DNA from: a virus
Reading direction: 5' to 3' (one strand)
IMG/VR virus record: IMGVR_UViG_3300028578_000001
DNA length: 51,059 bases
Shown here: piece by piece, positions 1-51,059 of the stretch
How the letters are laid out: each line of letters opens with the position of its first letter
How positions within the stretch are numbered: position 1 is the first letter of the stretch
Position numbers and translations under genes: made by a program
Notes under the pieces: generated by a model
Database searches by the model: none
Told to the model about the DNA's origin: nothing
Seen by the model: only the letters and a program-made list of their open reading frames with translations

Positions 1-127
1 TTGGCACTGTAGCGCACGGCGTGCCTCGCCAGCCGCATGGCGCTGGCGGCTATGTCCGGGATGGCTCTAACCGCAGCGTAGAGGGCGCGATGCAGTGGAT
101 CTGGAAACGGCTCGCCGAAGCGGTCGT
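1..127. repeat. Terminal direct repeat (circular-assembly overlap)
   Basis: nt 1-127 are identical to nt 50933-51059; unique sequence 50932 bp. Confidence 0.95.
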
Positions 128-167
128 GCTCGTAGATCATCTGATCGCCGATGCTGCGAAGGCTCAT
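1..167 (-). CDS. 5' end of junction-spanning hypothetical gene (same gene as 50623..51059)
   Basis: ATG at 167 with GAGGA upstream; open and in frame (129 nt) with the Met at nt 38 (=50970). Confidence 0.5.
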   Translation of the reverse strand, partial: MSLRSIGDQMIYEHDRFGEPFPDPLHRALYAAVRAIPDIAASAMRLARHAVRYSA

Positions 168-297
168 GCCGCCACATCCTCGCCGATGCAGAGCTGCCGG
201 CGGGCCACGCGCACGCGCTCAACGTGCTGCTGGTCGACGATTAGCTTGATGCCGCGGGGGTGGAAGGTAATGGCCGGGTTTTCAGAGACCCGCGCCG

Positions 298-378
298 CGC
301 GAGGATCGAAGCGCGAAGCGTCGAGACCCGCAGGGGCTCGGCCCGAAGGGCGAGAGCCGTGCCGAAGGCCGCGCCCAG
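298..378 (+). repeat. GC-rich two-hairpin repeat, copy 1
   Basis: CGCGAGGATCGAAGC..CGAGACC-loop-GGGCTCG..CGAGAGCC-hairpin-CGCCCAG; aligns with the six other copies listed. Confidence 0.7.
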
Positions 379-417
379 ACTCTACCGGCACATCTCCTAT
401 GGTAGGGAGAGGGGAGG

Positions 418-516
418 TCATGACGACTTCCCGATGCGATAGCCGAACAGGAAGCCGAGTACGGCCGCTGCCGTGGCGGCGATGCAAAACAGCATCCAAG
501 GGTCAAGGTCAGCCAT
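418..516 (-). CDS. Small membrane protein (32 aa), not in ORF track
   Basis: ATG 516 shares TGATG with the upstream stop; hydrophobic MADLDPWMLFCIAATAAAVLGFLFGY. Confidence 0.35.
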   Translation of the reverse strand: MADLDPWMLFCIAATAAAVLGFLFGYRIGKSS

Positions 517-695
517 CACTCGGTCTCCCTCTCGGGATGGGGTGGATCGGTTTCGACCTCTTTGGCGGGCTTGATTTCGATGCCGATGTACAGGCCAGCA
601 ACCGGGGCCAGCGCGAGAATGCGCGTTACGAGATTGCCGATCTCAGTAGCCGCCTCCGATGCTGTAGGCGCGCGTCCGTAAAGCTTGTCCGTCAC
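516..695 (-). CDS. Small membrane protein (59 aa), not in ORF track
   Basis: GTG 695 in GTGA overlap with stop of 692..1096; one hydrophobic segment ILALAPVAGLYIGI. Confidence 0.4.
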   Translation of the reverse strand: MTDKLYGRAPTASEAATEIGNLVTRILALAPVAGLYIGIEIKPAKEVETDPPHPERETE

Positions 696-1096
696 TTCAT
701 CTCTCCCTGAGCTGCGAGGGCGCGTAGAGAGACGGCGACAATGAAGCGGGGAAGCGCCTTTTTGATGTGGCCGCCGTCGTCTTTGAACTCGACAAAATAG
801 CGAGCAGCAATGGCAAGCGCTTCTAGGAGGATTGCGACTGCATCCTCGCCCGCCAGCGACATCGCGGCGTCGAGAGATCGGAGGTAGCGAGGTACAGACG
901 GAGTGCCGTAGCCGCCGACCCCATCGCCGCTAATGTAGCCGGTGACAGAGCCGCGAGCGACACGTGCATCTTGTGGCGTCCGCCCCGCCGCTTGCGCTAC
1001 CGCCAGTTCAAGCGACATCTCGTCGGCTCGATTGTCCAGCGAGAGACGTGGATCATACGCCTCCACCCTCTCGGCAAGGTCCAGAAGGGCGTTCAT
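692..1096 (-). CDS. Hypothetical protein (134 aa)
   Basis: ORF 692..1219 trimmed to ATG 1096, which forms an ATGA overlap with the stop of 1093..1320. Confidence 0.6.
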   Translation of the reverse strand: MNALLDLAERVEAYDPRLSLDNRADEMSLELAVAQAAGRTPQDARVARGSVTGYISGDGVGGYGTPSVPRYLRSLDAAMSLAGEDAVAILLEALAIAARYFVEFKDDGGHIKKALPRFIVAVSLRALAAQGEMK

Positions 1097-1320
1097 GACG
1101 GCCTCTCCGCGAGAAACAGGGCTTGCCGAACTTGAAGCCCTAGCTGCGTCAAAAGGCTGGACCTCGGCTTCTGGAGGCCGTTTCGCTGGAGTGACGCAAG
1201 TTGCTTGGGCGCGCGCCATCCACCCCGACCGTAGAAGGCGTCCCGGAGCGCGGCCTTCGCGACCGGCGGCAACTTTAGCGCAATCTGACGCGCGATTGCG
1301 GCTTCCCTGAGGGCGTTCAT
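1093..1320 (-). CDS. Hypothetical protein (75 aa)
   Basis: ORF track; ATGA overlaps at both ends. Confidence 0.55.
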   Translation of the reverse strand: MNALREAAIARQIALKLPPVAKAALRDAFYGRGGWRAPKQLASLQRNGLQKPRSSLLTQLGLQVRQALFLAERPS

Positions 1321-1466
1321 TGGGACCTCGCTTTTTCGAGAGCGGCGCGGGCGCGGTCGATCACGTCGTCGAGACGCGGATCAACCCCCTTGCTCAGCAG
1401 CGCGATGCCGGACTCCAGCGCCTCATAGAGATCGCCGAGAGCTTCGGGGTTGAGGGGGCGGGTCAT
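1317..1466 (-). CDS. Hypothetical protein (49 aa), not in ORF track
   Basis: ATG 1466 overlaps stop of 1463..1666 (ATGA); ends in ATGA overlap with 1320 start; MTRPLNPEALGDLYEAL... Confidence 0.5.
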   Translation of the reverse strand: MTRPLNPEALGDLYEALESGIALLSKGVDPRLDDVIDRARAALEKARSQ

Positions 1467-1666
1467 TTAGGACCATCCTTCCACCAGTCTCCGAAGCTTG
1501 TGCGACAATCTCCACACAAGTCCTTCTCGCCGCAACCGCCGCAGAAGGAGGGAAACTCGATGGTCAGCGCTCCCCAAGCCCACCACGGCCCAGCCATGCT
1601 GTCTGCCGTGAACTGCTTGCTGCATCGGTCACAAGTTCGAGTAATGGTTATCTGCTGCTGGCTCAT
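1463..1666 (-). CDS. Cys-rich zinc-ribbon-like small protein
   Basis: CDRC..(N31)..CGGC..(N7)..CGDC pattern in 67 aa. Confidence 0.6.
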   Translation of the reverse strand: MSQQQITITRTCDRCSKQFTADSMAGPWWAWGALTIEFPSFCGGCGEKDLCGDCRTSFGDWWKDGPK

Positions 1667-2214
1667 CCTTCCCCCTCGTTCAGGATGTCGCGGACCTGTT
1701 CGCCGAGAGCCTTGGAGAGGGCGGCGTCGATTTTCTCAACGTACCCGGCGGCTGCATAGGAAAGCTCATCAACCGGCGAGTGACCGGAGCCCATGTTGTG
1801 GTCTTCAACTCGGTCCCCGCAGCAGCAGATGCCGCTCTCAATGGGGGCAGACATGAGGAAGCTGTGGACGCCGTCCAGCGCTTCGAACATGTCAGGCGCG
1901 GCGGCGATCAGGTGGGCGTTGGCCATGCCTTCTGGATCTGGTGCACCGTAAGCCTGTCCGCGCTTTGCCGTGCCCTTAAAGGAAACGGCGGCTATGCGGC
2001 CGGAATCATCCTCGTTGCGGAAGGTGACAATCCAGTCGCCGTTGTTGTCGCGGGCATAACCTTCGTGTTCTTCAAGTCGTTCGCCTGTGAGCGCGGCAAT
2101 CTTCACTACGCTGCCCATGCGCTCGAATAACCACTCCCCCTTCGTAAACCTCACCCCATCCTCAAGGGCAGCAGACTGTGGATCTGACGGGGGTGGGGTG
2201 GATGGGCGGGTCAC
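1663..2214 (-). CDS. Hypothetical protein
   Basis: ORF 1663..2286; start placed at in-frame GTG 2214 (GTGA overlap with stop of 2211..2633); start uncertain. Confidence 0.5.
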   Translation of the reverse strand: MTRPSTPPPSDPQSAALEDGVRFTKGEWLFERMGSVVKIAALTGERLEEHEGYARDNNGDWIVTFRNEDDSGRIAAVSFKGTAKRGQAYGAPDPEGMANAHLIAAAPDMFEALDGVHSFLMSAPIESGICCCGDRVEDHNMGSGHSPVDELSYAAAGYVEKIDAALSKALGEQVRDILNEGEG

Positions 2215-2633
2215 TTGCCCATGTCCTTGGGCGTCTCGGATGGCTGGGCGATAATGGTCAGCCCCGGGCAGCCATCCATGATCCATTGGCAGCCGGTGAA
2301 AGGAGCGTTGGTCCAGAACGGATGCTTGGCCGCATAAGAAATGGCGCGCATGTAGACGGATGCCGGGGACGCCAGAAAGTCGGCGCGTGTTGTTGCGGCA
2401 AGCTCGTGGATGCCAGCTTCAAATCGCTTCTTATCGGGAACAGCGATCGTGACGTCGAGCGGTAGCGAATAATCCCGACCGCAGCCGCGTTCGTCGATGC
2501 GCGCCGGAGCGTTGAGCATGGAAATAGCTGCGATCAGCGCCGTCTCCATGTCGCTCAGCGCGCCCGCGCCAGTCGATACCGACCCGTCAGGGCCAAGACC
2601 CGAAGGGGCTTGGTGCGGAGCATGATCAGCCAT
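2211..2633 (-). CDS. Hypothetical protein (140 aa)
   Basis: ORF 2211..2693 trimmed to ATG 2633, which overlaps the stop of the HNH gene. Confidence 0.55.
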   Translation of the reverse strand: MADHAPHQAPSGLGPDGSVSTGAGALSDMETALIAAISMLNAPARIDERGCGRDYSLPLDVTIAVPDKKRFEAGIHELAATTRADFLASPASVYMRAISYAAKHPFWTNAPFTGCQWIMDGCPGLTIIAQPSETPKDMGK

Positions 2634-3417
2634 TGTAGGTGTCCCCCCGAAGTAGCTGTTCAATTGCAGTCTCGGAAACGCCGACAAGTTCACCCAGCTC
2701 GCGGCGCTTCAAAGGTCGGCGAAACGCAGCCCGGACGATTTCCGCTTGTGCGTTGGTCAGCTTCGCGTGGTGCGACTTTTCGCCCGCTATCGCGGTGCCG
2801 TGCGCGATCTTCTGCGCCTCATTCTCTTGTTTCGTCACCCACGCCAGGTTGTCGGCACAATTGTTCTTCGCGTTACCGTCTAGGTGAGCACATTCCAGTC
2901 CGTCGGGGCGCGGCCCATGGAACGCTTCTGCGACCAAGAGATGGACTGAAGCGACCCGGCGGCGGCCGCCACCGTGTAAGGACACTTTGAGGTAGCCCTT
3001 GACCTCGTATGGCCGCAGGTAGGCATCGGAGTGCAGCGAGAAGACGCGGCCATCGCTATGTACCCAGTAATCGGGAAAGCCAGCGACAGAGCGCCATCCA
3101 GCATCGGCGGCGAGGCGCCCAATCTCACCCTGATCTTTGGGGGAGACAGACATGTCAGGCGGCCTCAGCGAAAGGGCGATGGGCGCGCGCCAAATCTGTT
3201 CAAGCTTGGCGAGTTCGGCTTCGGCGGCTTCCCGCGTCTCGAAGTCCCACAGGCCGCGGGTGGTTGTCCGACCCTCCATTCCTGACGAGTGGCGGAATTC
3301 AGTGAAACGCTTCGTGCGGCGGGTGACTTCCACCAGGCTGTAGCCGTCGATCGCATGTGTGCCGGGGACCAGCGCCCAAGGCCGCGTGATCGGTAAGTCG
3401 TGACGGCGGGGCCGCAT
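2626..3417 (-). CDS. HNH homing endonuclease (NUMOD4-like + HNH_3-like + C-terminal HTH)
   Basis: GFPDYWVHSDGRVFS and ECAHLDGNAKNNCADNLAWVTKQEN motifs. Confidence 0.8.
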   Translation of the reverse strand: MRPRRHDLPITRPWALVPGTHAIDGYSLVEVTRRTKRFTEFRHSSGMEGRTTTRGLWDFETREAAEAELAKLEQIWRAPIALSLRPPDMSVSPKDQGEIGRLAADAGWRSVAGFPDYWVHSDGRVFSLHSDAYLRPYEVKGYLKVSLHGGGRRRVASVHLLVAEAFHGPRPDGLECAHLDGNAKNNCADNLAWVTKQENEAQKIAHGTAIAGEKSHHAKLTNAQAEIVRAAFRRPLKRRELGELVGVSETAIEQLLRGDTYNG

Positions 3418-3443
3418 CTCTGATCTCCTGTGTACGGATGGGG

Positions 3444-4067
3444 TTAGGCGGCTTGCTTTTCTGTGATTTCGACGAGGAAGTGTTCGCGGACGGCGGGGCT
3501 CGCCTCACGCCATGCTTTGCGGAGGTTTGCGAGCTGCTTCCCGGCCGGCGAAGGAGCGTGTTGGCGGCGCTTGCCGGTCACACGGCGGACGGCGGCCTTT
3601 GTGGGCTCCTCGCCGGCTTCAATCAGCGTGTTGAGGGTTCGCCGGACGACGCCTGGATCAGCTTCCTCGGCGTCCCTGATTTGGCGGGCCTCGTGGATTT
3701 CCTTGCGTGGGATGCCGATGTCGGCAGCGGTGGGCTTAGAATTCCCATTCGGAACGTTAGGGAGATTGTCGCCAATGCGGGCAACCTCACCACGCTCCTG
3801 CGCCGCGTCGTACTCATCGGCCAGCCGCCGCTTCGCCATCGCCTCGATTTCCAGTGCGTCAGCCTGGGCGCGGTGCGCCTTCGCAATCAGCTCGTCATGC
3901 GCCCCCTTCGCCTTGGCGAGGCGAGCCGCCTTCTTCGCGGCGTCATACGCCACCGAAGCCTTGTCGCGCGCCTCCAGCACTTCGGCGGCGGATGTGGCGC
4001 TCGCGAGTTGCGAGGCCGCCTGCCGAACGAGGCTGGGGAGGGACTGAGAGGAGATGGCCGGAAGCAT
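3444..4067 (-). CDS. Hypothetical coiled-coil protein coupled to the ParB-like gene
   Basis: ORF track; TGATG overlap with upstream stop; Ala/Lys/Glu-rich helical sequence. Confidence 0.6.
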   Translation of the reverse strand: MLPAISSQSLPSLVRQAASQLASATSAAEVLEARDKASVAYDAAKKAARLAKAKGAHDELIAKAHRAQADALEIEAMAKRRLADEYDAAQERGEVARIGDNLPNVPNGNSKPTAADIGIPRKEIHEARQIRDAEEADPGVVRRTLNTLIEAGEEPTKAAVRRVTGKRRQHAPSPAGKQLANLRKAWREASPAVREHFLVEITEKQAA

Positions 4068-4930
4068 CAGACCAGCTCGGGCAGGGTGCCGAGCACCTTG
4101 GCGATGGTCAGCGTGCCGCCGCGGCGATAGGCATTCCAGCCGCGGAAGATAATCTCAGTGCGCATCTCGCGGTTACGCTGCCCGAGGTTCAGCAGCCGCT
4201 CCCGGACTGCATAGGCGGGGTCGGACCGCCGCAGGCCCTCGCCGCCGCAGACCTGCGTCATATAATCCTTAGCTTCGACGGCGCTTTCGGATGCGAAGGT
4301 ATAATAGCAAAAGCCGATGACTGCGGGTGACGCGAAAGCGCTGGAGACACGGGCGACGCTCTGCGCGAAATCCGCCGCTTCTCGCGCCAATTCGTCGGCT
4401 CGAGCGCGAGCCAGGACTTCCGCGTTCGTCACCAGATTGGAGTTCCCGATGCTGTCGTAGCCAGACCGCTCGTAAGCGATGGAAAGGCGAACAAGGCCGG
4501 CGAGAGTGGAGGCGTTTTTTTCGCCTTCCATTTGCAGATAGTCGCTCGCACGGCGAGCCGCGCCCTGATCGACCGTCGTTCGCGTGTCGCGTTCGACGCC
4601 GAACACGATCACAAGGGGGATCGTCACGTTCGCGTCGACCAGCGCGGCAAGCCGATGCTGGCCGTCGTTCAACTCGCCCGTTTTGGCGATGATGATCGGC
4701 TCGCCATTGAATGCCCACCGGCCCTTCCGCATGTCGGCGGCGAACTGAGCCATCTTGGTCGGGCGGATGTTTCGGTTGTGATCGTTCCTGGCGAGGATGA
4801 TGCCCGCCAATCCCGGCGTAACCGTGGTGGCCTCGGAGAAGACTGCCGTCTGGCCGCGCTCGATGCACTGGTTCAACCAGTGGACCGTGCCGGCTTCCGG
4901 CTTGAATAGCTTCGTGACTTGGGCTGCCAT
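4067..4930 (-). CDS. ParB N-terminal (ParB/Srx nuclease-like) domain protein
   Basis: NRNIRPTKMAQFAADMRKGRW..GELNDGQHRLAALV; start moved to ATG 4930 (GGAG upstream). Confidence 0.75.
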   Translation of the reverse strand: MAAQVTKLFKPEAGTVHWLNQCIERGQTAVFSEATTVTPGLAGIILARNDHNRNIRPTKMAQFAADMRKGRWAFNGEPIIIAKTGELNDGQHRLAALVDANVTIPLVIVFGVERDTRTTVDQGAARRASDYLQMEGEKNASTLAGLVRLSIAYERSGYDSIGNSNLVTNAEVLARARADELAREAADFAQSVARVSSAFASPAVIGFCYYTFASESAVEAKDYMTQVCGGEGLRRSDPAYAVRERLLNLGQRNREMRTEIIFRGWNAYRRGGTLTIAKVLGTLPELV

Positions 4931-4960
4931 AGCGGGCTCCACGTTCTGTGAAGCCCTACA

Positions 4961-4976
4961 TTCACACACTGTGAAG
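4961..4976. promoter_or_regulatory. Operator-like palindrome TTCAC-N5-GTGAA (O1)
   Basis: ttcacacactgtgaag between the repressor stop and the ParB-like start. Confidence 0.6.
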
Positions 4977-4996
4977 ATAGGTGTCAAGCATTATTT

Positions 4997-5012
4997 TTCA
5001 CAAAATGTGAAG
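4997..5012. promoter_or_regulatory. Operator-like palindrome TTCAC-N5-GTGAA (O2)
   Basis: ttcacaaaatgtgaag, 36 nt from O1. Confidence 0.6.
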
Positions 5013-5038
5013 CCGCGCCGCAGGGTTGTGGGAATCGG

Positions 5039-5452
5039 TTAGTTGTCGGTGCCGGTCCGGACCAGGGCGCGAACGACATCGGAGAGTTGGCGTCTTTGTC
5101 CGGCGTCGGCGTGCATCCAAATGTCGATGATGTCGCTCGGCAGCTCGCGGGGATCGTGGTCAAGTAAGTGTCCTGGTGTCGTCTCCAGGCACGGGGCCAG
5201 CTTTCGCAGCCACTTAGCAGAGAGGCCGCGTTCGCCTGCTTCTAGCATACTGATAACCGAGCCGGTCGTTCCGACCTTCTCTCCCAGCTCCTCTTGAGAC
5301 AATTTGCGGAACTCCCGCCATGCCTTGAGGTAGTTCGGACCCGCGTTCTTATCCACCTCCACAGTATGCGCGAACCGACGCGGCGGTGCCTTAGGCAAAC
5401 TGTGAAATTTCGGGCTTGCGCTAGCCTTCACAGTGTGTGAAGATAGCGCCAT
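5039..5452 (-). CDS. XRE/cI-family HTH repressor
   Basis: LSQEELGEKVGTTGSVISMLEAGERGLS HTH; start uncertain (ATG 5452 or ORF-track start 5506). Confidence 0.7.
   Translation of the reverse strand: MALSSHTVKASASPKFHSLPKAPPRRFAHTVEVDKNAGPNYLKAWREFRKLSQEELGEKVGTTGSVISMLEAGERGLSAKWLRKLAPCLETTPGHLLDHDPRELPSDIIDIWMHADAGQRRQLSDVVRALVRTGTDN
5427..5442. promoter_or_regulatory. Operator-like palindrome TTCAC-N5-GTGAA (O3)
   Basis: ttcacagtgtgtgaag; 15-nt core is the exact reverse complement of the O1 core; lies at the divergent repressor/cro-like starts. Confidence 0.6.
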
Positions 5453-5663
5453 GCAAGAAGCTCCGCTTACCCCGACGTCGCTTCGAGACGCGGCAGGCAT
5501 CAGCATCGCCTATGCCAGCATGATTTTGAGCGGCGACCGAACTCCCGCAATGCCGCTCGCCATCAACATATACCGGAAAACCGGGCGGAAGTTCGGCCCG
5601 ATCGCTCAGGCGACTGACGCCGAAATCGACATGCTCGAGAACCTTCAGGACCGCGCGGCGTGA
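5451..5663 (+). CDS. Cro-like small HTH regulator
   Basis: Divergent from the repressor; LRDAAGISIAYASMILSGDR HTH-like; ATG 5451 inside ORF 5433..5663. Confidence 0.6.
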   Translation: MQEAPLTPTSLRDAAGISIAYASMILSGDRTPAMPLAINIYRKTGRKFGPIAQATDAEIDMLENLQDRAA

Positions 5664-5962
5664 TCCCGGCCGCGCCCCTTGATGGCAACCACCTCGGCGT
5701 TCTTGGCGTCATAATCGGTGATCGCTTTCGCGGCCCTGGCCTGTTCGATCCGGAACACACGAAGCGACACCGCCCTTCTGCTTCCGTCAGGCCAGTTGAG
5801 GATGACGACTCCATCCTTGATGACGGGGGCCGCGAACGGCTCTTCCTTGTAGTCGATCGCGCCCACCGCGCGCCACTCCATACGTCGCAGTTCCCCTGCA
5901 AAGCCATAGTCCCGGCCGGCGGGGGAATATGTCGCGGCGCCGAAAATAATTCGCGGGCCCAC
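5645..5962 (-). CDS. Hypothetical protein (105 aa)
   Basis: ORF track; G/C-rich third positions; more protein-like than the overlapping + ORF 5660..6043. Confidence 0.5.
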   Translation of the reverse strand: MGPRIIFGAATYSPAGRDYGFAGELRRMEWRAVGAIDYKEEPFAAPVIKDGVVILNWPDGSRRAVSLRVFRIEQARAAKAITDYDAKNAEVVAIKGRGRDHAARS

Positions 5963-6039
5963 CCCGCTGCTCGCAACAGCGGGACACCGAAGGCGGAGAC
6001 GGGTTTCCCCCCGCTGCTCGTCTCCGCCGGAGGTGCGCT

Positions 6040-6237
6040 GTGAACGCTCCCGTTTCCCGAGGGATCGACGCCGCTGTCAAGGCGGCGGCAGTCGCAAACC
6101 GGGAGAATCGCCGGCAGGGGCTCGCCTTCGCCCGCCGCTGGCGAGAGGAGCGCCGCTACGAAGCCCTCGTCTGCGCCCAACCACGTCCAGCCATCGGCCA
6201 CATGCCGTTCCGCTTTGACGGCGGCAGTGCGGGCTGA
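6040..6237 (+). CDS. Hypothetical protein
   Basis: GTG start preceded by GGAGG. Confidence 0.45.
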   Translation: MNAPVSRGIDAAVKAAAVANRENRRQGLAFARRWREERRYEALVCAQPRPAIGHMPFRFDGGSAG

Positions 6238-6240
6238 GCC

Positions 6241-6435
6241 GTGGACCGCCTCACCCTCGCCCTGATCGGTGTCGCCGCCCTCGCCATGGTGCCTTTCGTC
6301 GTCCTCTGGATGGCGCCGCGAGCCATTGCCGCGATTCTCACCCGTCAGTCTCTCAACGATAGCTCCGACGAGCTCGCCGATACTGACCGCTTCGGATCGA
6401 CGCCCGACAAGCTCAGGCGCGGGGGAGGGCTGTAG
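6241..6435 (+). CDS. Small membrane protein
   Basis: Hydrophobic LIGVAALAMVPFVVLWMAP; abuts the next gene. Confidence 0.45.
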   Translation: MDRLTLALIGVAALAMVPFVVLWMAPRAIAAILTRQSLNDSSDELADTDRFGSTPDKLRRGGGL

Positions 6436-7227
6436 ATGAGCCGCGTCGAACAGATTGGCTCGGCAACGCTGTACCTCGGCGACTGCAGGGACATTCTCCC
6501 GTCCTTGGCACCAGTCGATGCCGCCTTCACTTCGCCCCCTTACAACCTCGGCGAGCGTCCTTGGCCCCACTTCGGCAACTGGAAACCCGGCCAGAAGTCG
6601 GGCGGACAAGGCAAGTGGAAAGGAGGCGCGGAGTCCGGCTTTGGAGCTTACTACGGCACTCACGCGGACGCAATGCCATGGCCTGAGTACGTCGCGTGGC
6701 AGCAAGCTATTCTCGCCGAGCTGTGGCGCCTGACCGCGCCCTCTGGTGTCATCTTCTACAACCACAAGCCGCGCGTGATCGGCCCGCGACTGTGGCAGCC
6801 TATCGAGCTCCTGCCGGCGGACGTGCTGCATCGACAAACCATCATCTGGGCGCGTCCGGGCGGACAGAACTTCAACCCCACAGCCTTCGTCCCGACGCAC
6901 GAATGGTTGATGATGCTCGCCCATCCCGACTTCCGCCTGAAGTCGCGCGGGGCATCCGGAGAGGGCGACGTCTGGCAGATAACGCCCGACGTCAATCCGC
7001 ACCCTGCGCCGTTTCCAGTCGAGCTTCCGCACCGCGCCCTGGCCGCCACTAACACGCAGACAGTCCTCGACCCGTTCATGGGCAGCGGAACAACCGGCGT
7101 GGCCTGCCATCTGCTCCGGCGCCGCTTCATCGGGATCGAGCTTGATGCCGCCCATTTCGACACGGCTTGCCGTCGGATCGAGGATGCTCAGCGCCAAGGC
7201 TCCCTGTTCGACGCGGAGGCGGCCTAG
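6436..7227 (+). CDS. DNA methyltransferase, beta-class, SPPY motif (possibly N4-C or N6-A)
   Basis: TSPPYNLG near N-terminus, DPFMGSGTTGVA..IGIELD near C-terminus. Confidence 0.85.
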   Translation: MSRVEQIGSATLYLGDCRDILPSLAPVDAAFTSPPYNLGERPWPHFGNWKPGQKSGGQGKWKGGAESGFGAYYGTHADAMPWPEYVAWQQAILAELWRLTAPSGVIFYNHKPRVIGPRLWQPIELLPADVLHRQTIIWARPGGQNFNPTAFVPTHEWLMMLAHPDFRLKSRGASGEGDVWQITPDVNPHPAPFPVELPHRALAATNTQTVLDPFMGSGTTGVACHLLRRRFIGIELDAAHFDTACRRIEDAQRQGSLFDAEAA

Positions 7228-7358
7228 GCCATGACCATCCCAGTCCCCTCCCTCAAGCTCCCCCACCCGATCCCCCGGACATATCCGCCTCAAAGGATCG
7301 GGAACGGAGTCTTCAACGAGCGCACGATCATACCCCTGCATAGTCCCAAGGATACGAA

Positions 7359-7838
7359 ATGACTGACCGGAATGTCCCCCACGTTCGTGCAAGAACAAAG
7401 GACGAAGTTTCCGATGCTCTTGCTACCGACTGGCTGCGTCTCGCGCCGTTAGGACAACGCATTTCTTTCGCGGCAAAGCTCGGCGTGCGGGACTCCAATA
7501 CGGTGAGCAAGGCGATCTCTGGCGAGCATCTGCCCGAAGCGCACACGATCCTCAATTCATTGGTAGTCGATCAGGCGGCTTTGTTCAACGTTTTTCAGCT
7601 TTACGGGGGCGTCTTTGTGCCGACGCAGCCCGGCGAAGTCTGCGACATGTCCTGCATCTCGCAGATGCTCCACGCGGCCACCGAATACCTCGACAGGATG
7701 AAGGACGGGCGCCGCGATCATACCGATACCGCGGCCCTTGCCAAGCTGTTCACCCCCCTCATTCCAGCCATGCTCGCCATTATCGAGGAAGCCAACGGGA
7801 CCAGGGCAGGGGCCAAGCTCCGGGCGGTGGCGGGTTAG
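7359..7838 (+). CDS. Hypothetical protein
   Basis: ORF track. Confidence 0.55.
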   Translation: MTDRNVPHVRARTKDEVSDALATDWLRLAPLGQRISFAAKLGVRDSNTVSKAISGEHLPEAHTILNSLVVDQAALFNVFQLYGGVFVPTQPGEVCDMSCISQMLHAATEYLDRMKDGRRDHTDTAALAKLFTPLIPAMLAIIEEANGTRAGAKLRAVAG

Positions 7839-8078
7839 ATGGGCGTTCCCCTGCCAGCCTTGGTCGACCGCTGCCTGCGCGAGCATCGCGAGAGGAAGAT
7901 ACGGGCGCTGGTCGATGCGCTGGAAAGCATCGCCGACAGCGGGCCGGACAACGAGCCGAAACCACAGAAGGGCTCAGACCACGACGTCCTGCTCGCCTAC
8001 GAGGACGGCTATGCCGATGCATCATACGAGCGCGCTGAAACCGCGAGGGATGCCTTGCTCGACTGGGAGGATGCATAA
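7839..8078 (+). CDS. Hypothetical acidic protein
   Basis: ORF track; contiguous with neighbours. Confidence 0.5.
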   Translation: MGVPLPALVDRCLREHRERKIRALVDALESIADSGPDNEPKPQKGSDHDVLLAYEDGYADASYERAETARDALLDWEDA

Positions 8079-8434
8079 TGCCTATCCGCCCCGAAAACCG
8101 CGCCCGCTATCCAAAGGACTGGAAGGCGATCAGTGCGCGCATCCGCGGCGATCGCGCCGGCGGACGCTGTGAATGTACCGGCGAGTGCGGCTCCGAATGC
8201 TGCCAAGGCCGGTGTGGCGCATGGAACGGCGAGATGCATCCGGTGACCTTCAGCAAGGTCGTTCTCACCGTCGCGCATCTCGATCATGTCCCGGAGAACT
8301 GCGCCGACGACAACCTAAAGGCCATGTGCCAGCGCTGCCACAATCGCTACGACGCGCCGATGCGGCGACGCGGCATTGCCGAGCGCGCCAAGGCCAAAGC
8401 GGCTGTCGGCGACATGTTCGCGGTGCCGGCATGA
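8078..8434 (+). CDS. HNH endonuclease
   Basis: YPKDWKAISARIR..RCE..VAHLDHVPENCADDNLKAMCQRCHNRYD. Confidence 0.75.
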   Translation: MPIRPENRARYPKDWKAISARIRGDRAGGRCECTGECGSECCQGRCGAWNGEMHPVTFSKVVLTVAHLDHVPENCADDNLKAMCQRCHNRYDAPMRRRGIAERAKAKAAVGDMFAVPA

Positions 8435-8570
8435 CCGATCCCTTCGCCTCCCTGCCGTGTGCGATAGTATCAGGGCGTTACGGCGCTTCGCGCCGCCGCT
8501 CTGCCGCCCCTTCGGGGCTGAGCCGCTTCGCGTCTCAGGCAAAGCCGGCTGCCGCTAACGCGGTGCGCGC

Positions 8571-9257
8571 ATGAGCCGCGTCGAGACGATAGGCGCCGCA
8601 ACGCTGTATCTCGGCGACTGCCGCGAGATTTTGCCGACGCTGGGCAAGGTCGATGCCGTCGTGACCGACCCGCCGTATGGGATCGCCAATACTGCTGGCG
8701 GCCCCGAGAGCAGGGCGCGCGAAAAGGGGGCTTACGGCGGTTCTTTTGATGACACGCAAGAATACGTGGCGACGGTCTGCAGGGATGTCATCGATAGATG
8801 CATCGACACAGTGGGCAGGGTCGCGCTTACGCCTGGTCGCACAAATATATGGCATTATCCGCCTGCCAATGACGTTGGTTGTTTCTACCAGCCCGCAGCA
8901 ACCGGCTGTTCTTTCTGGGGGCGTCCAACATGGCAGCCAATTTTGTTCTACGGGACAGCGCCGAACAATGGCGAGCAACTGCGGCCTCTCCACCATGTGC
9001 TGACGGAAGCAGCGGAGCCGAACGGGCATCCATGTCCCAAGCCGCTCAAGGCATGGAAGTGGCTGCTCAATAAGTCGTCGCGGGTAGGCGAAATCATTCT
9101 CGATCCCTTCATGGGCTCCGGCACCACCGGGGTCGCCGCTGTTCAGATGCAGCGAGACTTCATCGGGATTGAGTGTGAGCCTTCCTACTTCGACATCGCC
9201 TGCAAGCGCATTGAGGACGCTCAACGGCAAGGTTCCCTCTTCACGGAGGCCGCATGA
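8571..9257 (+). CDS. DNA methyltransferase, beta-class, DPPY motif (N6-adenine type)
   Basis: TDPPYGI and DPFMGSGTTGVA..IGIECE; both ends paralogous to 6436..7227. Confidence 0.85.
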   Translation: MSRVETIGAATLYLGDCREILPTLGKVDAVVTDPPYGIANTAGGPESRAREKGAYGGSFDDTQEYVATVCRDVIDRCIDTVGRVALTPGRTNIWHYPPANDVGCFYQPAATGCSFWGRPTWQPILFYGTAPNNGEQLRPLHHVLTEAAEPNGHPCPKPLKAWKWLLNKSSRVGEIILDPFMGSGTTGVAAVQMQRDFIGIECEPSYFDIACKRIEDAQRQGSLFTEAA

Positions 9258-9463
9258 TGTTCGGCTGGCGCAATCCGACCGACGAAGAATTGGCGCGGGC
9301 ATTGAGGCGAGCCATAGCGAAGGGGATTTGCGACAGCGCCGGAAACCCCATTTCTCGCGATAGCGGCAGCTTCCCGAAGGGCCGAGACCGGAGGGCTCGG
9401 GGCGAAGCCAAGCAGAGCGGCCCCCGTAGAGGGGCATCGCCCAACCTTAGGTCCCTCCCATGA
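9254..9463 (+). CDS. Hypothetical small protein whose 3' end runs into repeat copy 2
   Basis: ATGA overlap with the methyltransferase stop; C-terminal 36 aa are the translated repeat. Confidence 0.35.
   Translation: MMFGWRNPTDEELARALRRAIAKGICDSAGNPISRDSGSFPKGRDRRARGEAKQSGPRRGASPNLRSLP
9356..9446 (+). repeat. GC-rich two-hairpin repeat, copy 2
   Basis: CGCGATAG..CGAGACC-GGA-GGGCTCG..CCCC-GTAGA-GGGG..CATCGCCCAACC. Confidence 0.7.
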
Positions 9464-9657
9464 CCACAGTCTACGCAAGCACAGGGTCCGCCAGACCGAA
9501 GGCCCCAGTTCCAACCGAACGTCAGGTCCAGCGCGCCATCCTTGACATGATGGGGATAGCCTTTCCAGACGTCTTCGTGACGCACATCCCGAACGGCGCC
9601 CATCTGGCCGGCGGAGACGAAGCCAGGTTCAAGCAGATGGGTCAATCGACATGGTAA
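9460..9657 (+). CDS. VRR-NUC nuclease, N-terminal fragment (split gene)
   Basis: ERQVQRAILDMM..THIPNG..ARFKQMG matches the first half of VRR-NUC, then stops where the HNH ORF begins. Confidence 0.5.
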   Translation: MTTVYASTGSARPKAPVPTERQVQRAILDMMGIAFPDVFVTHIPNGAHLAGGDEARFKQMGQSTW

Positions 9658-10094
9658 CGCAGGCGAGCGCCCGTAAAAGTCGCTCAGAGGCGACCGAATA
9701 TCTGCGCCAGCGGACCGTTGAGCAAGATACGGGCTTTGATACGCCCTGCCGCGTTTGGCAGCTTTCGAGCACCCTCGGCTATGGCCGTGGTGCTGTACCG
9801 GGATTTGGGTATGTCCGCGTCCACCGCGCCGCCTACGAGCTCGCGCACGGCAGTATCCCAGCTGGACTGCACCTGGATCATAGGTGCCGCAATCGGCTGT
9901 GCTGCAACCCGGATCATCTTGAGGCGGTGACTCAAGCCGAGAACAATCGTCGTACTACCGGCATCCGCCGCAAGGCTAAGTTCTGCTTAAGGGGTCACCC
10001 TCGCACGCCAGAGAACATCCGGCAGCACAACCGCTCGTGCCGCCAGTGTCACAACGAGGATCAGCGCGCCCGTAAGGCCAGGAGCCGCGCATGA
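9651..10094 (+). CDS. HNH homing endonuclease (HNH_3-like)
   Basis: LHLDHRCRNRLCCNPDHLEAVTQAENNRR. Confidence 0.75.
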   Translation: MVTQASARKSRSEATEYLRQRTVEQDTGFDTPCRVWQLSSTLGYGRGAVPGFGYVRVHRAAYELAHGSIPAGLHLDHRCRNRLCCNPDHLEAVTQAENNRRTTGIRRKAKFCLRGHPRTPENIRQHNRSCRQCHNEDQRARKARSRA

Positions 10095-10444
10095 CTGGTT
10101 TCGCCGCCGAGCTTCCTATGCCTCCGAGCACGAACAACCTGTTCGCGACGTACAACGGTCGCCGGATCATTTCGCGCGACTATAAGGCGTGGAGAGAGGG
10201 GGCCGCTCGCAAAGCAATCACGGCGTGGCAGGCCGCTGGTGAGCCCAGCATCGGCAAGCCTTACGCTGTCAGCATTCGGCTCAACCTCAACCACAAAGGC
10301 GACATCTCGAATCGCATTAAGGCGATCGAGGATATCCTTGTCTCCACCATTCCCGGTTTCCCCGGAGACCAGTGGATAAACGACCTTCGCGTTATTCGCG
10401 ACCGCTCAATCGAGGCCGCCAGCGTCGAGGTGTGGACGCTATGA
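10091..10444 (+). CDS. rusA: RusA-family Holliday junction resolvase
   Basis: LPMPPSTNNLF..KGDISNRIKAIEDIL..DQWINDLRV. Confidence 0.75.
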   Translation: MTGFAAELPMPPSTNNLFATYNGRRIISRDYKAWREGAARKAITAWQAAGEPSIGKPYAVSIRLNLNHKGDISNRIKAIEDILVSTIPGFPGDQWINDLRVIRDRSIEAASVEVWTL

Positions 10445-10641
10445 ACCATGGCCGCGCCCTCATCGAGGTGAAGCGCCCCGGTTGCGCCAACCGTCTCTCT
10501 CCCGATCAGGTCAAGATCCACGCCCAGCTCAAGGAAATGGGTTTCGAACCCGCTGTAGTCACGACGACCGAACAGGCCTTCGCTCACCTCAGGGAGAGAG
10601 GGGCGCCTTGTGCCGTTCGGGACTGGAGGGAGGCGGCATAA
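10441..10641 (+). CDS. VRR-NUC nuclease, C-terminal fragment (split gene)
   Basis: ALIEVKRPGCANRLSPDQVKIHAQLKEMGFEPAVV (ExK core); same reading frame phase as 9460..9657. Confidence 0.55.
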   Translation: MNHGRALIEVKRPGCANRLSPDQVKIHAQLKEMGFEPAVVTTTEQAFAHLRERGAPCAVRDWREAA

Positions 10642-11243
10642 TGGCTTCCCTGTACACCATAACAACCTACGGCTGCCGGGAATATCTCCGGCGGGAGGGT
10701 CTGATAACCGAGGGGGAACTCATCCTCGTTGAGGCCCAGCGCATCGGTGTCGTAACCATCGATGAGATACAGACGCGAGTGGCAGAGCATTTTCAGATTC
10801 CGAAGGCGGAGATGACGTCGGCACGTCGAGACCGAGAAGTTGCCCGGCCGCGGCAAGTAGCGATGTACCTCTCAAAGCAACTTACGCCGCGGTCCATGCC
10901 CGAGATCGGCAGAAGGTTCGGCAAGAGAGATCACACTACCGCCATTCACGCGGTCAGGCAAATTGCGAGGCTGCGAGAAAAGGACCCGGAACTGAACCTT
11001 CATGTTAGAGCTCTGGTCGAACTTCTTTCGAAGCGCCGCCGGGCACCAGAGCCGTCACCGGCTCCCCCGCCCGAACCAGCAACAGAGCATGTCCAGCAGC
11101 CCCAACAGGCGGTGATCCAGCGTGCATGGTGCGATCAATGCAGCAATCTCGTTTGTTCCGCGGATGCTGCTCGCTGTGCCAGTCCCTGGTGCAAGCTAAA
11201 GGGTGCTGGCGCTGTTCGGCTTCGCAGGGAGGCGGCACGGTGA
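10641..11243 (+). CDS. DnaA domain-IV-like HTH protein (replication or regulation)
   Basis: REVARPRQVAMYLSKQLTPRSMPEIGRRFGKRDHTTAIHAVRQI; ATG 10641 in TAATG overlap. Confidence 0.7.
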   Translation: MASLYTITTYGCREYLRREGLITEGELILVEAQRIGVVTIDEIQTRVAEHFQIPKAEMTSARRDREVARPRQVAMYLSKQLTPRSMPEIGRRFGKRDHTTAIHAVRQIARLREKDPELNLHVRALVELLSKRRRAPEPSPAPPPEPATEHVQQPQQAVIQRAWCDQCSNLVCSADAARCASPWCKLKGAGAVRLRREAAR

Positions 11244-11884
11244 GGGAGACGCGCGCGATCATGTCCGATCTCGCCGACTCTGGCCTTTCGGCAGGCCAAC
11301 TGGCGTTGGTGATGGAACTGTCGGCGGCCCTTGCTGTGGAAGCGCGGCCTTCGGTCGACCATGCGGCTCAGCGTCGGCGGGGAAGAGATCGCGAATATCA
11401 AGCGGAGAAGCGGGTCGAGCGTCGGCAGAATCGGCAGATGTCGGCAGACTCCGCCGACGCCGCCCCTTCCTTTGATAAAAAGCCCCCAGACCCTGAAAAA
11501 TTAAATCTATCCCCATGTGTGCGAGAGACGCGCACGCGCGAGGATGGCTACCACCGGCTACCTGAAGGCTGGTCGCCAACGAAACCTCTGCCCCCCCGCA
11601 TTCAGGCCAAAGCTGATCAGTGGCCACCCGGCGCGCTGGAGGCCGAGCTGGCGCGGATGCACCTCTGGGCAGCGAACGCGAAGAACGAGCAGGGCAAGGG
11701 GCGAAAGCGAGACTGGGACAAGGCTTGGTGGAACTGGATCGAGAGGCGGCACGATGAACATTACGGACGATCGGGAAACGGCATGGGCAGACATCAACCC
11801 GCCGATGGTCTCAGCGCCACGCGCCGTGCTGCCATCAGCGTCTTCGGCCCGCCTTCAGCCGGCCACGTCGGACCGGTTTCGTGA
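11240..11884 (+). CDS. Hypothetical protein
   Basis: GTG 11240 in GTGA overlap, GGGAGG upstream; ORF 11126..11884. Confidence 0.5.
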   Translation: MRETRAIMSDLADSGLSAGQLALVMELSAALAVEARPSVDHAAQRRRGRDREYQAEKRVERRQNRQMSADSADAAPSFDKKPPDPEKLNLSPCVRETRTREDGYHRLPEGWSPTKPLPPRIQAKADQWPPGALEAELARMHLWAANAKNEQGKGRKRDWDKAWWNWIERRHDEHYGRSGNGMGRHQPADGLSATRRAAISVFGPPSAGHVGPVS

Positions 11885-12290
11885 CGAGCTCGAGGCTTGC
11901 CTGGCTCTGGTCGTTCCGGTCGGGATGGATGAGGCCGCCCGTCGCGAATGGCTGGCCATCGCATGGGAAACGCTCAAGCACTTGCCAGCCGACCTGCTCG
12001 CCGCCGGCTGTCGCAAGGCGCGCGAGGTCTCAGACCATCCGTCGAAGATCGTTCCCATCATCATTGCGGAAACCAGCGAGGCACTAGAGCGGCGGCGGCG
12101 ATCAGCGCAGCCAGCCAATCTTGAGCTGCCCGCGCCAGTGCGGCGGGATCTCATGCAATTCCGAGGACAGCCGATGTCGGAAGCCGACACCGAAGAGTTG
12201 AACCGCATACTTACCGACCTCAACGCGACAGCGCGCTATAGGCCGGACGGGTCACGGTACACCGTCGCCCAAGCCACGGGAGGAAGGTGA
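11754..12290 (+). CDS. Hypothetical protein
   Basis: ATG 11754 with GAGAGG upstream inside ORF 11517..12290; overlaps the previous ORF by 131 nt. Confidence 0.4.
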   Translation: MNITDDRETAWADINPPMVSAPRAVLPSASSARLQPATSDRFRDELEACLALVVPVGMDEAARREWLAIAWETLKHLPADLLAAGCRKAREVSDHPSKIVPIIIAETSEALERRRRSAQPANLELPAPVRRDLMQFRGQPMSEADTEELNRILTDLNATARYRPDGSRYTVAQATGGR

Positions 12291-12878
12291 ATGGGGGAGG
12301 TTTCAGCAATGAACGCGATCATGACCATCGACACGCTCAGCAGGCCGGCGCTAGCGCTCGATGTCCCGAAGGACCAAACCTTCGATCAGTGGGTCGCGAT
12401 GGGGCAAAGTCTAGCCGAGGGGCAGCGGGTTATCAGCTGGTGGATCGGCGATTGGTGGGCTGCTGGATCACATCGGTACGGGGAGCGGGCCAAGGCGGCA
12501 GCCGAGGGCATTTTCGGGCGAGAGTTCGGCGATCTGGCGAACATCGCGAGCGTCTGTCGATCCTTCGAAACTTCACGGCGCCGTGAACATCTGACGTTCA
12601 CTCATCACCGAGAGGTTGCCGCGCTCCCGCCGAAGGAAGCCGATGCGCTCCTAGATAGAGCGGAGACAGGCAGTCTCTCTACCCGCGAGCTCCGCGTCGA
12701 GGCGATGAAGCGAAAGGTCGCGCTCGGCATCTTCAAGCCCCGTGATCAAGTCGATGACGATCCCGACTATTACGCGATTAAGGGCATGGCCGCAGCGTGG
12801 AATCGCGGGAGCCGAGAAGCGCGCAAAGAGTTCGCCGACATGGTGGCGCAAAGCGATTTGGGGGTGATCGAGGCGTGA
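12291..12878 (+). CDS. Hypothetical protein
   Basis: ORF track. Confidence 0.55.
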   Translation: MGEVSAMNAIMTIDTLSRPALALDVPKDQTFDQWVAMGQSLAEGQRVISWWIGDWWAAGSHRYGERAKAAAEGIFGREFGDLANIASVCRSFETSRRREHLTFTHHREVAALPPKEADALLDRAETGSLSTRELRVEAMKRKVALGIFKPRDQVDDDPDYYAIKGMAAAWNRGSREARKEFADMVAQSDLGVIEA

Positions 12879-13138
12879 GTGCTCCGGCCAGAATTGTACC
12901 GGCCTGTCCGCCCGAATTCGCGGAGGAATTCGTCAGTGGCGGTTGGCGCCGTGTCGAGCGCCTGTACAATTGTCGCACCGATCTCCTGCTCAAATGGATC
13001 GAGATGTGTGGAGGCCCGGAACTGGATCAGCGCCGCAAGGATCACATGAAGGAGAACGGCGTGCGCCCATTCGGACCACGGGGCGGTAATGGGAGAAAAC
13101 CGCGTGGAGTAGAGATTGTCGGATGGCTGGATCGTTAA
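12875..13138 (+). CDS. Hypothetical protein immediately upstream of terS
   Basis: GTG 12875 in GTGA overlap; ORF 12797..13138. Confidence 0.45.
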   Translation: MSAPARIVPACPPEFAEEFVSGGWRRVERLYNCRTDLLLKWIEMCGGPELDQRRKDHMKENGVRPFGPRGGNGRKPRGVEIVGWLDR

Positions 13139-13722
13139 CCCCCAAACAGCAGCGCTTCGTTGACGAATACCTCATCGACCTGAACGCAACGCAGGCCGCG
13201 ATCCGTGCCGGCTATAGCGTCGCTACGGCAGAACAGCAGGCATCGAGGCTGTTGAGAAATGTTAAGGTGGCGGCTCTCGTGGCTGAGCGCCAAGCATCTA
13301 TCGCACGGAAGCTGGAAATCACTCAAGAACTGGTGGCCCGAGAGCTTGCTTTGCTGGGCTTCGCTAACATGCTGGATTACGTCAGCATCGGGGCTGAGGG
13401 TGACGCCTTCGTCGACCTGTCCGGTTTAACACGAGAGCAGGCGGCGGCGATCACAGAAGTGGTAGTGGAAGATTTTAAGGATGGCCGCGGCGAGGATGCG
13501 AGAGATGTTCGGCGGGTGAAGTTCAAATTGGCCGACAAGCGGGCCGCTCTCGTGGATCTTGGACGCCACCTCGGAATGTTCAAGGATCGGGTGGAGCACA
13601 CCGGTAAGGACGGCGGCCCCATCCAGACGGAGGAAGTGAGTGCAAGGGACGTGCTCCTCAGCCGAATTGCTGGCCTCGCTGACCGTGGCGGAGCGACAAG
13701 CGGCGATCGCAAGCCTCACTGA
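13123..13722 (+). CDS. terS: Terminase small subunit (Terminase_2/P27 type)
   Basis: LTPKQQRFVDEYLIDLNATQAAIRAGYS. Confidence 0.85.
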   Translation: MAGSLTPKQQRFVDEYLIDLNATQAAIRAGYSVATAEQQASRLLRNVKVAALVAERQASIARKLEITQELVARELALLGFANMLDYVSIGAEGDAFVDLSGLTREQAAAITEVVVEDFKDGRGEDARDVRRVKFKLADKRAALVDLGRHLGMFKDRVEHTGKDGGPIQTEEVSARDVLLSRIAGLADRGGATSGDRKPH

Positions 13723-14971
13723 GAGCCAGGCCAATGAGCTCGTCTGGGACTGGAGGTTCTGGGCTCGGCCGAAGCAACTGGCTCCTGTTGGTGATTGGTC
13801 TCTGTGGATCATTCGCGCCGGTCGTGGCTTTGGCAAGACGCGCTCGGGAAGCGGGTGGGTCCATGAGCGGGCGATAGACTATCCTGGTCGATGGATTGCG
13901 CTAGTGGCCAGAACTCCGGCCGATGCTCGCGATTACATGATTGAGGGGCCCGGGGGCATTCTGAAGAACACGGCACCTTGGGAACGGCCACGCTGGGAGC
14001 CGTCGAAGCGGCGCTTGACATGGCCGAACGAATCATGGGCGACAATCTACTCGGATGACGAGCCGGACCAGCTCCGTGGCTTTAGTGGTGATACGGCATG
14101 GTTGGACGAATTTGCCAAGTTCAAGAACGCCCGTGAAGGCTGGGACAATCTGCAGTTCGGTATGCGGGAAGCGTCGACTGATCGCCCGCGCCGACTGATC
14201 ACCACCACCCCGCGCCCGATCCCGATCCTGAGAGAATTGGAAAAGAAGGGCACCACCCGGGTGGTCATCGGGACCAGCCATGAGAATCGGGCCAATCTAG
14301 ACCCCTCTTGGTATCAGGAGACGATCCTCGACTACGAAGGGACCAGGCTGGGGCGGCAGGAGGTCAATGCCGAAATCTTAGACGATGTCCCTGGCGCACT
14401 TTGGACGATGGACATTATCGATGGGCCGGCCGATGCGCCGCGACGGGTAAAGGAGGCGCCGCAGTTGCGTCGGATCGTGGTGGCGGTCGATCCATCCGGT
14501 ACGAAGGGAGACGGAGAGGGGGATGATATCGGCATCGTCATTGCCGGCCTTGGGATGGATGGTCGCGGCTACGTGCTTGGCGACTGGACCTGCCAACTAT
14601 CGCCGGAAGGGTGGGGACGGAGGGCTATAGAGGCGTACCACAACTTCAAAGCTGATCGCGTCGTTGGAGAGAAGAATTTCGGCGGTGACATGGTGCGGTT
14701 CGTCATAACAACCGCGGACAGAAAGGTGCCGTACAAGGACGTAAGCGCTTCCCGGGGCAAGGCCGTCCGAGCCGAGCCGATCAGCGCGCTATATGAGCAA
14801 GGCAAGGTCAGCCACGTCGGCTCCTTCCCCGAGCTCGAGGACCAGATGTGCGCGATGACGGCTAGCGGTTATGTGGGCGAGGGATCACCGGACCGTGCTG
14901 ACGCGCTGGTCTGGGCTCTAACCGAGTTGATGCTAGGCGGCTCAAGCTACAACATCAGATCCCTAGTCTGA
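13640..14971 (+). CDS. terL: Terminase large subunit
   Basis: WRFWARPKQL.. Walker A GRGFGKTRSG; GTG start with GGAGGA 5 nt upstream. Confidence 0.85.
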   Translation: MQGTCSSAELLASLTVAERQAAIASLTESQANELVWDWRFWARPKQLAPVGDWSLWIIRAGRGFGKTRSGSGWVHERAIDYPGRWIALVARTPADARDYMIEGPGGILKNTAPWERPRWEPSKRRLTWPNESWATIYSDDEPDQLRGFSGDTAWLDEFAKFKNAREGWDNLQFGMREASTDRPRRLITTTPRPIPILRELEKKGTTRVVIGTSHENRANLDPSWYQETILDYEGTRLGRQEVNAEILDDVPGALWTMDIIDGPADAPRRVKEAPQLRRIVVAVDPSGTKGDGEGDDIGIVIAGLGMDGRGYVLGDWTCQLSPEGWGRRAIEAYHNFKADRVVGEKNFGGDMVRFVITTADRKVPYKDVSASRGKAVRAEPISALYEQGKVSHVGSFPELEDQMCAMTASGYVGEGSPDRADALVWALTELMLGGSSYNIRSLV

Positions 14972-15005
14972 CGGCGGTAAGCGGGCACAGTCCCCAAGCG
15001 TAACC
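14968..15005 (+). promoter_or_regulatory. CTGACGGCGGTAA motif copy 1 plus phased GTAA box
   Basis: TGA is the terL stop; GTAA at +31..34; portal ATG at +44, no SD. Confidence 0.6.
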
Positions 15006-15012
15006 TCAGCCA

Positions 15013-16947
15013 ATGGCCGAAATGCGCCTCCGCTCCGTCCGCGCCAAGGCCGGCTACACCCTGGACGGCCTCCGCAACGCGCTGACCGGGCTCGGCATGA
15101 CGGGCGATCCGACCTACGCCAATCGCTATGCCTTTTGCCCTTTAGGCCCGGAAGAGATCGAGGCGACCTACCGCGGCTCCGGCCTGATGCGAAAGGCGAT
15201 CAAGACTCGGGCCCTGGATACCATCCGAGCGGGACGGGACTGGCAGGCCGAGGCGGACCAGATCACGGCGATCGAGGCTGAGGAGCGTCGGCTGGGGCTC
15301 AAGGCCAAGTTGTACGAAGCCGAGCTGCTGAGGGCGCTCGGCGGAGGTGCGATGATCCTCGGCATTCCGGGGGAACCTTCCGCCCCGGCCCCTACCGTCG
15401 CCAAAAGTCGGCTCGGCTTCATTCAGGTCATGAATCGCTGGCAGCTTCAATCCCGCGACTGGATTTCCGACCCGACGAAGGAAGGTTATCCCGGCCCGGA
15501 AATGTGGCAAGTCCAGACCGTGCAGGGTGTGGTCGACGTCCACCCCAGCCGGGTCGTTTGTTTCCGCGGTCATCCGTTGCCGAACCTCATCGGCGCCGAT
15601 GAGGAGACTAGGTTCTGGGGCGAAAGCCGGATCGAGCAGATGCTCGGCGCGGTCCAGAACAGCGACACGGCGCAACAGGCATTCGCGGCCCTGATCTCAA
15701 AGGCCCGTTCCACGATTGTCGGTATTCCAGGCCTTACCGACCTCGTTTCGACACAGGATGGCGAGCGGACCGTGCGAGCCCGTATCGCGACCATGTTGCA
15801 GCTCGAAAGCATGTTCAACGCGATCATCCGGGATGCCGGCGACGGAACAGCGGGGGCCGGCGAGACGATCGAACATCGCCAAGTCAACTGGACCGGCATC
15901 CGCGACGTCATGTACGCCTTCGCCACTTTCGTCGCCGCGATGGCCGATATGCCGGTCACGCGGCTGCTTGGCTTGGCAGCTGAAGGCATGAACGCCAGTG
16001 GGGACAGCCAGCAAAAGGACTACCACAAGTCGATCGGCGCGGATCAGGATTTGTTTCTGTCGCCATGCCTCGATCAGATCGACGTGGCCCTTATCCCATC
16101 GGCGCTCGGCTCGCGACCGAAAGAGCTATGGTGGAAGCACGCGCCTCTCGACACCCCCAGCGAAGCGGAGGAGTCGACCAGGTTCAAGACCACCATGGAG
16201 GCTGTCGAGAAAGCGCAAACCACCGGTGCCATCCCGGATCGCGCGTTCGCCGAGGGCTTCCAGAATCTAGTCATCGAGAACGGGTGGTTGCCAGGCATCG
16301 AGGGCCCGCTGAACGACATGGGGGATGATGAACGCTACGGTCTCAATCCAGAGCCTGACCTAGCCGATCCTGCCAGGCTCGAGGCGGCGAACGAGAACGA
16401 GGCGGTCGAGGAATTAGAGCGGCGCGGCGCTATCAATGCCGACCAGGCGCGCGCCCTGCTCACCGATGCCCGTCCTCGGACCCTGTACGTCAGCCGCAAG
16501 CTGCTCAACGCCGATGAAGTGATCAGCTGGGCAAAGGGGCAGGGATTCACCACGACGCAGCCAGCCGAGGACATGCACGTCACGATCTGTTTCAGCCGCC
16601 AGCCTGTCGACTGGATGAAAGTCGGTGAGGCATGGAATGAGGACGAAAATGGCAGGATGACCGTCCATGCTGGCGGCCCTCGCGCCGTTGAGCCTTTGGG
16701 GGACAAGGGCGCTGTCGTGCTGCTGTTCGGCGCGTCCTCGCTTTCCTACCGCCATGAAGGGATCAAGCGCGAGACCGGGGCGAGTTTCGACTATAGCGAG
16801 TATCAACCGCACGTCACGATCACCTATGACGTCCCGCCGGATTTGGACCTCGAGAAGGTGAGGCCGTATCGCGGGAAGCTCGTCTTCGGACCGGAGATTT
16901 TCGAGGAGGTGAACGAGGATTGGGAGAAGGGGCTCGTCGAGGCATGA
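15013..16947 (+). CDS. Portal protein (DUF1073-like) with C-terminal 2H-phosphoesterase domain
   Basis: Position after terL and size; C-terminal ~155 aa carry two HxT motifs (HVT at 16576, HVT at 16810). Confidence 0.75.
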   Translation: MAEMRLRSVRAKAGYTLDGLRNALTGLGMTGDPTYANRYAFCPLGPEEIEATYRGSGLMRKAIKTRALDTIRAGRDWQAEADQITAIEAEERRLGLKAKLYEAELLRALGGGAMILGIPGEPSAPAPTVAKSRLGFIQVMNRWQLQSRDWISDPTKEGYPGPEMWQVQTVQGVVDVHPSRVVCFRGHPLPNLIGADEETRFWGESRIEQMLGAVQNSDTAQQAFAALISKARSTIVGIPGLTDLVSTQDGERTVRARIATMLQLESMFNAIIRDAGDGTAGAGETIEHRQVNWTGIRDVMYAFATFVAAMADMPVTRLLGLAAEGMNASGDSQQKDYHKSIGADQDLFLSPCLDQIDVALIPSALGSRPKELWWKHAPLDTPSEAEESTRFKTTMEAVEKAQTTGAIPDRAFAEGFQNLVIENGWLPGIEGPLNDMGDDERYGLNPEPDLADPARLEAANENEAVEELERRGAINADQARALLTDARPRTLYVSRKLLNADEVISWAKGQGFTTTQPAEDMHVTICFSRQPVDWMKVGEAWNEDENGRMTVHAGGPRAVEPLGDKGAVVLLFGASSLSYRHEGIKRETGASFDYSEYQPHVTITYDVPPDLDLEKVRPYRGKLVFGPEIFEEVNEDWEKGLVEA

Positions 16948-17360
16948 CCACCATCGCCACCGACGGCAAGACCATGGCCGGGGATGGACGCGAGGTTGAA
17001 CAAGGCACAATTATCGGCTCCTTTTGCCGCAAGGTTCAACGGCTTGCCGATGGTCGGCTTGTCGGGGTGGCGGGCGACAGCATCGATGAACAGATGTTCC
17101 GGCGTTGGTTGGAGGATGGTGCCGAGAGTAAGCCGCGTCTGAAAGAATTGGTTGCTTTGGTGCTTTATCCCAGCGGGCGGCTCGACTTCTATGATCACCG
17201 TCTTGTAGCTTCTCCCATCGAAGCGCCAGCTGCCATCGGAAGTGGCGCGGACCATGCCTTGACCGCGATGGATTGCGGAAAGTCGCCAGAGGAAGCTGTG
17301 GAATATGCGGCACGGCGTGATCCCAACACGGGCGGGAAGACCACCGTCCTCTCGCTGTGA
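16944..17360 (+). CDS. HslV/proteasome-beta-like Ntn peptidase (138 aa)
   Basis: MTTIATDGKTMAGDG..KVQRL..VGVAGD..AIGSGADHA aligns by eye with HslV TTIV..AGDGQ..KVRRL..AIGSGG; ATGA overlap with portal stop. Confidence 0.6.
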   Translation: MTTIATDGKTMAGDGREVEQGTIIGSFCRKVQRLADGRLVGVAGDSIDEQMFRRWLEDGAESKPRLKELVALVLYPSGRLDFYDHRLVASPIEAPAAIGSGADHALTAMDCGKSPEEAVEYAARRDPNTGGKTTVLSL

Positions 17361-18157
17361 AGTTCTCCCTAGCCGCTATGATCCGCCGTTTCCGCAACCC
17401 ACGGCGCCGGCAAATCCCGATCCGCGACATTCCCCCCCCAGCCGTCCTCGCTACCGACCTCTATCGGGCCTGCTACTTGCCAGTCATCCGGACATGGGAA
17501 TTAGGGGCGGGGCGGATCGTCGCCGAATACGAGCGCGCCTTGTCGGCGATGACGACCGACTCTCCCGCCGACGTTGAGCGTGAGCTCGGGGCGGTCGACG
17601 ACGCACTTCAGCGGCTGCTGATCGAGCTAACGCCCCGCCTTCGATCCTGGGCCCTGCGGATTGAGACATGGCATCGGGGCAAATGGCGTGGCGCTGTGCT
17701 ATCCGCTTCAGGCGTGGATCTTCAGACGCTGATCGGACCCGAGGACGTGGCCGATACCGTGGAAACCGTGATCGAGCGGAACGTCTCGTTAATCAAGGAC
17801 ATCTCCAGCCAAGCCAGAGGCAGGATCGGTGACAGCGTCTTTCGGGGGCTGACCGAACGGCGGGCGGCGCGCGACGTGGCGAGGGAGATCAGGGAAGCTG
17901 TCGAGATGGGGCGGGACCGGGCGCAGCGCATTGCGGCTGACCAATTGACTAAGATCACCTCAGCGCTCGACGGTGAGCGGATGCGACAGGCTGGGATCGA
18001 AAGATGGAAATGGGTCCACAGCGGCAAGCTTCATCCCCGACCCGAGCATGTTGCGCGTAACGGCAGGGAATATACTTTCGCCAACCCGCCGGCTGACATG
18101 CCGGGGCAACTGCCTTATTGCGGGTGCCGGAAGCTGGCGGTGGTGGAATTTGATTAG
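17357..18157 (+). CDS. Head morphogenesis protein (Mu F / SPP1 gp7 family)
   Basis: RNVSLIKDIS..RAQRIAADQLTK..KWVHSG..HPRPEHVARNGREY. Confidence 0.85.
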   Translation: MKFSLAAMIRRFRNPRRRQIPIRDIPPPAVLATDLYRACYLPVIRTWELGAGRIVAEYERALSAMTTDSPADVERELGAVDDALQRLLIELTPRLRSWALRIETWHRGKWRGAVLSASGVDLQTLIGPEDVADTVETVIERNVSLIKDISSQARGRIGDSVFRGLTERRAARDVAREIREAVEMGRDRAQRIAADQLTKITSALDGERMRQAGIERWKWVHSGKLHPRPEHVARNGREYTFANPPADMPGQLPYCGCRKLAVVEFD

Positions 18158-18196
18158 ACCATGTGCTATGATCCGAGCGCTACGGCGGGTCGAGTA

Positions 18197-18267
18197 AGAA
18201 AGGTAGATCAGCACGGTAGATCGCTGCCACGAGGCGGAGGCCGCCGGTTCAAATCCGGCTCTTTCCC
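18197..18267 (+). ncRNA. tRNA-like element (non-canonical anticodon/variable region)
   Basis: In a 137-nt gap: T arm GCCGG-TTCAAAT-CCGGC, D arm GATC-AGCACGGTA-GATC, 6/7 acceptor pairs; anticodon arm imperfect. Confidence 0.3.
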
Positions 18268-18362
18268 AATCGGCATCCGGACCGCCGTAGCACTTGAAGC
18301 GAGCCGGGCGGATGGTTGAGGTCCGCACCGGCTCTGACCACAACCGCGTAGGAGCGCGATCA

Positions 18363-18563
18363 ATGGCTGACTCTTTGAATACAGGCTTGGCGCGAGCCTT
18401 CCAAGGCGTTGTTCAAGCCGCTTTTGCGATGAGTGTTCGCGATGCGATGCTGAAATCGCTGATCGAGATGACCGTCGCAGAGATAGCAGCGATGACGCCG
18501 GAGCAACTCCGCGCCAAAGCCGATGAGTCACTGCTCCATTCGAAGATGATGGGCAATGCCTGA
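18363..18563 (+). CDS. Hypothetical protein
   Basis: ATG 18363 with AGGAG upstream inside ORF 18294..18563. Confidence 0.45.
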   Translation: MADSLNTGLARAFQGVVQAAFAMSVRDAMLKSLIEMTVAEIAAMTPEQLRAKADESLLHSKMMGNA

Positions 18564-18846
18564 GATGACCCCGCTGGAGCGCGCGGCGCGGGCGCTATTC
18601 GATCTTGACCAGAAGCAGGCCGGCTCCGTTCCCGCAAAATGGGGCGAACAGGTCGAAGCGTTCCGCGAGCATAAACAAAATCAGGTTCGCGCCGTTCTCA
18701 CCGCCATTCGGGAGCTGGACGAGACAGTGCTAAAAGCAATGCGCGACACGGTCCCTGTCGATGGCTACGAATGGGAATATCGGAATGAAGAAGCCGTTGC
18801 GCACTGGCAAGCCATGATCGACGCCATGCTGGCGGAGGAAGGGTGA
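18556..18846 (+). CDS. Hypothetical protein
   Basis: ORF track. Confidence 0.5.
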   Translation: MPEMTPLERAARALFDLDQKQAGSVPAKWGEQVEAFREHKQNQVRAVLTAIRELDETVLKAMRDTVPVDGYEWEYRNEEAVAHWQAMIDAMLAEEG

Positions 18847-18995
18847 TGGCCACCTTCGTTGTCGCGCTAGCCGCGTTCGCCTTGGTGGGGACAGGCATAG
18901 TGATTGAGCAGAAAGGCGCCCGTCGGGCTGCGTTGCCGGCGCTCATTTCCCTTCTCGGGCTGGCCTATGGCATCGTCGGACTTACCGCAACCTGA
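18846..18995 (+). CDS. Small membrane protein (49 aa), not in ORF track
   Basis: TGATG overlap; two hydrophobic segments; its stop is the TGA of motif copy 2. Confidence 0.45.
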   Translation: MATFVVALAAFALVGTGIVIEQKGARRAALPALISLLGLAYGIVGLTAT

Positions 18996-19029
18996 CGGCG
19001 GTAAGCACTCCCTCCCGCGCGCGGTAAAT
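18992..19029 (+). promoter_or_regulatory. CTGACGGCGGTAA motif copy 2 plus phased GTAA box
   Basis: GTAA at +31..34; ATG 19041 at +48, no SD. Confidence 0.6.
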
Positions 19030-19040
19030 CTCCGCGCGCC

Positions 19041-20183
19041 ATGCAGTTCATCGACCGCCTGACGATCGACCGCTCCCACCGGACGAAAGACGGCTATCTC
19101 CGCATTGTCGCCAAGGCTGCCCGTAGCGGAATCCAGCAATATCAAGGGTGCGAGGTCGATCCCGAGGGGAAGCACTTCGCCAAGGACCAAGCCGTCAACG
19201 TCTATCGGCCGCCCGAAGAGGTGTTCGACTCTCAGGCGGTAGCCAGCTTCGTTGGTCGCCCGATCACCGACGATCATCCAACCGTTGCCGTGAATGCCGG
19301 CAACTGGCGCGACTACAGCCGCGGCGTGGTCGGTGGGGCAGTCAAGGACGGGGAGTGGATTCGCTTCGACCTGGCGCTGATGGATGCCGAGCTCATCGGC
19401 AAGGTCGACGGCGGCAAGCGCGAGCTGTCGGCCGGCTACGGCTGCGAGCTGACGATCGAGGACGGCACGGCCCCTGACGGCACGGCATATCAGGCGGTAC
19501 AGCGCAGTATTCGGGGCAATCACGTCGCGGTTGTGGATAAGGCCCGCGCCGGCCCCGAGGCCAGCATTTCTGACGGCGGTAACAAGCTGTTCGAATGTTG
19601 CGATGCTGCGACTGTCATTCTGAACGCGGTCGACGCGGTTGAGGAGAAGCCCGTGACGAAGAAGATCATGATCGACGGCCTGCAGGTCGACCTGTCGGAC
19701 GCCAGTGCGGTCGAGACGGCGATCGGCAAGCTCCAAAGCCAGTTCGGCGATGCAACCAAGGCGAAGGAGACCGCCGAAACCCAGGTCGCCACCCTCACGA
19801 CAGACAAGGCGACACTGGAGGCCAAGGTCACCACGCTCGAAAAGCAGGTCGAGGACGCCAAGCTGACTCCGCAGGCGCTCCGTGACGCTGCCAAAGCCTA
19901 TCAGGCGGTGGTCGACAAGGCCAAGGCGCTGGGCGTCGAGATCACCGATGACATGGACGAGCCGGCCATCCAGAAGGCGGTGGTCGACAAACATGTCGGC
20001 GATGCGGCGAAGGACTGGACGCCGGAGCTGATTGCGGTGAGCTTCGCGACCATCGCCGTCGACACCAAGGACGGCAAGATCGTTCCGATCCACAGCCCCG
20101 CCAACGTCAATGATGCCGAGAAGGCCGTCGCCGACGCCTATGCCGAGATGGTTGCCGATCTGACCGGCACCAAGGCCGCCTGA
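19041..20183 (+). CDS. DUF2213 (XkdF-like) prohead protease/scaffold protein
   Basis: N-terminal globular domain followed by Ala/Lys/Glu-rich coiled-coil C-terminus; sits between portal block and capsid gene. Confidence 0.65.
   Translation: MQFIDRLTIDRSHRTKDGYLRIVAKAARSGIQQYQGCEVDPEGKHFAKDQAVNVYRPPEEVFDSQAVASFVGRPITDDHPTVAVNAGNWRDYSRGVVGGAVKDGEWIRFDLALMDAELIGKVDGGKRELSAGYGCELTIEDGTAPDGTAYQAVQRSIRGNHVAVVDKARAGPEASISDGGNKLFECCDAATVILNAVDAVEEKPVTKKIMIDGLQVDLSDASAVETAIGKLQSQFGDATKAKETAETQVATLTTDKATLEAKVTTLEKQVEDAKLTPQALRDAAKAYQAVVDKAKALGVEITDDMDEPAIQKAVVDKHVGDAAKDWTPELIAVSFATIAVDTKDGKIVPIHSPANVNDAEKAVADAYAEMVADLTGTKAA
19570..19607 (+). promoter_or_regulatory. CTGACGGCGGTAA motif copy 3 (inside the protease/scaffold gene)
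   Basis: Read in frame as S-D-G-G-N-K at the domain boundary; downstream GTA box not conserved. Confidence 0.4.
19653..20183 (+). CDS. Candidate nested in-frame scaffold ORF
   Basis: In-frame GTG 19653 with GAGGAG 6 nt upstream, 82 nt downstream of motif copy 3. Confidence 0.35.
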   Translation: MTKKIMIDGLQVDLSDASAVETAIGKLQSQFGDATKAKETAETQVATLTTDKATLEAKVTTLEKQVEDAKLTPQALRDAAKAYQAVVDKAKALGVEITDDMDEPAIQKAVVDKHVGDAAKDWTPELIAVSFATIAVDTKDGKIVPIHSPANVNDAEKAVADAYAEMVADLTGTKAA

Positions 20184-20196
20184 GGGAGAATTCGAA

Positions 20197-20673
20197 ATGG
20201 CAGTCGCACAGTCCAATTACGGCACCGCTCCCGCCATCGGCCTTCCCGGTCAGATCGCGAATGAGGAACTGGCCAATATCATCAGCCGCACGGTCGAGAC
20301 GTCCGGCGGCCTCAACTTCGGCCAGCCCGCCGCTCGCAGCGCGACCGCGGCGAGCGAGAACAGCTGCCGACTGATGGCGAGCGGCGCCGTCTTCCTCGGC
20401 ATCGCGGTCCTGAATCGCGCCGTCCTCGCCGACGCCGACGACCCCGACAACTACCCTCAGTACGGCCAGGCCGCGCTGATGACGCAGGGCACCATCATGG
20501 TCACCGCCGGCGCGGCCATCGTTCCGGGCGACGATGTCTATTGGGACAGCGCCACGGGCAAATACGGCACGTCCAGTGGCGGCACCAATGTCGCCATTCC
20601 GGAAGCTCGCTTCGAAACCAATGGGGGGGACGGCGATATCGTCACCGTGTCCCTCGGCCTTCGCCGCCTCTAG
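20197..20673 (+). CDS. Head decoration/cement-like protein
   Basis: 158-aa Gly/Ala-rich protein directly upstream of the capsid gene; GGGAG SD. Confidence 0.55.
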   Translation: MAVAQSNYGTAPAIGLPGQIANEELANIISRTVETSGGLNFGQPAARSATAASENSCRLMASGAVFLGIAVLNRAVLADADDPDNYPQYGQAALMTQGTIMVTAGAAIVPGDDVYWDSATGKYGTSSGGTNVAIPEARFETNGGDGDIVTVSLGLRRL

Positions 20674-20686
20674 GGAGACCCAGGCA

Positions 20687-21658
20687 ATGACGAAACTGTC
20701 CCCCATCATCAGCGACGAGCAGGCCGCGTTCGGTTTCGTCACCGCACAGGGGCGCAATATCGAGGCGCAGATCTACAAGCGCCGCTATCCGACGTTCAAC
20801 TATTCGGACCACGTTCCGGTCGTGACCGAAGGCGCCCCCTGGGCGATCGGCACGCAGTTCCGCGTTTCGGACACCACCGGCCGGGCTAGGATCATCAGCG
20901 GCAAGGCTCGCGACATCCCGTTCAGCAAGACGACCCGCTCGCAGCACAGCCACGACTTCGTCATGGTCGGCGCCGGCTGGGAATGGTCGCTCGAGGAAAC
21001 CGAACAGGGGATGCTCTACAACGTCAACGTCGTTAACGACGATGCGATGGGGGCGGGGGACAATGTCGAGCGGCTGCTCTACGATATCGCGATCACCGGC
21101 TCGGATGAGGTCAACTGGGACGGGCTGATCAACAGCTCGCTCGTTCCCTCGGCGAACGCTGGCGCGACGGGCTCCGGCTCGTCGCTGCTCTGGTCGGCAA
21201 AGACGGTGGACAACATTCTGGCCGACTTCAACACCGGCCTGGAGACGGTGCGGACTCAGTCCGGTGAGGTCGAATGGGCCGATACGGTCCGGCTTCCTCC
21301 GGAGGCGTTCCGCTTCATCGCGACCAAGCGGCTCGGCACCGACGGCTCGATGGGCACGCTGCTCGAATACGTCCAGAAGAACAACATCTACACCGCCGAG
21401 AACAAGCAGCCGCTCGACATTGCTCCCCTGCGCGACCTCTCCAGCGCGGCGGCCGGCGCGACTGGACGCGCGGTCTTTTACCGCAAAGACCCGCAGGTGC
21501 TGAAATTCCACCTGCCCATGCCGCGCAGGGTTCTGCCGGTCCATCGTGTCGGCTTGATGGCCTACGAGCAAGGCGTCATCGCCCGCACCGGCGGCACGGA
21601 AATCCGGTTGCCCAGCGCGATGTTCTATCTCGACGGAATCACTGCCGAGCCGAGCTGA
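20687..21658 (+). CDS. Major capsid protein (DUF2184-like)
   Basis: Position, size (323 aa), N-terminal ..FVTAQGRNIEAQIYKRRYP..; ATG 20687 in ORF 20534..21658. Confidence 0.75.
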   Translation: MTKLSPIISDEQAAFGFVTAQGRNIEAQIYKRRYPTFNYSDHVPVVTEGAPWAIGTQFRVSDTTGRARIISGKARDIPFSKTTRSQHSHDFVMVGAGWEWSLEETEQGMLYNVNVVNDDAMGAGDNVERLLYDIAITGSDEVNWDGLINSSLVPSANAGATGSGSSLLWSAKTVDNILADFNTGLETVRTQSGEVEWADTVRLPPEAFRFIATKRLGTDGSMGTLLEYVQKNNIYTAENKQPLDIAPLRDLSSAAAGATGRAVFYRKDPQVLKFHLPMPRRVLPVHRVGLMAYEQGVIARTGGTEIRLPSAMFYLDGITAEPS

Positions 21659-21662
21659 GCCG

Positions 21663-21929
21663 ATGCAGGTCAAGATCACGAATAACCGTAAGGCCCCGTT
21701 CGGCGTCGAGCGGGAAGACGGGCAATACAGATTCGTTCAGCCCGGCGAGACGCGGCCCTTCAAAGTTCGTACCGTGGCGCACCTGGAGCGTGAGCCGGAC
21801 ATTGACGTGGAGATCGTCAATGATCTTGCCCCACCGCCTGCCAGCCTGAAGGCCAAGGCGGCGAAGGTCGGAATGCCCGCCAAGACCCCACGCCGCCGCC
21901 GAGTCCGGAGGAAAGCGCCGGCCCGGTGA
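21663..21929 (+). CDS. Hypothetical protein with basic C-terminal tail
   Basis: ORF track; KTPRRRRVRRKAPAR end. Confidence 0.5.
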   Translation: MQVKITNNRKAPFGVEREDGQYRFVQPGETRPFKVRTVAHLEREPDIDVEIVNDLAPPPASLKAKAAKVGMPAKTPRRRRVRRKAPAR

Positions 21930-22243
21930 GGCGCGTCGAGACTGATCAGCAGTTCGACGAAACCGGAATCACCAATCTCGGGCCCGTTCCAAAGGGCATG
22001 TCGTTCCTGGAGGCCACCGTCGCAACCCGCGACCGACGCAAATATCAAGTCGACTATTACGTCAAGGGCACCCGCCTGACGATCTGCGACACGCTGCGCC
22101 ACATGCGCCGCATTGTCGACACGCTTCCGGATGGCGATGAGAAGGAAGCCTTGCGCGAATATATCGCCGCCTCCGTGGACTATGCAAAGCGGATGGACGC
22201 GCGGATGAAGGAGCTAAAGGGGCTGCTTCATGTCCAGCCCTGA
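21926..22243 (+). CDS. Hypothetical protein
   Basis: ORF track; 4-nt overlap with upstream gene. Confidence 0.5.
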   Translation: MRRVETDQQFDETGITNLGPVPKGMSFLEATVATRDRRKYQVDYYVKGTRLTICDTLRHMRRIVDTLPDGDEKEALREYIAASVDYAKRMDARMKELKGLLHVQP

Positions 22244-22919
22244 CTTCGCCGAGATCCGAAGCCGGTGCGACGGCATGATGAGGGCGGAGGTCTACGCGGC
22301 GATTTACGAAGCCGCCAAGGCTGCGCCCGGAGACATGTTCGCGGAGATCGGCACGGCGCACGGCGCCGCTACCGTCTGCCTGGCGCTCGCGGCTCGCGAA
22401 AGGGGCGGCGAGGTCTGGACGTTCGACACGTTCTCGTCTGGGGGCCGGAAGCAATATGCGGCCGACAATCTGGAGATAGCCTGCGCGAACATCGCTCATT
22501 ACGGGCTCTCAGACATGGTCCATATCCGCAAAGGTGACGCGGCAAGGACGGTCGCCGACCTTCCTGACCGCCTGATCGGGCTGCTCATGCTCGACGCGGA
22601 TGGGCGGATAGACCGGGACATGCGCCGGCTCTACGATCGCCTGGCTCCGGGGGCGACGATCATCATCGACGACTGCACCGACCGCGCCCGTGCCCGGGAA
22701 ATGGGCGATGGGGCGGTGCGCGTCGATCAGAAGCATCGCATAACCTGGCTGCTCACGAAAAGCCTGGAATCGGCCGGGCTCATCGTCCCGAAGCCCCCGG
22801 TCAACGAGACGTGGTTCGGGACGAAGGGGGAAGGCGCTATCTCGCACTGGACCAACAGCGCGGTCCTCGGGTGCTACAGGAAGCTCGTCTTCGCGACGGC
22901 TCACCTTCCGGAATGTTGA
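22230..22919 (+). CDS. Class I SAM-dependent methyltransferase-like protein
   Basis: MFAEIGTAHGAATVCLA (motif I-like) .. LLMLDADG. Confidence 0.55.
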   Translation: MSSPDFAEIRSRCDGMMRAEVYAAIYEAAKAAPGDMFAEIGTAHGAATVCLALAARERGGEVWTFDTFSSGGRKQYAADNLEIACANIAHYGLSDMVHIRKGDAARTVADLPDRLIGLLMLDADGRIDRDMRRLYDRLAPGATIIIDDCTDRARAREMGDGAVRVDQKHRITWLLTKSLESAGLIVPKPPVNETWFGTKGEGAISHWTNSAVLGCYRKLVFATAHLPEC

Positions 22920-23836
22920 CGATCCTGACCTGGTTATGGTCGCAGGCCGGCGGTCGGACCGCCTACACCGCCGCGCACGTCAACATCTGGGCCGACATGG
23001 TGCGGCGCAACCTGTCGATGCCGCACCGGCTCGCCTGTGTGACCGACATGCCGGCCGGGATTTCCAAGGGTATCGACATTATCGAGCCCCCCGGCGAATT
23101 TGAGGATGTACGCATCCCGACGTGGGGCGAGAATCGGGGGAGGGGCCTGCCGCAATGCTTTCGCCGCATCGCGCTGTTTCGGCCGGATGCTGGGCGCATC
23201 TTCGGCAAGCATTTCGTCAGCATGGACCTGGATTGCGTGATCGGCGCCGACCTCACACCTCTCTTTGATCATGATTACGACTTTCGGATGTACCGGGGCA
23301 CGACGTTGTCCCGGCCCTATAACGGGTCGATGCTGCAGATGAAGGCTGGAGCCAGGCCGCAAGTCTATTCCGATTTCACCGTTGAGGGGGCAACCGAAGC
23401 AGGAAAGAAATATCTCGGGTCCGATCAGGCGTGGATCAGCTATTCGCTAGGCCCGGGCGAGGCGACATGGGGGGCGGCGGATGGCGTCCTCGCCTACGGC
23501 TCTCGTCACAATGTCGAGGCCAGCATCCAGCGGATCATGTTCTTTCTGTCCCCGATCAAGCCCTGGGACATGCTTGCCGACCCGTGGATCGGTGCGCACT
23601 ACCGACGCGGCAACGGGCGCCGGGGGCTGATACTCGGGCGCGGAAAGAGCGTGTGGGACGAAGCGGAAGCCGCGCTTGAGCGGGACCGGTTTGATGGCGT
23701 GATCGCGCTCCGCGAGCCGGCTCAACATTGGCCTGGCGAGATCGAGGCCGTCGCCGAAAATGAGGGCCACGCCTTGAGGCTGGCGGCGATGCTCGGGTTC
23801 ACCGATTATACCTTTTGCGGGCGGGCGATCATCTGA
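22913..23836 (+). CDS. Glycosyltransferase-like protein (DxD)
   Basis: FVSMDLDCVI DxD-like motif; ATG 22913 overlaps the upstream stop. Confidence 0.45.
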   Translation: MLTILTWLWSQAGGRTAYTAAHVNIWADMVRRNLSMPHRLACVTDMPAGISKGIDIIEPPGEFEDVRIPTWGENRGRGLPQCFRRIALFRPDAGRIFGKHFVSMDLDCVIGADLTPLFDHDYDFRMYRGTTLSRPYNGSMLQMKAGARPQVYSDFTVEGATEAGKKYLGSDQAWISYSLGPGEATWGAADGVLAYGSRHNVEASIQRIMFFLSPIKPWDMLADPWIGAHYRRGNGRRGLILGRGKSVWDEAEAALERDRFDGVIALREPAQHWPGEIEAVAENEGHALRLAAMLGFTDYTFCGRAII

Positions 23837-23870
23837 CGGCGGTAAGCGGCCCAGCGCCCCCTTAGTAGAA
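23833..23870 (+). promoter_or_regulatory. CTGACGGCGGTAA motif copy 4 plus phased GTAG box
   Basis: TGA is the stop of 22913..23836; GTAG at +31..34; ATG 23878 at +44, no SD. Confidence 0.6.
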
Positions 23871-23877
23871 CGCCATC

Positions 23878-24288
23878 ATGGCCTACACCGCGCCGACGCC
23901 AGACCAGCTTCAGGCACGCTATCCGGCCTTCGCGACAGTTGCCGATGCGACCATTCAAGTCTGGCTCACCGACGCGGAGAGGTTCGTCGACGAAAGCTGG
24001 GCCGAAGCCGACTACGCCCCCGCTATAATGGCGTTGGCGGCCCACAACATGGCGTTGCTCGGCCTTGAAGTGACCACTGGCGCCGGATCGCTTCCGGCCG
24101 GCGTTACCCGCTTCAAGAGCGGCACGATGGACGTCACTCTCTCCGAAGCAGCCGCGTCCGCCGCAAGCAAGGGCGGCTATGCCTCAACGGTCTATGGTCG
24201 CGAGTTCCAGCTTCTGTTGCGCCGCAATTTCTCCGGGCCTTCGGTCGTCGCGGCCGGCGTGGTCCCGACATGCGAAGCGTATCGGTGA
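23878..24288 (+). CDS. Head-tail connector protein (DUF4054-like)
   Basis: PDQLQARYPAFATV..IQVWLTDAERFVDESW; position. Confidence 0.6.
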   Translation: MAYTAPTPDQLQARYPAFATVADATIQVWLTDAERFVDESWAEADYAPAIMALAAHNMALLGLEVTTGAGSLPAGVTRFKSGTMDVTLSEAAASAASKGGYASTVYGREFQLLLRRNFSGPSVVAAGVVPTCEAYR

Positions 24289-24683
24289 GCATCGCCGAAG
24301 CCTTTGCCGATATCGCGCTCGGCATGTCGGCGGCCATTGGCGGCGGCTTTCACGACGCGCTGGCGAAATGGCCCGGCACACCGATCACCGATGACGGCGG
24401 CTCGATCACGACGCCAGGAACCCCTATCACAAAGACGTGCAGCGCTCAGGTCGATGCCGTGACCGAAGCAATGCGACAGGCAGACAGTTACACCGACCAG
24501 GATATTCGGATCCTCGTACTGGCAGCCACGCTTGATGGCGAGCTCGACACGGATGCGACGATCGACATCCAAGACGGGCCGCACATCGGGGAGTGGATGA
24601 TCGCCAGTTGCGATCAGGACCCGTGCGGCGTCTACTGGGAATGTCGAGGCCGGCGGCTGAATGTGCCCGGGGTGGATAGCTGA
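24270..24683 (+). CDS. Head-tail joining protein (hypothetical)
   Basis: ORF track; position; start uncertain. Confidence 0.45.
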   Translation: MRSVSVSIAEAFADIALGMSAAIGGGFHDALAKWPGTPITDDGGSITTPGTPITKTCSAQVDAVTEAMRQADSYTDQDIRILVLAATLDGELDTDATIDIQDGPHIGEWMIASCDQDPCGVYWECRGRRLNVPGVDS

Positions 24684-25093
24684 TGGCCCGCGTCATCGGC
24701 GCCAAGGCCCATGCGGCACGGCTTCGGCGAATACGCGGACCGGGCATGGTCCGCAAGGTCGGCTCTGCCCTTTTCGCCGCCGGCCAAATGATCCAGGTCG
24801 AGGCGCAGACCAGCATCACGGCGGGAGCGGTGAGCGGGAAGAGTCACGTCCCGAGCCAGCCCGGCGAGCCCCCTAATCAGGACACAGGTGTGCTGGCGAA
24901 CAATATCGAGACCACGCTCGAGGCTCCTCTGCTCGTCCACGTTTCCAGCAACGCGCCTTACGCCGCTGAGCTCGAGTTCGGCACGTCCAAGATGGCGGAG
25001 AGGCCCTATATGCGCCCGGCAGTGGCGAAGAAGCGCAGGGAGGCTGTTCAGCTCGTTCGCCGCGCCGTCGATTCTGTTGTGAGAGGAGGCTGA
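24683..25093 (+). CDS. HK97 gp10-family tail-completion protein
   Basis: GEPPNQDTGVLANNIE..APYAAELEFGTSKMAERPYMRPA. Confidence 0.75.
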   Translation: MARVIGAKAHAARLRRIRGPGMVRKVGSALFAAGQMIQVEAQTSITAGAVSGKSHVPSQPGEPPNQDTGVLANNIETTLEAPLLVHVSSNAPYAAELEFGTSKMAERPYMRPAVAKKRREAVQLVRRAVDSVVRGG

Positions 25094-25097
25094 CCAC

Positions 25098-25304
25098 ATG
25101 GCCCGTCGCCCAACCCGTTCGCTTGCTGCCAAGGCCCGCGAAGCCGCCCGCCGCGAAGCGCTGCCAATCCGCTTCACCGCCGACTATGACCATGTGACGA
25201 TACCGGTAACGACTGCGTACAAGGCCGGCATGGTCCTGCAGGTGCCGCCGGATCATCGCAAAGCCGCGCTTACCAAGCGCAAGGCGGTGGTGGATGGCGA
25301 CTGA
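25098..25304 (+). CDS. Hypothetical protein
   Basis: ORF track. Confidence 0.45.
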   Translation: MARRPTRSLAAKAREAARREALPIRFTADYDHVTIPVTTAYKAGMVLQVPPDHRKAALTKRKAVVDGD

Positions 25305-25743
25305 GGGGACGACTGAGGGCAGCCGCCCCATCCGGCGCGCGATCTTGGCCACGCTGAAGGCCAACGACGATGTTACGGCCTTGGTGCCTGCCACCTCGAT
25401 TTATCCCCAGTCTACATCTAAGCCGCCCTGGCCGTTCATCAAATTCGGCAGCCCGTCAGGTGTCCCGATCGACAATGCTTGTGCTGGCGGCGACACAATC
25501 ATTGTTGCGCTTCATTCGTTCGCCAAGCCGCGGATCGTCGGTGGGGCCGTCGTGGAGACGGCTGAGGATCACGCCGACCGCATCGGGACGGCGGTTATTC
25601 GCGCCCTCAACCGACGGCGCCTGACGCTGGACAGTGGCAATCATGCCAAGGTGCGCCGAGCCGGTTTCCAGCTTCTCCAGGACGGTGCCGAAGCCGACGC
25701 CTATCATCACGTCGCTAATTTCCAGGTGCGCGTTCTCGCCTGA
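25294..25743 (+). CDS. Tail terminator/completion protein (DUF3168-like)
   Basis: Position; LVPATSIYPQSTSKPPWPFIKFG. Confidence 0.6.
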   Translation: MATEGTTEGSRPIRRAILATLKANDDVTALVPATSIYPQSTSKPPWPFIKFGSPSGVPIDNACAGGDTIIVALHSFAKPRIVGGAVVETAEDHADRIGTAVIRALNRRRLTLDSGNHAKVRRAGFQLLQDGAEADAYHHVANFQVRVLA

Positions 25744-25762
25744 TCCGCTATTGTCGTTGCCC

Positions 25763-26086
25763 ATGAGGCTACTTGCTGCCCTGCTCTCTCTTGGCCTCAG
25801 CGCTTGCGCCACCACCTCTGCCGGCCTCTACGAATCTGATGTAGAGGAAACCTTCACCAGCACCAGAGCCCCTTCAACCGTGGCGACTTGCGCGGCGGAC
25901 AGGATGCGCGGCGATACCGATGTTCGGAATGACGGAGGTCATTACTGGGTTGTGCGCAAAAACACCTATGGCGTCCCGACCGCTAGATGGGATTTCTACC
26001 CAGCCGAGAGTGGAGGAACGCGGATCGAACTACGCCAATCGATCGGGATCAACGCTGGCGTGGGAGACGTGCGCGCTTGCCTGTAG
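25763..26086 (+). CDS. Lipoprotein (moron-like insert in the tail gene row)
   Basis: MRLLAALLSLGLSAC lipobox; ATG 25763 in ORF 25634..26086. Confidence 0.65.
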   Translation: MRLLAALLSLGLSACATTSAGLYESDVEETFTSTRAPSTVATCAADRMRGDTDVRNDGGHYWVVRKNTYGVPTARWDFYPAESGGTRIELRQSIGINAGVGDVRACL

Positions 26087-26112
26087 CGCCTTGCCTCGCC
26101 GAAGAACTGGTC

Positions 26113-26310
26113 ATGGCGCTGCTGGTGCAGATGATCCGCAAGGGCTTGGTCGACGAAGACGATATCGAGGCGATGGTGCAGGGCCTTTCGGATGAGGCCG
26201 GACACATGGCGAGTTGCGCGATTGTAGAGGCCGCCGCGCCCCAGGCTTCAGAGTGGAAGGCTGATCAGGCGCGAGCGCGATTCCATGTCGTGAAGGGCGA
26301 TGAGGCCTAA
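26113..26310 (+). CDS. Hypothetical protein
   Basis: ATG 26113 within ORF 25987..26310. Confidence 0.4.
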   Translation: MALLVQMIRKGLVDEDDIEAMVQGLSDEAGHMASCAIVEAAAPQASEWKADQARARFHVVKGDEA

Positions 26311-26312
26311 GC

Positions 26313-26447
26313 ATGACCTTTTGGCATTGGTTGGTCCTGGTTATCGCCTTCGCCGCGCCATTCTTTCTGATTTATCTCGCTGTGCGCGCCGGGGTTCGGG
26401 CTGGCCTGCGCGACAACAAGCCTTCCGACCCTGACGGCGGTAACTAG
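26313..26447 (+). CDS. Small membrane protein (44 aa), not in ORF track
   Basis: WLVLVIAFAAPFFLIYLAV TM; reads motif copy 5 as D-G-G-N, then TAG. Confidence 0.4.
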   Translation: MTFWHWLVLVIAFAAPFFLIYLAVRAGVRAGLRDNKPSDPDGGN

Positions 26448-26468
26448 CTCCGCCATCCCGCCATATCG
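26431..26468 (+). promoter_or_regulatory. CTGACGGCGGTAA motif copy 5
   Basis: ATAT at +31..34; major tail ATG at +69 with GGAGAG SD. Confidence 0.5.
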
Positions 26469-26500
26469 TTCGCCGGAATTGAGGTTCCGGAGAGCGCGAG

Positions 26501-26953
26501 ATGTCCACTCCCATTGAAGTCGATTGGGCGCTGATCAAGCTTGGCGACGGCGAGGAAGTCGAGGCGTTCACCCTCATCTGCGGCATCGAGGACGTCGCGA
26601 TCAATGGCGGCGTCAACACCACCGACCGCTTTGTCAGGGATTGCACAACCCCCGGAGCCGTGCCGACCCGGAAGGTCAAGGTCAACGGCCGCCAGCTCGA
26701 CATTTCGGGCACCGGCCTCTCCAACACCCAGGAGGAGGTTCGCCTGAACGGCGCGCTTGGCAAGCGGCGCAACTATCGGGTTGAACTCTATCGCGATGAT
26801 GAGACGGATGCTGGTGTCCTGCTCGGCACCTATGCCGGCACTTTCGTCATGACGACCAAGAACCTCAACACCAGCCGCAATTCCGATGCCTCGATGGAGG
26901 TCAATCTCGCCAATCACGGTGACTGGACCTACACCGACGCCGCCGGTAGCTGA
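26501..26953 (+). CDS. Major tail protein (TP901-1 / GTA g9-like)
   Basis: 150 aa directly upstream of chaperone and tape measure genes. Confidence 0.75.
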   Translation: MSTPIEVDWALIKLGDGEEVEAFTLICGIEDVAINGGVNTTDRFVRDCTTPGAVPTRKVKVNGRQLDISGTGLSNTQEEVRLNGALGKRRNYRVELYRDDETDAGVLLGTYAGTFVMTTKNLNTSRNSDASMEVNLANHGDWTYTDAAGS

Positions 26954-27426
26954 TGGCTTTCACCAGCATTGAACTCAAATTCGCGGACGGCGACTATATG
27001 TTCGCGCTTCCGCTTCCCCAAATCCTTGAGCTTGAGCGCATCCGCGGCGCCGGCATCCTGGAGATTTACGGCCGCCTCATGGAAGGATGGTTTGTCTCTG
27101 GTGAGGGAGTCGAGTTCGGCGTGCCCCACGCCGGGAAGGCATACGTTCTCGACATCTTCGAACTTATCCGCCTTGCTCTTATTGGCGGCGCGAAAGGCAT
27201 GGTCAACGGGCAAGAGGTGGCAGTGTCCGCTATCCGAGCCAGGGAATTGGTTGAGGCATATTGTCATCCCGCGCCGATTGTCGAGTCTTGGAAAATCGCA
27301 AAAGCGGCGGCGTTCGCGCTGGTCGAAGGATATGACAAAGCGGAAAAAAAAAGCCTGGAGCCCATCAAAGATCCAGTGCCGGCCGCCTCGACGAAGGGCA
27401 AATCCTCGCGAACTGCGCGCGGATGA
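26953..27426 (+). CDS. Tail assembly chaperone (GTA g10-like)
   Basis: Position between major tail and tape measure genes. Confidence 0.65.
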   Translation: MAFTSIELKFADGDYMFALPLPQILELERIRGAGILEIYGRLMEGWFVSGEGVEFGVPHAGKAYVLDIFELIRLALIGGAKGMVNGQEVAVSAIRARELVEAYCHPAPIVESWKIAKAAAFALVEGYDKAEKKSLEPIKDPVPAASTKGKSSRTARG

Positions 27427-27557
27427 ACGTCGACCCCGCGACCCTCGGCTATCGGCAGTATGCAGCTTTGCTCCACGGCTGGAACGCCGAGCCTGAGGAC
27501 ACCCCCAAAGACCACACCCGCCTGAAGCGAGCCATGGACGCGCACACCGTCCACTGA
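27423..27557 (+). CDS. Small tail-assembly-region protein (44 aa), not in ORF track
   Basis: ATGA overlap; ..ATLGYRQYAALLHGW; its stop is the TGA of motif copy 6. Confidence 0.5.
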   Translation: MNVDPATLGYRQYAALLHGWNAEPEDTPKDHTRLKRAMDAHTVH

Positions 27558-27591
27558 CGGCGGTAAGGCGAAAGGACGGCGGGGCGTAGGC
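27554..27591 (+). promoter_or_regulatory. CTGACGGCGGTAA motif copy 6 plus phased GTAG box
   Basis: GTAG at +31..34; tape measure ATG 27599 at +44, no SD. Confidence 0.6.
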
Positions 27592-27598
27592 TTTGGCA

Positions 27599-30304
27599 AT
27601 GGCCGCTGTCGTCGCTGATGAGGTAATCGTAGCGCTTGAGGCGAGACTCGGTCGCTACACGGCGAACGTCGCGAATGCCGAGCGTCATTTCGACCGGTCA
27701 ATGCGCAACATACAGGGCGCGGCAACGAGAACAGAAGCCCGAGTAGCGTCTGCGTTTCGCAACATGGCGGGCGCCGTTGGCCTAACCGTTGGCACGGCCG
27801 GCGTCGTTCTCGCCGCTCGCCAGTTCCTCCAATATGCTGACGCCGCGAAGAACCTTGAGGCTCAGCTTCGGCTCGCCACGCGGCAAAGCGGTAGCTTCGC
27901 ACAGGCGCAGGAGGATGTGCGGCGCATCGCCGCCCAAACCCGTTCAGGGTTGGAGGAAACCGCCACCCTCTACGCGACATTCCAGCGCAACGCCCGCGAG
28001 CTCGGCATCACTCAGCAGCAAGCGGCACGGGCCACACAAACGGTCACCGAAGCCTTCCTGATCAGCGGCGCGTCGGCAGCCGAGGCGGCGGGAGGCCTGA
28101 GGCAATTTCTTCAAGGGATTCAGAGCGGTACCTTGAGGGGTGAGGAGCTAAATAGCGTTTTGGAAAACGCGCCCCGCCTTGCCCGCCTGCTCGCCGATAG
28201 CCTAGATGTGACCATCGGGCGGCTGCGCGCGATGGGGCAGGAAGGCGAGCTTTCCGGGCAAAAACTAATGAGGGCCCTTACCGATCGTCAGTTCACAGAC
28301 CAGATTGACGAAGAGTTCCGCCAGCTCCCAGTGACGTTCGAACAGGCGATGACGCTCGTCAACAATGCCGCGATCGAAACCTTTGGTGCCTTCGATCGCG
28401 GTGGGAGATTTTCCGAGGCACTGGTTAATTTCATCACTGGCGGCACCGATGGAATGGAGGACATCGCCAACGCTGCCGAACAGGCGGGGATCGAAATCCG
28501 AGCGGCCTTCGAGGGCCTGACCAACGTATTCGATCCTCTATGGCAGGCGGCCACGTCGGTTTTTGGAGACATCTCTGGACAAGCGGTCAATCTACGCAAC
28601 CTTATCGCCGACATCGGCGGTGCGATGGACTCGCTTGCCGGCATCTGGAACAGGGCGGCAGCCGGCGGCCGGTTTGGCGTCGTCACCATGCTCAATCAAC
28701 AGGCTCCAGGTTTGCCGTGGAATCGGTGGCTTCCTCCAGCGACGCCCGTTGGCGGCAATGCGCGTGAAGGAGCTTTGCGCCGGTATGATGAGGCTTCCGG
28801 ACGGTCTAGGCGCCGGGGCCAGGACGATGCGACTGCTCGCCGGTCCGGGGCACAGGTTCGGGATGGCCGGACCCTCATCGACCAAGAGTTCCTGCGTTAT
28901 CTCAATGAGCCGGGGCGCTACGATTTCTTCGGGAGGGCTCTCAACCCCTCCCGTCCATCACCAGCGGCCAGTGGAACGAGGCGCCGTCGTCGTGGGCGGA
29001 AAGGCCCTTCCGCAGAGACGCTAGCCCGCCAAGCGGAGGCTGAACGGGTCAGGGCGCTTCGCGAGGAACAGCAGTTTCAGGCTGAACTGGCGTCCCTGAA
29101 TGAAGATCTGCTCGCCGCCCGCCAAGCGATGGTGACGGCGGCCGAGGCCATTGCAGCTTTCGAGATCCAACAGATAGAAGCGGCACGGGACCGACAGAAC
29201 CAAGCCTATCGAGATGAGGCGGAACGGGAACCAGAAGGTGCCCGTCGCGAACTCGCCCGCGTCAGGGCGGCCCAGCTTGTTGAAGCCAACAATGCGGTAG
29301 CGGCGGAACGGGTGCGCGCTGTCCAGCTTCGCGAGCAAAACAGGATCGATGAGGAAAGGGTTCAGCTTGCCAGCGCCGAACTCGACAATGCGATCGAACT
29401 GGAACAAGCTCAGGGCGCGCTAGCGGCGACTGCCGACGAACGCCGAGCCTCAGCGCTTCGCCTGCTTGATCTACAACAGCAGCAGGAGCGACTAGAACTA
29501 GAAGGTCTGGTCCAGCTTCACGGCCTGAATGACATTCGCGGCAAGGAGGCTCAAGCCCGCCTAGACGCTCTCGACGCCATTTACCAAGCGCGTCGGCAGG
29601 GCGTCATGAACGAACATCTGAGCGTCCGCGATCGCTATCTCGCCGACCTTCGTCTTGCTGGTCAGACGATGAATGACCAGCTCGATCAAGTCGCAATCGA
29701 TGGGTTCGAGCGGTTGAACGACGAGCTTGCGGAGACGGTTGGGAATTTCCTTCAACTCGGCGGCGTCGCGGGACGGGTGCTCAATCAGATCATCACAGAC
29801 CTCGCCCGTCTTGCCATCCAGCGCGCGATCATCGGTCCTCTCGCGAATGCCTTCTTTGGCGCGGTCGGTGGTGGCGGAGGGGCCGGCTCCATAGTTTCGA
29901 AGGCGCTGACTGGTGGCAGCGGCAACGCCCCATGGTGGACAGGACCAGGATGGGCCACCGGCGGTAGCACTATTCTCGGCGGTCGGGCGGGCGTCGATCA
30001 GAACTTGCTTAGTCTCAACGGGGCACCGCTCGCCCGCGTTTCGCGCGGTGAGAAGCTGACTGTTTCTCCTCAAGGCAAGGTCGTCCAGCCGGTGTCTGGC
30101 CCTGCCGCGATGCTCCGCCCGCATATCACCGTCATTTCCGCCCCCCAGTTCGATTTACGCGGCATGATCGGCACCAAGGCTTTGTTCGATGAGGTGCAAA
30201 GGGTTTCTCAGGTGAACGCCGCTCAGGCCGCCGCGGCGATGGGCAAGGGTGTCCTTGCGGCAGTCCCGGGACGTCTATCGCAGTTCCAGTCGGACGGCAC
30301 CTGA
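27599..30304 (+). CDS. Tail tape measure protein
   Basis: About 900 aa, long helical Ala/Gln/Arg-rich regions, Gly-rich C-terminal part; position. Confidence 0.85.
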   Translation: MAAVVADEVIVALEARLGRYTANVANAERHFDRSMRNIQGAATRTEARVASAFRNMAGAVGLTVGTAGVVLAARQFLQYADAAKNLEAQLRLATRQSGSFAQAQEDVRRIAAQTRSGLEETATLYATFQRNARELGITQQQAARATQTVTEAFLISGASAAEAAGGLRQFLQGIQSGTLRGEELNSVLENAPRLARLLADSLDVTIGRLRAMGQEGELSGQKLMRALTDRQFTDQIDEEFRQLPVTFEQAMTLVNNAAIETFGAFDRGGRFSEALVNFITGGTDGMEDIANAAEQAGIEIRAAFEGLTNVFDPLWQAATSVFGDISGQAVNLRNLIADIGGAMDSLAGIWNRAAAGGRFGVVTMLNQQAPGLPWNRWLPPATPVGGNAREGALRRYDEASGRSRRRGQDDATARRSGAQVRDGRTLIDQEFLRYLNEPGRYDFFGRALNPSRPSPAASGTRRRRRGRKGPSAETLARQAEAERVRALREEQQFQAELASLNEDLLAARQAMVTAAEAIAAFEIQQIEAARDRQNQAYRDEAEREPEGARRELARVRAAQLVEANNAVAAERVRAVQLREQNRIDEERVQLASAELDNAIELEQAQGALAATADERRASALRLLDLQQQQERLELEGLVQLHGLNDIRGKEAQARLDALDAIYQARRQGVMNEHLSVRDRYLADLRLAGQTMNDQLDQVAIDGFERLNDELAETVGNFLQLGGVAGRVLNQIITDLARLAIQRAIIGPLANAFFGAVGGGGGAGSIVSKALTGGSGNAPWWTGPGWATGGSTILGGRAGVDQNLLSLNGAPLARVSRGEKLTVSPQGKVVQPVSGPAAMLRPHITVISAPQFDLRGMIGTKALFDEVQRVSQVNAAQAAAAMGKGVLAAVPGRLSQFQSDGT

Positions 30305-30864
30305 TGCCGGCCTATCGCGAGTCTTTCATCTTCCATATCGCGACCGATCCGGTGGCGATGTTCTGGACGGGGCTCGGCAACCTTCCGGTCAGTCCTGATG
30401 CGGTGATCACGGAAGAGGCGGCGGCATGGGGGGGCGGCGAGCTCATCAGCATCCCCGATTTCGAGCAGTTGATCAATGGCCTTGCCCAGCGGCTGGAATT
30501 CACGCTTTCAGGAGTTTCGAAGCGGACAATTGCCTTTGCCCAGGCCGAAGCATCTCAGGTGGCGGGTGCTCGGGTCGACATCGGGCGCATTACGTTCGGT
30601 CCTGACTGGCAGCAAGTCGGTCCTATCGAATGGGAATGGACCGGCGAGGCCCGTTCCCTGAGCGTCGGCAGCCAGGATACGCCGAACGGGCGCAGCCGCT
30701 CGATCACGCTTACGGTAGCCGCTGGGGACACGACCCGCTCGCGCGCGCCGCTCTCATTCTTCACGGATAGCGACCAGCGGCGCCGATCGTCAGACGATGC
30801 CGTGTTCAGCCATGTCGCGGCAATCAATTCCGGCACGAGCAGGCGGTGGGGGCCGGCGGCGTGA
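30304..30864 (+). CDS. Distal tail protein (hypothetical)
   Basis: Position after the tape measure gene; 1-nt overlap. Confidence 0.5.
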   Translation: MPAYRESFIFHIATDPVAMFWTGLGNLPVSPDAVITEEAAAWGGGELISIPDFEQLINGLAQRLEFTLSGVSKRTIAFAQAEASQVAGARVDIGRITFGPDWQQVGPIEWEWTGEARSLSVGSQDTPNGRSRSITLTVAAGDTTRSRAPLSFFTDSDQRRRSSDDAVFSHVAAINSGTSRRWGPAA

Positions 30865-31250
30865 GCCTCGGCGAATTCCTGAAGGAGGCAGCTTCGGATC
30901 GGGCGCCATGGAACTGTTCCACCCTGCCGGCGGACTGGTGCCTTGCGCTCGGCCACCCCGACTTCGCAGCGGAATGGCGGGAGATCACCGATGACGCCGA
31001 GTGCGAGAAGATCACGGCCGAGAGCGGGGGCCTGATCGTCTTGTGGGAACGAGGGATCGGCGATGCATTGCCAGCCGTCTCGCCAACCACCGCCGATGCT
31101 CTGAAGGCCGGCGACATCGCGGTGATTGCGATCTGCGGCAACGAGGCCGGCGCGATCTGGACCGACCAAAGGTGGGCGATCAAGGCGGCTCGGGGGCTGC
31201 ACTTTCTCCCTCCTGAGAACCTGCACATCGCCAAGGTTTGGCGACCGTGA
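30861..31250 (+). CDS. Tail-associated NlpC/P60-like peptidase (tentative)
   Basis: GTGA overlap; APWNCSTLPADW Cys motif; position equivalent to GTA g14. Confidence 0.4.
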   Translation: MSLGEFLKEAASDRAPWNCSTLPADWCLALGHPDFAAEWREITDDAECEKITAESGGLIVLWERGIGDALPAVSPTTADALKAGDIAVIAICGNEAGAIWTDQRWAIKAARGLHFLPPENLHIAKVWRP

Positions 31251-33718
31251 GCAAGACGCTCGGCAGCATTGCCTTGGTGGCAGCAGCGGTGGCTGTGAAC
31301 GTCATCCCCGGCGCGGGTCAGTTCATCTCGGCTAGCTTGGTGGCGATTGGCCTGTCGAAAGCAGCCGCGCTTGCGATCACGACGGCCATCGCATCGACGG
31401 CGACCGTTGCCGGTTTGGCTTCGGCGGCAAGCCTGTTGGGCCTTGGTCCTGGCGGGATCAAGCCAGAGACGACTCAAGCTTCAATCAAGACATCGCGCCC
31501 GCCCCGTGTTTCCGGGACCGGCAAATCTCGACTTTGGGGAGCTTTTGCCCTCTATGAGACCGCCAGCGACGGGACGGCGGTCGATCTCTACGCCGTGCAT
31601 GATGGTGTGATCACAGGCACCCCAACCTTCTATCTCGCCGACGAAGAAGTGACCCTGACCGGCAACATCGTCGATGAAGGAGACGACGGGCGCTATCGCG
31701 ACGGCGCGATCAGCATTTACTGGACCGACGGAACCACGCCTGGGAGCGGCATTCCGGAGATCAATGCTCTGATCCCCGAATGGGACGGTCGCGGCGATGG
31801 TGTCGTGCTGATGGCACTCACCGCCCTATCGGTGAAGGTGAAGCGGTTTCAGGAGACCTATCCGCAAGCTGCGGTGCCAGAGCTTTCAATGGTGGCGGAA
31901 TGGGGCCTCTACCCAGACCCGTCTGCGGTTGACCCGACCGATGAGGCCGGATGGACATGGACCGAAAACCCGGTCCGTCACCTTCTCTGGTATAAGCTGA
32001 TTCATGAAGGAGTAGACTACGCAACGAAGATCGCGCCTGTAATCGACAGCTGGATCGCGGCGGCTTACGATTGCGACGCCGCGACGGCCCTGAAGGCCGG
32101 TGGGACCGAGGCGCGCTACCGAAGCTGTGTCGCGTTCAAGCACACCGACCAGCATAAGGACGTGGTCGGCGCCTTTCTGGCGACGTTCGATGGGTGGATA
32201 TCGCCGCGACAAGACGGGGCGTTGAGCCTTTACTCCGGCCGCTTTTACGAGCCGACCGTCAGCATCGGCTCAGATGAGATCGTCTCCTATACCTGGGATG
32301 GGGTCGGCATCGACGATGACGCGGCGGTGAATGAGATCATCGTCAGCTACGTCTCTGCCGAGCACGATTACAATTCACCCGAAGGAGAGGCATGGCGGGA
32401 CGAAGACGACATTTCTGACCGAGGTCAGGAGCTGTCGCAGCCGCTTGACGTTCAGGTTCCCTCCTTCCCCCAGGCCCGCCGACTGGCGAAGCGCAAGATG
32501 GCGCGGATCATGGCGCCTTCAAGAGGCACAATCACGACGAACGTGGCGGGGCGAGCGGTGCGTGGCGAGCGCTATATCGACCTGCATATCGAGGAGGCAG
32601 GGACTGTTTTCTATTCGGGCCCGGCCGAGATTACCGTGCTGACCCGCAACATCGCTACCGGCGGGGTGACTTTCGCCTGGGTTGCCGCCGATCCCGATAT
32701 AGACGACTGGAACCCGGCGACAGAAGAGGGCGAGCCCGCCGCGCTCGGGGAAAGGGTGGCGGCCGCCACCCTCACCGCCCCCACGATCACTGCCGTCGTC
32801 GCCATTGAAGGACCGCGGTTGCAGCTCACCGTGTCCGGCCCCGATCGGGAGGATCTGACATGGTTCGGCCACACCCGCGTTTCTGGCGCGACAATATGGG
32901 GCACCGACCTTGAATATACCGAAGTCGCGAGTGGGACGACGGTTACGCTGGTGACCGATATCATCCCACCCGACGCCACTGTCGAGGTCCAGGTTGCCTA
33001 TCAAGTCGGCGATGGACGTATTTCGGCATGGTCGACCACCGCGTCCGGGAACAGCAGCCTTGCCCCCTATTACATGGCTTCGGGAACGGCGGTTTCGGGG
33101 AGCGGAGATGTCTCCCCCGCGCTTCCTGCCGGTCTCTCGGCGGACGATATCCTGATTCTCCTTGTGGAAACCGCGAACCAACCGGTTGCGGCACCTGCCG
33201 GTTATTCGCAAGTCACCAATAGTCCTCAGGGCGTCGGCGTGGCTGGTGCGGCTACAGCGACGGCGCTTCAGATGTTCTGGAAGCGGGCAACGGGTTCCGA
33301 GTCCGCGCCAACCGTGACGGGCACGACGGATCACAAGGTGGCGAGGCTGCTGGCGATCAGGAACTGCATCGCAGCCGGCGATCCTTATGAGGCATCGGTA
33401 GGAGACACGCTTGCCACCGCTTCGGCGACCGTCACCGTTCCAGGACTGACGACGCTGGGGGCGCGCCGGCTTGTCCTCGCCGCCTCGAGCCGCGCCAATG
33501 ACGACGCCTCGCAGGCGGCCTTCTCCAATTGGCTGAACGGATCGTTGTCGAGCGTGACCCGGCGGGCCGAAGGTGGAACCACTACTGGAAACGGCGGCGG
33601 CTTCGGGACGGCAACCGGTGTGAAGGATGTTGCCGGTGCGACGGGTGTCACGACGGCGACCATCAGCGCTTCCGCAGAGCAGGCCCGCATCGCGATAGCG
33701 CTGAAGCCTGCGGCCTGA
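31247..33718 (+). CDS. Tail tip / host-specificity protein
   Basis: 823 aa; GTGA overlap; position after the tail hub genes. Confidence 0.6.
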   Translation: MSKTLGSIALVAAAVAVNVIPGAGQFISASLVAIGLSKAAALAITTAIASTATVAGLASAASLLGLGPGGIKPETTQASIKTSRPPRVSGTGKSRLWGAFALYETASDGTAVDLYAVHDGVITGTPTFYLADEEVTLTGNIVDEGDDGRYRDGAISIYWTDGTTPGSGIPEINALIPEWDGRGDGVVLMALTALSVKVKRFQETYPQAAVPELSMVAEWGLYPDPSAVDPTDEAGWTWTENPVRHLLWYKLIHEGVDYATKIAPVIDSWIAAAYDCDAATALKAGGTEARYRSCVAFKHTDQHKDVVGAFLATFDGWISPRQDGALSLYSGRFYEPTVSIGSDEIVSYTWDGVGIDDDAAVNEIIVSYVSAEHDYNSPEGEAWRDEDDISDRGQELSQPLDVQVPSFPQARRLAKRKMARIMAPSRGTITTNVAGRAVRGERYIDLHIEEAGTVFYSGPAEITVLTRNIATGGVTFAWVAADPDIDDWNPATEEGEPAALGERVAAATLTAPTITAVVAIEGPRLQLTVSGPDREDLTWFGHTRVSGATIWGTDLEYTEVASGTTVTLVTDIIPPDATVEVQVAYQVGDGRISAWSTTASGNSSLAPYYMASGTAVSGSGDVSPALPAGLSADDILILLVETANQPVAAPAGYSQVTNSPQGVGVAGAATATALQMFWKRATGSESAPTVTGTTDHKVARLLAIRNCIAAGDPYEASVGDTLATASATVTVPGLTTLGARRLVLAASSRANDDASQAAFSNWLNGSLSSVTRRAEGGTTTGNGGGFGTATGVKDVAGATGVTTATISASAEQARIAIALKPAA

Positions 33719-33752
33719 CGGCGGTAAGGCATCCACGCGCCTAGCGGTAGGT
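33715..33752 (+). promoter_or_regulatory. CTGACGGCGGTAA motif copy 7 plus phased GTAG box
   Basis: TGA is the stop of 31247..33718; GTAG at +31..34; ATG 33760 at +44, no SD. Confidence 0.6.
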
Positions 33753-33759
33753 TTGCGCC

Positions 33760-36480
33760 ATGGCGTTCGAACCCCGGCCCTTCATCTTTCCGGCACATCG
33801 CTTCAACCCCGATCCCGTCAAGGCTGATGTCCAGGTCCGCACAATCCAGGGGGGCACCAGCCTCGCCGGTGAGACCGACGTCATCGCGACCGATGGCGGC
33901 GGGCGGTGGGAAATCACCTATTTCGACCTCGACCTCGATTCCCCGGCGCTACAACGGCTGCTGGCGTCGTGGAACTCCTTCATGGCCGGCGGGGCAAAGT
34001 CCTTTCTGGTGCCGCTTCTGTCGATCGACACTGCGCCGCGACCTCTAAGCGGTGGCGAGGCTACAGACCCAGGCGCTTTTGCCGTCGACGACGACAGGTT
34101 CCCGCTCGAGGTCGGCTACGTCACCCCGCATATCGTCGCGGAGGTTGCCGCCGATGCGGCTCTGCGCGCTACGACGCTGCGCATCCTTGTCACTACCGGG
34201 AGCGAAATCGAAGGCGGCGAGAAATTCAGCATCGGAACGCGCGGCTATAAGGTCGAGCGGGTTCTGTCGCGAAGCGGGATGACGGCGACGTGCCTGATCA
34301 CTCCTCCCCTTCGCCTGGCCGTCAGTCAAGGCGATGCCGTCAACTTCGACTGGCCGGTGACGCGCTGTCATCTGGTGCCCGGGCAGGACATCAGTCCAGA
34401 GATATCTCTCGGCCTCTACGGTTCGATCGGCATCAGCTTCGAGGAAGATTTCAGTCCCGACGGCGTCAATGATCTCGACGTCGACTTCATCCTGGGGCTC
34501 GACTTTGCCGCCAGCCAGTATCGTTTCGGCGGCGACTATACCGAAGATGTGACTGAGATATCGGGCTACGCCTACACCCGCACCGGCACCAAGCAGGAAT
34601 TCTCATCGGACAATGCCCTGGTCACCTATGCCGCCAACGTGCCGGCGATCATCGATGATCGCGGCTACTGGTCGCGGGTCGCGCATACCAATGTCGTCAC
34701 TTATTCGCAGCAGCTCGACAACGTGGCATGGACTAAGGGCGATGTCACCGTCGTTCCCAACGCGGTTGCCGGGCCGGCTTCTTATCCAAGCGGCGACACT
34801 ATCAACGAGGGCACCACCACCGCCATTCACCTGATCAGCTCGGGGGGCACGCACAATTATACCAACGGTGAAAATTATACGCGCTGGTGCATCGCCAAGG
34901 CCGGAACGGGGAGCCTCCTGCAGATCGCATTCGGCAATGCCAATTTCGGAGGCGATGCCTGGGCGGACTACAACCTCACGACCGGCGTTGTTCACGAAGC
35001 CGCCGCAGCGACGGCCGGGATGGAGGATTTGGGGAATGGGTTGTGGAAGTGCTGGCTGACGGCTACCGCCACGGCGGGCGGATCGTCGACCGGCATCTCC
35101 ATTGTTTTTCCGCAGACGTTCGGCGGCGGCCGGCTGCCGAGCTTCACGGGGACGAGCCGGACCTTTCACGTTTTTCACGCCCAAGCGGTGGACGGCAGCG
35201 ATCCGGGGCCTGTGATCGTCACGACCTCGGCCGCCGTCACGGTCGGCGCCGACTCTCTCGTCTTCGATACTCCGATCACGGCGGACGAGCCTTTCCTGTT
35301 CTGGGCTACCGGGACATTCGATCATGCCGTCGACGTCGCTAACGAATATCTGGCGGCGCTGAGCGACGGAACGACAAGCAACTTCCTTGGGCTGGCGAGG
35401 ATGCCGACGACGACTTCCGGTGCCGAGCCCGGCTACGCGGCGGCCCGCGCGCGTTCCGGTGGCCCGCCGGTGTTCGAAGGCTATATCGGCGACGCGCCGG
35501 TCACTGGCAGCGTTACGATCATGGGCGGGCGGACGGCGGACGGGCAGTATATCGCCGCCCTGCGCGATGCGGACGGGTTTATCTGGATCGAGCCGGAGCT
35601 GACTGCGGCATTTCCGGAGACACTGGACCGGCTGGAAATCGGCTTTGCCGGCGGTGCCGCGACCGTCGCTCCGGATGCCCCGATCGACAGCGTCTATCTG
35701 CGCCGGGGAGCGTTCTCCTACGAAGACATAATCGAAATGCTCGGCGGCTATGAGGGTACGCCGCGCTTCCAAGTCGTGGAACGCTCGCCCGAGGGGATTG
35801 GAGGCCACCAGGGCGTGGCGGCGACTGTGTCGCATATATTCGCGACCGGGACGGCATCGGATCAATTCGTCCTCAAGAAGTACGACCGGGATTGGAACCT
35901 CATATGGAGCGTCGACACTGAAGCCTATGGCAGCGGCCTGCACGAGCAAGTCAACGGCATCTATCCCGATGAGGCGGCGGGGAAGCTCTATGTCTGCGGC
36001 AATAATTACAACACCACCCCGGCAAAGGGCTTCGTGTTCGAGATAGACATCGACGACGGCTCGTTCATCGCCGAGCACATCCTTCCCGGCAATCGCTGGA
36101 CTGAGGCGATCGAGCGGTGGAACGGCTCCTGGTGGGAGGTAAACGCCACCGCGCATGAAATCCGCCAGCTCAGCCTCGATTTTTCGACGGTGACGGCGAC
36201 ACACGCGCTGCCTGATGCCAGCCCCGGCTTGCTGTTTTGGCAGGCGATCTTTCGCTCCTCCGATGGCAAATGGTTCCTGAACCACCATGACGAGGTGGAA
36301 CGCCGGCTTCGCGCCTACACCTTCGACGGGGCGAACTTCATCAGCGATCCGACCACCTATCACCCGCCATCCTTCTGGGCGACGCAATCCGCCCGCCCAG
36401 ACCCCGACGGCGAGCATGTCTGGTGGAATGAGCGCATTAGTTCGACCAGTGCGATCCGGCTGGTCAAGACGACAATTTAG
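33760..36480 (+). CDS. Tail fibre / receptor-binding protein (906 aa)
   Basis: Last and largest gene of the virion row; C-terminal ~240 aa related to 38208..39035. Confidence 0.6.
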   Translation: MAFEPRPFIFPAHRFNPDPVKADVQVRTIQGGTSLAGETDVIATDGGGRWEITYFDLDLDSPALQRLLASWNSFMAGGAKSFLVPLLSIDTAPRPLSGGEATDPGAFAVDDDRFPLEVGYVTPHIVAEVAADAALRATTLRILVTTGSEIEGGEKFSIGTRGYKVERVLSRSGMTATCLITPPLRLAVSQGDAVNFDWPVTRCHLVPGQDISPEISLGLYGSIGISFEEDFSPDGVNDLDVDFILGLDFAASQYRFGGDYTEDVTEISGYAYTRTGTKQEFSSDNALVTYAANVPAIIDDRGYWSRVAHTNVVTYSQQLDNVAWTKGDVTVVPNAVAGPASYPSGDTINEGTTTAIHLISSGGTHNYTNGENYTRWCIAKAGTGSLLQIAFGNANFGGDAWADYNLTTGVVHEAAAATAGMEDLGNGLWKCWLTATATAGGSSTGISIVFPQTFGGGRLPSFTGTSRTFHVFHAQAVDGSDPGPVIVTTSAAVTVGADSLVFDTPITADEPFLFWATGTFDHAVDVANEYLAALSDGTTSNFLGLARMPTTTSGAEPGYAAARARSGGPPVFEGYIGDAPVTGSVTIMGGRTADGQYIAALRDADGFIWIEPELTAAFPETLDRLEIGFAGGAATVAPDAPIDSVYLRRGAFSYEDIIEMLGGYEGTPRFQVVERSPEGIGGHQGVAATVSHIFATGTASDQFVLKKYDRDWNLIWSVDTEAYGSGLHEQVNGIYPDEAAGKLYVCGNNYNTTPAKGFVFEIDIDDGSFIAEHILPGNRWTEAIERWNGSWWEVNATAHEIRQLSLDFSTVTATHALPDASPGLLFWQAIFRSSDGKWFLNHHDEVERRLRAYTFDGANFISDPTTYHPPSFWATQSARPDPDGEHVWWNERISSTSAIRLVKTTI

Positions 36481-36583
36481 GGGGACTTTAGATCATGGCT
36501 TCGAGGATCGTGCCGCCCTCTAACCTGCCAGCGGAATCCGGGCTATATCGGCATGGGGCGATGAAGCCCGAAGGAGAATGGAA

Positions 36584-36712
36584 ATGACCGACGAACACAA
36601 GCCCAAAGATGAGGACGGGATCGAGCGTTTCGATCCGGACAAGAAGCCGGTCAAGCCTGCCGACACTGGCGGCGGCACCGGCAAGCCTCCCCCGCCTCCC
36701 GCCAATCCGTGA
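36584..36712 (+). CDS. Small Pro/Lys-rich protein (42 aa), not in ORF track
   Basis: AAGGAG 7 nt upstream of ATG 36584; stop overlaps the next ATG. Confidence 0.35.
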   Translation: MTDEHKPKDEDGIERFDPDKKPVKPADTGGGTGKPPPPPANP

Positions 36713-37215
36713 TGAGCTGGCCTGAGCTTCTGATGCTCGGCGTCGTGCTGGCCGTCGGCGTTCCTGCCGCTTTCAGGAACCCGACGGCGGCCGCGCTTGT
36801 CGCCGCGTGGGCGTTCGCGCAGGGCGTCTGGCTGGCGACCGGAGACAATTTGCCGCTGAGGGCGTATATCGTGACGGACATCGCCGTGCTGGCGGTGATT
36901 TATTGCAAGCGGCTCAGGTGGCGCGGCCCCTATCGAAACTGGTGGCATCGGCTCCAGAGCATCCTTCTTGAGCCTAACGGCTGGGACCGGGTCGTGATCC
37001 TGATCTTTCCGGTCATGTGGATGCTCTACATCGTCAGCATGAACGAGCGAGCCAAGTGGTTCGCCCTGTTCTGGCTGGCTATCGCTCAATTTCTCGCCGC
37101 TGGTGGCGGCGCTCTCCAATCCTGGCTGATTGCTCGCAAGGCCAATGCCGAGCAACCGCCGGCGACGGGGCCGCCCGCCGTCTATCGCTGGGCATTGGGC
37201 CGGGGGCATGGTTGA
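36712..37215 (+). CDS. Multi-pass membrane protein
   Basis: 4-5 hydrophobic segments. Confidence 0.55.
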   Translation: MSWPELLMLGVVLAVGVPAAFRNPTAAALVAAWAFAQGVWLATGDNLPLRAYIVTDIAVLAVIYCKRLRWRGPYRNWWHRLQSILLEPNGWDRVVILIFPVMWMLYIVSMNERAKWFALFWLAIAQFLAAGGGALQSWLIARKANAEQPPATGPPAVYRWALGRGHG

Positions 37216-37612
37216 TGCTCAGGCCGTTGGCCAGTTCCTTTCATGGGAGGTCTTTCTGGCTATCATCGCCGGCGTCAACAGCGTTGTCGTTTGGCGCTTC
37301 TGGCCGGCTATCCCCGAGATCATGGCACGCATCAATGAGCGCCGACGCGATCGGCAGAGCGCGACCGACCGCCACCAAGACCGGCTTGAGGCGCGGATCG
37401 TCCGGCTTGAGGAACGGTGCGATGCCGTTGAAGCCGAGCTCGCCGAATGTCATCGGGAGCGGGACGAATGGCGCGGCAGGGCCGTTGCCGCCGAGGCGGT
37501 GATGATCGGCAGGGGAGAGGCCAATCAGGCGGCCCAGCGGATCGTTTCGGCCGAGCGAGAGCATGACGCGGCGAAGCGGGAGGGGGGAGGCAATCTAGAT
37601 GTCACCAGCTAA
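37208..37612 (+). CDS. N-terminal TM + coiled-coil protein (spanin-like architecture)
   Basis: FLSWEVFLAIIAGVNSVVVW, then Arg/Glu-rich helix. Confidence 0.5.
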   Translation: MVDAQAVGQFLSWEVFLAIIAGVNSVVVWRFWPAIPEIMARINERRRDRQSATDRHQDRLEARIVRLEERCDAVEAELAECHRERDEWRGRAVAAEAVMIGRGEANQAAQRIVSAEREHDAAKREGGGNLDVTS

Positions 37613-37874
37613 ACCTCCCGCGAACGGGATTGCCCAGAAGGTTCTCTCCATCCTATTTGGCGCTGTCGTCCTGTCTATGGTCGGCGGCCTCGGCTCGTTT
37701 TTCTATTGGCTGGCAGGCTCTACAATGGACATCCGTGATCGCGCGACGCGGATCGAGGAGCGAGCGGCCCGGATCGAGGAGAAGGTCGGCAGCCTCCTAC
37801 TCTCCCGCACCAAACAGGCCGAGGAACAATCGGACCGGAACGCGCAGCGGCTGGACGAGCTTGAGGAGGATTGA
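37599..37874 (+). CDS. N-terminal TM + coiled-coil protein
   Basis: LSILFGAVVLSMVGGLGSFFYWLA, then RATRIEERAARIEEKV. Confidence 0.5.
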   Translation: MSPAKPPANGIAQKVLSILFGAVVLSMVGGLGSFFYWLAGSTMDIRDRATRIEERAARIEEKVGSLLLSRTKQAEEQSDRNAQRLDELEED

Positions 37875-38185
37875 TGAAATCGCCCATCGTCATCCGCTAC
37901 ACGCATCCTGGCGACGCTCGCGGCTGGATCGGCCTCGGCTGCTGGGTCAACGTCATTCTCATATTGGGCATGATCCTGGCGAAGCCCTCGCTGCTCGAAA
38001 ACGATGCCTTTCTCATCCTGGCGACCGCGCTGGTCATCACCGGGTGGGTACAGGGGCCGGTCGGGTGGTCCTATCAAGCAACCAAGGGCGGCGGCGAGGC
38101 CGCGGAAAGCACGGCGCGCATTGCCGAGGAAGCCGCGACGGCTGCGATCAAGGGAGCTGGCAACGCCATCGACAGCCCGCCCTAG
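37874..38185 (+). CDS. Membrane protein (holin-like architecture)
   Basis: Two to three hydrophobic segments; TGATG overlap. Confidence 0.5.
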   Translation: MKSPIVIRYTHPGDARGWIGLGCWVNVILILGMILAKPSLLENDAFLILATALVITGWVQGPVGWSYQATKGGGEAAESTARIAEEAATAAIKGAGNAIDSPP

Positions 38186-38207
38186 GCCCTAGGAGGCTCC
38201 TCGTACA

Positions 38208-39035
38208 TTAGGGCACAAAGAACGGTGCCGTATCGACGGTGGCCCGAATGACCTTGTGGATGCCTGGACCACCCGTCTCGCGGCCTGCGAAATAGGCGGT
38301 GCGCTTGCTCGGCGAGAAATCGAACCCCTGTGTGGCCGAGACGTGGGGGCGATCGAGCCAGCGCAGGAACAACAGCTCCGTCCCGGTAAACTCGAACATC
38401 GCGATCTTACTGCTGCCGCCCGTGCTCAAGTGCAGCGGAAGCAGCATGACGCGGTCGCTCCAGAACACGACGCTTTGGAAATAGTTCGGCTCGACCAGCC
38501 CGGTATCGAAGCTGCCCGTCAGCTCCCAGCGCCCCAGCGATGCGTCGTAGCGGTCGATTGTCGGAATGTCGTGATAGCAGACCCAGAATTCGCTCGTGTG
38601 CGGTCGGAAGGCCCCGCCTTCGCACCAATGATCACGCACCGGCTGTTCGACGATCTCGCCCAGCTCTCCCAGGCTGAGGTTGGCGGGAATGCGATAGACC
38701 CAGCCGCGCTTCGGCGTCTCAGGATAGTTGTTCGCGCCAATGAACAAGTCGCCGCCAAAGACGGAGCCGCCATTCAACTGCGTCGCGGACGGGTGGACGT
38801 ATGGCGTGTAATCGACCTCTTTCAGTATCGCCATGCTGTCGGCGGCGAGCAGTTGAATACCCTTCTGATTGCCGCCGGACGGCTGAGAGAAGAGCCCGCC
38901 GATGGCGTATAGATTTTCGCCGGTGGGGCTCACCACTATATTCTGGTTAGACCAAAGACCGGACCCGCCGAGCACGACCGCAGATGAAAACCCGGTGGGG
39001 ATTTCGTGGCGGGCGCCGTCTTTTATGAGACGCAT
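38208..39035 (-). CDS. Free-standing homologue of the tail-fibre C-terminal domain
   Basis: DLFIGANNYPETPKRGWVYRI vs fibre KLYVCGNNYNTTPAKGFVFEI, plus further colinear matches. Confidence 0.65.
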   Translation of the reverse strand: MRLIKDGARHEIPTGFSSAVVLGGSGLWSNQNIVVSPTGENLYAIGGLFSQPSGGNQKGIQLLAADSMAILKEVDYTPYVHPSATQLNGGSVFGGDLFIGANNYPETPKRGWVYRIPANLSLGELGEIVEQPVRDHWCEGGAFRPHTSEFWVCYHDIPTIDRYDASLGRWELTGSFDTGLVEPNYFQSVVFWSDRVMLLPLHLSTGGSSKIAMFEFTGTELLFLRWLDRPHVSATQGFDFSPSKRTAYFAGRETGGPGIHKVIRATVDTAPFFVP

Positions 39036-39116
39036 GGTTGTTCCCTTCAGTCCGAGCGCTGGCGACTAAGCCAGAAAACGCCGAGACGTACAAGCACCGC
39101 CGCTGATCTAGAGCGC

Positions 39117-39200
39117 CGCGAGAGGATCGAAGCCCGGAGGGCGAAGACGCCGTAGGCGGCTGAGTTCACGAGAGCCGTGCCCCGTAGGGGCCTCGCCCAG
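39117..39200 (+). repeat. GC-rich two-hairpin repeat, copy 3
   Basis: CGCGAGAGGATCGAAGCC..CGCC-GTA-GGCG..CGAGAGCC..GCCCC-GTA-GGGGC..CGCCCAG. Confidence 0.7.
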
Positions 39201-39554
39201 ATGCCTTCCGGCCTCACGCTATACCCCGGACCTTCGAAGCCCTCCTTGCCGCTGTACGGGGCTGTGGGAGGCTCTGAGGGGCAAATGAAGCGATGACCGG
39301 AGAGTTAGGTTGCGGGCCGGGTTCGACACCGGCTCAGATCGGCTTGCAAGGCTCCTGCCCAGGGGCAGGCGATCTGCGCAACCCCGCCAACCGGCCTAGC
39401 CGCAAGCGGCTTCAGCACTACGGACGGGCAATGCTCGCTTCCATCAGCGACGCCGCAACCATGCCTCTACGCTACCATGATAAGGGCTCTGGAACAAGAG
39501 TCTGGGCGCATCCCTTCGGGACCGCGTGCTAGTTCGCTTCGCTCACCGGAGCCG

Positions 39555-40155
39555 CTATGCGTCTCCGCCTTCGGTGACGCCCGCTTGCGCGGCGCGGACG
39601 GCAAGGACCGCGCGATATTCCTCGCCGGTCAGGCTGCCCTTCTCGCCGTTGCAGCGGCGATGCGCGCCGACTAGGTTTCCGATCCGGTTGGACCCGCCGC
39701 GACACTCACTTCGGAACATCGTGGTCGATGCTGAAGCTCAGCGGGTCGTCGGGCGAGCGCAGCATCGGCTTTCCGCAGTAGACGCAGCGTCCGCCACAGT
39801 TCTCCCAGACCTTCTCCGCCGCGCTTAGGACGCGCTCTACGACCTTAACAGGCGGCAGGGGTGCGGCGGGCATCGGGATGTAGACAATCACCTTCCCGGC
39901 ACGACGGTGGGGGCGTAGGCGGTCCTTGCGAGCGGCGCTGTCGGACAGAACCTGGTTGCGCGCGATCACCTCGCGCACCACGGCATGAGCGCGTTCGTAC
40001 AGTTCTCGCTCAGCCTCTCGGCGGCGCTTCTTCGCGAGCTTGACGGCGTGCAGCGCAGCGTTCGCTGTGCCACCGTGGACGCCAGTTAGAGGGGTGTCAT
40101 CGCCCTTCCAGCGATGCGCGCGACTTGCCATGATGTTCACCGTTTCGAGGGTCAA
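39555..40155 (-). pseudogene. HNH endonuclease interrupted by a +1 frameshift at about 39706
   Basis: Frame A ends ..CVYCGK..SIDHDVPK-TGA; +1 frame continues SECRGGSNRIGNLVGAHRRCNGEKG.. to TAG 39555. Confidence 0.6.
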
Positions 40156-40261
40156 GAGTTTCGGGGCGGGCGGGGCCTAAGCCCTGCCACGCTTTCGCTC
40201 TTGTCCTTGGTGAACGGCGATCGTGCATGGGAGATTCCGTAGCACAGGCGCGACGCCCTTT

Positions 40262-40426
40262 CTAGGGGTGCGCCCGCGCGCCTACGATCCGTGCGATACG
40301 CCGCACGTCCTCGATGCCGACTTCAACCTTCGTGCGCCCGTTCGCTTCCATCATGGCCAAGACGCCACCCCAGGCCGCCGCCCACTGCCGATCGCTAGTC
40401 GGTCGCCGGAACTGAATCACTTCCAT
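40262..40426 (-). CDS. Small protein (54 aa), not in ORF track
   Basis: AAGGAAGGAG SD 5 nt upstream of ATG 40426. Confidence 0.45.
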   Translation of the reverse strand: MEVIQFRRPTSDRQWAAAWGGVLAMMEANGRTKVEVGIEDVRRIARIVGARAHP

Positions 40427-40441
40427 AAATTCTCCTTCCTT

Positions 40442-40533
40442 GCGAAAGCCGATTGAAGCCCGTCAGGGGCAAGACCGCGTAGCGGGCTTGATCGCGAAGC
40501 GACGAAAGCGCGGTGCGCGAAGCGCATTCGCCC
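40442..40533 (+). repeat. GC-rich two-hairpin repeat, copy 4
   Basis: Closest to copy 6; stem 1 is CAAG..CTTG instead of CGAG..CTCG. Confidence 0.7.
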
Positions 40534-40574
40534 TGACTATTTCCATAGCATTCCCCTCTCGATTCTGCCATATA

Positions 40575-40813
40575 GGTGAGGTCGCTAGGCGCAACGGACG
40601 AGGCTTAGGCCCCGAGTGCTTCGCAGCCGACGTGGAAACGCTCGGAGCGGTGCTGCCCTGAAAAGGGCCAACAGGGATGGGTAGTGAGCGGTTGACCAGC
40701 CTAGCGACATGAGGCTGCGGATGCTCTTGGCATAACACCAGCGCCGATAGCTTAAAGCAGGCGGTGGACCCTCCCCGTAAGGATGGGTGCGAGAGTCACC
40801 CGCAGCCTCACCC
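40575..40813 (+). ncRNA. Candidate structured RNA (unknown class)
   Basis: Two perfect 10-bp helices (40581-90/40699-708; 40711-20/40800-09) enclosing GGAA, GAAA and GUAA tetraloop hairpins; no credible ORF. Confidence 0.35.
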
Positions 40814-40831
40814 TCCTTTCCTGCCAAGCCC

Positions 40832-41128
40832 CTACTGATCAGGCTGCATCCACAGCCACTCTTGGTCATTCCAGACGCGGCCCGAAGGCGTGACGGTTTC
40901 CAGTTCGGTGCGGACGTCCTGTGCTTGGACTCGCCACAGAAAGGCGATCCCGCGCTCTTCAGCCAGGATCATGAAGCAAGTCGCGCAGACCATGTCGCTG
41001 AACAGAGGTTCACCGTTGATCGAGCCGCCGCGCATGACCGCGTTCCAGAGCGGCGAGGGCGCGGACCATGCCGGATTATCGCCGCCGCAGCGCTGACATT
41101 GTTCGGCCGGGTTCCGGGCTGAGGGCAT
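40832..41128 (-). CDS. Hypothetical Cys-containing protein (98 aa)
   Basis: ATG 41128 in TAATG overlap; ORF 40832..41431 trimmed. Confidence 0.5.
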   Translation of the reverse strand: MPSARNPAEQCQRCGGDNPAWSAPSPLWNAVMRGGSINGEPLFSDMVCATCFMILAEERGIAFLWRVQAQDVRTELETVTPSGRVWNDQEWLWMQPDQ

Positions 41129-41322
41129 TAGGTTGGTACCAGGGTCGGCCAATCGTTTGGCAGACCAATATCGGCAGCAACGCCTTCCCGCGACGCTGGC
41201 TTCTTCACCTCCTCCAGCAAGGCGAAGAACCAAGAGAACCACCGGTCCACATGATCCGCTGTCCAGTGCCCGTTGAAGGGCGGGAGTCGGTCGACCAGAA
41301 CTGCTAGTGTCTCGCGCTTCAT
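41128..41322 (-). CDS. Hypothetical protein (64 aa)
   Basis: ATG 41322 with GGGAGG upstream, ATGA overlap with the stop of 41319..41858. Confidence 0.45.
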   Translation of the reverse strand: MKRETLAVLVDRLPPFNGHWTADHVDRWFSWFFALLEEVKKPASREGVAADIGLPNDWPTLVPT

Positions 41323-41858
41323 GCGAACCTCCCGTGGACAGAATGTGCCGATAGCCGTTCGATCTCGGCGAGAATGTCGGGGTGGCGATCGAACCATTCG
41401 CCATTGAGGCGGTGGGCGGCGAAGCGCGCATGATATTCGCGCTCTGTCGCTTCCGATCCGGCCGTGGTCGCCAAGATCCCCAACTTCGCCGGGTTGCCGG
41501 TCTGAAGGCCGATCAGCCGGCGCTCGGCATTCTCCGCGAAGCCGATCTTCACCGGGCCGGCGTCACCGCCAATGAAGTAGACGACGCCTTGGCGCTGGCG
41601 CGGTGCCACGCCTCGTGGAGCCAGCAAGGCGTTGAGCCCGCCAGGTGTTGCTACGCCGAGCGTGATGGCTTCCGCTATCGCATCCTGAAGGCTGACAGCC
41701 TCAAGCGGCAGCATCGCGCCGCGGCCGTCACCAACCAGCTTGTAGCCGCGCTCCGGGTTGCCGATCACCGTGGCCGGCCAGGGATGCAGGCTCTTGGCGT
41801 CGAACCATGTTTCGTCGGTGGACAGCGGATGGTCAGCGAATACCATTATGTCTTGCAT
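41319..41858 (-). CDS. T5orf172 / GIY-YIG-superfamily domain protein
   Basis: VYFIGGDAGPVKIGFAEN..RLIGLQTGNP..REYHARFAAHRLNGEWF. Confidence 0.65.
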   Translation of the reverse strand: MQDIMVFADHPLSTDETWFDAKSLHPWPATVIGNPERGYKLVGDGRGAMLPLEAVSLQDAIAEAITLGVATPGGLNALLAPRGVAPRQRQGVVYFIGGDAGPVKIGFAENAERRLIGLQTGNPAKLGILATTAGSEATEREYHARFAAHRLNGEWFDRHPDILAEIERLSAHSVHGRFA

Positions 41859-41922
41859 TTGTTGTCGCTCCGTTCGGCCGCCTATGTCTCGGAAGTCCGC
41901 GATAAATGGCGGCTTCCGTACG

Positions 41923-41967
41923 TTTACACCGAGAGGGTCGGCGGTTCGAGCCCGTCACCGCCCACCA
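41923..41967 (+). other. attP core = 3' half of a tRNA-Val(UAC)-like gene
   Basis: TTTACAC-CGAGA-GGGTC-GGCGG-TTCGAGC-CCGTC-ACCGCCC-A-CCA; no matching 5' half upstream; overlaps the integrase 3' end. Confidence 0.7.
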
Positions 41968-43192
41968 CCATTTCCCGTAGAATATCGCCGTTTAGCACCA
42001 CCGTCAAGTTTTGGCCGCGCTTGGGGATGGACAGCGAATGGACAGCAAGCCATTCCCGCGCTGCGGCGCAATAGTCCCTCCAAACGGTGGACAGCGCCTT
42101 GGAAACATTGAGCAAATAGTCGGGATCATATTTGGCGTAGACCCGAGTCGTTCGCTTCAGCACAAGGTGTCCCATCGCCGTTTCCAGCTCCTCGTTCGGG
42201 ACGCGCATTTTGCGGAGCCGCGTGGCGATAGTGTGCCGGATCGTCTTTGGCACCGCCAGCGCCGGCAGATCGAGATTGGTCCGCATCGTCCGCCACCAGC
42301 GCTTGCGCGACAGGACCGGCTTGTGGGGGTGAGCCGCCCACGCATCGAGCCAGGGGGCGAACTCCGGTATCACCGGCACGACAGGGTTGTGCTTCTTTGT
42401 CCGCGGCCATTTCGGCGGGTGAAGGTCGAGCAGGCCGTCGGCCGGGCGATACTGGCGGCCAGGGTCCATCGCTAGGCCCGCCTCGGGACGAACGAGCGCG
42501 CCGATCATCAGCAAGATCCACCGCAGGGCGGCTATATCGTAGGCCGCGTAGCCGATCAGTGCCCCCATCTCTGCGCGCGTCAGCACAAGGTCCCGCGGCG
42601 GTGATCGGTACTTGCCCTTGAGCGATGGCACTTTCGGGACCCAAGGCAGGCGCGCCGTCTCGCCGACGTTGTGGTTCAGCGCTGCGCGAATGTCGTCAAG
42701 GTTGCGTTGTACGGACTCACCGACGACGCCTGGCGAACTGTGCCTGAAGTCCCGGCCGGCCCATGGCACATCGTAGCTGTGCGGTCCCATCCGCCATTTC
42801 CGGAAGCGTTCGAACAGCTGCGGGTTGAGCTGCGTGACCGTGACGTCGGTTGTGGCCTCGTCCTGCATCAGGAAGCCGATGAACTGGCGGATCGAGCTGG
42901 CGATCTGTCCGGCGGAATCGGCATCGCGCCCGTGCTCTTCCCAATAGTTGAACAGCAAGGGAATGACCGGCGCGTCCTCCGGCGCCTGTGGGCCCTTGGC
43001 CCGTACCGCCTCTTCATGGGCACGGATGACGCCCTTGGCATCGTCTAGGCTCTGCTTCCGAGTGCTGCGATAGCGGACCTGTCGAGTACCCTGCTCGTAC
43101 CAGGCGATCTGCCAGACGTCCGGCGCCTTTCCATCCCGACGCTTGTCGAGCCAGAAATCTCCGTAGACGTAGGGGCTCTCTTCTCGGCCCAT
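41924..43192 (-). CDS. int: Tyrosine integrase
   Basis: ..TIRHTIATRL..AMGHLV..RVYAKY catalytic region; C-terminus ..GGDGLEPPTLSV is the antisense translation of the tRNA fragment. Confidence 0.9.
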   Translation of the reverse strand: MGREESPYVYGDFWLDKRRDGKAPDVWQIAWYEQGTRQVRYRSTRKQSLDDAKGVIRAHEEAVRAKGPQAPEDAPVIPLLFNYWEEHGRDADSAGQIASSIRQFIGFLMQDEATTDVTVTQLNPQLFERFRKWRMGPHSYDVPWAGRDFRHSSPGVVGESVQRNLDDIRAALNHNVGETARLPWVPKVPSLKGKYRSPPRDLVLTRAEMGALIGYAAYDIAALRWILLMIGALVRPEAGLAMDPGRQYRPADGLLDLHPPKWPRTKKHNPVVPVIPEFAPWLDAWAAHPHKPVLSRKRWWRTMRTNLDLPALAVPKTIRHTIATRLRKMRVPNEELETAMGHLVLKRTTRVYAKYDPDYLLNVSKALSTVWRDYCAAAREWLAVHSLSIPKRGQNLTVVLNGDILREMVVGGDGLEPPTLSV

Positions 43193-43344
43193 TTCGCGGT
43201 CAGCTCCCTATTCTCGGCGTCGGACAGCATGTTGAGCAAGCCGAGCTCGGCAAGCTCTCGCAGCTCGCCCGCGGTGAAGCGCGTCCCCTGCTCGTTTCGC
43301 AAGGCCCGCCGCGTTTTTTTCGCGATGTCAGATATAGCACTCAT
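43045..43344 (-). CDS. Small ORF upstream of int (possible excisionase/regulator)
   Basis: ORF track; overlaps int by 148 nt, so its extent is doubtful. Confidence 0.3.
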   Translation of the reverse strand: MSAISDIAKKTRRALRNEQGTRFTAGELRELAELGLLNMLSDAENRELTAKWAEKRAPTSTEISGSTSVGMERRRTSGRSPGTSRVLDRSAIAALGSRA

Positions 43345-43401
43345 TCGGCTTCACGCTGGATGGATAGACTGTGGGAATAGAAGGGGTTGGGCGGGCGAGG
43401 T

Positions 43402-43692
43402 TCATCCAAGCCTCCACCTTGCGAACAGCCGCTCCAGCGGGCGCGAAATCTCCACTTCGACACACCCCGGCAGCCGATGCGCTATCCGCTCAGCCAAGTC
43501 CTCGGCCCAAGCGATCTCGCCGGGCAAATGCGTGTGATCCAGTTGGCCAAGAACGATGGCGAGATCAGCCTGAAGCGTTCGCGCGTCGTCCTTGCGGAAC
43601 CATGCCCGCACTTCGTAACTGTGGCCATGCAGCGCCCCTTCGGGGGAGTTGTGGGAGGCGCAGAACACCCCGCCGACGCCGGTTAGTTTCAC
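43402..43692 (-). CDS. queD: QueD-like 6-carboxytetrahydropterin synthase (short form)
   Basis: FCASHNSPEGALHGHSYEVRAWF; GTG 43692 in GTGA overlap, GGGAGG upstream. Confidence 0.65.
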   Translation of the reverse strand: MKLTGVGGVFCASHNSPEGALHGHSYEVRAWFRKDDARTLQADLAIVLGQLDHTHLPGEIAWAEDLAERIAHRLPGCVEVEISRPLERLFARWRLG

Positions 43693-44303
43693 GCCGCCTC
43701 CCCTATGTCCAGTTCGCGCTGTTCCGACCTGCGCGCTATCTCGCGCCGCATGTGAGAGTATCGGGCGAGGCCGGTCCCGTCGCACGAGTTGGCCCCCAGT
43801 TTCTCAAAATGCAGGAACCGCTGAGGGTCATTGATTCTTCCAGCATGGACCCATTTCTCAAACAACTGTGCAGTTCGAATGATCTGCTCGACGGCGGGCG
43901 AGCATTTCCAGATCGTTGAGCCGCCGATGAATACGGCGTCTATCTCATCCCATGGTATCGACAGACATTCCTGGCCGTCCTGGCACACCAATGCGACGCG
44001 CCAGCCAGCGAGGCGGGGGCGCCACCGCTCGAACAGTTCCAGAGTGCGCTGAGCCGACCCAACTATGTCGGGCGCGGCGACGAACAGGCAGTTTTCCTTG
44101 TGATGATCCTCGCGGGCCAAAAGGGCAAAAAGGGCGTCGATATCCAGCCGCTTGAAGCCGCCGTTATCGATTGCCCAAGGGCGCGATGGGTCACGCAATC
44201 GGTATCGGGTGAGAGGAGTAAGGAGCTGACCGACTGGCACACCAATCTCGTTCTCGCAGTCGGCTAGGTCTTGGCCGTTGTCGAGTAGGGCGATCATCGG
44301 CAT
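43689..44303 (-). CDS. TGT-fold, DpdA-like transglycosylase candidate
   Basis: WAIDNGGFK (cf. TGT DSGGFQ), AVFIGGST, GANSCDGTG; adjacent to queD. Confidence 0.5.
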   Translation of the reverse strand: MPMIALLDNGQDLADCENEIGVPVGQLLTPLTRYRLRDPSRPWAIDNGGFKRLDIDALFALLAREDHHKENCLFVAAPDIVGSAQRTLELFERWRPRLAGWRVALVCQDGQECLSIPWDEIDAVFIGGSTIWKCSPAVEQIIRTAQLFEKWVHAGRINDPQRFLHFEKLGANSCDGTGLARYSHMRREIARRSEQRELDIGEAA

Positions 44304-44452
44304 AGCCTGTGCTTCACAGCGCGGAAGCTGCGGCCAAGCTCGGCGGCGATTTGGCGGCGCGTAAGGCCCCGAAGCATCAAGGCGATCAGTTTCGCGTCAT
44401 CTTCAGGCGTCCAGCGGCGATATCCGCCGGCGCGGGCGGCTGCGGATATCAC
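44294..44452 (-). CDS. GcrA-N-terminal/Myb-like HTH protein (52 aa), not in ORF track
   Basis: RWTPEDDAKLIALMLRGLTRRQIAAELGRSFRAVKHRL; GTG with GGGAGG 5 nt upstream. Confidence 0.5.
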   Translation of the reverse strand: MISAAARAGGYRRWTPEDDAKLIALMLRGLTRRQIAAELGRSFRAVKHRLCR

Positions 44453-44548
44453 TGGAACCTCCCATACGCCCGATTGAAGCCGCGACAGCGGGCGAGACGC
44501 CGCAGGCGGCTCGATGCGGAGTACGAAAGCGGGTTGCCGAAGGCCGTC

Positions 44549-45295
44549 CTAAACATCCTCCCCTCCAGAGCCTAATAGGGACTGTCCCTTGAGAGCGCGG
44601 ATGGCTTTCGCGATGTCACCGGCAGTGGTGACGCGGAATGCGGCCTCGTCGTCGTCTCCGTCTGTCGCCCTCACGATGGCAGCGAGGCGACTTGTTTCCT
44701 TGTCAGCCACCTTCGCCGCTTCCTCCAGTACCTCATCCCGTCCAGACAAAGCGGGGAGGGAGAGGGCCTTTTCGATGGCGCGAAGGGCTTCAGCTTCGAG
44801 GACGAGCGGTGGGACATCCTCCGCCAGCAAGTCGACCTCGCGGTTGGGCTCGATCTCCGCGTCCAACAGTCGCCTCGCCTGTAGCGAAGGCTCGACAGAT
44901 GAGGATGCCTTGGCAGCGAAACGGGTGATCTGATCGAGGAGAGCCCTCTGGACGGGGCTCGGCTCCTGTATCGGCTCGACAGGTGGCCGGGTGAGGGCGG
45001 CGATGGCTGAGCGTGCCGCATCCTTCATAACCGAAGACGGATGTTCAACCTTGCCGCGCGCGTCACGGCGATAAAGCGTCTGCGTGATCGCAAGAGCGAC
45101 CCGTTCCACATCCTCTTGCGAAGGCTGGGATGGGGTGAGGGCGGCGAGGCGATGACGGGCGAAGGCTTGGACGGCGTCGCTAAGATCGACCATTCCATAG
45201 GCCATCGCCTCTTCGCCGGTCAGTTCCGCCGCAGCATCGCGATCAGCCTGTGTTACCGGGCAAGGCTTCATCTCCTGGAGGGGGGTGAGGGTCAT
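44549..45295 (-). CDS. Hypothetical protein
   Basis: ORF track. Confidence 0.55.
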   Translation of the reverse strand: MTLTPLQEMKPCPVTQADRDAAAELTGEEAMAYGMVDLSDAVQAFARHRLAALTPSQPSQEDVERVALAITQTLYRRDARGKVEHPSSVMKDAARSAIAALTRPPVEPIQEPSPVQRALLDQITRFAAKASSSVEPSLQARRLLDAEIEPNREVDLLAEDVPPLVLEAEALRAIEKALSLPALSGRDEVLEEAAKVADKETSRLAAIVRATDGDDDEAAFRVTTAGDIAKAIRALKGQSLLGSGGEDV

Positions 45296-45819
45296 GGCTG
45301 TTCCTGACTGAGGGTGGGCGTCTCGGCTTCGCCGACCGCGCTGGCGGGCCGTTGGCCCTGAGCCTGCTGCGCAGTCTCAGCCGTGCCGGCGCTCATCGCT
45401 GACGCGGCGCGGGGGCTGCGGACACGCTCCAGCCACTCGGCGTATTCGACGACGACCAGCGGGCTTAGTGCTGCGTCGATCAGTTTCCGATAGACTTCCT
45501 CGTAGCGAAGGTTGCTGCCGATCAGCAGCCAAGCGTAATCGACCATCGCTTGGGTCGGCTCGCGCATGGCTTCGATGGCGGCGCGGGCATCGTCACGAAA
45601 CCCGGCAGCCAGGTCGGCGGGCATCAGAGCCAAGCAGTTTCTGATCGGCGGGCAGCCCTTCCGCATGGCGATCTTATTGGCCAGCGCTTCGGCCACTCGT
45701 TCGATCATACTCTCTGCGTTAGGGATCGAAACCGAAGGCGGAGACGCGTCAGCGGCTCCGGGCGATGCCTGAGAGCCCGACGGCGCGTCAGCGCCGGAAC
45801 GCCCATTATCTATCGTCAC
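45292..45819 (-). CDS. Hypothetical protein
   Basis: ORF track; 4-nt overlap. Confidence 0.55.
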   Translation of the reverse strand: MTIDNGRSGADAPSGSQASPGAADASPPSVSIPNAESMIERVAEALANKIAMRKGCPPIRNCLALMPADLAAGFRDDARAAIEAMREPTQAMVDYAWLLIGSNLRYEEVYRKLIDAALSPLVVVEYAEWLERVRSPRAASAMSAGTAETAQQAQGQRPASAVGEAETPTLSQEQP

Positions 45820-45861
45820 GCCGCTTCCTCCCCATTCCTCCGCCGCGCCATCATCGCAGGT

Positions 45862-46260
45862 TCATCTTCGCGCGCTCGTTCGGGCCATCTGCTCCGTCCG
45901 GCTCCATTCCGCATCCGCCCATGCGAGCAGGTCGATTCCGTATGCGTCGCGGAAACCGGCGTGCCCCAGTGCCTCAACGCTTTCCTTCGGCCCGAATTGG
46001 ATCTGATGATGGCGCGGGCAGAGCGGCGCGACCCGGCGCGGTGAGCGGGCAATGCGCTTGAAGCCGTCGCTGGTGACGTGATGCACCGTTGCGGCCGCCC
46101 CGCAGACGAGACAGGGCATGGCGGCGATACGGGCGATGTGCCGCCGCTCAGCGGCCGTAGGTGCCCCGCCAGCCTTCGGCTTGATCCTGCCATGCGTGAC
46201 GCGCCCGTCATTGCGTCTCGGCCTCTCCCGTCGCTTCTTCAGCGGCTTCCTCGGTTTCAT
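45862..46260 (-). CDS. Ref/DUF968-like HNH nuclease
   Basis: RRHIARIAAMPCLVCG..VHHV..APLCPRHHQ; start uncertain (46260, 46278 or 46314). Confidence 0.6.
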   Translation of the reverse strand: MKPRKPLKKRRERPRRNDGRVTHGRIKPKAGGAPTAAERRHIARIAAMPCLVCGAAATVHHVTSDGFKRIARSPRRVAPLCPRHHQIQFGPKESVEALGHAGFRDAYGIDLLAWADAEWSRTEQMARTSARR

Positions 46261-46981
46261 CGGTGATCGGCTCGTCATCGAGAGCCGAGTTGTCGGGCAG
46301 CGCCGGCACGTCATCGGCGGCGGGGATCAAATCCTCGATCTCTTCCCGGATGCCGAGGCCCATCAGGCAGTCGGCGAACCCGTCGCGCAGCGCGAAGGCG
46401 CGGGCGCGGTTGAAGAGCATCCGGCTCGGATAGAGGAGCCAGGGCTTCTTGTAGGCGTTCATCCACAGCCCGGCCCGCTTGGCGTCCTTGACGGTGAACT
46501 GCCCGACGTAGGGTTCTTCCTGGCCGACGCGCCAATAGCGGACGACCCACCCGTAATCGTCGGGCCATTGATTCAAGTCGGCGTCTGGCGGGAAGGATGA
46601 GCCGACCTGCTGCGCCGTATGCTTGGCGATGACCCGGTCGCGCTGGATCAGGGCGATTGCTCCGTCGCCCCAGACCGTGAAACGCCCGTTTATCGGCATG
46701 ATCGTGCCCAGCCCGGTTTGCGGCGGCAGACCGATTTCGAGCGCCTTGAGGATGCCGGTCAGGATCAGCGCCCTGTTCGGGGCACCGTCCTTCTTGCCGC
46801 CCTCCCTGTACGCGTCTGGGATGATGTTCGCGGCGATCAAGCCGGCAGCGTAACGCGCGGCCTCTTCCGTATCGCGCGGGATGACGGGAAGGATGCCGCG
46901 GTCGTCGGCGGCGAGGGGTATCTTTGCGGGCAGCTTCGGGGCTTCCGGCTCTTCAACGGTCTGTTCGGCTTGCGTCGCCAT
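46208..46981 (-). CDS. recT: RecT-family single-strand annealing protein
   Basis: ATG 46981 within ORF 46208..47407; ..LPPQTGLGTIMPINGR..SRMLFNRARAFALRDGFADCLMGL. Confidence 0.7.
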   Translation of the reverse strand: MATQAEQTVEEPEAPKLPAKIPLAADDRGILPVIPRDTEEAARYAAGLIAANIIPDAYREGGKKDGAPNRALILTGILKALEIGLPPQTGLGTIMPINGRFTVWGDGAIALIQRDRVIAKHTAQQVGSSFPPDADLNQWPDDYGWVVRYWRVGQEEPYVGQFTVKDAKRAGLWMNAYKKPWLLYPSRMLFNRARAFALRDGFADCLMGLGIREEIEDLIPAADDVPALPDNSALDDEPITDETEEAAEEATGEAETQ

Positions 46982-46982
46982 G

Positions 46983-48167
46983 TCAAATCTCCGCTGCGAA
47001 AGGTGGGATGTCCTCGTCGGCGAGGTCGTAGATCGGCGCGATATCCAGCCACGGCTCCACGCCGAACGCCTCCGCATAGGTGCGGAATTTGCGCTTCTGC
47101 TGGTTGATGATTTCGTCGGTGATCGTTTTGATGGTGCCGCCGCGCGGATACCAAAGGCCGCGCGTGACGGGCGCCGGCCCCTTCTGCTGAAAGACGAACA
47201 GCCACTTGTCGGGCTCGGCGTGCTTCGCCCATTGAAGCGCCCACGCCGGATCATCCAGGCCGTGCACGACAGAGGCTCCATGTTTACGGACGAGCTTCCG
47301 AACCTCCGACGCGCCCTCGAAATAGACGGACGGCTGAATGTTGTAGTGGTAGCTGGCGATCTCGTAGGCGATGGCGCGTTCGATCGATCGCTCGCGCTGG
47401 TTGCCAAAGCTTTTGAGGTCGACCATCGCGCGGATTTTGAGGTAATCGACGCGCGCCTTCATCGGCACGCCGTTGGTCGGGCAGTGCCAGAACAGCGACA
47501 CTTCGGGGTGTCCGCCGCTGAATGCCTTCGACAACTCGGGGTCGCGGTCGATCATGTAGGCGGCGATCTCGAGCCGCTGCCACTGGTCGCGTCCGATCAT
47601 CGCCTTCCCGGCATTCGCTGCGAGATGTTGATCCGTCATCACGTCCCAAATCTGGGCGGTGGGATCGACGTCGAGTAGCTGCTTGATCCTGTCCGGCTTG
47701 TTGCCGCTAGCTGGTCGCTCGCCGGCTTCCTTGAGCGCGGCGCGGATTTCGTCGTCGGTCGTCAGGGCGTCTGGATAGTCGCGCTTGTCGAGATAGACCG
47801 CGAACCTCTCTTCGAACGTCTCTCGGCCTTCCAGGATGCGGCAGTGATAGGCGTTGCCGAGCGTGCGATGATCCCTGTCCTCTTCCTCTTTGCCCGGGTT
47901 CATCCACGACCGCGCCCAGAACAGCATCGGGGAAGATGCCAGCGCCTTGATGCCGCTATTCGACAGCGCCGGGACCGCGTGATAATCGGCTTCCGGCATG
48001 TTGAAATATATCCCCGGCTCCGGAAACGGGGGCGTGTCCGGAAGCCGGGGGGGCTCCACGCGGGCTGGTTCTCCCGGTTGCTCGCGCGTGTCGCCTAGGA
48101 GCTCGCCGACGGTTGTGAACGCATCCATCGGCCGGCGAAGCTCGGGGATGGGCGGCTGGTCAGGCAT
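46983..48167 (-). CDS. RecE-like PD-(D/E)XK exonuclease (DUF3799-like)
   Basis: IYFNMPEADYHAVPALSNSGIKAL; ATG 48167 with GGGAGG upstream; directly upstream of recT. Confidence 0.6.
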   Translation of the reverse strand: MPDQPPIPELRRPMDAFTTVGELLGDTREQPGEPARVEPPRLPDTPPFPEPGIYFNMPEADYHAVPALSNSGIKALASSPMLFWARSWMNPGKEEEDRDHRTLGNAYHCRILEGRETFEERFAVYLDKRDYPDALTTDDEIRAALKEAGERPASGNKPDRIKQLLDVDPTAQIWDVMTDQHLAANAGKAMIGRDQWQRLEIAAYMIDRDPELSKAFSGGHPEVSLFWHCPTNGVPMKARVDYLKIRAMVDLKSFGNQRERSIERAIAYEIASYHYNIQPSVYFEGASEVRKLVRKHGASVVHGLDDPAWALQWAKHAEPDKWLFVFQQKGPAPVTRGLWYPRGGTIKTITDEIINQQKRKFRTYAEAFGVEPWLDIAPIYDLADEDIPPFAAEI

Positions 48168-48274
48168 CGGAACCTCCCGCGCCATGCGATGCCACTCTGC
48201 GAAGACGCGAAGCGGCTGAGGCCCGAAGGGCTGGCAGCGCGGTGCCGCGCAGCGGCAGGCGCCCATAGCCTGTC

Positions 48275-49213
48275 TCAACCCTGTCCATCTGTTTCCTCCT
48301 GATGAGAGATACTGTGTTCGGGCGATGCCTGACGGCCCGCGCTGTCGTCGCAAGCGACGGAGCCACCTTCGGCGTCTCCGCCCTTCTGGCTTCCATCGCT
48401 ATCGCGGACACATTCCGGCCAGTGGTACGACTTCTCGGCTTCAGCCATGTCGGTGAGAAACCATCCCCGCTCCGTCGCGAGCAGATCGACCGACCACCGC
48501 CCGCCGAGGGCGGCACCGGCGCGGGAGGCAATGCGCCGAAGCTCGCCTTCATCTTCTGGCGTGCAAAGGGCGGCGTAATCGGTATCGGAAAGATGGCAAC
48601 CGCCCTGTTCAAGAGCTTCGCGCGGCCAGTACGGATGGAAACACTCGATCATGCCACCATCGACAAAGAAGCGGAATTCCTTGCACACGGGCATGTCGCC
48701 AAAGCGAGGGCAGACGCCGACCGGGATTGTCGGCAGCATCTCTCGCACCGCCCAGCTGCTCCACGGTAGTTCGCCGAACATGCCGTTGCACTCAGAAAAC
48801 TCTGCGATGCCGCAGACATGCGCGCCAAGGTCCTCCGCACTAGGAACGAAGCATGTCCGTCGCCAGTCGTGCTTGCCGGACGTGTGATCGGTGCGGAGAA
48901 AAACCGGAAACCCTATGGCCTCGCACGCTGCCCGCAGTTCGCGGAGGAAGGCTTCGGCGGGCGTCAGATCGGCCTCGCCATTCCAGAGAAGAGTTAGAAT
49001 GGCTTCGTGAGCATCATCTGGCATCGGGAGGAGGACGGTTTTGGGAACGGGCAGACCCGCCGCCTCAACCTTAGGAAACCAATAGGAAAGCGCCGTCCGT
49101 TCGCGCGAGGGATCGAAGCCCGGAGGGCCGAGACCGGAGGGCTCGGCTTGCGAGAGCCCGGTGCCGTCAGGCACGCGCCCTGAAAGCTTGCCGCTCATAT
49201 CCAAATCCCCCAT
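48275..49213 (-). CDS. ATP-grasp-fold protein
   Basis: YWFPKVEAAGLPVPKT..FPVFLRTD..EFRFFVDGG..WSVDLLATERGWFLTDMAEAE; its first ~40 codons are the antisense translation of repeat copy 5. Confidence 0.5.
   Translation of the reverse strand: MGDLDMSGKLSGRVPDGTGLSQAEPSGLGPPGFDPSRERTALSYWFPKVEAAGLPVPKTVLLPMPDDAHEAILTLLWNGEADLTPAEAFLRELRAACEAIGFPVFLRTDHTSGKHDWRRTCFVPSAEDLGAHVCGIAEFSECNGMFGELPWSSWAVREMLPTIPVGVCPRFGDMPVCKEFRFFVDGGMIECFHPYWPREALEQGGCHLSDTDYAALCTPEDEGELRRIASRAGAALGGRWSVDLLATERGWFLTDMAEAEKSYHWPECVRDSDGSQKGGDAEGGSVACDDSAGRQASPEHSISHQEETDGQG
49104..49182 (+). repeat. GC-rich two-hairpin repeat, copy 5
   Basis: CGCGAGGGATCGAAGCC..CGAGACC-GGA-GGGCTCG..CGAGAGCC..GTGCC-GTCA-GGCAC. Confidence 0.7.
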
Positions 49214-49271
49214 CCTATTATCAATCCGAACATCCCCAGACCTTTGGGATCGAGGAGAGCGGGAACTAGGT

Positions 49272-49365
49272 GTTGGGCGATTGCGCTTCGCGCACCGCCG
49301 CTTTCGTCCTTCGGATCGAGCCCGCTACGCGGTCTCGCCGCTTCGCGCATCAATCGGCTATCGCG
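49272..49365 (-). repeat. GC-rich two-hairpin repeat, copy 6
   Basis: Reverse complement reads CGCGATAGCCGATTGATGC..CGAGACCGC-GTA-GCGGGCTCG..TGCGC-GAA-GCGCA..ATCGCCCAAC. Confidence 0.7.
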
Positions 49366-49369
49366 GAAG

Positions 49370-50020
49370 CTAATCGACATATTCGACCTCCCGCTGAATA
49401 ATTTCGGGATGCTCAACGACCTGTTCCAGCATGTCGGCGAGACCGCCGCCACAGATGGTGAACCCTTGCCGCGCGTACTTGATGAGCCGCCGCAGGCTGG
49501 ACGTGCCATAGGACAGCTTGCCGGGGACGAGCCGCTTGTTGGCGATGTCGAACAGCGCCCATTGGCCGAACAGCAGATCGGTCCCGTCAAATCCACACTG
49601 GCAGATGGAAAAGTCGAAGCTGTCGATTACCGCATCCAGCGTTTCGAAGAACGCAACTCGAATGGCCTGCACCTTCAGTTCCGGCCCGCCGCCTTCGAAT
49701 GAGTCCTCGTCAACCGGCTTGGCCTCGGCCGCTGGCAGGCGGAAAGTGACGTTGAAATCGCTCTCATTCTGTTGCTTCGCGCCTTTGCCCTTTATCGCTT
49801 CGCAGAAGGCGTCGAACTGCGCCTGATCGCGGAAGAAGAAGTCGAAGTCACTTTCCTGCGGCAAGCGCGAGATGAGGCGGCGGACGCTTCCGCCCGCTAG
49901 CCAAGGGCCGGTGGCGGTGAGCGCCGGGAGGCGCGCAAGCGCCTTCGCGAAATCCGTGTCGTCGAACTCATTGCGGCCGTAGCGGTCCCAGAAGGCGGCC
50001 AAGGAAACGCGGGTGTTCAT
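49370..50020 (-). CDS. Minimal nucleotidyltransferase (pol-beta superfamily)
   Basis: LAGGSVRRLISRLPQESDFDFFF (GS..DxD; resembles the GGxVRD..DxD head of CCA-adding enzymes); ATG 50020 with GGAGGG upstream. Confidence 0.55.
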   Translation of the reverse strand: MNTRVSLAAFWDRYGRNEFDDTDFAKALARLPALTATGPWLAGGSVRRLISRLPQESDFDFFFRDQAQFDAFCEAIKGKGAKQQNESDFNVTFRLPAAEAKPVDEDSFEGGGPELKVQAIRVAFFETLDAVIDSFDFSICQCGFDGTDLLFGQWALFDIANKRLVPGKLSYGTSSLRRLIKYARQGFTICGGGLADMLEQVVEHPEIIQREVEYVD

Positions 50021-50129
50021 GCAGCCCTCCATTGCGCCTGATCGAAGCGGCGAAGCCGGCGAGACTGCCCTTGCAGGCTCGACCGTAGGCGAGAGCAGGT
50101 TGCCCGAAGGGACGCCCAACCCTTGTCCA

Positions 50130-50333
50130 TCATCCTTCTCCCTGGTCATGGGGGGTGGAGAGGGCAGACCTGAGCGAACTAATCGCGTCTCGCCGCCATG
50201 CTCCGTCACGCCGAGCGCCGCACCTGCACGGCTCATCCTTGCAGCCGATGCGACACAGACGGACGGCTTCGTCGCCGATTGCCAGTTCGACGCGCGACCA
50301 CGTTTCAAGGTCGGCAAGCGTCAGGTCGCTCAT
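50130..50333 (-). CDS. Hypothetical small protein
   Basis: ATG 50333 with GAGAGG upstream, directly after repeat copy 7. Confidence 0.35.
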   Translation of the reverse strand: MSDLTLADLETWSRVELAIGDEAVRLCRIGCKDEPCRCGARRDGAWRRDAISSLRSALSTPHDQGEG

Positions 50334-50626
50334 CCTCTCTGTCCCCTATGATCGACAGAAGAAGGGTTGGGCGATTGCCGCGTTGCGGCACCGGGGCTCT
50401 CGTGCTTCGCATCGAGCCCTTCGGTCTCGACCAAAGGCTTCGATCCTCTATCGCGGGCGTACTTCTCAGCCGCCTCAATTCTCGCGGTATAATTCGCGAA
50501 TACGATGACCGCACAGACAGCGGCGAAGACGTTCACTTTGAGGAACGCCAACATCAGTGCGAAACACACCATCGAAAGCGTGGGCGAGCCGAGCATTCGC
50601 TCAAGCCGGTCGAGGAAGCTCGTCAC
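50330..50626 (-). CDS. Membrane protein whose 3' end runs into repeat copy 7
   Basis: Hydrophobic MVCFALMLAFLKVNVFAAVCAVIVF; the C-terminal ~35 aa are the translated repeat. Confidence 0.5.
   Translation of the reverse strand: MTSFLDRLERMLGSPTLSMVCFALMLAFLKVNVFAAVCAVIVFANYTARIEAAEKYARDRGSKPLVETEGLDAKHESPGAATRQSPNPSSVDHRGQRG
50366..50455 (-). repeat. GC-rich two-hairpin repeat, copy 7
   Basis: Reverse complement reads CGCGATAGAGGATCGAAGCC..CGAGACC-GAA-GGGCTCG..CGAGAGCC..TGCCGC-AAC-GCGGCA..ATCGCCCAAC. Confidence 0.7.
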
Positions 50627-51059
50627 GCCGCCCTCCCGATCTGCCGGACAGCCTCGCCATCAAAGGCAAACAGTTGCTCAGCGTAGAGGTCGTGCACGCG
50701 CGTCGTGACGTAATCGCGATAGACGTAGGTTGGCCGCGACTTGCGCTTGATGGCATAGGTGTGCAGGGTCATCTCTCCGTTCGCTTCGTCTGTTTCGTTG
50801 ATGACGAGGAAGTCTTTGTGAAAGCAGCGGATCATGGCGGCGTTCAGCGCTTCCTGAAGCGAGGCGGGTTCGCAGTTAAGATAAAGCGCCGATGTCCGCT
50901 TGCCGTCAGAGACGCGGAAGGCCTCATAGCGCTTGGCACTGTAGCGCACGGCGTGCCTCGCCAGCCGCATGGCGCTGGCGGCTATGTCCGGGATGGCTCT
51001 AACCGCAGCGTAGAGGGCGCGATGCAGTGGATCTGGAAACGGCTCGCCGAAGCGGTCGT
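50623..51059 (-). CDS. Hypothetical protein, spans the circular junction
   Basis: ORF 50623..50970 stays open to the window end; the likely start is the ATG at nt 167 of the duplicated start region. Confidence 0.55.
   Translation of the reverse strand, partial: DRFGEPFPDPLHRALYAAVRAIPDIAASAMRLARHAVRYSAKRYEAFRVSDGKRTSALYLNCEPASLQEALNAAMIRCFHKDFLVINETDEANGEMTLHTYAIKRKSRPTYVYRDYVTTRVHDLYAEQLFAFDGEAVRQIGRAA
50933..51059. repeat. Terminal direct repeat (circular-assembly overlap)
   Basis: Identical to nt 1-127. Confidence 0.95.

Follow-up and report, generated by a model that had tools for sequence, protein, structure and literature searches.

A repeated 14-bp box at gene junctions of a temperate phage as a putative phage-specific promoter element for mostly leaderless late mRNAs

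A short motif that recurs at gene boundaries of a phage virion module raises the question of what reads it and to what effect. The window, that is, the whole stretch of 51,059 nucleotides that was analysed (IMG/VR record IMGVR_UViG_3300028578_000001), is a complete circular genome of 50,932 bp from a temperate phage, with an integrase and a CI-like HTH gene (5039-5509). The phage is siphovirus-like and probably of Alphaproteobacteria, a host group suggested by a box-bearing prophage of Allopontixanthobacter sediminis KCTC 42453. In an initial annotation it was proposed that the motif is a phage-specific bipartite promoter or activator site, with transcripts that start at or next to the ATG and are leaderless. 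Sequence comparison supports this proposal, as the spacing is fixed, the box is swapped between related phages, the ATG has no Shine-Dalgarno sequence (SD) and no conserved RNA structure is seen. We consider it likely that eight such sites are late promoters of the phage, giving mostly leaderless mRNAs and read by a phage factor with the host RNA polymerase. Control signals of this kind are familiar from other phages.

Results

Exact copies of CTGACGGCGGTAA were found at 14968, 18992, 19570, 23833, 26431, 27554 and 33715 (n=7), all on the plus strand, and scanning both strands with up to two mismatches gave no further match. Shuffled controls at the same tolerance averaged 1.13 matches, the highest count being 4, and none of 100 reached seven. 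The scan recovered every position that the initial annotation had listed as well as its absence of minus-strand copies; its statement that no copy lies outside 14.9-33.8 kb holds for exact copies, but not for a degenerate eighth copy (GGCGGTAAT / CACGGGGCGGTAAT, 13077-13090) ahead of terS. All eight boxes are on the plus strand and in the late region only, and the conserved box is an asymmetric 14-mer with the consensus CTGACGGCGGTAAs. The motif is not a generic repeat. Among the IMG/VR matches listed, at least 120 contigs had one chance copy of the 14-mer each and only L053, a relative, had two, and a search of 185,579 species genomes with the extended pattern gave no more than 6 loci. The motif recurs at equivalent junctions in related phages (type A), and in others (type B) a different box takes its place.

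Six of the sites have a predicted transcription start on or within a few bases of a start codon, and would give leaderless mRNAs for terS, portal, protease/scaffold, head-tail connector, tape measure and distal tail protein. The proposed terS late promoter (site 1, 13077-13125, plus strand like all others) sits within the 3' end of an 87-aa gene and joins the degenerate box (13077-13090) to the -10-like hexamer TAGAGA (13110-13115), with GTAG at +31, counting from the T of the box TGA as 0, and the terS ATG at 13123 (+45). Ahead of terS, L154 and L155 have the equivalent degenerate GGCGGTAA(T/C), and L125 has a full box. In the proposed portal promoter (site 2, 14968-15015) the box (14968-14981), whose TGA is the terL stop, is followed by TAACCT (15001-15006) and the portal ATG at 15013 (+44); this junction has the box in L053, L125, L142, L154 and L155 and the alternative box in L124 and L138-L140. 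The third site (18992-19043), a proposed promoter of the DUF2213 gene (Pa193_gp24-like protease/scaffold), has its box at 18992-19005, TAAATC at 19025-19030 and the ATG at 19041 (+48), with a predicted leader of 0-4 nt and orthologous sites in L053, L122, L125, L142, L154 and L155. The proposed promoter of a DUF4054/E217_gp27-like head-tail gene (site 5, 23833-23880) combines a box at 23833-23846, the TGA of which ends the upstream ORF 22811-23836, with TAGAAC (23866-23871) and an ATG at 23878 (+44), and has orthologous sites in L122 and L154; the label "glycosyltransferase-like" given earlier to ORF 22811-23836 has no Pfam support. At the proposed tape-measure promoter (site 7, 27554-27601) the TGA of the box (27554-27567) ends a 44-aa ORF (27423-27557), and TAGGCT (27587-27592) and the ATG at 27599 (+44) follow. 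The last site (site 8, 33715-33762), a proposed promoter of a 906-aa distal tail gene, has a box at 33715-33728 whose TGA ends ORF 31238-33718, TAGGTT at 33748-33753 and its ATG at 33760 (+44).

The two copies that had been set apart as being read in frame through TAAC fit the same model, but as leadered promoters, predicted to yield SD-bearing mRNAs for the major tail gene and for a nested scaffold within the DUF2213 gene. The first of these (site 6, 26431-26503) has a box at 26431-26444, TATCGT at 26464-26469, the SD GGAGAG at 26489-26494 and an ATG at 26501 (+69), with a predicted leader of about 25 nt. Its gene (26501-26953) matched no Pfam family, and its label as a putative major tail gene comes from the initial annotation. 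The counterpart at 15152 of L124 has the alternative box, the same TATCGT hexamer, similar downstream sequence and the SD-like GAGAGGGA. The internal copy in the DUF2213 linker (site 4, 19570-19655) has a box at 19570-19583 that is read as Asp-Gly-Gly-Asn, a weak -10 region (19603-19608) and the SD GAGGAG (19641-19646) ahead of an in-frame GTG at 19653, 82 nt downstream of the box. The type A phages L053, L142, L154 and L155 have a copy at the same position, as do the type B phages L124 (8980) and L140 (16975) with their own box, and an SD and an in-frame GTG or ATG follow in 9/9 homologues. The copy may thus be an internal promoter from which a nested C-terminal scaffold protein (19653-20183) is made. 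Other details of the initial annotation were borne out, namely that the TGA closes the preceding ORF in five copies, that bases +31 to +34 of these are GTAA, GTAA, GTAG, GTAG and GTAG and are ATAT at 26431, that start codons lie at +44 (four sites), +48 and +69, and that GGAGAG precedes the last.

The layout was compared over 31 type A sites from 8 non-redundant loci of related phages, where its order is the 14-nt box, 18 unconserved bases, the -10-like hexamer and then an ATG without an SD. TA stands at +32/+33, beginning at +32 in 21/31 sites, and 24/31 have, at +43 to +46, an ATG that begins an ORF of 40 aa or more, the background being 3% of positions. Alignment of 15 leaderless sites gave zero indels between box and TA, where the sequence itself is unconserved, and a TA-to-ATG distance that differs by a few bases; the hexamer ends 5-10 nt, mostly 6-7, before the A of the ATG, and in most sites TA stands 12 nt ahead of the A of an SD-less ATG. 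A fixed box-to-TA spacing, a free spacer and a variable TA-to-ATG distance form the constraint pattern of a promoter, and by this layout transcription is predicted to begin at the A of the ATG. Neighbouring genes have strong GGAGG-type SDs (-9 to -12.7 kcal/mol); the portal and DUF4054 starts have none (duplex energies of -0.2 and -0.4 kcal/mol), an absence that leaderless mRNAs would explain. The -10-like element is weak, as TA is missing in 10/31 type A sites, among them the three of L157 and every one of the five internal sites, and its distance from the box is 1-2 bp longer than the canonical -35/-10 spacing. Sigma-70 consensus promoters were not in excess, and no sigma-70 -35 element was found at the sites. 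The earlier description of the signal as GGTAAG, about 18 nt and GTAG was right in being bipartite, but its upstream element is the whole 14-mer and its downstream element is better read as TAnnnN. Terminators were not in excess and none accompany the sites, which leaves the suggestion that the late region is cut into about six units unsupported; the sites look more like internal promoters whose outputs add up along a single block of genes that all run the same way.

In the type B phages (L124 and L138-L140) the box is replaced by AGCGAACCTACA at the same gene junctions, i.e. terL-portal, before DUF2213, inside DUF2213 and upstream of the DUF4054 region, with TA at +32 in 10/10 sites and the ATG at +44/45. 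The major capsid protein (MCP) is 66% identical in L124 and 36% in L140. That these junctions keep the geometry unchanged while the box differs points to a trans factor specific to the phage. L157 differs in its structural genes, yet carries a protein of the 87-aa family and three boxes. Turnover of the box between relatives is also the pattern of co-evolving sigma/promoter pairs, and the sites might be promoters of an alternative sigma factor, either host ECF-type or an unrecognised phage sigma-like protein, with GGTAA(s) as -35 and (C/G)GTA as -10. One ECF promoter type is GGAAC-N16-17-CGT, which GGTAAC/G ... CGTA resembles, and the strictly fixed spacing of the element pair would agree with it. 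However, the spacing is 18 rather than 16-17, GGTAAn can end in any of the four bases (G, C, A, T), type B has CCTACA and so no AAC core, and conservation reaches 8 bp farther upstream than a sigma region 4 site. With a host sigma the different boxes of sister phages would be unexplained unless their hosts differ. The ORFs scanned contain no RNA polymerase domain and no significant Sigma70_r2/r4 domain, the sole sigma-related match being a sub-threshold Sigma70_r4 (E 0.0094) in an HNH endonuclease (2626-3504), and we regard an alternative sigma as unlikely.

The box could also act in the mRNA of one long late transcript, as a termination-reinitiation signal or the site of a phage translational activator; ribosomes that end at the UGA of the box, or are brought to it, would then initiate at the SD-less AUG 44 nt downstream. 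Its TGA ends the upstream gene in 5/6 gene-end sites of the window (expected 1/3) and at most junctions in the other loci (a TAA at 2366 in L157), the downstream starts are without SD at a near-constant distance, and start-like triplets are depleted between box and ATG (8 observed vs 18 +/- 3.6 in shuffles); the stop excess and the depletion could hint at a translational role. Nevertheless, the tightest constraint is that from box to TA and not to AUG, and the TAnnnN hexamer 12 nt before the AUG would have no role. Box and geometry are also kept at terS, inside DUF2213 and at the major tail gene, where the copy is translated through in a different frame, and in most type B sites the equivalent place in the box holds no stop codon. 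RNAalifold gave 0 conserved pairs at the sites and single folds were no better than shuffles, and the turnover of the box in sister phages rules out pairing with conserved rRNA, so that we give an mRNA signal little chance. The presence of identical 13-14-mers at gene-block boundaries, where flanking genes are only 35-70% identical, might suggest linkers for homologous recombination and mosaicism with no direct role in expression. Thirteen bases are too short for efficient homologous exchange, and it would be left unexplained why TA and ATG are in phase, why SDs are missing, why only one orientation occurs and why a copy lies within a coding linker, making this explanation extremely improbable.

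For the factor that would read the promoters, the best candidate appears to be the 87-aa four-helix protein (12875-13138, plus strand) encoded directly upstream of terS, which its gene overlaps. The gene, whose GTG start overlaps the stop of the gene before it, was also called by an independent pipeline, and its product is a member of an uncharacterised family with no fold or family match in our searches. The family profile matches every box-bearing locus that spans the region upstream of terS (type A: the window, L053, L125, L142, L154, L155 and L157; type B: L124 and L138-140; and L143) and gave 0 matches in box-less loci that share the neighbour gene (L135, L137, L141, L144, L146-152). The opening residues of helix three vary with the type of box, being RT(D/N) in type A and (S/R)R(L/S)T in type B. 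Two divergent subfamilies of the protein accompany the same box, and the association may in part be shared ancestry.

Discussion

In the mechanism that we propose, the asymmetric 14-bp box at about -45 to -32, centred near -38.5, would replace the -35 element; class II activators sit near -38.5. Next would come a spacer, always 18 bp long but free in sequence, and at -12 to -7 a weak -10 hexamer, TAnnnN, in many cases with a G ahead of it. The factor would be phage-encoded, come from the preceding early/middle operon and act with the host RNA polymerase holoenzyme; the 87-aa protein may be this factor, probably together with an LmbU-like regulator (12291-12878). Leaderless starts are not foreign to Alphaproteobacteria, since 192 such start sites were found in B. 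japonicum (PMC4842269), and TANNNT adjoining the ORF is the -10 element of leaderless genes (PMC12340547).

The proposed promoters recall activator-dependent ones. At the T4 MotA middle promoters and the Mu C/Mor and P2 Ogr late promoters a phage-specific box replaces or supplements the -35 element. As proposed here, a weak -10 would likewise be read by host RNA polymerase at several copies through the late genes, with the activator made earlier. The box of the window differs in sequence, asymmetry and position (-45 to -32), its transcripts are predicted to start on the ATG, and the candidate factor does not resemble MotA, AsiA, Mor, C or Ogr. The RinA, ArpU and Ltr family, as Quiles-Puchalt and colleagues are said to have reported in 2013, consists of late regulators located directly upstream of terS in phages of Gram-positive bacteria. 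A small gene in that place is a proposed switch for packaging and virion genes here too, but it has no sequence or family match to them, and these systems typically use one promoter before terS, in contrast to eight dispersed sites; to our knowledge leaderless transcripts have not been described for them.

Asymmetric motifs of 13 bp that recur many times in one orientation at gene boundaries, over stop or start codons, also describe the stoperators of Cluster A mycobacteriophages and the start-associated sequences (SAS) of Cluster K. The latter have an SD-like core and lie 3-8 bp before start codons; the former (L5 gp71 sites) bind repressor in both genome arms with no fixed phase to the next start. 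A temperate phage with an integrase and a CI-like gene might use its boxes, which are 13-14 bp long, asymmetric, in one orientation relative to transcription and often over stop codons, as stoperator-like sites that the prophage repressor binds to silence the late region in the lysogen. We hold this to be very unlikely, as the boxes lie in late genes only, with none in the early arms, stand 32 nt before the ATG at a fixed distance from a -10-like hexamer, have no recognisable -35 element for a repressor to occlude, and track the small gene upstream of terS rather than the repressor region.

The promoter reading finds further parallels in other lineages. As cited in PMC4842269 and PMC12340547, Thermus phage phiYS40 has leaderless middle and late genes (Sevostyanova et al. 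2007). phiYS40 and the TANNNT promoters of Deinococcus-Thermus and Actinobacteria share with the layout proposed here a -10 fixed 6-7 nt before the start codon, mRNAs that begin at the AUG with no need of an SD and, for the phage, use by a temporal class of genes; the window differs in host lineage and in its long conserved upstream box that differs between sister phages. The GafA/GafYZ control of alphaproteobacterial gene transfer agents is likewise a phage-derived late-gene switch, in which a dedicated activator makes up for a degenerate -35; there, GafY and IHF bind a long way upstream of the one promoter of the cluster, and GafZ works by anti-termination (PMC11150451, PMC9638019). A DnaA-domain-IV protein of GafY type is encoded in the window (10641-11243), but its gene is missing from the box-bearing L142 and L155 and so does not track the boxes.

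LmbU of Streptomyces lincolnensis is a DNA-binding activator with the GC-rich site CGCCGGCG (PMC6510168). The ParB-type HTH regulator homologue that adjoins the 87-aa gene (12291-12878, plus strand) matches the LmbU family model over the DNA-binding region (E 2e-26), although its 93 bits lie under the curated cut-off of 125 bits, and the window box is not a palindrome. In the type B phages L138-L140 a single fusion protein combines the two neighbours; the LmbU-like gene is present in box-less phages too and does not track box type, and LmbU-like phage homologues are also found fused to MT-A70 methylases.

The box and the genome that carries it

The motif pattern is real and highly non-random. 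Seven exact copies of CTGACGGCGGTAA had been claimed in the initial annotation, and all of them were recovered at the positions reported; they lie on the + strand only, no other match was found on either strand at up to two mismatches, and shuffled controls gave about one loose match and never seven. The claimed offsets also proved right: counting the T of the motif's TGA as 0, GTAA or GTAG begins at +31, and the next ATG lies at +44 in four cases, at +48 in one and at +69 in one. Searching with the core GGCGGTAA added an eighth, degenerate copy at 13077-13090, whose GTAG stands at +31 and is followed by the start codon of terS at +45, so that the set of sites (14-nt boxes, the 13-mer plus one base) starts at the first late gene. 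As far as could be tested, the box is not a dispersed repeat of host type. In the literature, the motif string returned only unrelated primers.

Bases 1-127 are identical to bases 50933-51059. The window thus represents a whole genome, circularly assembled and 50,932 bp long, in which the - strand genes at 38-51 kb belong to the phage and are not host flank. An integrase-like gene and a CI-like HTH gene (5039-5509) mark the phage as temperate. The rightward block opens with methylases, HNH endonucleases, RusA and a DnaA-domain-IV protein, followed by terS and terL, then by portal (fused to Acb1), MuF, the DUF2213 protease/scaffold, cement and major capsid genes, and ends with head-tail genes, tape measure and distal tail genes. 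The same genome was independently assembled in public metagenome runs. When 13-34 kb was compared with 50,697 phage records, no near-identical match emerged, and no cultured phage is close, the capsid protein having less than 50% identity to its closest cultured relatives; no annotated relative could be used. It had been proposed to look for the motif at equivalent boundaries in related phages, and there it was indeed found, at matching junctions of related contigs (L053, L122, L142, L154, L155/L156, L157) and of one prophage, L125, of Allopontixanthobacter sediminis (Sphingomonadales). When genome contigs were scanned with the extended DNA pattern, this prophage was the one clear match, with one possible match in a Methylocella MAG and four that are likely due to chance; a scan of genome contigs with the capsid protein found nothing.

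Anatomy of the sites

Loci bearing the window's box are here called type A. Their 31 sites, from eight non-redundant loci, have the consensus yTGACGGCGGTAA, followed by 18 unconserved bases and then (G)TA. The TA starts at +32 in 21 of the 31, and 24 have, at +43 to +46, an ATG that opens a real ORF, as compared with 3% of background positions. Across 15 aligned leaderless sites there is not a single indel between box and TA, and the distance from TA to ATG shifts by a few bases. If TAnnnN at +32 to +37 acts as a -10 hexamer, the predicted start site 7 nt further on would be the A of the ATG at +44. At most sites the ATG lies 5-7 nt past the end of the hexamer, as is required of a leaderless-gene promoter, in which TANNNT adjoins the ORF. 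The sixth position of the hexamer is T in only about half of the sites. Shine-Dalgarno (SD) sequences are missing at the portal and DUF4054 starts, where SD duplex energies are about zero, and are weak at the other box-led starts; the neighbouring early genes have strong GGAGG-type ribosome sites.

Taken together with the comparisons described below, promoters giving leaderless mRNAs are the best-supported explanation of the sites and, judged from sequence and geometry, probably the correct one, which bears out the initial annotation with some amendments.

A translational role of the box was retained as a lesser alternative to the promoter reading, or as an additional function of the same sites. 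What might point to it is that the box's TGA is the stop of the upstream gene much more often than the expected one in three, and, in the region from +12 to +43, the scarcity of ATG, GTG and TTG triplets between box and ATG (8, against 18 expected) and the composition of the unconserved stretch between box and hexamer, which on the coding strand is 45% C and 9% T. Furthermore, the -10-like element is absent in ten type A sites, those of L157 among them. Against such a role stands the exchange of the box among relatives, which is hard to reconcile with pairing to a conserved host rRNA.

Exchange of the box in related phages

Four relatives, L124 and L138-L140 (type B), do not have the window's box and carry AGCGAACCTACA instead. 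Their major capsid proteins are related to that of the window (66% identity in L124, 36% in L140), and L138-L140 are near-identical to each other at these sites. The alternative box was located at the terL-portal junction, before and inside the DUF2213 gene, and upstream of the DUF4054 region. Its spacing to a (C)GTAA(TTT) element and to the ATG equals that of the window's box, and TA stands at +32 in all ten type B sites. The upstream element has been exchanged, and the -10-like element and all spacings have been retained. A box swapped with its geometry kept matches the prediction for a promoter read by a co-evolving phage-specific factor. A possible third type of box, CCTCCGTAATTCC, precedes the portal gene of L143; it is a single site and was not counted.

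Two copies in the window differ in their setting. The copy at 19570 lies within the DUF2213 (Pa193_gp24-like) gene (19041-20183), in the linker between the DUF2213 domain and a coiled-coil, scaffold-like domain. At 82 nt past this copy, GAGGAG-N6-GTG places an in-frame GTG at codon 205, just ahead of a conserved DGLxV and coiled-coil region. Five type A phages and two of type B have an internal site at the matching position (the type B box being translated as DERTY), and a Met or Val lies 6-8 residues ahead of the conserved DGLxV in nine of nine DUF2213 homologues. We consider 19653-20183 a probable nested scaffold gene, for which the copy at 19570 would serve as internal promoter. At the copy at 26431, TATCGT occupies +32 and an SD-led start codon lies 25 nt beyond the predicted start site; this copy may be a leadered version of the same promoter.

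Comparison with known signal classes

In canonical sigma-70 promoters (TTGACA-N17-TATAAT) the -10 hexamer, with A as its second and T as its sixth base, precedes the start site by 6-8 bp, and the -35 hexamer lies 16-18 bp further upstream. A scan with the sigma-70 consensus recovered none of the eight sites, and the TTGACG-like 5' end of the box is 27 bp away from the TA hexamer. Sigma-70 consensus promoters and intrinsic terminators were not enriched, and none coincided with the sites, suggesting that the sites resemble additive promoters in one co-directional block. The proposal of the initial annotation that the motif cuts the late region into separate units was amended in this sense. A sigma-70-like match, TTGGCG-16-TACAAT, was seen at 12943-12970 inside an 87-aa gene, about 150 nt upstream of terS; the first late genes might be transcribed from it as from an ordinary promoter.

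Promoters of ECF sigma factors combine a -35 element containing AAC with a CGT -10 element at a distance of 16-17 bp, and come with a cognate ECF sigma gene. The sites depart from this pattern: their elements are 18 bp apart, GGTAA is followed by a variable base, and CCTACA is found in type B. No significant sigma domain (Sigma70_r2/r4) was detected in the ORFs scanned; the lone sigma-related match, to Sigma70_r4 in the HNH protein encoded at 2626-3504, stayed below threshold (E 0.0094). Promoters of T7-like single-subunit RNA polymerases consist of a contiguous conserved stretch of about 20 bp across the start site and are accompanied by a phage polymerase gene. Here the 18-bp spacer and the start region are unconserved, Pfam showed no RNA polymerase domain in the ORFs scanned, and RNA_pol was not matched by either of the large unassigned proteins, of 826 and 906 aa.

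The box is similar to the stoperators of Cluster A mycobacteriophages in being an asymmetric site of 13-14 bp in one orientation, with all copies on the + strand of a + strand late block. Stoperators, which are bound by the immunity repressor, however occur in both the early and the late arm and have no fixed phase to promoters or start codons, whereas the boxes are confined to the late block at 13.0-33.8 kb of the 50.9-kb genome and are phased to TA and ATG. The start-associated sequence of Cluster K mycobacteriophages is a 13-bp motif with an SD-like core, 3-8 bp before the start codon; the box, in contrast, ends 32 nt before the ATG and has no SD after it. Signals acting through RNA structure found no backing either: RNAalifold gave 0 conserved pairs at the sites, single-sequence folds were no stabler than shuffles (z-scores -0.9 to +1.3), and no Rfam match overlapped a site. 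The sites thus depart in defining traits from canonical sigma-70, ECF and T7-type promoters, and likewise from stoperators and start-associated sequences.

Candidate factors

Two genes, 12291-12878 and the 87-aa gene at 12875-13138, are the only non-structural genes within 10 kb upstream of terS that are common to the box-bearing phages. The product of the first matches the LmbU family model NF038070 (E 2e-26, 93 bits, model positions 3-122), below the curated cut-off of 125 bits; LmbU family members are activators (PMC6510168). As the specificity determinant this protein was rejected, since its HTH region is nearly identical in type A and type B and box-less phages have the protein too. Some homologues (P0076, P0113) join the LmbU-like domain to an adenine methylase of the MT-A70 (IME4) type, and so it may be a general DNA-targeting domain.

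The 87-aa ORF was also called as a gene by an independent pipeline. Its AF2 model has four helices in a predicted bundle (mean pLDDT 69). The protein had no match in Pfam, PHROGs, NCBIfam or PDB sequences, none by Foldseek of the model against PDB, and none by tblastn against the 50,697 phage records. Its family comprises about 156 clusters in 1.8 billion representatives and has the module pattern P..F...F..G...........RW.E..GG..L. Among P0140, P0176, P0151 and P0217, some members have 2-5 tandem modules of about 60 aa, and others an extra C-terminal domain, RNGG(W/F)...W(R/W)VG. The family profile matches every box-bearing locus that covers the region, of both box types, and none of the box-less loci compared. 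L157, whose structural genes are different, carries three boxes; of its three family members, two are box-led. In L138-L140 a module of this type is fused to the LmbU-like protein, in L124 and L140 one has an additional C-terminal domain, and the first residues of the third helix of the type B module differ from those of type A. The co-occurrence of family and boxes, which overlaps with phylogeny, is suggestive of a factor. That the 87-aa protein itself reads the box we regard as a little short of an even chance.

In L160, eleven copies of GGTGGTAAC, in both orientations, were found at 5800-6063 (0.9 expected by chance), filling the gap between a VapE-like primase gene and an 87-aa family member upstream of terS. 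This sequence is similar to the box core GGCGGTAAC, and the array could be a set of origin iterons or a binding array for the family protein.

The DnaA-domain-IV protein (10641-11243, 200 aa) has a DnaA domain IV HTH (PF08299, E 4.5e-29), a Cys-rich tail and a strong SD; it is either of the GafY/GafA type or a replication-origin binder, and some relatives have it and others do not. A role as a GafY-like activator at the box was rejected because the box-bearing loci L142 and L155 are without the gene. The GafY/GafZ system (PMC11150451) was considered as a lead; the presence of the DnaA-like gene does not follow that of the boxes.

Likeness to known systems and significance

The signal is a new form of a familiar type of phage signal; the phages concerned are an uncultured group, and the factor candidate is attractive and unproven. 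Like activator-dependent late and middle promoters of phages, the sites have a box in place of the -35 element, together with a -10-like element of the kind read by the host. The candidate regulator gene upstream of terS is reminiscent of RinA/ArpU systems. In their predicted output the sites are similar to Thermus phage phiYS40, whose middle and late genes are reported to be leaderless, and to promoters with TANNNT next to the ORF (PMC12340547). Leaderless starts have been documented in Alphaproteobacteria (PMC4842269).

A more far-reaching and still less assured proposal, which we put forward tentatively, is that small helical phage proteins of a family not described before serve as promoter-specificity factors, retargeting host RNA polymerase to box promoters in matched box/factor pairs. 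Such factors would be built of modules of about 60 aa, some with 2-5 in tandem, some fused to or adjoining an LmbU/ParB-like HTH protein. The promoters would have no -35 element and fire exactly on the AUG, so that whole virion gene sets of temperate alphaproteobacterial phages would be made as leaderless mRNAs. Boxes and factors would have diverged together between sister phages, and the box's UGA might also serve as the stop of the upstream gene.

If the sites are indeed promoters of this kind, the phage group expresses the majority of its virion genes through many short leaderless mRNAs, which would be unusual among phages of Proteobacteria, whose late operons are as a rule SD-led and polycistronic. 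Promoter and factor would then form a compact, orthogonal pair for use in GC-rich Alphaproteobacteria, of which nature offers at least two specificities, and a protein family unannotated in the four databases searched would gain a testable function. For annotation, the box is of use as an independent guide to true start codons and nested genes, such as the internal scaffold, and as a mark of late-gene boundaries in metagenomic contigs of this group.

Other features of the genome

The portal protein (15013-16947) has a C-terminal Acb1 (anti-CBASS phosphodiesterase) domain at residues 492-642, and its homologue in L155 (12661-15075) adds ART/ADP-ribosyl-exotoxin-like domains; both are anti-defence or effector domains joined to a virion portal. 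Between MuF and small ORFs, 18197-18267 holds a tRNA-like gene (Rfam tRNA, 40.1 bits) with an anticodon loop of just 4 nt (CUGCC-ACGA-GGCGG), to which ARAGORN assigns no anticodon, and which may be a decayed tRNA or a tRNA-like element. The tRNA-Leu(CAG) that ARAGORN reports at 33233-33313, within the 826-aa tail ORF, is probably a false positive, since it is without Rfam support. A 44-aa ORF (27423-27557), ending in the box at 27554, comes after a 157-aa gene (26953-27426) and upstream of the tape-measure gene, the usual spot of a frameshifted tail-assembly-chaperone extension. Finally, two paralogous N6/N4 DNA methylase genes (6436-7227 and 8571-9257) are 76% identical at their 5' ends and 71% in their 3' parts, and HNH endonuclease genes (8039-8434, 9546-10094 and 2626-3504) are scattered among them, which looks like homing-endonuclease activity around the duplicated methylases.

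Follow-up and report, generated by a model that had tools for sequence, protein, structure and literature searches.

A phage portal protein carrying a complete Acb1-family 2H phosphoesterase domain

What is an enzyme-like domain doing at the end of a phage portal protein? The question is raised by a portal ORF in a viral DNA of 51,059 nucleotides (IMG/VR record IMGVR_UViG_3300028578_000001; this whole stretch is referred to here as the window), for which a first-pass annotation had proposed a C-terminal 2H-phosphoesterase (LigT/Acb1-like) domain that is joined to the portal by a Glu/Ala-rich linker and that might allow "delivery or immediate action" from the virion. The features of the locus are listed in Table 1.

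Table 1. Features of the portal-Acb1 gene and the surrounding head module (window coordinates)
Feature	Coordinates	Strand	Residues	Remarks
Large terminase	13640..14971	+		Directly upstream of portal; Pfam Terminase_6N + Terminase_6C
Portal-Acb1 fusion ORF	15013..16947	+	644 aa	Stop codon included in coordinates; two-domain layout same in homologues
Portal body	15154..16212	+	48-400	Pfam PF06381 Phage_portal_3 / TIGR01555 family
Ala/Glu-rich linker	16333..16473	+	441-487	Between portal C-terminal helices and enzyme domain
Acb1-family 2H phosphoesterase domain	16474..16944	+	488-644	Profile and fold matches
Catalytic motif 1, H522-V-T524	16576..16584	+	522-524	T4 Acb1 H44/T46 by alignment
Catalytic motif 2, H600-V-T602	16810..16818	+	600-602	T4 Acb1 H113/T115 by alignment
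C-terminal segment with E628, E631, W637	16894..16944	+		T4 Acb1 E138, E141, W147 by alignment
HslV-family Ntn peptidase	16944..17360	+		phrog_1040, E 3.4e-34; ATG overlaps portal stop codon (ATGA)
MuF/SPP1 gp7-like head morphogenesis protein	17357..18157	+		Phage_Mu_F, E 6.6e-11; phrog_324, E 6.9e-45
DUF2213 head maturation protease/scaffold	19041..20183	+		PF09979, E 2.4e-54; phrog_530 "head maturation protease", E 2.8e-84

The portal assignment of the ORF proved sound. In profile searches, the portal body matched Pfam PF06381 (E 6.8e-85) and phrog_146, a portal family (E 6.6e-95); it also scored 144 bits against TIGR01555 (HI1409 type), which is under the equivalog cut-off of 196. The best PDB fold match of the full-length model was the portal of Pseudanabaena phage Pam3 (8hds_A, E 2e-25), followed by the portals of T1, E217, and Pa193. 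The profile match, the fold, and a place among the head genes immediately behind the large terminase all fit a PF06381-type portal. The head genes run in the order TerS, TerL, portal, MuF, scaffold, cement, and major capsid protein, and the GC3 of the fusion ORF (0.78) is typical for coding regions of this 63% GC window. The nearest relative of the fusion protein is 66% identical to it.

The C-terminal domain is a complete Acb1-type 2H phosphoesterase. Pfam Acb1 (PF23474) matched it with an E value of 6.7e-40 and 136.6 bits, relative to a cut-off of 27, and was covered at positions 1-143 of its 144; no Acb1 model in NCBIfam matched the domain. The phrog_755 family, to which T4 57B belongs, was also recovered (E 1.6e-21), and a sequence search of the PDB with the domain returned Acb1 7t26 (E 6e-9). 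The AlphaFold2 model of the domain had a pLDDT of 94.9 and a pTM of 0.85. When this model was compared with known structures by Foldseek, Acb1 ranked first (7t26/7t27; E 2.8e-8, probability 1.00, target TM 0.77-0.78), followed by a phosphodiesterase of phage BCSR5, LigT, plant CPDase, and Usb1, all of which are 2H enzymes. Indeed, 2H enzymes accounted for 16 of 16 matches at E ≤ 1e-3, and a search of a viral structure library led to Acb1-annotated proteins. The first-pass annotation had named a fold outside the 2H superfamily as an outcome that would undo its reading; the profile and structure searches came out the other way. It had started from two H-x-T motifs 78 residues apart, DMHVTICF (His codon at nt 16576) and QPHVTITY (nt 16810), embedded in beta-like segments. 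Both motifs are present as described, and beta strands are predicted at residues 522-532 and 600-604. H-x-[ST] occurs only four times in the whole protein, these two sites included, so the pair of motifs is weak evidence on its own; the weight of the 2H assignment lies in the profile and fold matches.

The domain also appears to retain the equipment needed for catalysis. Aligned with T4 Acb1, it has the complete HxT/HxT catalytic tetrad of that enzyme, and Y12 and F107 of T4 Acb1 correspond to Y492 and Y594. In T4 Acb1, Y12, W74, F107, and W147 are base-stacking aromatics, W147 being a lid residue, and E141 makes an adenine-specific contact (PMC9117128). Judged from the alignment alone, at 25-30% identity, four of these five substrate-contacting residues appear conserved in the window protein (Y492, Y594, E631, and W637), whereas the stacking W74 position of T4/FBB1 Acb1 is occupied by E560, with L562 as the nearest hydrophobic residue. 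This glutamate is conserved in the group, being found in 61 of 62 fused homologues.

Across the same 62 homologues, H522 and T524 are invariant, H600 is present in 61, and Thr or Ser stands at position 602 in all. E628 is likewise found in 62/62, W637 in 55/62, and E631 in 42/62; the last of these, the E141 equivalent, is replaced by Ala in 15/62 homologues but is Glu in the window protein. Conservation is higher in the domain than in the portal body: mean identity was 60% versus 54%, and across 71 fused prophage loci the corresponding ranges were 49-70% and 30-51%. These alignments indicate strong purifying selection on the tetrad and on most of the substrate-contacting residues, and the domain is predicted to be catalytically competent. 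Given that the W74 position is Glu and that the E141 equivalent is Ala in 15/62 homologues, its substrate range may differ from that of T4 Acb1.

The linker between the two domains is indeed rich in Ala and Glu (10 and 7, respectively, among 47 residues). Its mean pLDDT in the full-length model was only 49-64, its length ranged from 20 to 63 residues across the 62 fused homologues, and its sequence is poorly conserved among them; the linker is predicted to be flexible and disordered. Two genes of the head module encode enzymes that might act on it. Should the portal linker be processed at all, the DUF2213 protein is a candidate for the task. The HslV-like peptidase was considered as a conserved processing partner and rejected, because no such gene follows the portal in any of 80 prophage loci or in 4 other relatives (Pam3, RHEph06, phiPSA1, and the nearest relative). 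The HslV-like gene of the window is a lineage-specific insertion.

The fusion itself is widespread. PF06381 and PF23474 co-occurred in ~110 of the 120 nearest homologues, and the domain was found on the portal in 71 of 80 prophage loci of Alpha- and Gammaproteobacteria, the closest of which lie in Sphingomonadales. Thirty-two cultured-phage records carry it as well, and the cultured phages include Pam3, the Rhizobium RHEph04-06 group, and the Pseudomonas phiPSA1/MR15 group. Portal-Acb1 fusions thus form a large set whose members come from both phages and prophages, with hosts among the Alpha- and Gammaproteobacteria and the cyanobacteria. The first-pass annotation had suggested looking for homologous portals without the domain, and these do exist: it is missing in the close relatives P0065/L001, L005, L007, and L008 and in 7 prophage loci. 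Since close relatives do well without it, the domain is accessory and its benefit depends on conditions.

Variations on the fusion are also found. The window protein has the minimal two-domain form, portal plus Acb1, and some relatives add ADP-ribosyltransferase, zeta toxin, or PBECR3 domains after portal-Acb1. Members of this Acb1 clade also occur joined to a Mu-type portal (P0257) and to a DUF2213 head protease/scaffold (P0367). These related fusions suggest that the fusion serves to target the enzyme into the capsid. Candidate stand-alone proteins of 140-270 aa are 55-73% identical to the domain and include Ensifer/Sinorhizobium copies (P0162 and P0147). Two such copies on long contigs, P0123 and P0128, were considered as a sign of recent fission but turned out to be pieces of portal genes broken by frameshifts, both in a single error-prone assembly. 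Pairwise identities of the portal body and the domain were weakly correlated (Spearman 0.04; Mantel r 0.13, a value reached by 8 of 2,000 permutations); because the sample is star-like, a single old fusion followed by losses and repeated domain exchange are inseparable in these data.

Taken together, these observations show a PF06381 portal that bears a complete Acb1 2H phosphodiesterase on a ~45-residue linker, and the fusion probably works as a sink for immune signals while the cell is producing phage. The chemistry would be that of Acb1, a metal-independent acid-base catalysis by which CBASS effectors would be switched off; type III CRISPR effectors responsive to cA3 might be affected too. 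Being fused to a late structural protein, the enzyme would be made together with the head proteins. Many CBASS systems are activated at the virion assembly stage (10.1101/2023.05.21.541620), and because CBASS is apparently triggered during assembly, an enzyme coexpressed with, and carried into, the head would be a plausible solution to the problem of timing. The C-terminal "barrel" of the Pam3 portal has been described as its innermost part, and a Pam3-like barrel is taken here to face the capsid interior; as the barrel is innermost, twelve copies of the domain should enter each procapsid. The substrates are small molecules, and unassembled portal subunits could therefore degrade them. Copies tethered in procapsids could also do so, on the assumption that the portal channel is still open. 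The result would be a sink for signal in the cell that is producing phage.

A different fate for the domain has to be weighed against this reading. The portal stays with the capsid, and the domain could therefore be injected only if it were cut off. In such a scheme, the domain would be severed in the head, for example by the DUF2213 protease, and ~12 free copies would be ejected with the DNA; the CBASS signals of the next host would be destroyed before any phage gene expression. We doubt this account, and we regard as unlikely its more specific version, in which twelve domains are cut by the DUF2213 protease or the HslV-like peptidase and kept in the capsid until they are injected along with the DNA. 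Pre-loaded delivery is, however, what the first-pass annotation had in mind and one of two readings put forward by Iyer et al. in 2017 (PMC5512222), and several observations are consistent with it. The Acb1 clade sits on several head-internal anchors (PF06381 portal, Mu-type portal, and DUF2213, as well as MuF according to PMC5512222), the ADP-ribosyltransferase, zeta-toxin, and PBECR nuclease domains that follow Acb1 are effector kinds such as are injected by T4 Alt (PMC5512222), and the free acb1 gene of T4 adjoins a gene for an internal head protein. The linker, being long, variable, and predicted to be disordered, would be reachable by a protease, but no conserved cleavage motif was visible when the homologue linkers were compared, and our literature search found no proteomic or biochemical signs of processing. 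The cryo-EM model of the Pam3 virion portal (8hds_A) comprises 442 of 621 residues and omits the enzyme domain, such that the Acb1 model finds no match there; this absence fits cleavage and flexibility equally well. The Pam3 papers, including PMC9942802, neither mention the enzyme domain nor give peptide coverage. Against delivery, moreover, a folded domain of 17 kDa could pass the channel only by unfolding, and twelve molecules of a signal-degrading enzyme are a small dose. CBASS signalling is apparently late (10.1101/2023.05.21.541620), at which point newly made enzyme would far outnumber the injected copies. If delivery did occur, the incoming phage would bring along an enzyme already made and able to degrade the immune signals of its host. 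This would be the first demonstrated virion-delivered, signal-degrading anti-CBASS enzyme, and the packaging logic proposed for "polyvalent proteins" would gain experimental support.

The domain could also act on RNA rather than on immune signals, either as a LigT-like 2',3'-cyclic phosphodiesterase that heals nuclease-cut RNA ends, the damage coming from host anticodon or toxin nucleases, or as a Usb1-like RNase, which was the first alternative for the 2H domain in Iyer et al. 2017 (PMC5512222). The LigT, plant CPDase, and Usb1 folds gave matches that were significant but weaker than those to Acb1 (E 3e-5 to 1e-2, TM ~0.5), there were weak Pfam matches to LigT_PEase and 2_5_RNA_ligase2, and the family still goes by the name "RNA ligase" in PHROGs and in many phage records. 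However, LigT_PEase (PF02834) reached only 13.7-17.9 bits, below its Pfam cut-off of 23.3 and far from the 137-141 bits of Acb1, and Acb1 itself was the best match by both structure and sequence. The Acb1-specific lid tryptophan and adenine-contacting glutamate are present. In the work of Iyer et al. (PMC5512222), these 2H versions were never found together with RNA ligases, and a non-exhaustive scan of the window ORFs revealed no such ligase. With its LigT profile score below threshold and no RNA ligase among the scanned ORFs, the domain does not appear to belong to the LigT/RNA 2',3'-cyclic phosphodiesterase family, and we consider an RNA-directed role very unlikely. It is harder still to credit that the domain has lost its enzymatic role and serves as a structural appendage, whether as an internal plug, a DNA-packaging sensor, or a docking site for scaffold or MuF. 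Its location would suit such a role, since it sits where other portals have C-terminal barrels that touch the packaged DNA, the Pam3 barrel being innermost. Nevertheless, the catalytic tetrad and substrate-stacking residues are nearly invariant in 62 diverged homologues, which is unexpected for a purely structural role; relatives build portals without the domain, which is therefore not needed for head assembly; and the acidic, variable linker argues against a fixed position. Whether portal-fused Acb1 remains attached, is released by cleavage, or enters the next host is of interest for the whole class, and cultured phages with the fusion allow direct tests, Pam3 already having a virion structure.

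A signal sink carried by the portal can be compared with several known systems. E. coli LigT and cellular 2H enzymes (5LDI, 1JH6, and 4H7W) share the 2H fold and the paired HxT/S motifs with the domain, albeit at 11-14% identity, but these enzymes have RNA ends or 2',3'-cyclic nucleotides as substrates and lack the Acb1 lid. T4 Alt and IPI and ICP3 Gp15 place anti-defense activity on a structural or head-internal protein, as is proposed here, although the proteins and their mechanisms are unrelated. Gp15, which belongs to the ejectosome, inhibits the CBASS effector CapV by stoichiometric blockade and leaves the signal undegraded (10.1101/2025.07.23.666291). Delivery is established for Alt and IPI; for a portal-tethered domain it is a proposal.

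The closest enzymatic counterpart is Acb1 itself (T4 gp57B and the enzyme of Erwinia phage FBB1, 7T26/7T27), which has the same PF23474 family membership, 2H fold, and tetrad and a similar size (152 residues in T4 versus ~150 in the window domain). The domain is 25-30% identical to the characterized Acb1 enzymes and differs from them in the conserved Glu at the W74 position. In addition, characterized Acb1 is a free protein, whereas the window domain is covalently joined to the portal, so that it would be expressed alongside the head genes and enter the head itself.

The Pam3 portal gp3 (8HDS; PMC9942802) is a homologous fusion of 621 aa whose C-terminal region aligns with the window Acb1 domain (E 3e-36), and the Pam3 head genes follow the same order as in the window (TerL, portal, MuF-like minor capsid protein, scaffold, cement, and major capsid protein). 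The two proteins are ~34% identical overall, the second motif is H-I-S in Pam3 and H-V-T in the window, and Pam3 is without the HslV-like gene that follows the portal in the window.

Portal-Acb1 fusion is a known and common design, to which the window protein adds one new example. Pfam and NCBI names already call such proteins Acb1. Our literature search found no studies of the fusion after 2017, no enzymatic data on any portal-fused Acb1, and no paper for the BCSR5 phosphodiesterase structures (9Q2Y/9Q2G); the term portal does not occur in the supplements of Hobbs et al. The fusion of 2H domains to portal or MuF proteins was described by Iyer, Burroughs, Anand, de Souza, and Aravind (J Bacteriol, 2017), who predicted computationally that such proteins are packaged in the virion and injected and that the 2H domain may degrade host-defense nucleotides (PMC5512222). 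The Acb1-like reading of the first-pass annotation was thus supported, but as an idea it had been anticipated by that prediction. The portal-2H polyvalent proteins in their Fig. 5B have exactly the architecture of the window protein, in which a head anchor (the portal) and an effector domain form one polypeptide encoded among virion genes, and the ADP-ribosyltransferase, zeta toxin, and PBECR3 domains that follow Acb1 in its relatives fit the same pattern (PMC5512222). That paper appeared before Acb1 was discovered and allowed for either an RNase or a nucleotide-degrading role; of the two, the Acb1-specific residues of the window protein favor nucleotide degradation.

The first-pass annotation had proposed that the portal protein of this phage ends in a 2H-phosphoesterase (LigT/Acb1-like) domain, and both the Pfam and Foldseek searches showed that this feature is real. 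Residues 48 to 400 of the protein match Pfam Phage_portal_3 (PF06381; E = 6.8e-85), and residues 489 to 639 match Pfam Acb1 (PF23474; E = 6.7e-40), covering essentially the entire model; the LigT_PEase score was under the Pfam profile threshold. The paired H-V-T motifs lie where they had been placed, at residues 522 to 524 (nt 16576) and 600 to 602 (nt 16810), 78 residues apart, and the proposed linker (residues 441 to 487) is indeed rich in Ala and Glu. In PHROGs, the full length of the protein is covered by the portal family phrog_146, and its C terminus is also matched by phrog_755, the family of T4 gene 57B. When the C-terminal 175 residues were searched against PDB sequences, they matched the portal of cyanophage Pam3 (8HDS, residues 460 to 616; E = 3e-36) and Acb1 of Erwinia phage FBB1 (7T26; E = 6e-9). 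An AlphaFold2 model of residues 470 to 644, built from an alignment of 86 sequences, had a pLDDT of 94.9 and a pTM of 0.85. Foldseek ranked the Acb1 structures 7T26 and 7T27 as its top PDB matches (E of about 3e-8; target TM, 0.77 to 0.78), followed by the Burkholderia phage BCSR5 phosphodiesterase, Escherichia coli LigT, plant CPDase, Usb1, and viral 2',5'-phosphodiesterases, with all significant matches having the 2H fold. A search of a viral structure library with the same model returned Acb1-annotated proteins.

Residue roles in T4 Acb1 were taken from Hobbs et al. 2022 (PMC9117128) and mapped through an alignment in which the domain and T4 Acb1 are 25 to 30% identical. On this alignment, H522/T524/H600/T602 take the places of the T4 catalytic tetrad (H44/T46/H113/T115), Y492 and Y594 those of the stacking residues Y12 and F107, E631 that of the adenine-contacting E141, and W637 that of the lid tryptophan W147; the lone exception is W74, which aligns with a conserved Glu (E560). 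Judged by sequence and predicted structure, the protein fits the Acb1 family on every computational measure but one stacking residue, and it likewise fits the PF06381 portal family. Among 62 full-length fused homologues, which share 45 to 66% identity with the query, the tetrad is virtually invariant (62/62, 62/62, 61/62, and 62/62), and mean identity is 60% for the enzyme domain versus 54% for the portal body. Since the domain is conserved above the portal body, and more sharply so in prophages (32% body and 70% domain identity to the window at Brevundimonas prophage locus L037), the pattern is the sequence signature expected of a selected enzymatic function rather than of a decaying appendage. 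Given that the position equivalent to E141 is Ala in 15 of the 62, base preference may differ among clade members. Three Brevundimonas and Phenylobacterium prophage loci (L037, L039, and L053) have domains ~70% identical to that of the window and portal bodies just 31 to 34% identical, a contrast that suggests either much tighter constraint on the enzyme or domain swapping among portals. Body and domain identities are nearly uncorrelated across the 62 fused homologues (Mantel r = 0.13).

The portal-Acb1 fusion is very common. Of the 120 top homologues in a 5.8-billion-protein collection, about 110 have both Pfam domains, some named "anti-CBASS protein Acb1 family protein" by NCBI and others "phage portal protein." A prophage scan with each bacterial species represented by a single genome yielded at least 399 related portals, and the domain is present in 71 of the best 80; these bacterial loci come from Sphingomonadales, Rhizobiales, Caulobacterales, Rhodobacterales, Stenotrophomonas, and Pseudomonas. 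In GenBank, 32 of 520 phage records with a related portal are fused, including Synechococcus phages, the Rhizobium RHEph04-06 and RHph groups, Pseudomonas phiPSA1/MR15, Sinorhizobium HMSP1-Susan, Aminobacter Erebus, and Pseudanabaena Pam3. A full HMMER search across 1.84 billion cluster representatives returned 2001 clusters at E ≤ 1e-3 and 593 at E ≤ 1e-30; the domain starts at residues 420 to 530, the position expected of a portal fusion, in 84 of the best 150.

The domain is nevertheless optional. The suggested check for homologous portals without it turned up P0065, whose portal body is 64% identical to that of the window and whose chain ends after the linker, as well as three viral contigs and seven prophage loci. 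No Acb1 sequence was found within the 13 kb examined of the P0065 contig, where an unrelated reverse-strand gene follows the portal. Apparently stand-alone Acb1 genes at two loci from JGI sample 3300072490 (L013 and L014; 59 to 70% identical to the window domain) adjoin portal fragments of 110 to 139 residues and are best explained as portal-Acb1 genes broken by frameshifts in an error-prone assembly. Metagenome counts of "free" Acb1 may be inflated by such fragments.

The window, with a GC content of 63%, looks like a nearly complete genome of a tailed phage (~51 kb). Its 644-residue portal-Acb1 ORF is located in a standard head module, with tape measure and tail genes downstream, and the identical protein is on record from a 51,073-bp contig.

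Features of the window discussed in the text
Feature	Coordinates	Strand	Remarks
HNH/NUMOD4 endonuclease and two N6/N4 DNA methylases	2626-3417; 6436-7227; 8571-9257	-; +; +	Left arm
Small terminase	13123-13722
Large terminase	13640-14971	+
Portal-Acb1 ORF	15013-16947	+
Small HslV/proteasome-beta-like Ntn peptidase	16944-17360	+	138 aa (MTTIATDG...); phrog_1040, E = 3e-34
MuF/SPP1 gp7-like head morphogenesis	17357-18157	+
DUF2213 head maturation protease/scaffold	19041-20183	+
Cement protein	20197-20673
Major capsid protein	ends 21658
Methyltransf_24/TylF-like methyltransferase	22230-22919	+	Inside head-neck module

As listed, the large terminase (GTG at 13640) overlaps its preceding gene by 83 nt (13640 to 13722), the major capsid ORF (ATG at 20534) overlaps its own preceding gene by 140 nt (20534 to 20673), and the Pfam capsid match starts only at residue 116 of the latter. 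The real starts of both probably lie further downstream than mechanically listed. The methyltransferase, DNA methylases, and HNH/NUMOD4 endonuclease may provide this phage with additional anti-restriction activities.

The ATG of the HslV-like gene overlaps the portal stop codon (ATGA), and the gene sits between the portal and MuF genes. Its product scored 20 bits against Pfam Proteasome, slightly under the cut-off, and matched HslV 1m4y at E = 0.008; homologues occur in 213 phage records. At the post-portal position, the gene is missing from 80 prophage loci, Pam3, RHEph06, phiPSA1, and the nearest relative. In that relative, a 51.4-kb contig, the interval between the MuF and DUF2213 genes (L015, 6862 to 8859) holds a HicA/HicB toxin-antitoxin pair together with an opposite-strand T5orf172/MUG113 gene. 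Accessory-gene insertion seems to concentrate in the portal-to-scaffold interval.

In the full-length model (pLDDT, 84), the portal body and enzyme domain are confident and the linker is not (pLDDT, 49 to 64); its best PDB match is the Pam3 portal chain 8hds_A, from the lone relative with a solved virion structure. Since 442 of 621 residues are modeled in that chain and the isolated domain model found no match to 8HDS, despite 41% sequence identity, the Acb1 domain is likely invisible there, reflecting either a flexible tether or removal. Given that the domain comes after the portal barrel, it is presumably located inside the capsid.

Two mutually compatible uses of this location are possible. 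In the producing cell, the enzyme would be made alongside the assembly proteins and act there; late assembly has been singled out as the critical stage in type I CBASS activation (10.1101/2023.05.21.541620). Small-molecule substrates are assumed to reach free portal subunits and would also reach procapsid-tethered copies through a portal channel assumed to be still open. In the second use, the domain would be freed by proteolysis and injected into the next host, with the HslV-like peptidase, speculatively, tied to processing of the linker. We consider delivery to the next host rather unlikely, as no sign of portal-Acb1 processing was found, the dose would be small (twelve molecules), and CBASS signaling appears to begin late. 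Linkers of fused homologues are 20 to 63 residues long and share no obvious cleavage motif. We favor action in the producing cell, the minimum that is necessarily true if the enzyme is active; its function, like every functional reading given here, is predicted from homology and modeled structure.

Several other putative architectures were seen among protein representatives. Acb1 domains of the same clade appear to be attached to a Mu-type portal (PF06074; P0257) and to lie at the N terminus of a DUF2213 protease/scaffold (P0367), each a single cluster representative, and portal-Acb1 is followed by an ADP-ribosyltransferase (P0319, P0329, and P0306), a zeta-toxin kinase (P0260 and P0317), or a PBECR3 nuclease (P0094). 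Because Acb1 appears to have been fused independently to several head-internal anchors, we argue that capsid targeting is the selected feature of these fusions.

The Acb1 enzyme family was characterized in 2022 and is already in Pfam and NCBI nomenclature, and the architecture of the window protein was already described in 2017. Our literature search turned up neither an assay of a portal-fused Acb1 nor a determination of the domain's fate (packaging, clipping, or injection). The anchors and effectors of the Acb1 clade match the "polyvalent proteins" pattern of Iyer et al. 2017 (PMC5512222), who explicitly reported 2H fusions with MuF or portal domains, made the case for packaging and injection of such proteins, and suggested that their 2H domains perhaps degrade host-defense nucleotides. 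The nearest parallel in concept is an inhibitor of the CBASS effector CapV that is itself an ejectosome protein.

Follow-up and report, generated by a model that had tools for sequence, protein, structure and literature searches.

A structured gene-free spacer in a phage contig and two repeat families that meet in it

Does the 405-nt gap between two - strand genes of a phage contig hold one non-coding RNA, or several structured elements with separate histories? The window, that is, the whole stretch of DNA that we analyzed (51,059 nucleotides; IMG/VR virus record IMGVR_UViG_3300028578_000001), is a circularly assembled phage contig, with bases 1-127 repeated at 50933-51059, and its source assembly is the ENA metagenome ERZ27256766. 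A first-pass annotation had singled out about 240 nt of the gap (40575-40813; hereafter, the candidate) as one structured RNA, transcribed on its own from the + strand, opposite to the flanking genes, behind a copy of a repeat. The reading that we favor, at a probability of about 40%, is that the gap is a composite spacer made of three independent modules, with one part of the candidate, domain 2, being an RNA structure at the 3' end of a sense-strand transcript.

Genes, folds and coding potential of the gap

In the contig's own calls, the genes from ~39.5 to 50.6 kb are all on the - strand, where they follow the order integrase, T5orf172/MUG113 protein, 64-aa gene, 98-aa gene, the gap, 54-aa gene and HNH endonuclease (Table 1). 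A tRNA 3' half on the + strand (T-arm GGTTCGAGCCC, acceptor strand and CCA; ~41935-41970) lies inside the 3' end of the integrase gene; it probably represents the attP core, with a tRNA gene as the integration target, and this putative attP site lies ~1.1 kb from the candidate. The HNH homolog in the phage locus L018 is a single 167-aa ORF, as opposed to the split gene of the window, where a frameshift, a pseudogene or an assembly error could account for the two frames; ~35 nt of the HNH 5' leader (window ~40196-40230) recur, as judged by eye, upstream of the HNH gene in locus L023. Elsewhere in the window, precomputed Pfam matches identify a Gad2 (anti-Gabija) homolog and a DUF3799 PDDEXK nuclease in the early region (49370-50020 and 46983-48167, both on the - strand), and two + strand ORFs, 6436-7227 and 8571-9257, share stretches of 76% (6436-6530 versus 8571-8665) and 71% (7066-7209 versus 9099-9242) identity, which suggests a duplicated gene pair ~2.1 kb apart.

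Table 1 Features in and around the gene-free gap of the window.
Feature	Coordinates	Strand	Description
Second X-family unit ("X")	39308-39460	+	GGTTGCGG ... CCGCAACC around a 137-nt interior; in the ORF-free gap 39036-39555; convergent with domain 2
HNH endonuclease gene	39555-40155	-	Split into frames 39706-40155 and 39555-39719, which overlap; the X units lie on either side
54-aa gene	40262-40426	-	Flank downstream of the gap; orphan; start codon 16-17 nt from the ~95-nt element
~95-nt element (repeat copy 4)	40442-40537	+	Closing helix P1 (GCGAA...TTCGC), four hairpins capped by C-GNA-G, CC(N) tail
Outer complement GGTGAGG/CCTCACC	40575-40812		Closes the whole stretch in the MFE structure
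Domain 1	40581-40708	+	10-bp perfect helix around 108 nt; GGAA and GAAA hairpins (40631-40, 40655-68)
Domain 2, X-family unit	40710-40811	-	Arms 40710-40720 and 40800-40810, 11 bp perfect; interior 73-79 nt
98-aa gene	40832-41128	-	Flank upstream of the gap; no family match; TAG stop at 40832-34
Integrase gene	41924-43192	-	Start of the local - strand gene order

Both long helices of the first-pass annotation are present and perfect. Helix 1 pairs GTCGCTAGGC (40581-90) with GCCTAGCGAC (40699-708), and helix 2 pairs GAGGCTGCGG (40711-20) with CCGCAGCCTC (40800-09) and is in fact 11 bp long (40710-20 with 40800-10); the stretches that they close are referred to here as domain 1 and domain 2. The outer GGT/ACC closure likewise exists and extends to 7 nt, with GGTGAGG (40575-81) complementary to CCTCACC (40806-12), so that both ends of the candidate start with GGTGAGG, each read inward on its own strand. 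The + strand hairpins CGT-GGAA-ACG (40631-40), GCCCT-GAAA-AGGGC (40655-68) and CC-GTAA-GG (40775-82) were recovered as well; the GGAA and GAAA tetraloops are firm, and GUAA is weaker. That the gap is non-coding as well as structured, as had been claimed, is borne out by its ORFs too: the contig's own gene calls are empty over 40427-40831, the six mechanical ORFs over the gap have no matches in Pfam or PHROGs, and the longest of them, a spurious ORF of 94 aa, has no match in a collection of 5.8 billion proteins.

Either 10-bp helix alone would be expected by chance in this genome, which contains 19 perfect inverted repeats with arms of 10 bp or more and loops of up to 150 nt, compared to 13.1 ± 3.8 in Markov simulations. 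The minimum free energy (MFE) of the whole stretch has a z-score of -2.9 on the + strand and -3.6 on the - strand; the GC-corrected MFE residual for this part of the genome is ~-2.4 SD from the genome trend (by arithmetic on the fit), and the candidate is outside the 12 best 245-nt segments by fold stability, several of which are coding. Of the two domains, only domain 2 folds clearly better than its shuffles (z of -4.3 on the + strand and -3.3 on the - strand, versus -1.3 and -2.7, respectively, for domain 1). What is unusual is the combination of two abutting closed helices in an ORF-free gap with two firm GNRA loops on one strand. The observation is real, yet it exceeds chance modestly to moderately.

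No known RNA family accounts for the candidate. In agreement with the first-pass annotation, Rfam covariance models and ARAGORN gave no match to tRNA, tmRNA, RNase P, 6S RNA or a riboswitch. At the gathering threshold, the sole Rfam 15 match in the window is a tRNA at 18197-18267, with none in the candidate; a permissive search of 40300-41000 at E up to 10 returned only Hammerhead_II (E 1.7, inside the 54-aa gene) and a frameshift-site model (E 8.7, a match that merely follows the long stem), both far below threshold. The related loci had no Rfam matches, and ARAGORN reported only 18197-18267 and 33233-33313 in the window and nothing in the gap. The first of these, a tRNA-like gene on the + strand, scores 40 bits against Rfam tRNA, has an anticodon that ARAGORN left unassigned (short anticodon loop) and lies between the arms of a perfect 10-bp inverted repeat, 18179-88 and 18282-91.

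Independent transcription was not supported. A consensus scan of 40427-40831, limited to sigma-70-type sites as opposed to alphaproteobacterial or phage-specific promoters, predicted neither a sigma-70-like promoter nor an intrinsic terminator (a stem followed by a U-run) on either strand, and the upstream repeat is a closed structure, not a promoter consensus.

As a whole, the 240 nt have no homolog in any collection searched. BLASTN found none among the INPHARED phages and, among PLSDB plasmids, matched the upstream ~95-nt element only; exact 18-22-mers of the candidate occur zero times in IMG/VR. By BLASTN and nhmmer, the candidate is absent from all 13 IMG/VR loci with a homolog of the 98-aa gene and from 6 loci with an HNH homolog (for the 54-aa gene, no homologous loci were found), and nhmmer detected no match to either of its parts in the 119 phage loci (1.0 Mb) with the upstream repeat. 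Neither the rest of the window nor 1.2 Mb of loci contain a further copy. Several possible derivations were considered and rejected: the candidate is no MITE, given that its flanks (...CCATATA/GGTGAGG and CCTCACC/CTCCTTT) contain no direct repeat that would represent a target-site duplication; an internal duplication that gave rise to domains 1 and 2 is unconvincing, with a global alignment only ~3 SD above shuffles; and diverged copies of the ~95-nt element were not detected by HMM inside 40575-40813. The 14-nt motif GGTGAGGCTGCGGG shows no genome-wide enrichment.

Domain 2 and the X family

Domain 2 belongs to a recurrent family of closed stems. We define this family, denoted X, by the arms GG(T/C)TGCGG ... 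CCGCA(A/G)CC around a variable interior of 73-137 nt; it consists of 10 units on 7 contigs that share the arms and flanking blocks. Domain 2 carries these arms (GAGGCTGCGG / CCGCAGCCTC) around a 79-nt interior, and the window contains a second unit, X itself. Scanning of the fetched loci and sequence similarity revealed further units in L082, L116 (two), L023/L024, L058 (with 20-bp perfect arms) and L127; the L082 unit has a small lysis-type gene on one side and three tRNA genes on the other.

IMGVR_UViG_3300045253_000096 (loci L018/L019) has both arms and the 3' tail of domain 2 unchanged; there, GAGGCTGCGG ... CCGCAGCCTCACCC enclose a 91-nt interior that is otherwise unrelated to that of domain 2. 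Window positions 40799-40818 are 95% identical, over 20 nt, to L018 1401-1383, and this record is the single IMG/VR match to a 24-base two-arm pattern, for which the metagenome and genome collections returned only a chance match inside a Spirochaete coding region. The same record has a homolog of X (window 39308-39478), the blocks of which are 85-89% identical to L018 1763-1602.

The flanks orient the family. The 5' flank of the domain 2 type, GGGGGTGAGGCTGCGGGCCGGGTTTCTCACC, matches GGGGAAGTAGGTTGCGGGCCGGGCTTGATACC of X, and the 3' flank, CTCCACGCCGCCGCAGCC, matches CATCCACGCCGCCGCAACC; the L018 unit matches both the 5' and the 3' blocks of X, and in domain 2 of the window, the 5' block is clearly shared and the 3' block is weak. 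In MAFFT alignments with direction adjustment, domain 2 and its L018 counterpart were flipped to align with X. Together, the flank homology and the flip show that the family orientation of domain 2 is the - strand. On this strand, moreover, its helix reaches 15 bp with two G·U pairs (GTGAGGCTGCGGGTG / CATCCGCAGCCTCAT), which are A·C mismatches on the + strand.

Read in this orientation, domain 2 starts 20 nt after the TAG of the 98-aa gene. Units that start at a same-strand stop codon, or within a few nucleotides downstream of it, were also found in L082 (after a gene for a small membrane protein), L018 (X), L116 (X'), L127 and L058; the exceptions are the L023 unit, in a divergent region upstream of a gene, and X of the window, which follows only a doubtful 39-aa ORF. 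A TAG or TGA immediately precedes the arm in most X units, and in domain 2, a TGA on the - strand (40808-40810) at the start of the 5' arm is in frame with the 98-aa gene, seven codons past its TAG.

Pairing holds in 86% of the cells of the closing helix across the 10 units, as opposed to 27-51% in slid controls. At one position, five units have U-A and four have C-G; a second position is G-C in seven units, A-U in one and U-A in one. Among 500 shuffles, 6-7 reach the observed percentage of pairing and the covariation score, and 53 reach the count of changes on both sides. The covariation, perhaps 2-3 independent events among 10 units, is suggestive but thin. A hairpin inside the X 5' arm also changes on both sides (GCCGG/CCGGC, GGGTG/CACCC, GCCGC/GCGGC). 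In addition, the units contain conserved blocks of primary sequence, such as GTCCATCCACGCCGCCGCAACC, which suggest recognition by a protein, beyond a mere stem. No unit is followed by a U-tract, and therefore X units are not canonical intrinsic terminators.

X units often occur in convergent pairs. The two units of such X/X' pairs are 118 nt apart in L018 and 40 nt apart in L116, and in the window, X (39308, + strand) faces domain 2 (40811, - strand) across 1.25 kb that contain the HNH gene, the 54-aa gene, an element denoted E and domain 1. In L023/L024, an X unit is located ~130 nt from the HNH homolog.

Domain 1 has no relatives detectable by nhmmer or pattern searches. Accordingly, the single RNA of ~240 nt proposed at the outset comes apart into domains that differ in history, one without relatives and the other within a repeat family: helix 2 is kept in relatives, with some compensatory change, and helix 1 has none. 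The GGTGAGG with which domain 2 starts recurs, inverted, at the 5' end of domain 1 and, because both domains start with this heptamer on opposite strands, the candidate resembles a tight convergent X/X' pair; the putative tie of domain 1 to the X family rests on this 7-nt match only. We infer that domain 1 is a lineage-specific closed hairpin cluster, a lineage-specific addition. The assignment of the candidate to the + strand survives in part: it may fit domain 1, where the GNRA loops favor the + strand, and is not supported for domain 2, given the alignment of its relatives on the - strand, the stop-codon position and the G·U extension.

The ~95-nt element upstream of the candidate

The repeat directly upstream of the candidate, recorded as copy 4 in the first-pass annotation, is a genuine element and is more remarkable than the X family; the two represent undescribed repeat families. 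At least 11 copies are present in this phage, on both strands (the others near 297+, 2567+, 9358+, 39117+, 44471+, 45717+ (weak), 49104+, 48405-, 49364- and 50454-), and copies cluster among the Gad2/DUF3799 early genes. Copies were also found in loci L016, L017, L026 and L027. A degenerate pattern run against IMG/VR gave at least 119 loci among the matches listed, in which nhmmer identified 158 copies. In a 60-copy alignment, 93.5% of the cells of the closing helix and three hairpins are paired, compared to 73.6% in shuffles and 29-43% in slid controls, and changes on both sides occur in 172 cells versus 56 in shuffles; the fourth hairpin is visible, although its columns do not align. The loops are C-GNA-G throughout, and G·U accounts for only ~1.4% of the paired cells. 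Structural selection on the element is very strong, given this covariation. No Rfam family includes it, and literature searches by sequence and by topic found no published description.

The element also occurs in gene-free gaps of conjugative plasmids of Burkholderia, Serratia, Pseudomonas, Klebsiella and Delftia, where it lies antisense to the genes that it precedes. In the F-like plasmid of Serratia SCBI, its neighbors in the leading region are psiA, psiB, a DUF932 gene and a methylase; it is antisense to these genes, that is, on the transferred strand, ~170 nt beyond an Frpo-like hairpin. Its sequence is present at the distal end of three "Frpo*" candidates listed by Samuel et al. 2024 (Supplementary Table 2; PMC11541004). 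On a plasmid of Burkholderia cenocepacia J2315 (locus L016), a near-perfect hairpin of ~109 nt (3654-3762), ~230 nt 5' of an element copy, is possibly the Frpo-like hairpin of that leading region; in Rfam, it has spurious miRNA-precursor matches only. An sRNA study of Burkholderia J2315 contains no plasmid entries.

The fixed placement claimed for this repeat ahead of ORF starts proved only partly correct: several copies do precede a Shine-Dalgarno sequence and ATG, but by the contig's gene calls, about half lie inside called genes or run antisense to them. The element forms a closed structure that lacks conserved -35/-10 promoter hexamers. Since its 5' edge lies close to the start codon of the antisense 54-aa gene, the element does not imply rightward transcription of the candidate. 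A structured module that would recur 3' of the element in other phages was sought and rejected: closing helices are not enriched in the 3' flanks relative to the 5' flanks.

Explanations of the gap and known systems

An ncRNA of ~240 nt with its own + strand transcription, antisense to the flanking genes and with the upstream repeat as promoter or leader, appears improbable and is at best partly supported. It would make sense of the two firm tetraloops and the weaker GUAA, all on the + strand, of the + strand fold that closes the whole stretch (z -2.9), and of the adjacent ~95-nt element, which is likewise on the + strand, precedes a Shine-Dalgarno sequence and ATG at several other copies and, in the other gap, is again followed (copy D, 39117+) by a + strand unit, X. 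These points are offset by the empty consensus scan for promoter-like and terminator-like sites, the closed element without conserved -35/-10 boxes, the lack of a homolog of the whole combined with the opposite alignment of the domain 2 relatives, a - strand fold that is equally good or better overall (z -3.6), and element 3' flanks that are no richer in long closing helices than the 5' flanks in other phages. That the gap is instead a functionless spacer, leftover DNA of a mosaic junction in a phage whose GC-rich sequence readily gives rise to long inverted repeats, is also unlikely. The chance frequency of each 10-bp helix, the unexceptional fold stability for this genome and the absence of homologs of domain 1 and of the whole unit from the collections searched would all be expected of such DNA; the recurrence of the arms, tail and flanks of domain 2 in seven phage contigs, in a consistent relation to stop codons and with some compensatory change, would not, and neither would the z of -4.3 for domain 2 by itself or the very strong structural selection on the neighboring element.

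Rather doubtful, too, is action at the DNA level, with the inverted repeats serving as protein-recognition sites or as single-stranded DNA structures: X units might be cassette boundaries, repeats of invertible segments, or ssDNA hairpins as in plasmid leading regions. The arms are conserved around unrelated interiors, the helices are perfect Watson-Crick on both strands, and the convergent X/X' architecture recurs with an insert of variable size, such that X and domain 2 bracket a cassette-like 1.25 kb in the window and only 40-118 nt in related phages; the L023/L024 unit near the HNH homolog fits the same picture. The neighboring element adds to it, with its transferred-strand location on plasmids beside candidate Frpo single-strand promoters, with G·U in only ~1.4% of its paired cells and with its C-GNA-G loops, a signature of very stable DNA mini-hairpins. 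Against this, the units are flanked by no target-site duplication and have no specifically linked recombinase, there are no -35/-10 hexamers in the stems, the 14-nt motif is not enriched genome-wide, and the G·U extensions favor RNA from one strand; furthermore, this is a dsDNA tailed-phage genome, in which replication intermediates are the only known single-stranded stage.

If, as we favor, the gap is a composite spacer, the X unit would fold in the sense (- strand) transcript directly past the stop codon, and domain 2 would be the 3' untranslated end of the transcript of the 98-aa gene. The folded unit could mark or protect this RNA 3' end as an insulator, a terminator-like element or a stabilizer, and the downstream 54-aa and HNH genes would then be expressed separately. 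The 240-nt stretch alone is of modest importance, a structured phage spacer that has no relatives as a whole, and matters more through the families that it uncovered. The ~95-nt element shows covariation among the clearest and is common to temperate phages and to the first-transferred regions of plasmids with their ssDNA promoters and anti-defense genes; the X family is a small family of closed stems proximal to stop codons, often in convergent pairs.

Repeated structured elements that punctuate phage and bacterial operons include the RNase III sites of the T7 early region and the mRNA 3' stabilizers of the REP/BIME type. Like these, X units are related intergenic stems directly after stop codons, on the sense strand, that recur within and between related genomes and may keep their pairing by compensatory change. 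Unlike these, they are not single compact hairpins but stems around a long and variable interior (73-137 nt); they contain conserved sequence blocks, often come in convergent pairs, and are known from sequence alone. With intrinsic terminators, X units share GC-rich stems at the ends of genes and operons, including positions between convergent genes, but the U-tract is missing, the closing stem spans ~100 nt, and the consensus scan finds no terminator. In domain 1, the hairpin GCCCU-GAAA-AGGGC (40655-68) resembles the boxB hairpin of the lambda nut site, GCCCUGAAAAAGGGC, with the same stem and a purine loop one base shorter; the resemblance concerns a single short hairpin in a domain that has no relatives.

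The Frpo and ssi elements are ssDNA promoters of the leading regions of conjugative plasmids (Masai & Arai 1997; PMC11541004). The candidate has no similarity to the listed Frpo/ssi sequences, is on the other side of the ~95-nt element compared to the Frpo-like hairpin of the plasmid, and belongs to a tailed-phage genome rather than to a transferred single strand; as an Frpo-type promoter it was rejected, there being no -35/-10 hexamer pair in its stems on either strand. What the two settings have in common are strand-specific hairpins in gene-free gaps among genes of the anti-defense type and the ~95-nt element itself, which lies directly upstream of the candidate and also on the transferred strand of leading regions. 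A broader and speculative possibility, to which we give little weight, is that the gap strings together folded modules, each specific to one strand, of two families so far undescribed, which act as single-stranded nucleic-acid structures and belong to a toolkit shared by phages and plasmids. One family would be the ~95-nt element, a putative five-way junction that has C-GNA-G loops, is nearly free of G·U and occurs in plasmid leading regions and over 100 phage contigs; the X units would be the other. Should this be the case, the toolkit would bear on how temperate phages and plasmids handle their DNA or RNA on entry or in early expression, be it through priming, support of single-strand promoters or protection of early anti-defense operons, with the candidate as a local elaboration. 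If either family acts on ssDNA or on early transcripts, early expression of phages would be tied to the establishment of plasmids, and both would offer testable cis-elements.

Follow-up and report, generated by a model that had tools for sequence, protein, structure and literature searches.

A widespread, apparently undescribed family of branched ~90-bp DNA modules on phages and conjugative plasmids

Described systems of structured and repeated DNA

Among the closest described systems are the conserved upstream (CUP) repeats of the IncN plasmids pKM101 and R46 (Delver & Belogurov 1997, as cited in PMC6289460 and PMC5371602), which in these citing papers are described as ArdK-binding sites and sigma-70 promoters that mediate rearrangements. 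The element considered here is physically the distal GC-rich end of a CUP. However, the phage has the core of ~90 nt alone and not the promoter-proximal part, so that, judged by sequence, the phage copies share the CUP core but are not CUPs.

A second group of related systems is formed by the Frpo, ssi and ssp elements of conjugative plasmids. For the genes of the leading region, the transferred strand (T-strand) serves as template (PMC11541004), the activities of promoter, primer source and roadblock have been demonstrated for structured DNA of this strand (PMC12672017; bioRxiv 10.64898/2026.01.09.698686), and some of the Frpo/ssi/ssp elements are primers or roadblocks for complementary-strand synthesis (PMC11541004, PMC12672017, bioRxiv 10.64898/2026.01.09.698686). 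Like these, the present element is structured DNA of the transferred strand, is orientation-specific and lies upstream of establishment and anti-defence genes, the T-strand placement being found in all 16 plasmid copies analysed. In contrast, the Frpo/ssi/ssp elements are near-perfect hairpins of ~300 nt that rebuild -35 and -10 boxes, whereas the present element comprises ~90 nt, is branched, lacks promoter boxes, and also occurs within the ORFs of dsDNA phages, where its copies point either way.

With integron attC sites the element shares a folded single-stranded DNA (ssDNA), the conservation of structure over sequence and a position tight against the ends of cassette ORFs; yet attC is a single bulged hairpin per cassette in direct orientation with R and L core sites and a dedicated IntI, while the element comes as inverted pairs of arms with a branched fold, and no dedicated recombinase was found. 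Repeats of the RPE (Rickettsia palindromic element), MITE and REPIN types are likewise short, GC-rich and palindromic, and some are tolerated in frame within ORFs. The element differs from them in lacking terminal inverted repeats, target-site duplications and a GTAG tag, in being neither chromosomal nor genus-specific, in the dissimilarity of its copies within a genome, in its strict strand rule on plasmids and in its terminal, paired position in genes; REP and REPIN sequences in particular are GTAG/CGTC-tagged palindromes of 20-40 nt, host-abundant and mobilised by RAYTs, as opposed to a branched fold of ~90 nt. The inverted terminal repeats of parvoviruses are branched (T- or Y-shaped) DNA hairpins of ~120 nt with conserved mismatches, such as the GAA/GA bubble in the left-end hairpin of MVM; they flank the coding part in inverted orientation, and the 3' hairpins serve complementary-strand synthesis. 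These repeats physically terminate linear ssDNA genomes and need an HUH nickase; the element has neither the terminal context nor the nickase, and the likeness is a resemblance only. Finally, in the PeSL 'mobile regulatory cassettes' of T4-type phages stem-loop boundary repeats also flank small variable genes and mark the borders of indels and replacements, but PeSLs combine an early promoter with a stem-loop, are direct, AT-rich and intergenic, and have no relation to the element in sequence or structure (PMC2839356).

Copies, fold and distribution of the element

In the window, i.e. the whole 51,059-nt stretch of viral DNA analysed, an exhaustive covariance-model search (cmsearch R2, the source of all bit scores below) found 16 copies of this GC-rich element of ~90 bp (85-100 bp), all with E<=2e-6, and a degenerate pattern of its 5' half had five matches versus 0.00 expected from shuffles. 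Twelve of the 16 copies form six head-to-head inverted pairs, each enclosing one small accessory-gene region. The copies and the cargo genes are as follows:

294..383 (+), element copy, right (5'-type, antisense) arm of the unit spanning the contig ends, partner of 50362-50457(-); 74.1 bits, E=6e-15
2563..2651 (+), solo element copy, antisense to and upstream of a leftward gene; 40.1 bits, E=4e-7
8466..8564 (-), element copy, left arm of the methylase unit; 51.2 bits, E=1e-9
8571..9257 (+), cargo N6/N4 DNA methylase gene, start 7 nt from the head of the left arm; Pfam PF01555, E=1.7e-23
9354..9449 (+), element copy, right arm of the methylase unit, read through by ORF 9254-9463 (ORF list); 67.1 bits
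39115..39205 (+), solo element copy, antisense to and upstream of the leftward gene 38208-39035; 64.6 bits
39497..39593 (-), element copy, left arm of unit 39497/40540; 49.4 bits
40439..40540 (+), element copy, right arm of unit 39497/40540; 71.1 bits
44463..44556 (+), solo element copy; 52.5 bits
45309..45408 (-), element copy, left arm of unit 45309/45811 (304-bp core); 57.0 bits
45713..45811 (+), element copy, right arm of unit 45309/45811; 77.3 bits
48176..48271 (+), solo element copy within the 5' end of the PDDEXK exonuclease ORF (Pfam DUF3799); 37.0 bits, E=2e-6
48313..48408 (-), element copy, 3' (sense) arm of the ATP-grasp unit, starting 1-2 codons past the conserved C-terminal HWPEC (homologue alignment); 65.9 bits
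48409..49099 (-), cargo, R2K-type ATP-grasp core, typical homologues 232-250 aa; 501 homologues, PF14243, alignment
49100..49187 (+), element copy, 5' (antisense) arm of the ATP-grasp unit; 73.2 bits
49268..49367 (-), element copy, 3' arm of the nucleotidyltransferase unit, its head following 5 nt after the stop codon of the gene (sequence); 87.9 bits
49370..50023 (-), cargo nucleotidyltransferase gene, which has an SD, an ATG and a stop of its own, all lying between the arms (sequence); phrog_1614, E=1.5e-8
50031..50124 (+), element copy, 5' arm of the nucleotidyltransferase unit; 52.8 bits
50362..50457 (-), element copy, 3' arm of the unit spanning the contig ends, read through by ORF 50330-50626 (ORF list); 65.8 bits

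The sole in-frame starts of the ATP-grasp ORF, a GTG at ~49190 and an ATG at 49213, lie at or outside the tail of the arm 49100-49187. A preliminary description of the sequence had listed seven copies, all of which are real and essentially correctly placed, though the total is 16; the two 'degenerate relatives' which it suspected at about 8478-8545 and 48201-48270 turned out to be full members of the family (8466-8564 and 48176-48271).

In the fold, P1 (GCGnn/nnCGC, with CCA after it) is the closing stem and PA a long-range helix carrying a GAA/GA internal loop; to these are added the hairpins P2 and P3, an optional hairpin P3b and a terminal hairpin P4. P3 has an invariant A.G mismatch in AGAC/GGCT, and nearly all loops are c-GNA-g triloops. 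A mutual-information scan of 146 homologues, unbiased as to structure, recovered all six parts. Across 87 independent copies, pairing holds in 92.9% of cells, compared to 76.7% in shuffles, 351 cells show double changes, compared to 98, and compensatory changes occur at 21 of the 29 pairs; the score for covariation reaches 0.37, as against 0.11 when shuffled and 0.02-0.07 in slid registers. The conserved sequence blocks and the compensatory change of the stem CGAG/CTCG to CAAG/CTTG were read correctly in the preliminary description, and its 'structure-selected element' is supported by the covariation; its two hairpins were too few. Structure is conserved more than sequence. Folding with DNA parameters gives minimum-free-energy structures of the same architecture, but the folding energies of single sequences are not clearly below those of shuffles, with z from -1.6 to +0.5 for RNA and from -2.3 to +0.5 for DNA parameters, and therefore it is the covariation and not the thermodynamics that supports the structure. 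Rfam 15 gave no relevant match for the whole window (E<=1), for a 321-nt stretch (E<=10) or for seven loci (E<=1).

With respect to its distribution, the element was found in more than 118 viral contigs, and 173 matches were counted across 81 viral sources. Of 120 cellular loci sampled from several phyla, 98 carry it, and full-length matches in cellular loci number 89. Plasmid records with matches numbered 671 and 901, mostly conjugative, so that at least 901 plasmids carry it overall. On IncN-type plasmids every CUP repeat of ~650 bp, placed upstream of genes of the leading region, has a copy as its GC-rich distal end, and the core extends far beyond IncN to PromA-like, Pseudomonas and Xanthomonas plasmids and to phages. 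The carriers of the family are temperate phages, conjugative plasmids and ICE-like regions. Chromosomes of 5426 E. coli genomes, in turn, have the element at no place, which speaks against the host-chromosomal REP or MITE that the preliminary description had considered, and a search with the exonuclease protein for relatives of the phage in the window returned one distant locus only. In the literature searched by sequence string and by concept, where the 1997 CUP paper is represented by the papers citing it, the core element was not described. In this respect the repeats are not a described phage repeat, as had been supposed; they are, however, not specific to phages, being the IncN CUP core and common on conjugative plasmids, and apparently constitute a very widespread, undescribed family of DNA modules of ~90 bp.

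Position in genes and cassette borders

The phage copies sit within ORFs, only a few codons away from either end, their 5' 'head' pointing toward the gene; by count, 80 copies versus 16 have the head turned to the gene core. Neighbouring copies form 55 (-)(+) pairs, 42 of which are 175-700 bp apart, as opposed to 14 (++) and 8 (--) pairs, and the closest (-)(+) pair is not under 175 bp. The frame of the gene is open through the element in 36 of the 44 copies at 3' ends and in 50 of the 59 at 5' ends, compared to 49-57% for control frames. While copies at 3' ends are entered in one frame by 38 of 44 genes, with the phase of the blocks conserved in 31 of 44 and the paired columns 11/66 coding for Ala, those at 5' ends use two frames and do not conserve the phase; the length of the element is overall not a multiple of three. 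The frame preference and the phase conservation at 3' ends point to an added constraint at the protein level for which the ssDNA model discussed below does not account. The plasmid copies are intergenic; all of them, and roughly half of those in phages, are antisense to the neighbouring genes, and SD and ATG of the downstream gene are found 7-30 nt past the tail.

Observations made at the outset on individual copies, namely their location at gene boundaries, the translation of two of them as 3' ends in the same frame (ORFs 9254..9463 and 50330..50626) and the 5' end of the ATP-grasp ORF, thus exemplify a general rule, in contrast to the supposed link to HNH genes: clustering of the neighbouring genes revealed only ordinary early-region phage genes, with no dedicated enzyme and no conserved neighbour. 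A search of the protein database with the peptides encoded by the arms, which are too short as queries, returned nothing informative. In several genomes the ATP-grasp core is bracketed within 1-3 codons, but most homologues are without arms, and in general the element is missing from many close homologues of the same gene. Sphingopyxis phage VSN-002 is among the carriers of the element, and the protein of its gene_19 is likewise bracketed by arms. Where present, the ATP-grasp arms have stayed structurally intact although the core has diverged to about 57% amino-acid identity.

Comparison of loci further revealed 191 pairs that share the element alone at >=80% and up to 98% identity. Near-identical copies (92-98%) with sharp ends reside in unrelated flanks, and indels and replacements begin at the edges of the element. 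These breakpoints fit the earlier suggestion of a recombination hotspot that shuffles accessory cassettes.

A proposed role as single-stranded DNA, and the alternatives

Several observations distinguish the two strands of the element. In the window copies, c-GNA-g mini-hairpins number 33 on the model strand and none on its complement, and on the plasmid T-strand the corresponding numbers are 8 and 0; with DNA parameters the model strand folds more stably than the complement in five of five pairs. In six plasmids with MOBF and MOBP backbones, all 16 copies are carried by the T-strand, opposite the relaxase and the ssb/ard genes, although the genes of the leading region are uniformly oriented too, which confounds this result. 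Wobble pairs, on the other hand, do not follow the transcript: G.U pairs are scarce (1.3%), the mismatch spectrum of cellular copies is strand-symmetric (31 G.T versus 29 A.C), and the viral copies show a G.T:A.C ratio of ~2:1 on the model strand whether the copy is sense or antisense in the mRNA, so that a bias following the mRNA strand was negative in these copies. Taken together, the rare wobbles that ignore the mRNA, the mini-hairpins on one strand and the T-strand placement point to single-stranded DNA and not to RNA.

We tentatively consider it most likely, though by no means assured, that the module is a cis-acting ssDNA signal that moves with exchangeable gene cassettes. The model strand, when unpaired, would fold into the branched structure, and this fold would be recognised, or merely formed, as a signal in cis, acting neither as RNA nor as protein; candidate activities are a priming site, an ssDNA-promoter site or a roadblock to complementary-strand synthesis. 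Synthesis on the model strand would run from the 3' 'tail' via the 5' 'head' into the neighbouring gene. On conjugative plasmids, the leading region's transferred strand is the model strand. In the phage of the window the modules lie in frame at the extremities of accessory genes, within the first and last few codons, and most of them are paired head to head in inverted orientation, which gives each strand a foldable copy 3' of the gene; the sharp module ends mark the borders of cassettes swapped between elements. Counting against this model are the dsDNA phage, which has no obligatory single-stranded entry stage, and folding energies just marginally better than those of shuffles. A promoter scan and inspection revealed no -35/-10 boxes inside the element, the CUP promoters being found ~500 nt away, and it is therefore not an Frpo-type promoter. 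A wider form of the proposal, possible but doubtful, would make the module a universal ssDNA 'establishment' signal of conjugative plasmids, ICEs and temperate phages, a new compact class that a host factor of priming, transcription or helicase type recognises and that defines portable cassettes equipped for their own conversion or expression from either strand, with phages using inverted pairs in the coding ends of anti-defence and accessory genes.

The sharp ends of near-identical copies in unrelated flanks, the in-frame copies that are open more often than control frames, as is also known from RPEs, the lack of a conserved neighbouring gene and the many close homologues without the element could also be expected of selfish palindromic mobile DNA (MITE- or RPE-like) that spreads among mobile elements, is tolerated only at the extreme ends of ORFs in packed genomes and has no function for its carrier. 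We nevertheless regard this as rather unlikely. The outward flanks of 39 units contain no direct repeats that could represent target-site duplications, terminal inverted repeats and a GTAG tag are absent from the element and its consensus, respectively, and no transposase family is associated with the copies; copies within a locus or genome are 64.5% identical compared to 68.2% between genomes, and thus there were no bursts. It is for these reasons, and as it is no host chromosomal repeat, that the MITE/REP option of the preliminary description is disfavoured. Also the intact arms around the diverged ATP-grasp core and the strict orientation on the T-strand argue against it, and a head-toward-gene rule with pairing would be unexpected from random insertion followed by selection. 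An alternative hypothesis assumes a folded-DNA recombination site of a cassette system, comparable to attC, at whose arms a structure-specific recombinase or nuclease swaps gene cores. Single genes that are tightly bracketed, breakpoints at the element edges and structure kept more than sequence would be in line with it, as would the CUP-mediated rearrangements in IncN plasmids (PMC5371602) and the attC-like ssDNA motifs beyond a simple hairpin that a 2017 motif survey considered possible (PMC5737381). However, the arms are inverted and not direct, the consensus contains no GTTRRRY-type core sites, and no recombinase family recurs near the copies, ordinary phage integrases being present in eight loci only. 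In addition, with no (-)(+) pair below 175 bp, no empty sites among the fetched loci, all of which were chosen for carrying the element, and no co-evolution of partner arms as expected from an RNA panhandle or gene conversion, this explanation is unlikely.

For a cis-acting RNA element in mRNAs, with a role in processing, stability, termination or translational coupling, one could invoke the complex conserved fold with its covariation and the start and stop signals adjoining the copies. Yet there is no Rfam match, all plasmid and about half of the phage copies are antisense to their neighbours, the GNA loops, which are of a DNA type, are confined to the model strand, G.U pairs are no commoner than A.C, and the wobble bias does not switch with the transcribed strand; the cis-regulatory RNA proposed in the preliminary description is thus disfavoured and, in our view, improbable. 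More improbable still is a portable coding module that adds a C-terminal peptide tag (..AQAIEARRAET..GSVHESAV..AP..) to diverse small proteins. The single entry frame, the conserved phase and the Ala codons of the 3' copies would agree with a tag, but Watson-Crick covariation runs throughout, non-synonymous positions included, the 5' copies with their two frames, the intergenic plasmid copies and the element length do not fit, and no Pfam domain was found.

Two further likenesses were dropped: that to a relaxase nic site, as the phages have no relaxase and the element is found on both MOBF and MOBP backbones, and that to a putative PriA n'-site (AAGCGG), which would fit a subset of copies only.

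If the module acts on ssDNA, it would be a compact and very common addition to the few ssDNA-active elements that control the establishment of plasmids in new hosts, among its carriers being the clinically important IncN-type resistance plasmids, and it would connect the leading regions of plasmids with those regions of temperate phages that hold accessory genes, via a shared, exchangeable cassette border. In practice, the element offers a strong unannotated landmark for locating establishment and anti-defence cassettes, and it accounts for many over-long ORF calls with low-complexity N- or C-terminal extensions in GC-rich phage genomes.

Copy number, fold and strand of the element

The seven GC-rich repeats of the preliminary description can be aligned with one another over 23 invariant columns, and the two sequences set apart there as degenerate relatives are true copies, belonging to the 16 copies found in the window at E ≤ 2e-6 by a sequence profile followed by a covariance model. 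A stringent pattern for the 5' half of this element matches the window five times with 0.00 matches expected, and more than 118 viral contigs are among the matches listed for the same pattern; no matching family was found in Rfam at any of the stringencies tried. A first covariance model detected 173 copies in 81 viral sources, and an unbiased mutual-information scan for base pairs in 146 distinct copies recovered the known hairpins as well as pairs absent from that model. The resulting fold consists of a closing stem P1 (columns 4-8 with 84-88; pair 7-85 being AT 35, TA 18 and CG 17 times), a long-range helix PA (pairs 10-67, 11-66, 15-62 and 19-59) broken by a conserved loop (G16 A17 A18 / G60 A61), a hairpin P2, a hairpin P3 with an invariant A.G mismatch within AGAC/GGCT, an optional mini-hairpin P3b and a variable hairpin P4.

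A second covariance model with this structure, built on viral copies alone, found 89 full-length copies among cellular-genome loci, independent of the training set. The proposal of a structure-selected element is borne out by these cellular copies, in which 92.9% of cells are paired as compared to 76.7% in shuffles, with 351 versus 98 double-change cells, a covariation score of 0.37 versus 0.11 in shuffles and 0.02-0.07 in slid registers, and compensatory changes in 21 of 29 pairs. Thermodynamic z-scores on their own are weak.

In cellular copies G.T wobbles (31) are about as frequent as A.C mismatches (29), the entire mismatch spectrum being strand-symmetric. On the model strand, i.e., the strand with the conserved fold, viral copies have about two G.T for each A.C, and since this bias holds for copies in mRNA sense (24:10) as well as in antisense (35:16), it does not follow transcription. 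The loops are c-GNA-g triloops, a motif of very stable DNA mini-hairpins such as d(GCGAAGC). The 16 window copies carry 33 such motifs on the model strand and none on its complement, and they make up 3% of the window but hold 57% of its c-GNA-g motifs. Folding with DNA parameters gives the same architecture, the model strand being more stable than its complement in five out of five pairs. From the wobble spectrum, the strand-asymmetric GNA loops and the DNA-parameter folds we conclude that the object under selection is one DNA strand.

Arrangement of copies and placement at gene ends

Neighbouring copies in phages are oriented (-)(+) in 55 cases, (++) in 14, (--) in 8 and (+-) in 29, and 42 of the 55 (-)(+) pairs, which face each other with their heads (5' ends), are spaced 175-700 bp apart, none being closer than 175 bp. 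The window holds six such head-to-head units, each bracketing a small stretch of accessory genes with two arms, and four solo copies. The enclosed segments are mutually unrelated. As the identity between partner arms (65.3%) and between other copies of the same genome (64.5%) is lower than between copies of different genomes (68.2%), the copies show neither concerted evolution nor a burst within genomes.

In 191 locus pairs the element alone is shared at 80% identity or more (maximum 97.5-98%), and similarity stops 0-4 nt from both its ends, which lie at the GCG of the P1 base and at CGCCCA. One-sided breaks also occur, with the head as the broken edge in six cases and the tail (3' end) in 12. 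Replacements of kilobase scale, or a 97-bp extra ORF, start exactly at the element edge, and in syntenic relatives the element is kept while the flanks have diverged to about 80%.

The head points toward the gene core in 80 copies and away from it in 16. At gene 3' ends (n = 44) the gene frame never meets a stop ahead of the element and crosses it entirely in 36 copies, as compared to 21 of 43 control frames, the stop codon following at a median of 21 nt beyond the tail; at 5' ends the frame is open backward across the element in 50 of 59 copies versus 29 of 51 controls. The R2K ATP-grasp ORF (48275-49213) illustrates at codon level that arms lie inside gene ends. Its homologues (n = 501) mostly have 232-250 aa, start with MxDKTALSYWFPK and end with HWEGCxx, and the window protein as well as homologues P0002, P0004, P0007 and P0009 from other genomes have arm-derived extensions. 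The canonical Met is absent from the four that were aligned (the window copy, P0002, P0004 and P0009), and the P0007 DNA (locus L241) likewise has no start codon at this position; there, a strong SD and a GTG overlapping the upstream stop lie 17 nt beyond the tail, and the SD and ATG of the following gene come after the opposite tail. In the arm-less locus L242 the same genes are linked through ATGA overlaps. The cultured Sphingopyxis phage VSN-002, as annotated in its deposited record, is built in the same way. An exception is the nucleotidyltransferase unit (49370-50023), whose gene has both its start and its stop codon between the arms.

ORF calls routinely run through the element (P0002, P0004, P0007 and P0009; gene_19 and gene_29 of VSN-002), and the resulting N- and C-terminal extensions are of low complexity and rich in Ala, Gly, Ser, Arg and Pro; such over-extended proteins recur systematically in the annotation of GC-rich phage genomes. 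In VSN-002, an arm-bracketed gene has a gene annotated as 'telomere resolvase' (14717-15835) at a distance of 400 nt.

The element overall has no coding phase. At 3' ends, however, 38 of 44 genes enter it in one frame, giving ..AQAIEARRAET..GSVHESAV..AP.., and two conserved blocks are in phase in 31 of 44 copies, a phase that is not kept in 5' copies. The strongest covariation, at pair 15-62, exchanges C-G for T-A at synonymous third positions. The 3' copies thus appear to be under a joint constraint of DNA fold and peptide, sub-lineage effects being an alternative explanation of this pattern.

Plasmids, cellular genomes and possible function

True copies were found in 98 of 120 genome loci, mostly of Alphaproteobacteria, but also of Pseudomonas, Paraburkholderia, Selenomonas, Planctomycetes, Terriglobia and others, with neighbours including a MobA/MobL relaxase, a topoisomerase III-like enzyme, an SLT transglycosylase, SSB and ImmA. 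Two queries of a plasmid collection gave 671 records (553 conjugative) and 901 records (766 conjugative). Among 5426 E. coli genomes, 66 carry copies at 218 places, never annotated and on plasmids only, with no chromosomal copy. In an Acidimicrobiales MAG (L130, 640-776), three pattern matches spaced exactly 56 nt apart are rejected by the profile as full elements and therefore represent a tandem repeat with the element's 5'-half motif.

The IncN-like plasmid PCN061p4 has four copies on a single strand of its stb-ardC-ssb leading region, each forming the distal end of a repeat of about 650 bp with a TTGACT-17-TATACT promoter. The repeat is the 'CUP' of IncN plasmids, a promoter element known to be under ArdK regulation (PMC6289460, PMC5371602); the phage match to it is restricted to the core. 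In six plasmids (IncN, Pseudomonas and Xanthomonas MOBF backbones, and one MOBP PromA-like), 16 of 16 copies are oriented against the relaxase and ssb/ard genes, and since the transferred strand (T-strand) is the template for leading-region genes (PMC11541004), the copies are on this strand, a relation confounded with the uniform orientation of these genes. Between promoter and element (25380-25842 and 27200-27588 in PCN061p4) there are extra c-GNA-g mini-hairpins, eight on the T-strand and none on the other in the GC-rich part of CUP, so that on plasmids the structured single-stranded region may extend beyond the 90-nt core.

Published roles of structured T-strand DNA are those of an ssDNA promoter, a primer source and a roadblock extending the single-stranded state (PMC12672017; bioRxiv 10.64898/2026.01.09.698686). 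The element has strand, place and logic in common with the Frpo/ssi hairpins, but it is far smaller and without promoter boxes, and membership of that family was rejected on these grounds. Synthesis templated by the model strand would cross the element from its tail to its head before entering the adjacent gene, a direction matching the head-toward-gene rule, and in an inverted pair each strand would have a foldable copy on the 3' side of the core. Because of this geometry and the features common with Frpo/ssi, we tentatively favour, at somewhat less than even chances, a putative cis-acting ssDNA signal that moves with exchangeable cassettes.

Selfish palindromic DNA that is tolerated at ORF ends and nowhere else, in keeping with open frames across the copies, is rather unlikely, and no target-site duplications were seen around the units. 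An attC-like recombination site, to which the sharp element edges could point, is doubtful; no recurrent enzyme was found among the neighbouring genes. A role in mRNA is improbable given a wobble bias shared by sense and antisense copies, and a peptide tag, suggested by the common frame of 3' copies but not by the 5' copies, which use two frames, is the least credible explanation.

Leading-region structured ssDNA elements, CUP repeats and in-frame palindromic repeats are kinds already known; in the literature searched, neither the conserved branched core nor its spread over phages, plasmids and ICE-like regions was found described, and the same applies to pairs of copies placed in frame at the two ends of a gene. 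The element is open to unusually direct experimental tests.

Other features of the phage genome

The window is a phage genome of about 50.9 kb (GC 63%) encoding terminase, portal and capsid genes that have only distant relatives among cultured phages. Its positions 1-127 are identical to 50933-51059 (127 nt), so that the contig either was assembled as a circle or has terminal redundancy; the junction falls within one arm-core-arm unit. The genome is that of a temperate phage, with the repeat-rich block as its early/recombination region. Context genes are:

2626-3417 (-), HNH_3+NUMOD4 endonuclease
41319-41858 (-), T5orf172/MUG113 protein
41924-43192 (-), integrase (phrog_1)
46983-48290 (-), PDDEXK exonuclease (DUF3799)

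Two paralogous N6/N4 DNA methylase genes (6436-7227 and 8571-9257) are 71-76% identical in stretches, and arms bracket only the latter, which suggests a cassette-borne duplicate. A tRNA-like gene at 18197-18267 (+) scores 40 bits against Rfam tRNA, with an abnormal anticodon loop ('tRNA-???') according to ARAGORN. The tRNA-Leu(CAG) called by ARAGORN at 33233-33313 (+) is probably spurious, as it lies within a long ORF (31238-33718) and was not detected by the Rfam scan.
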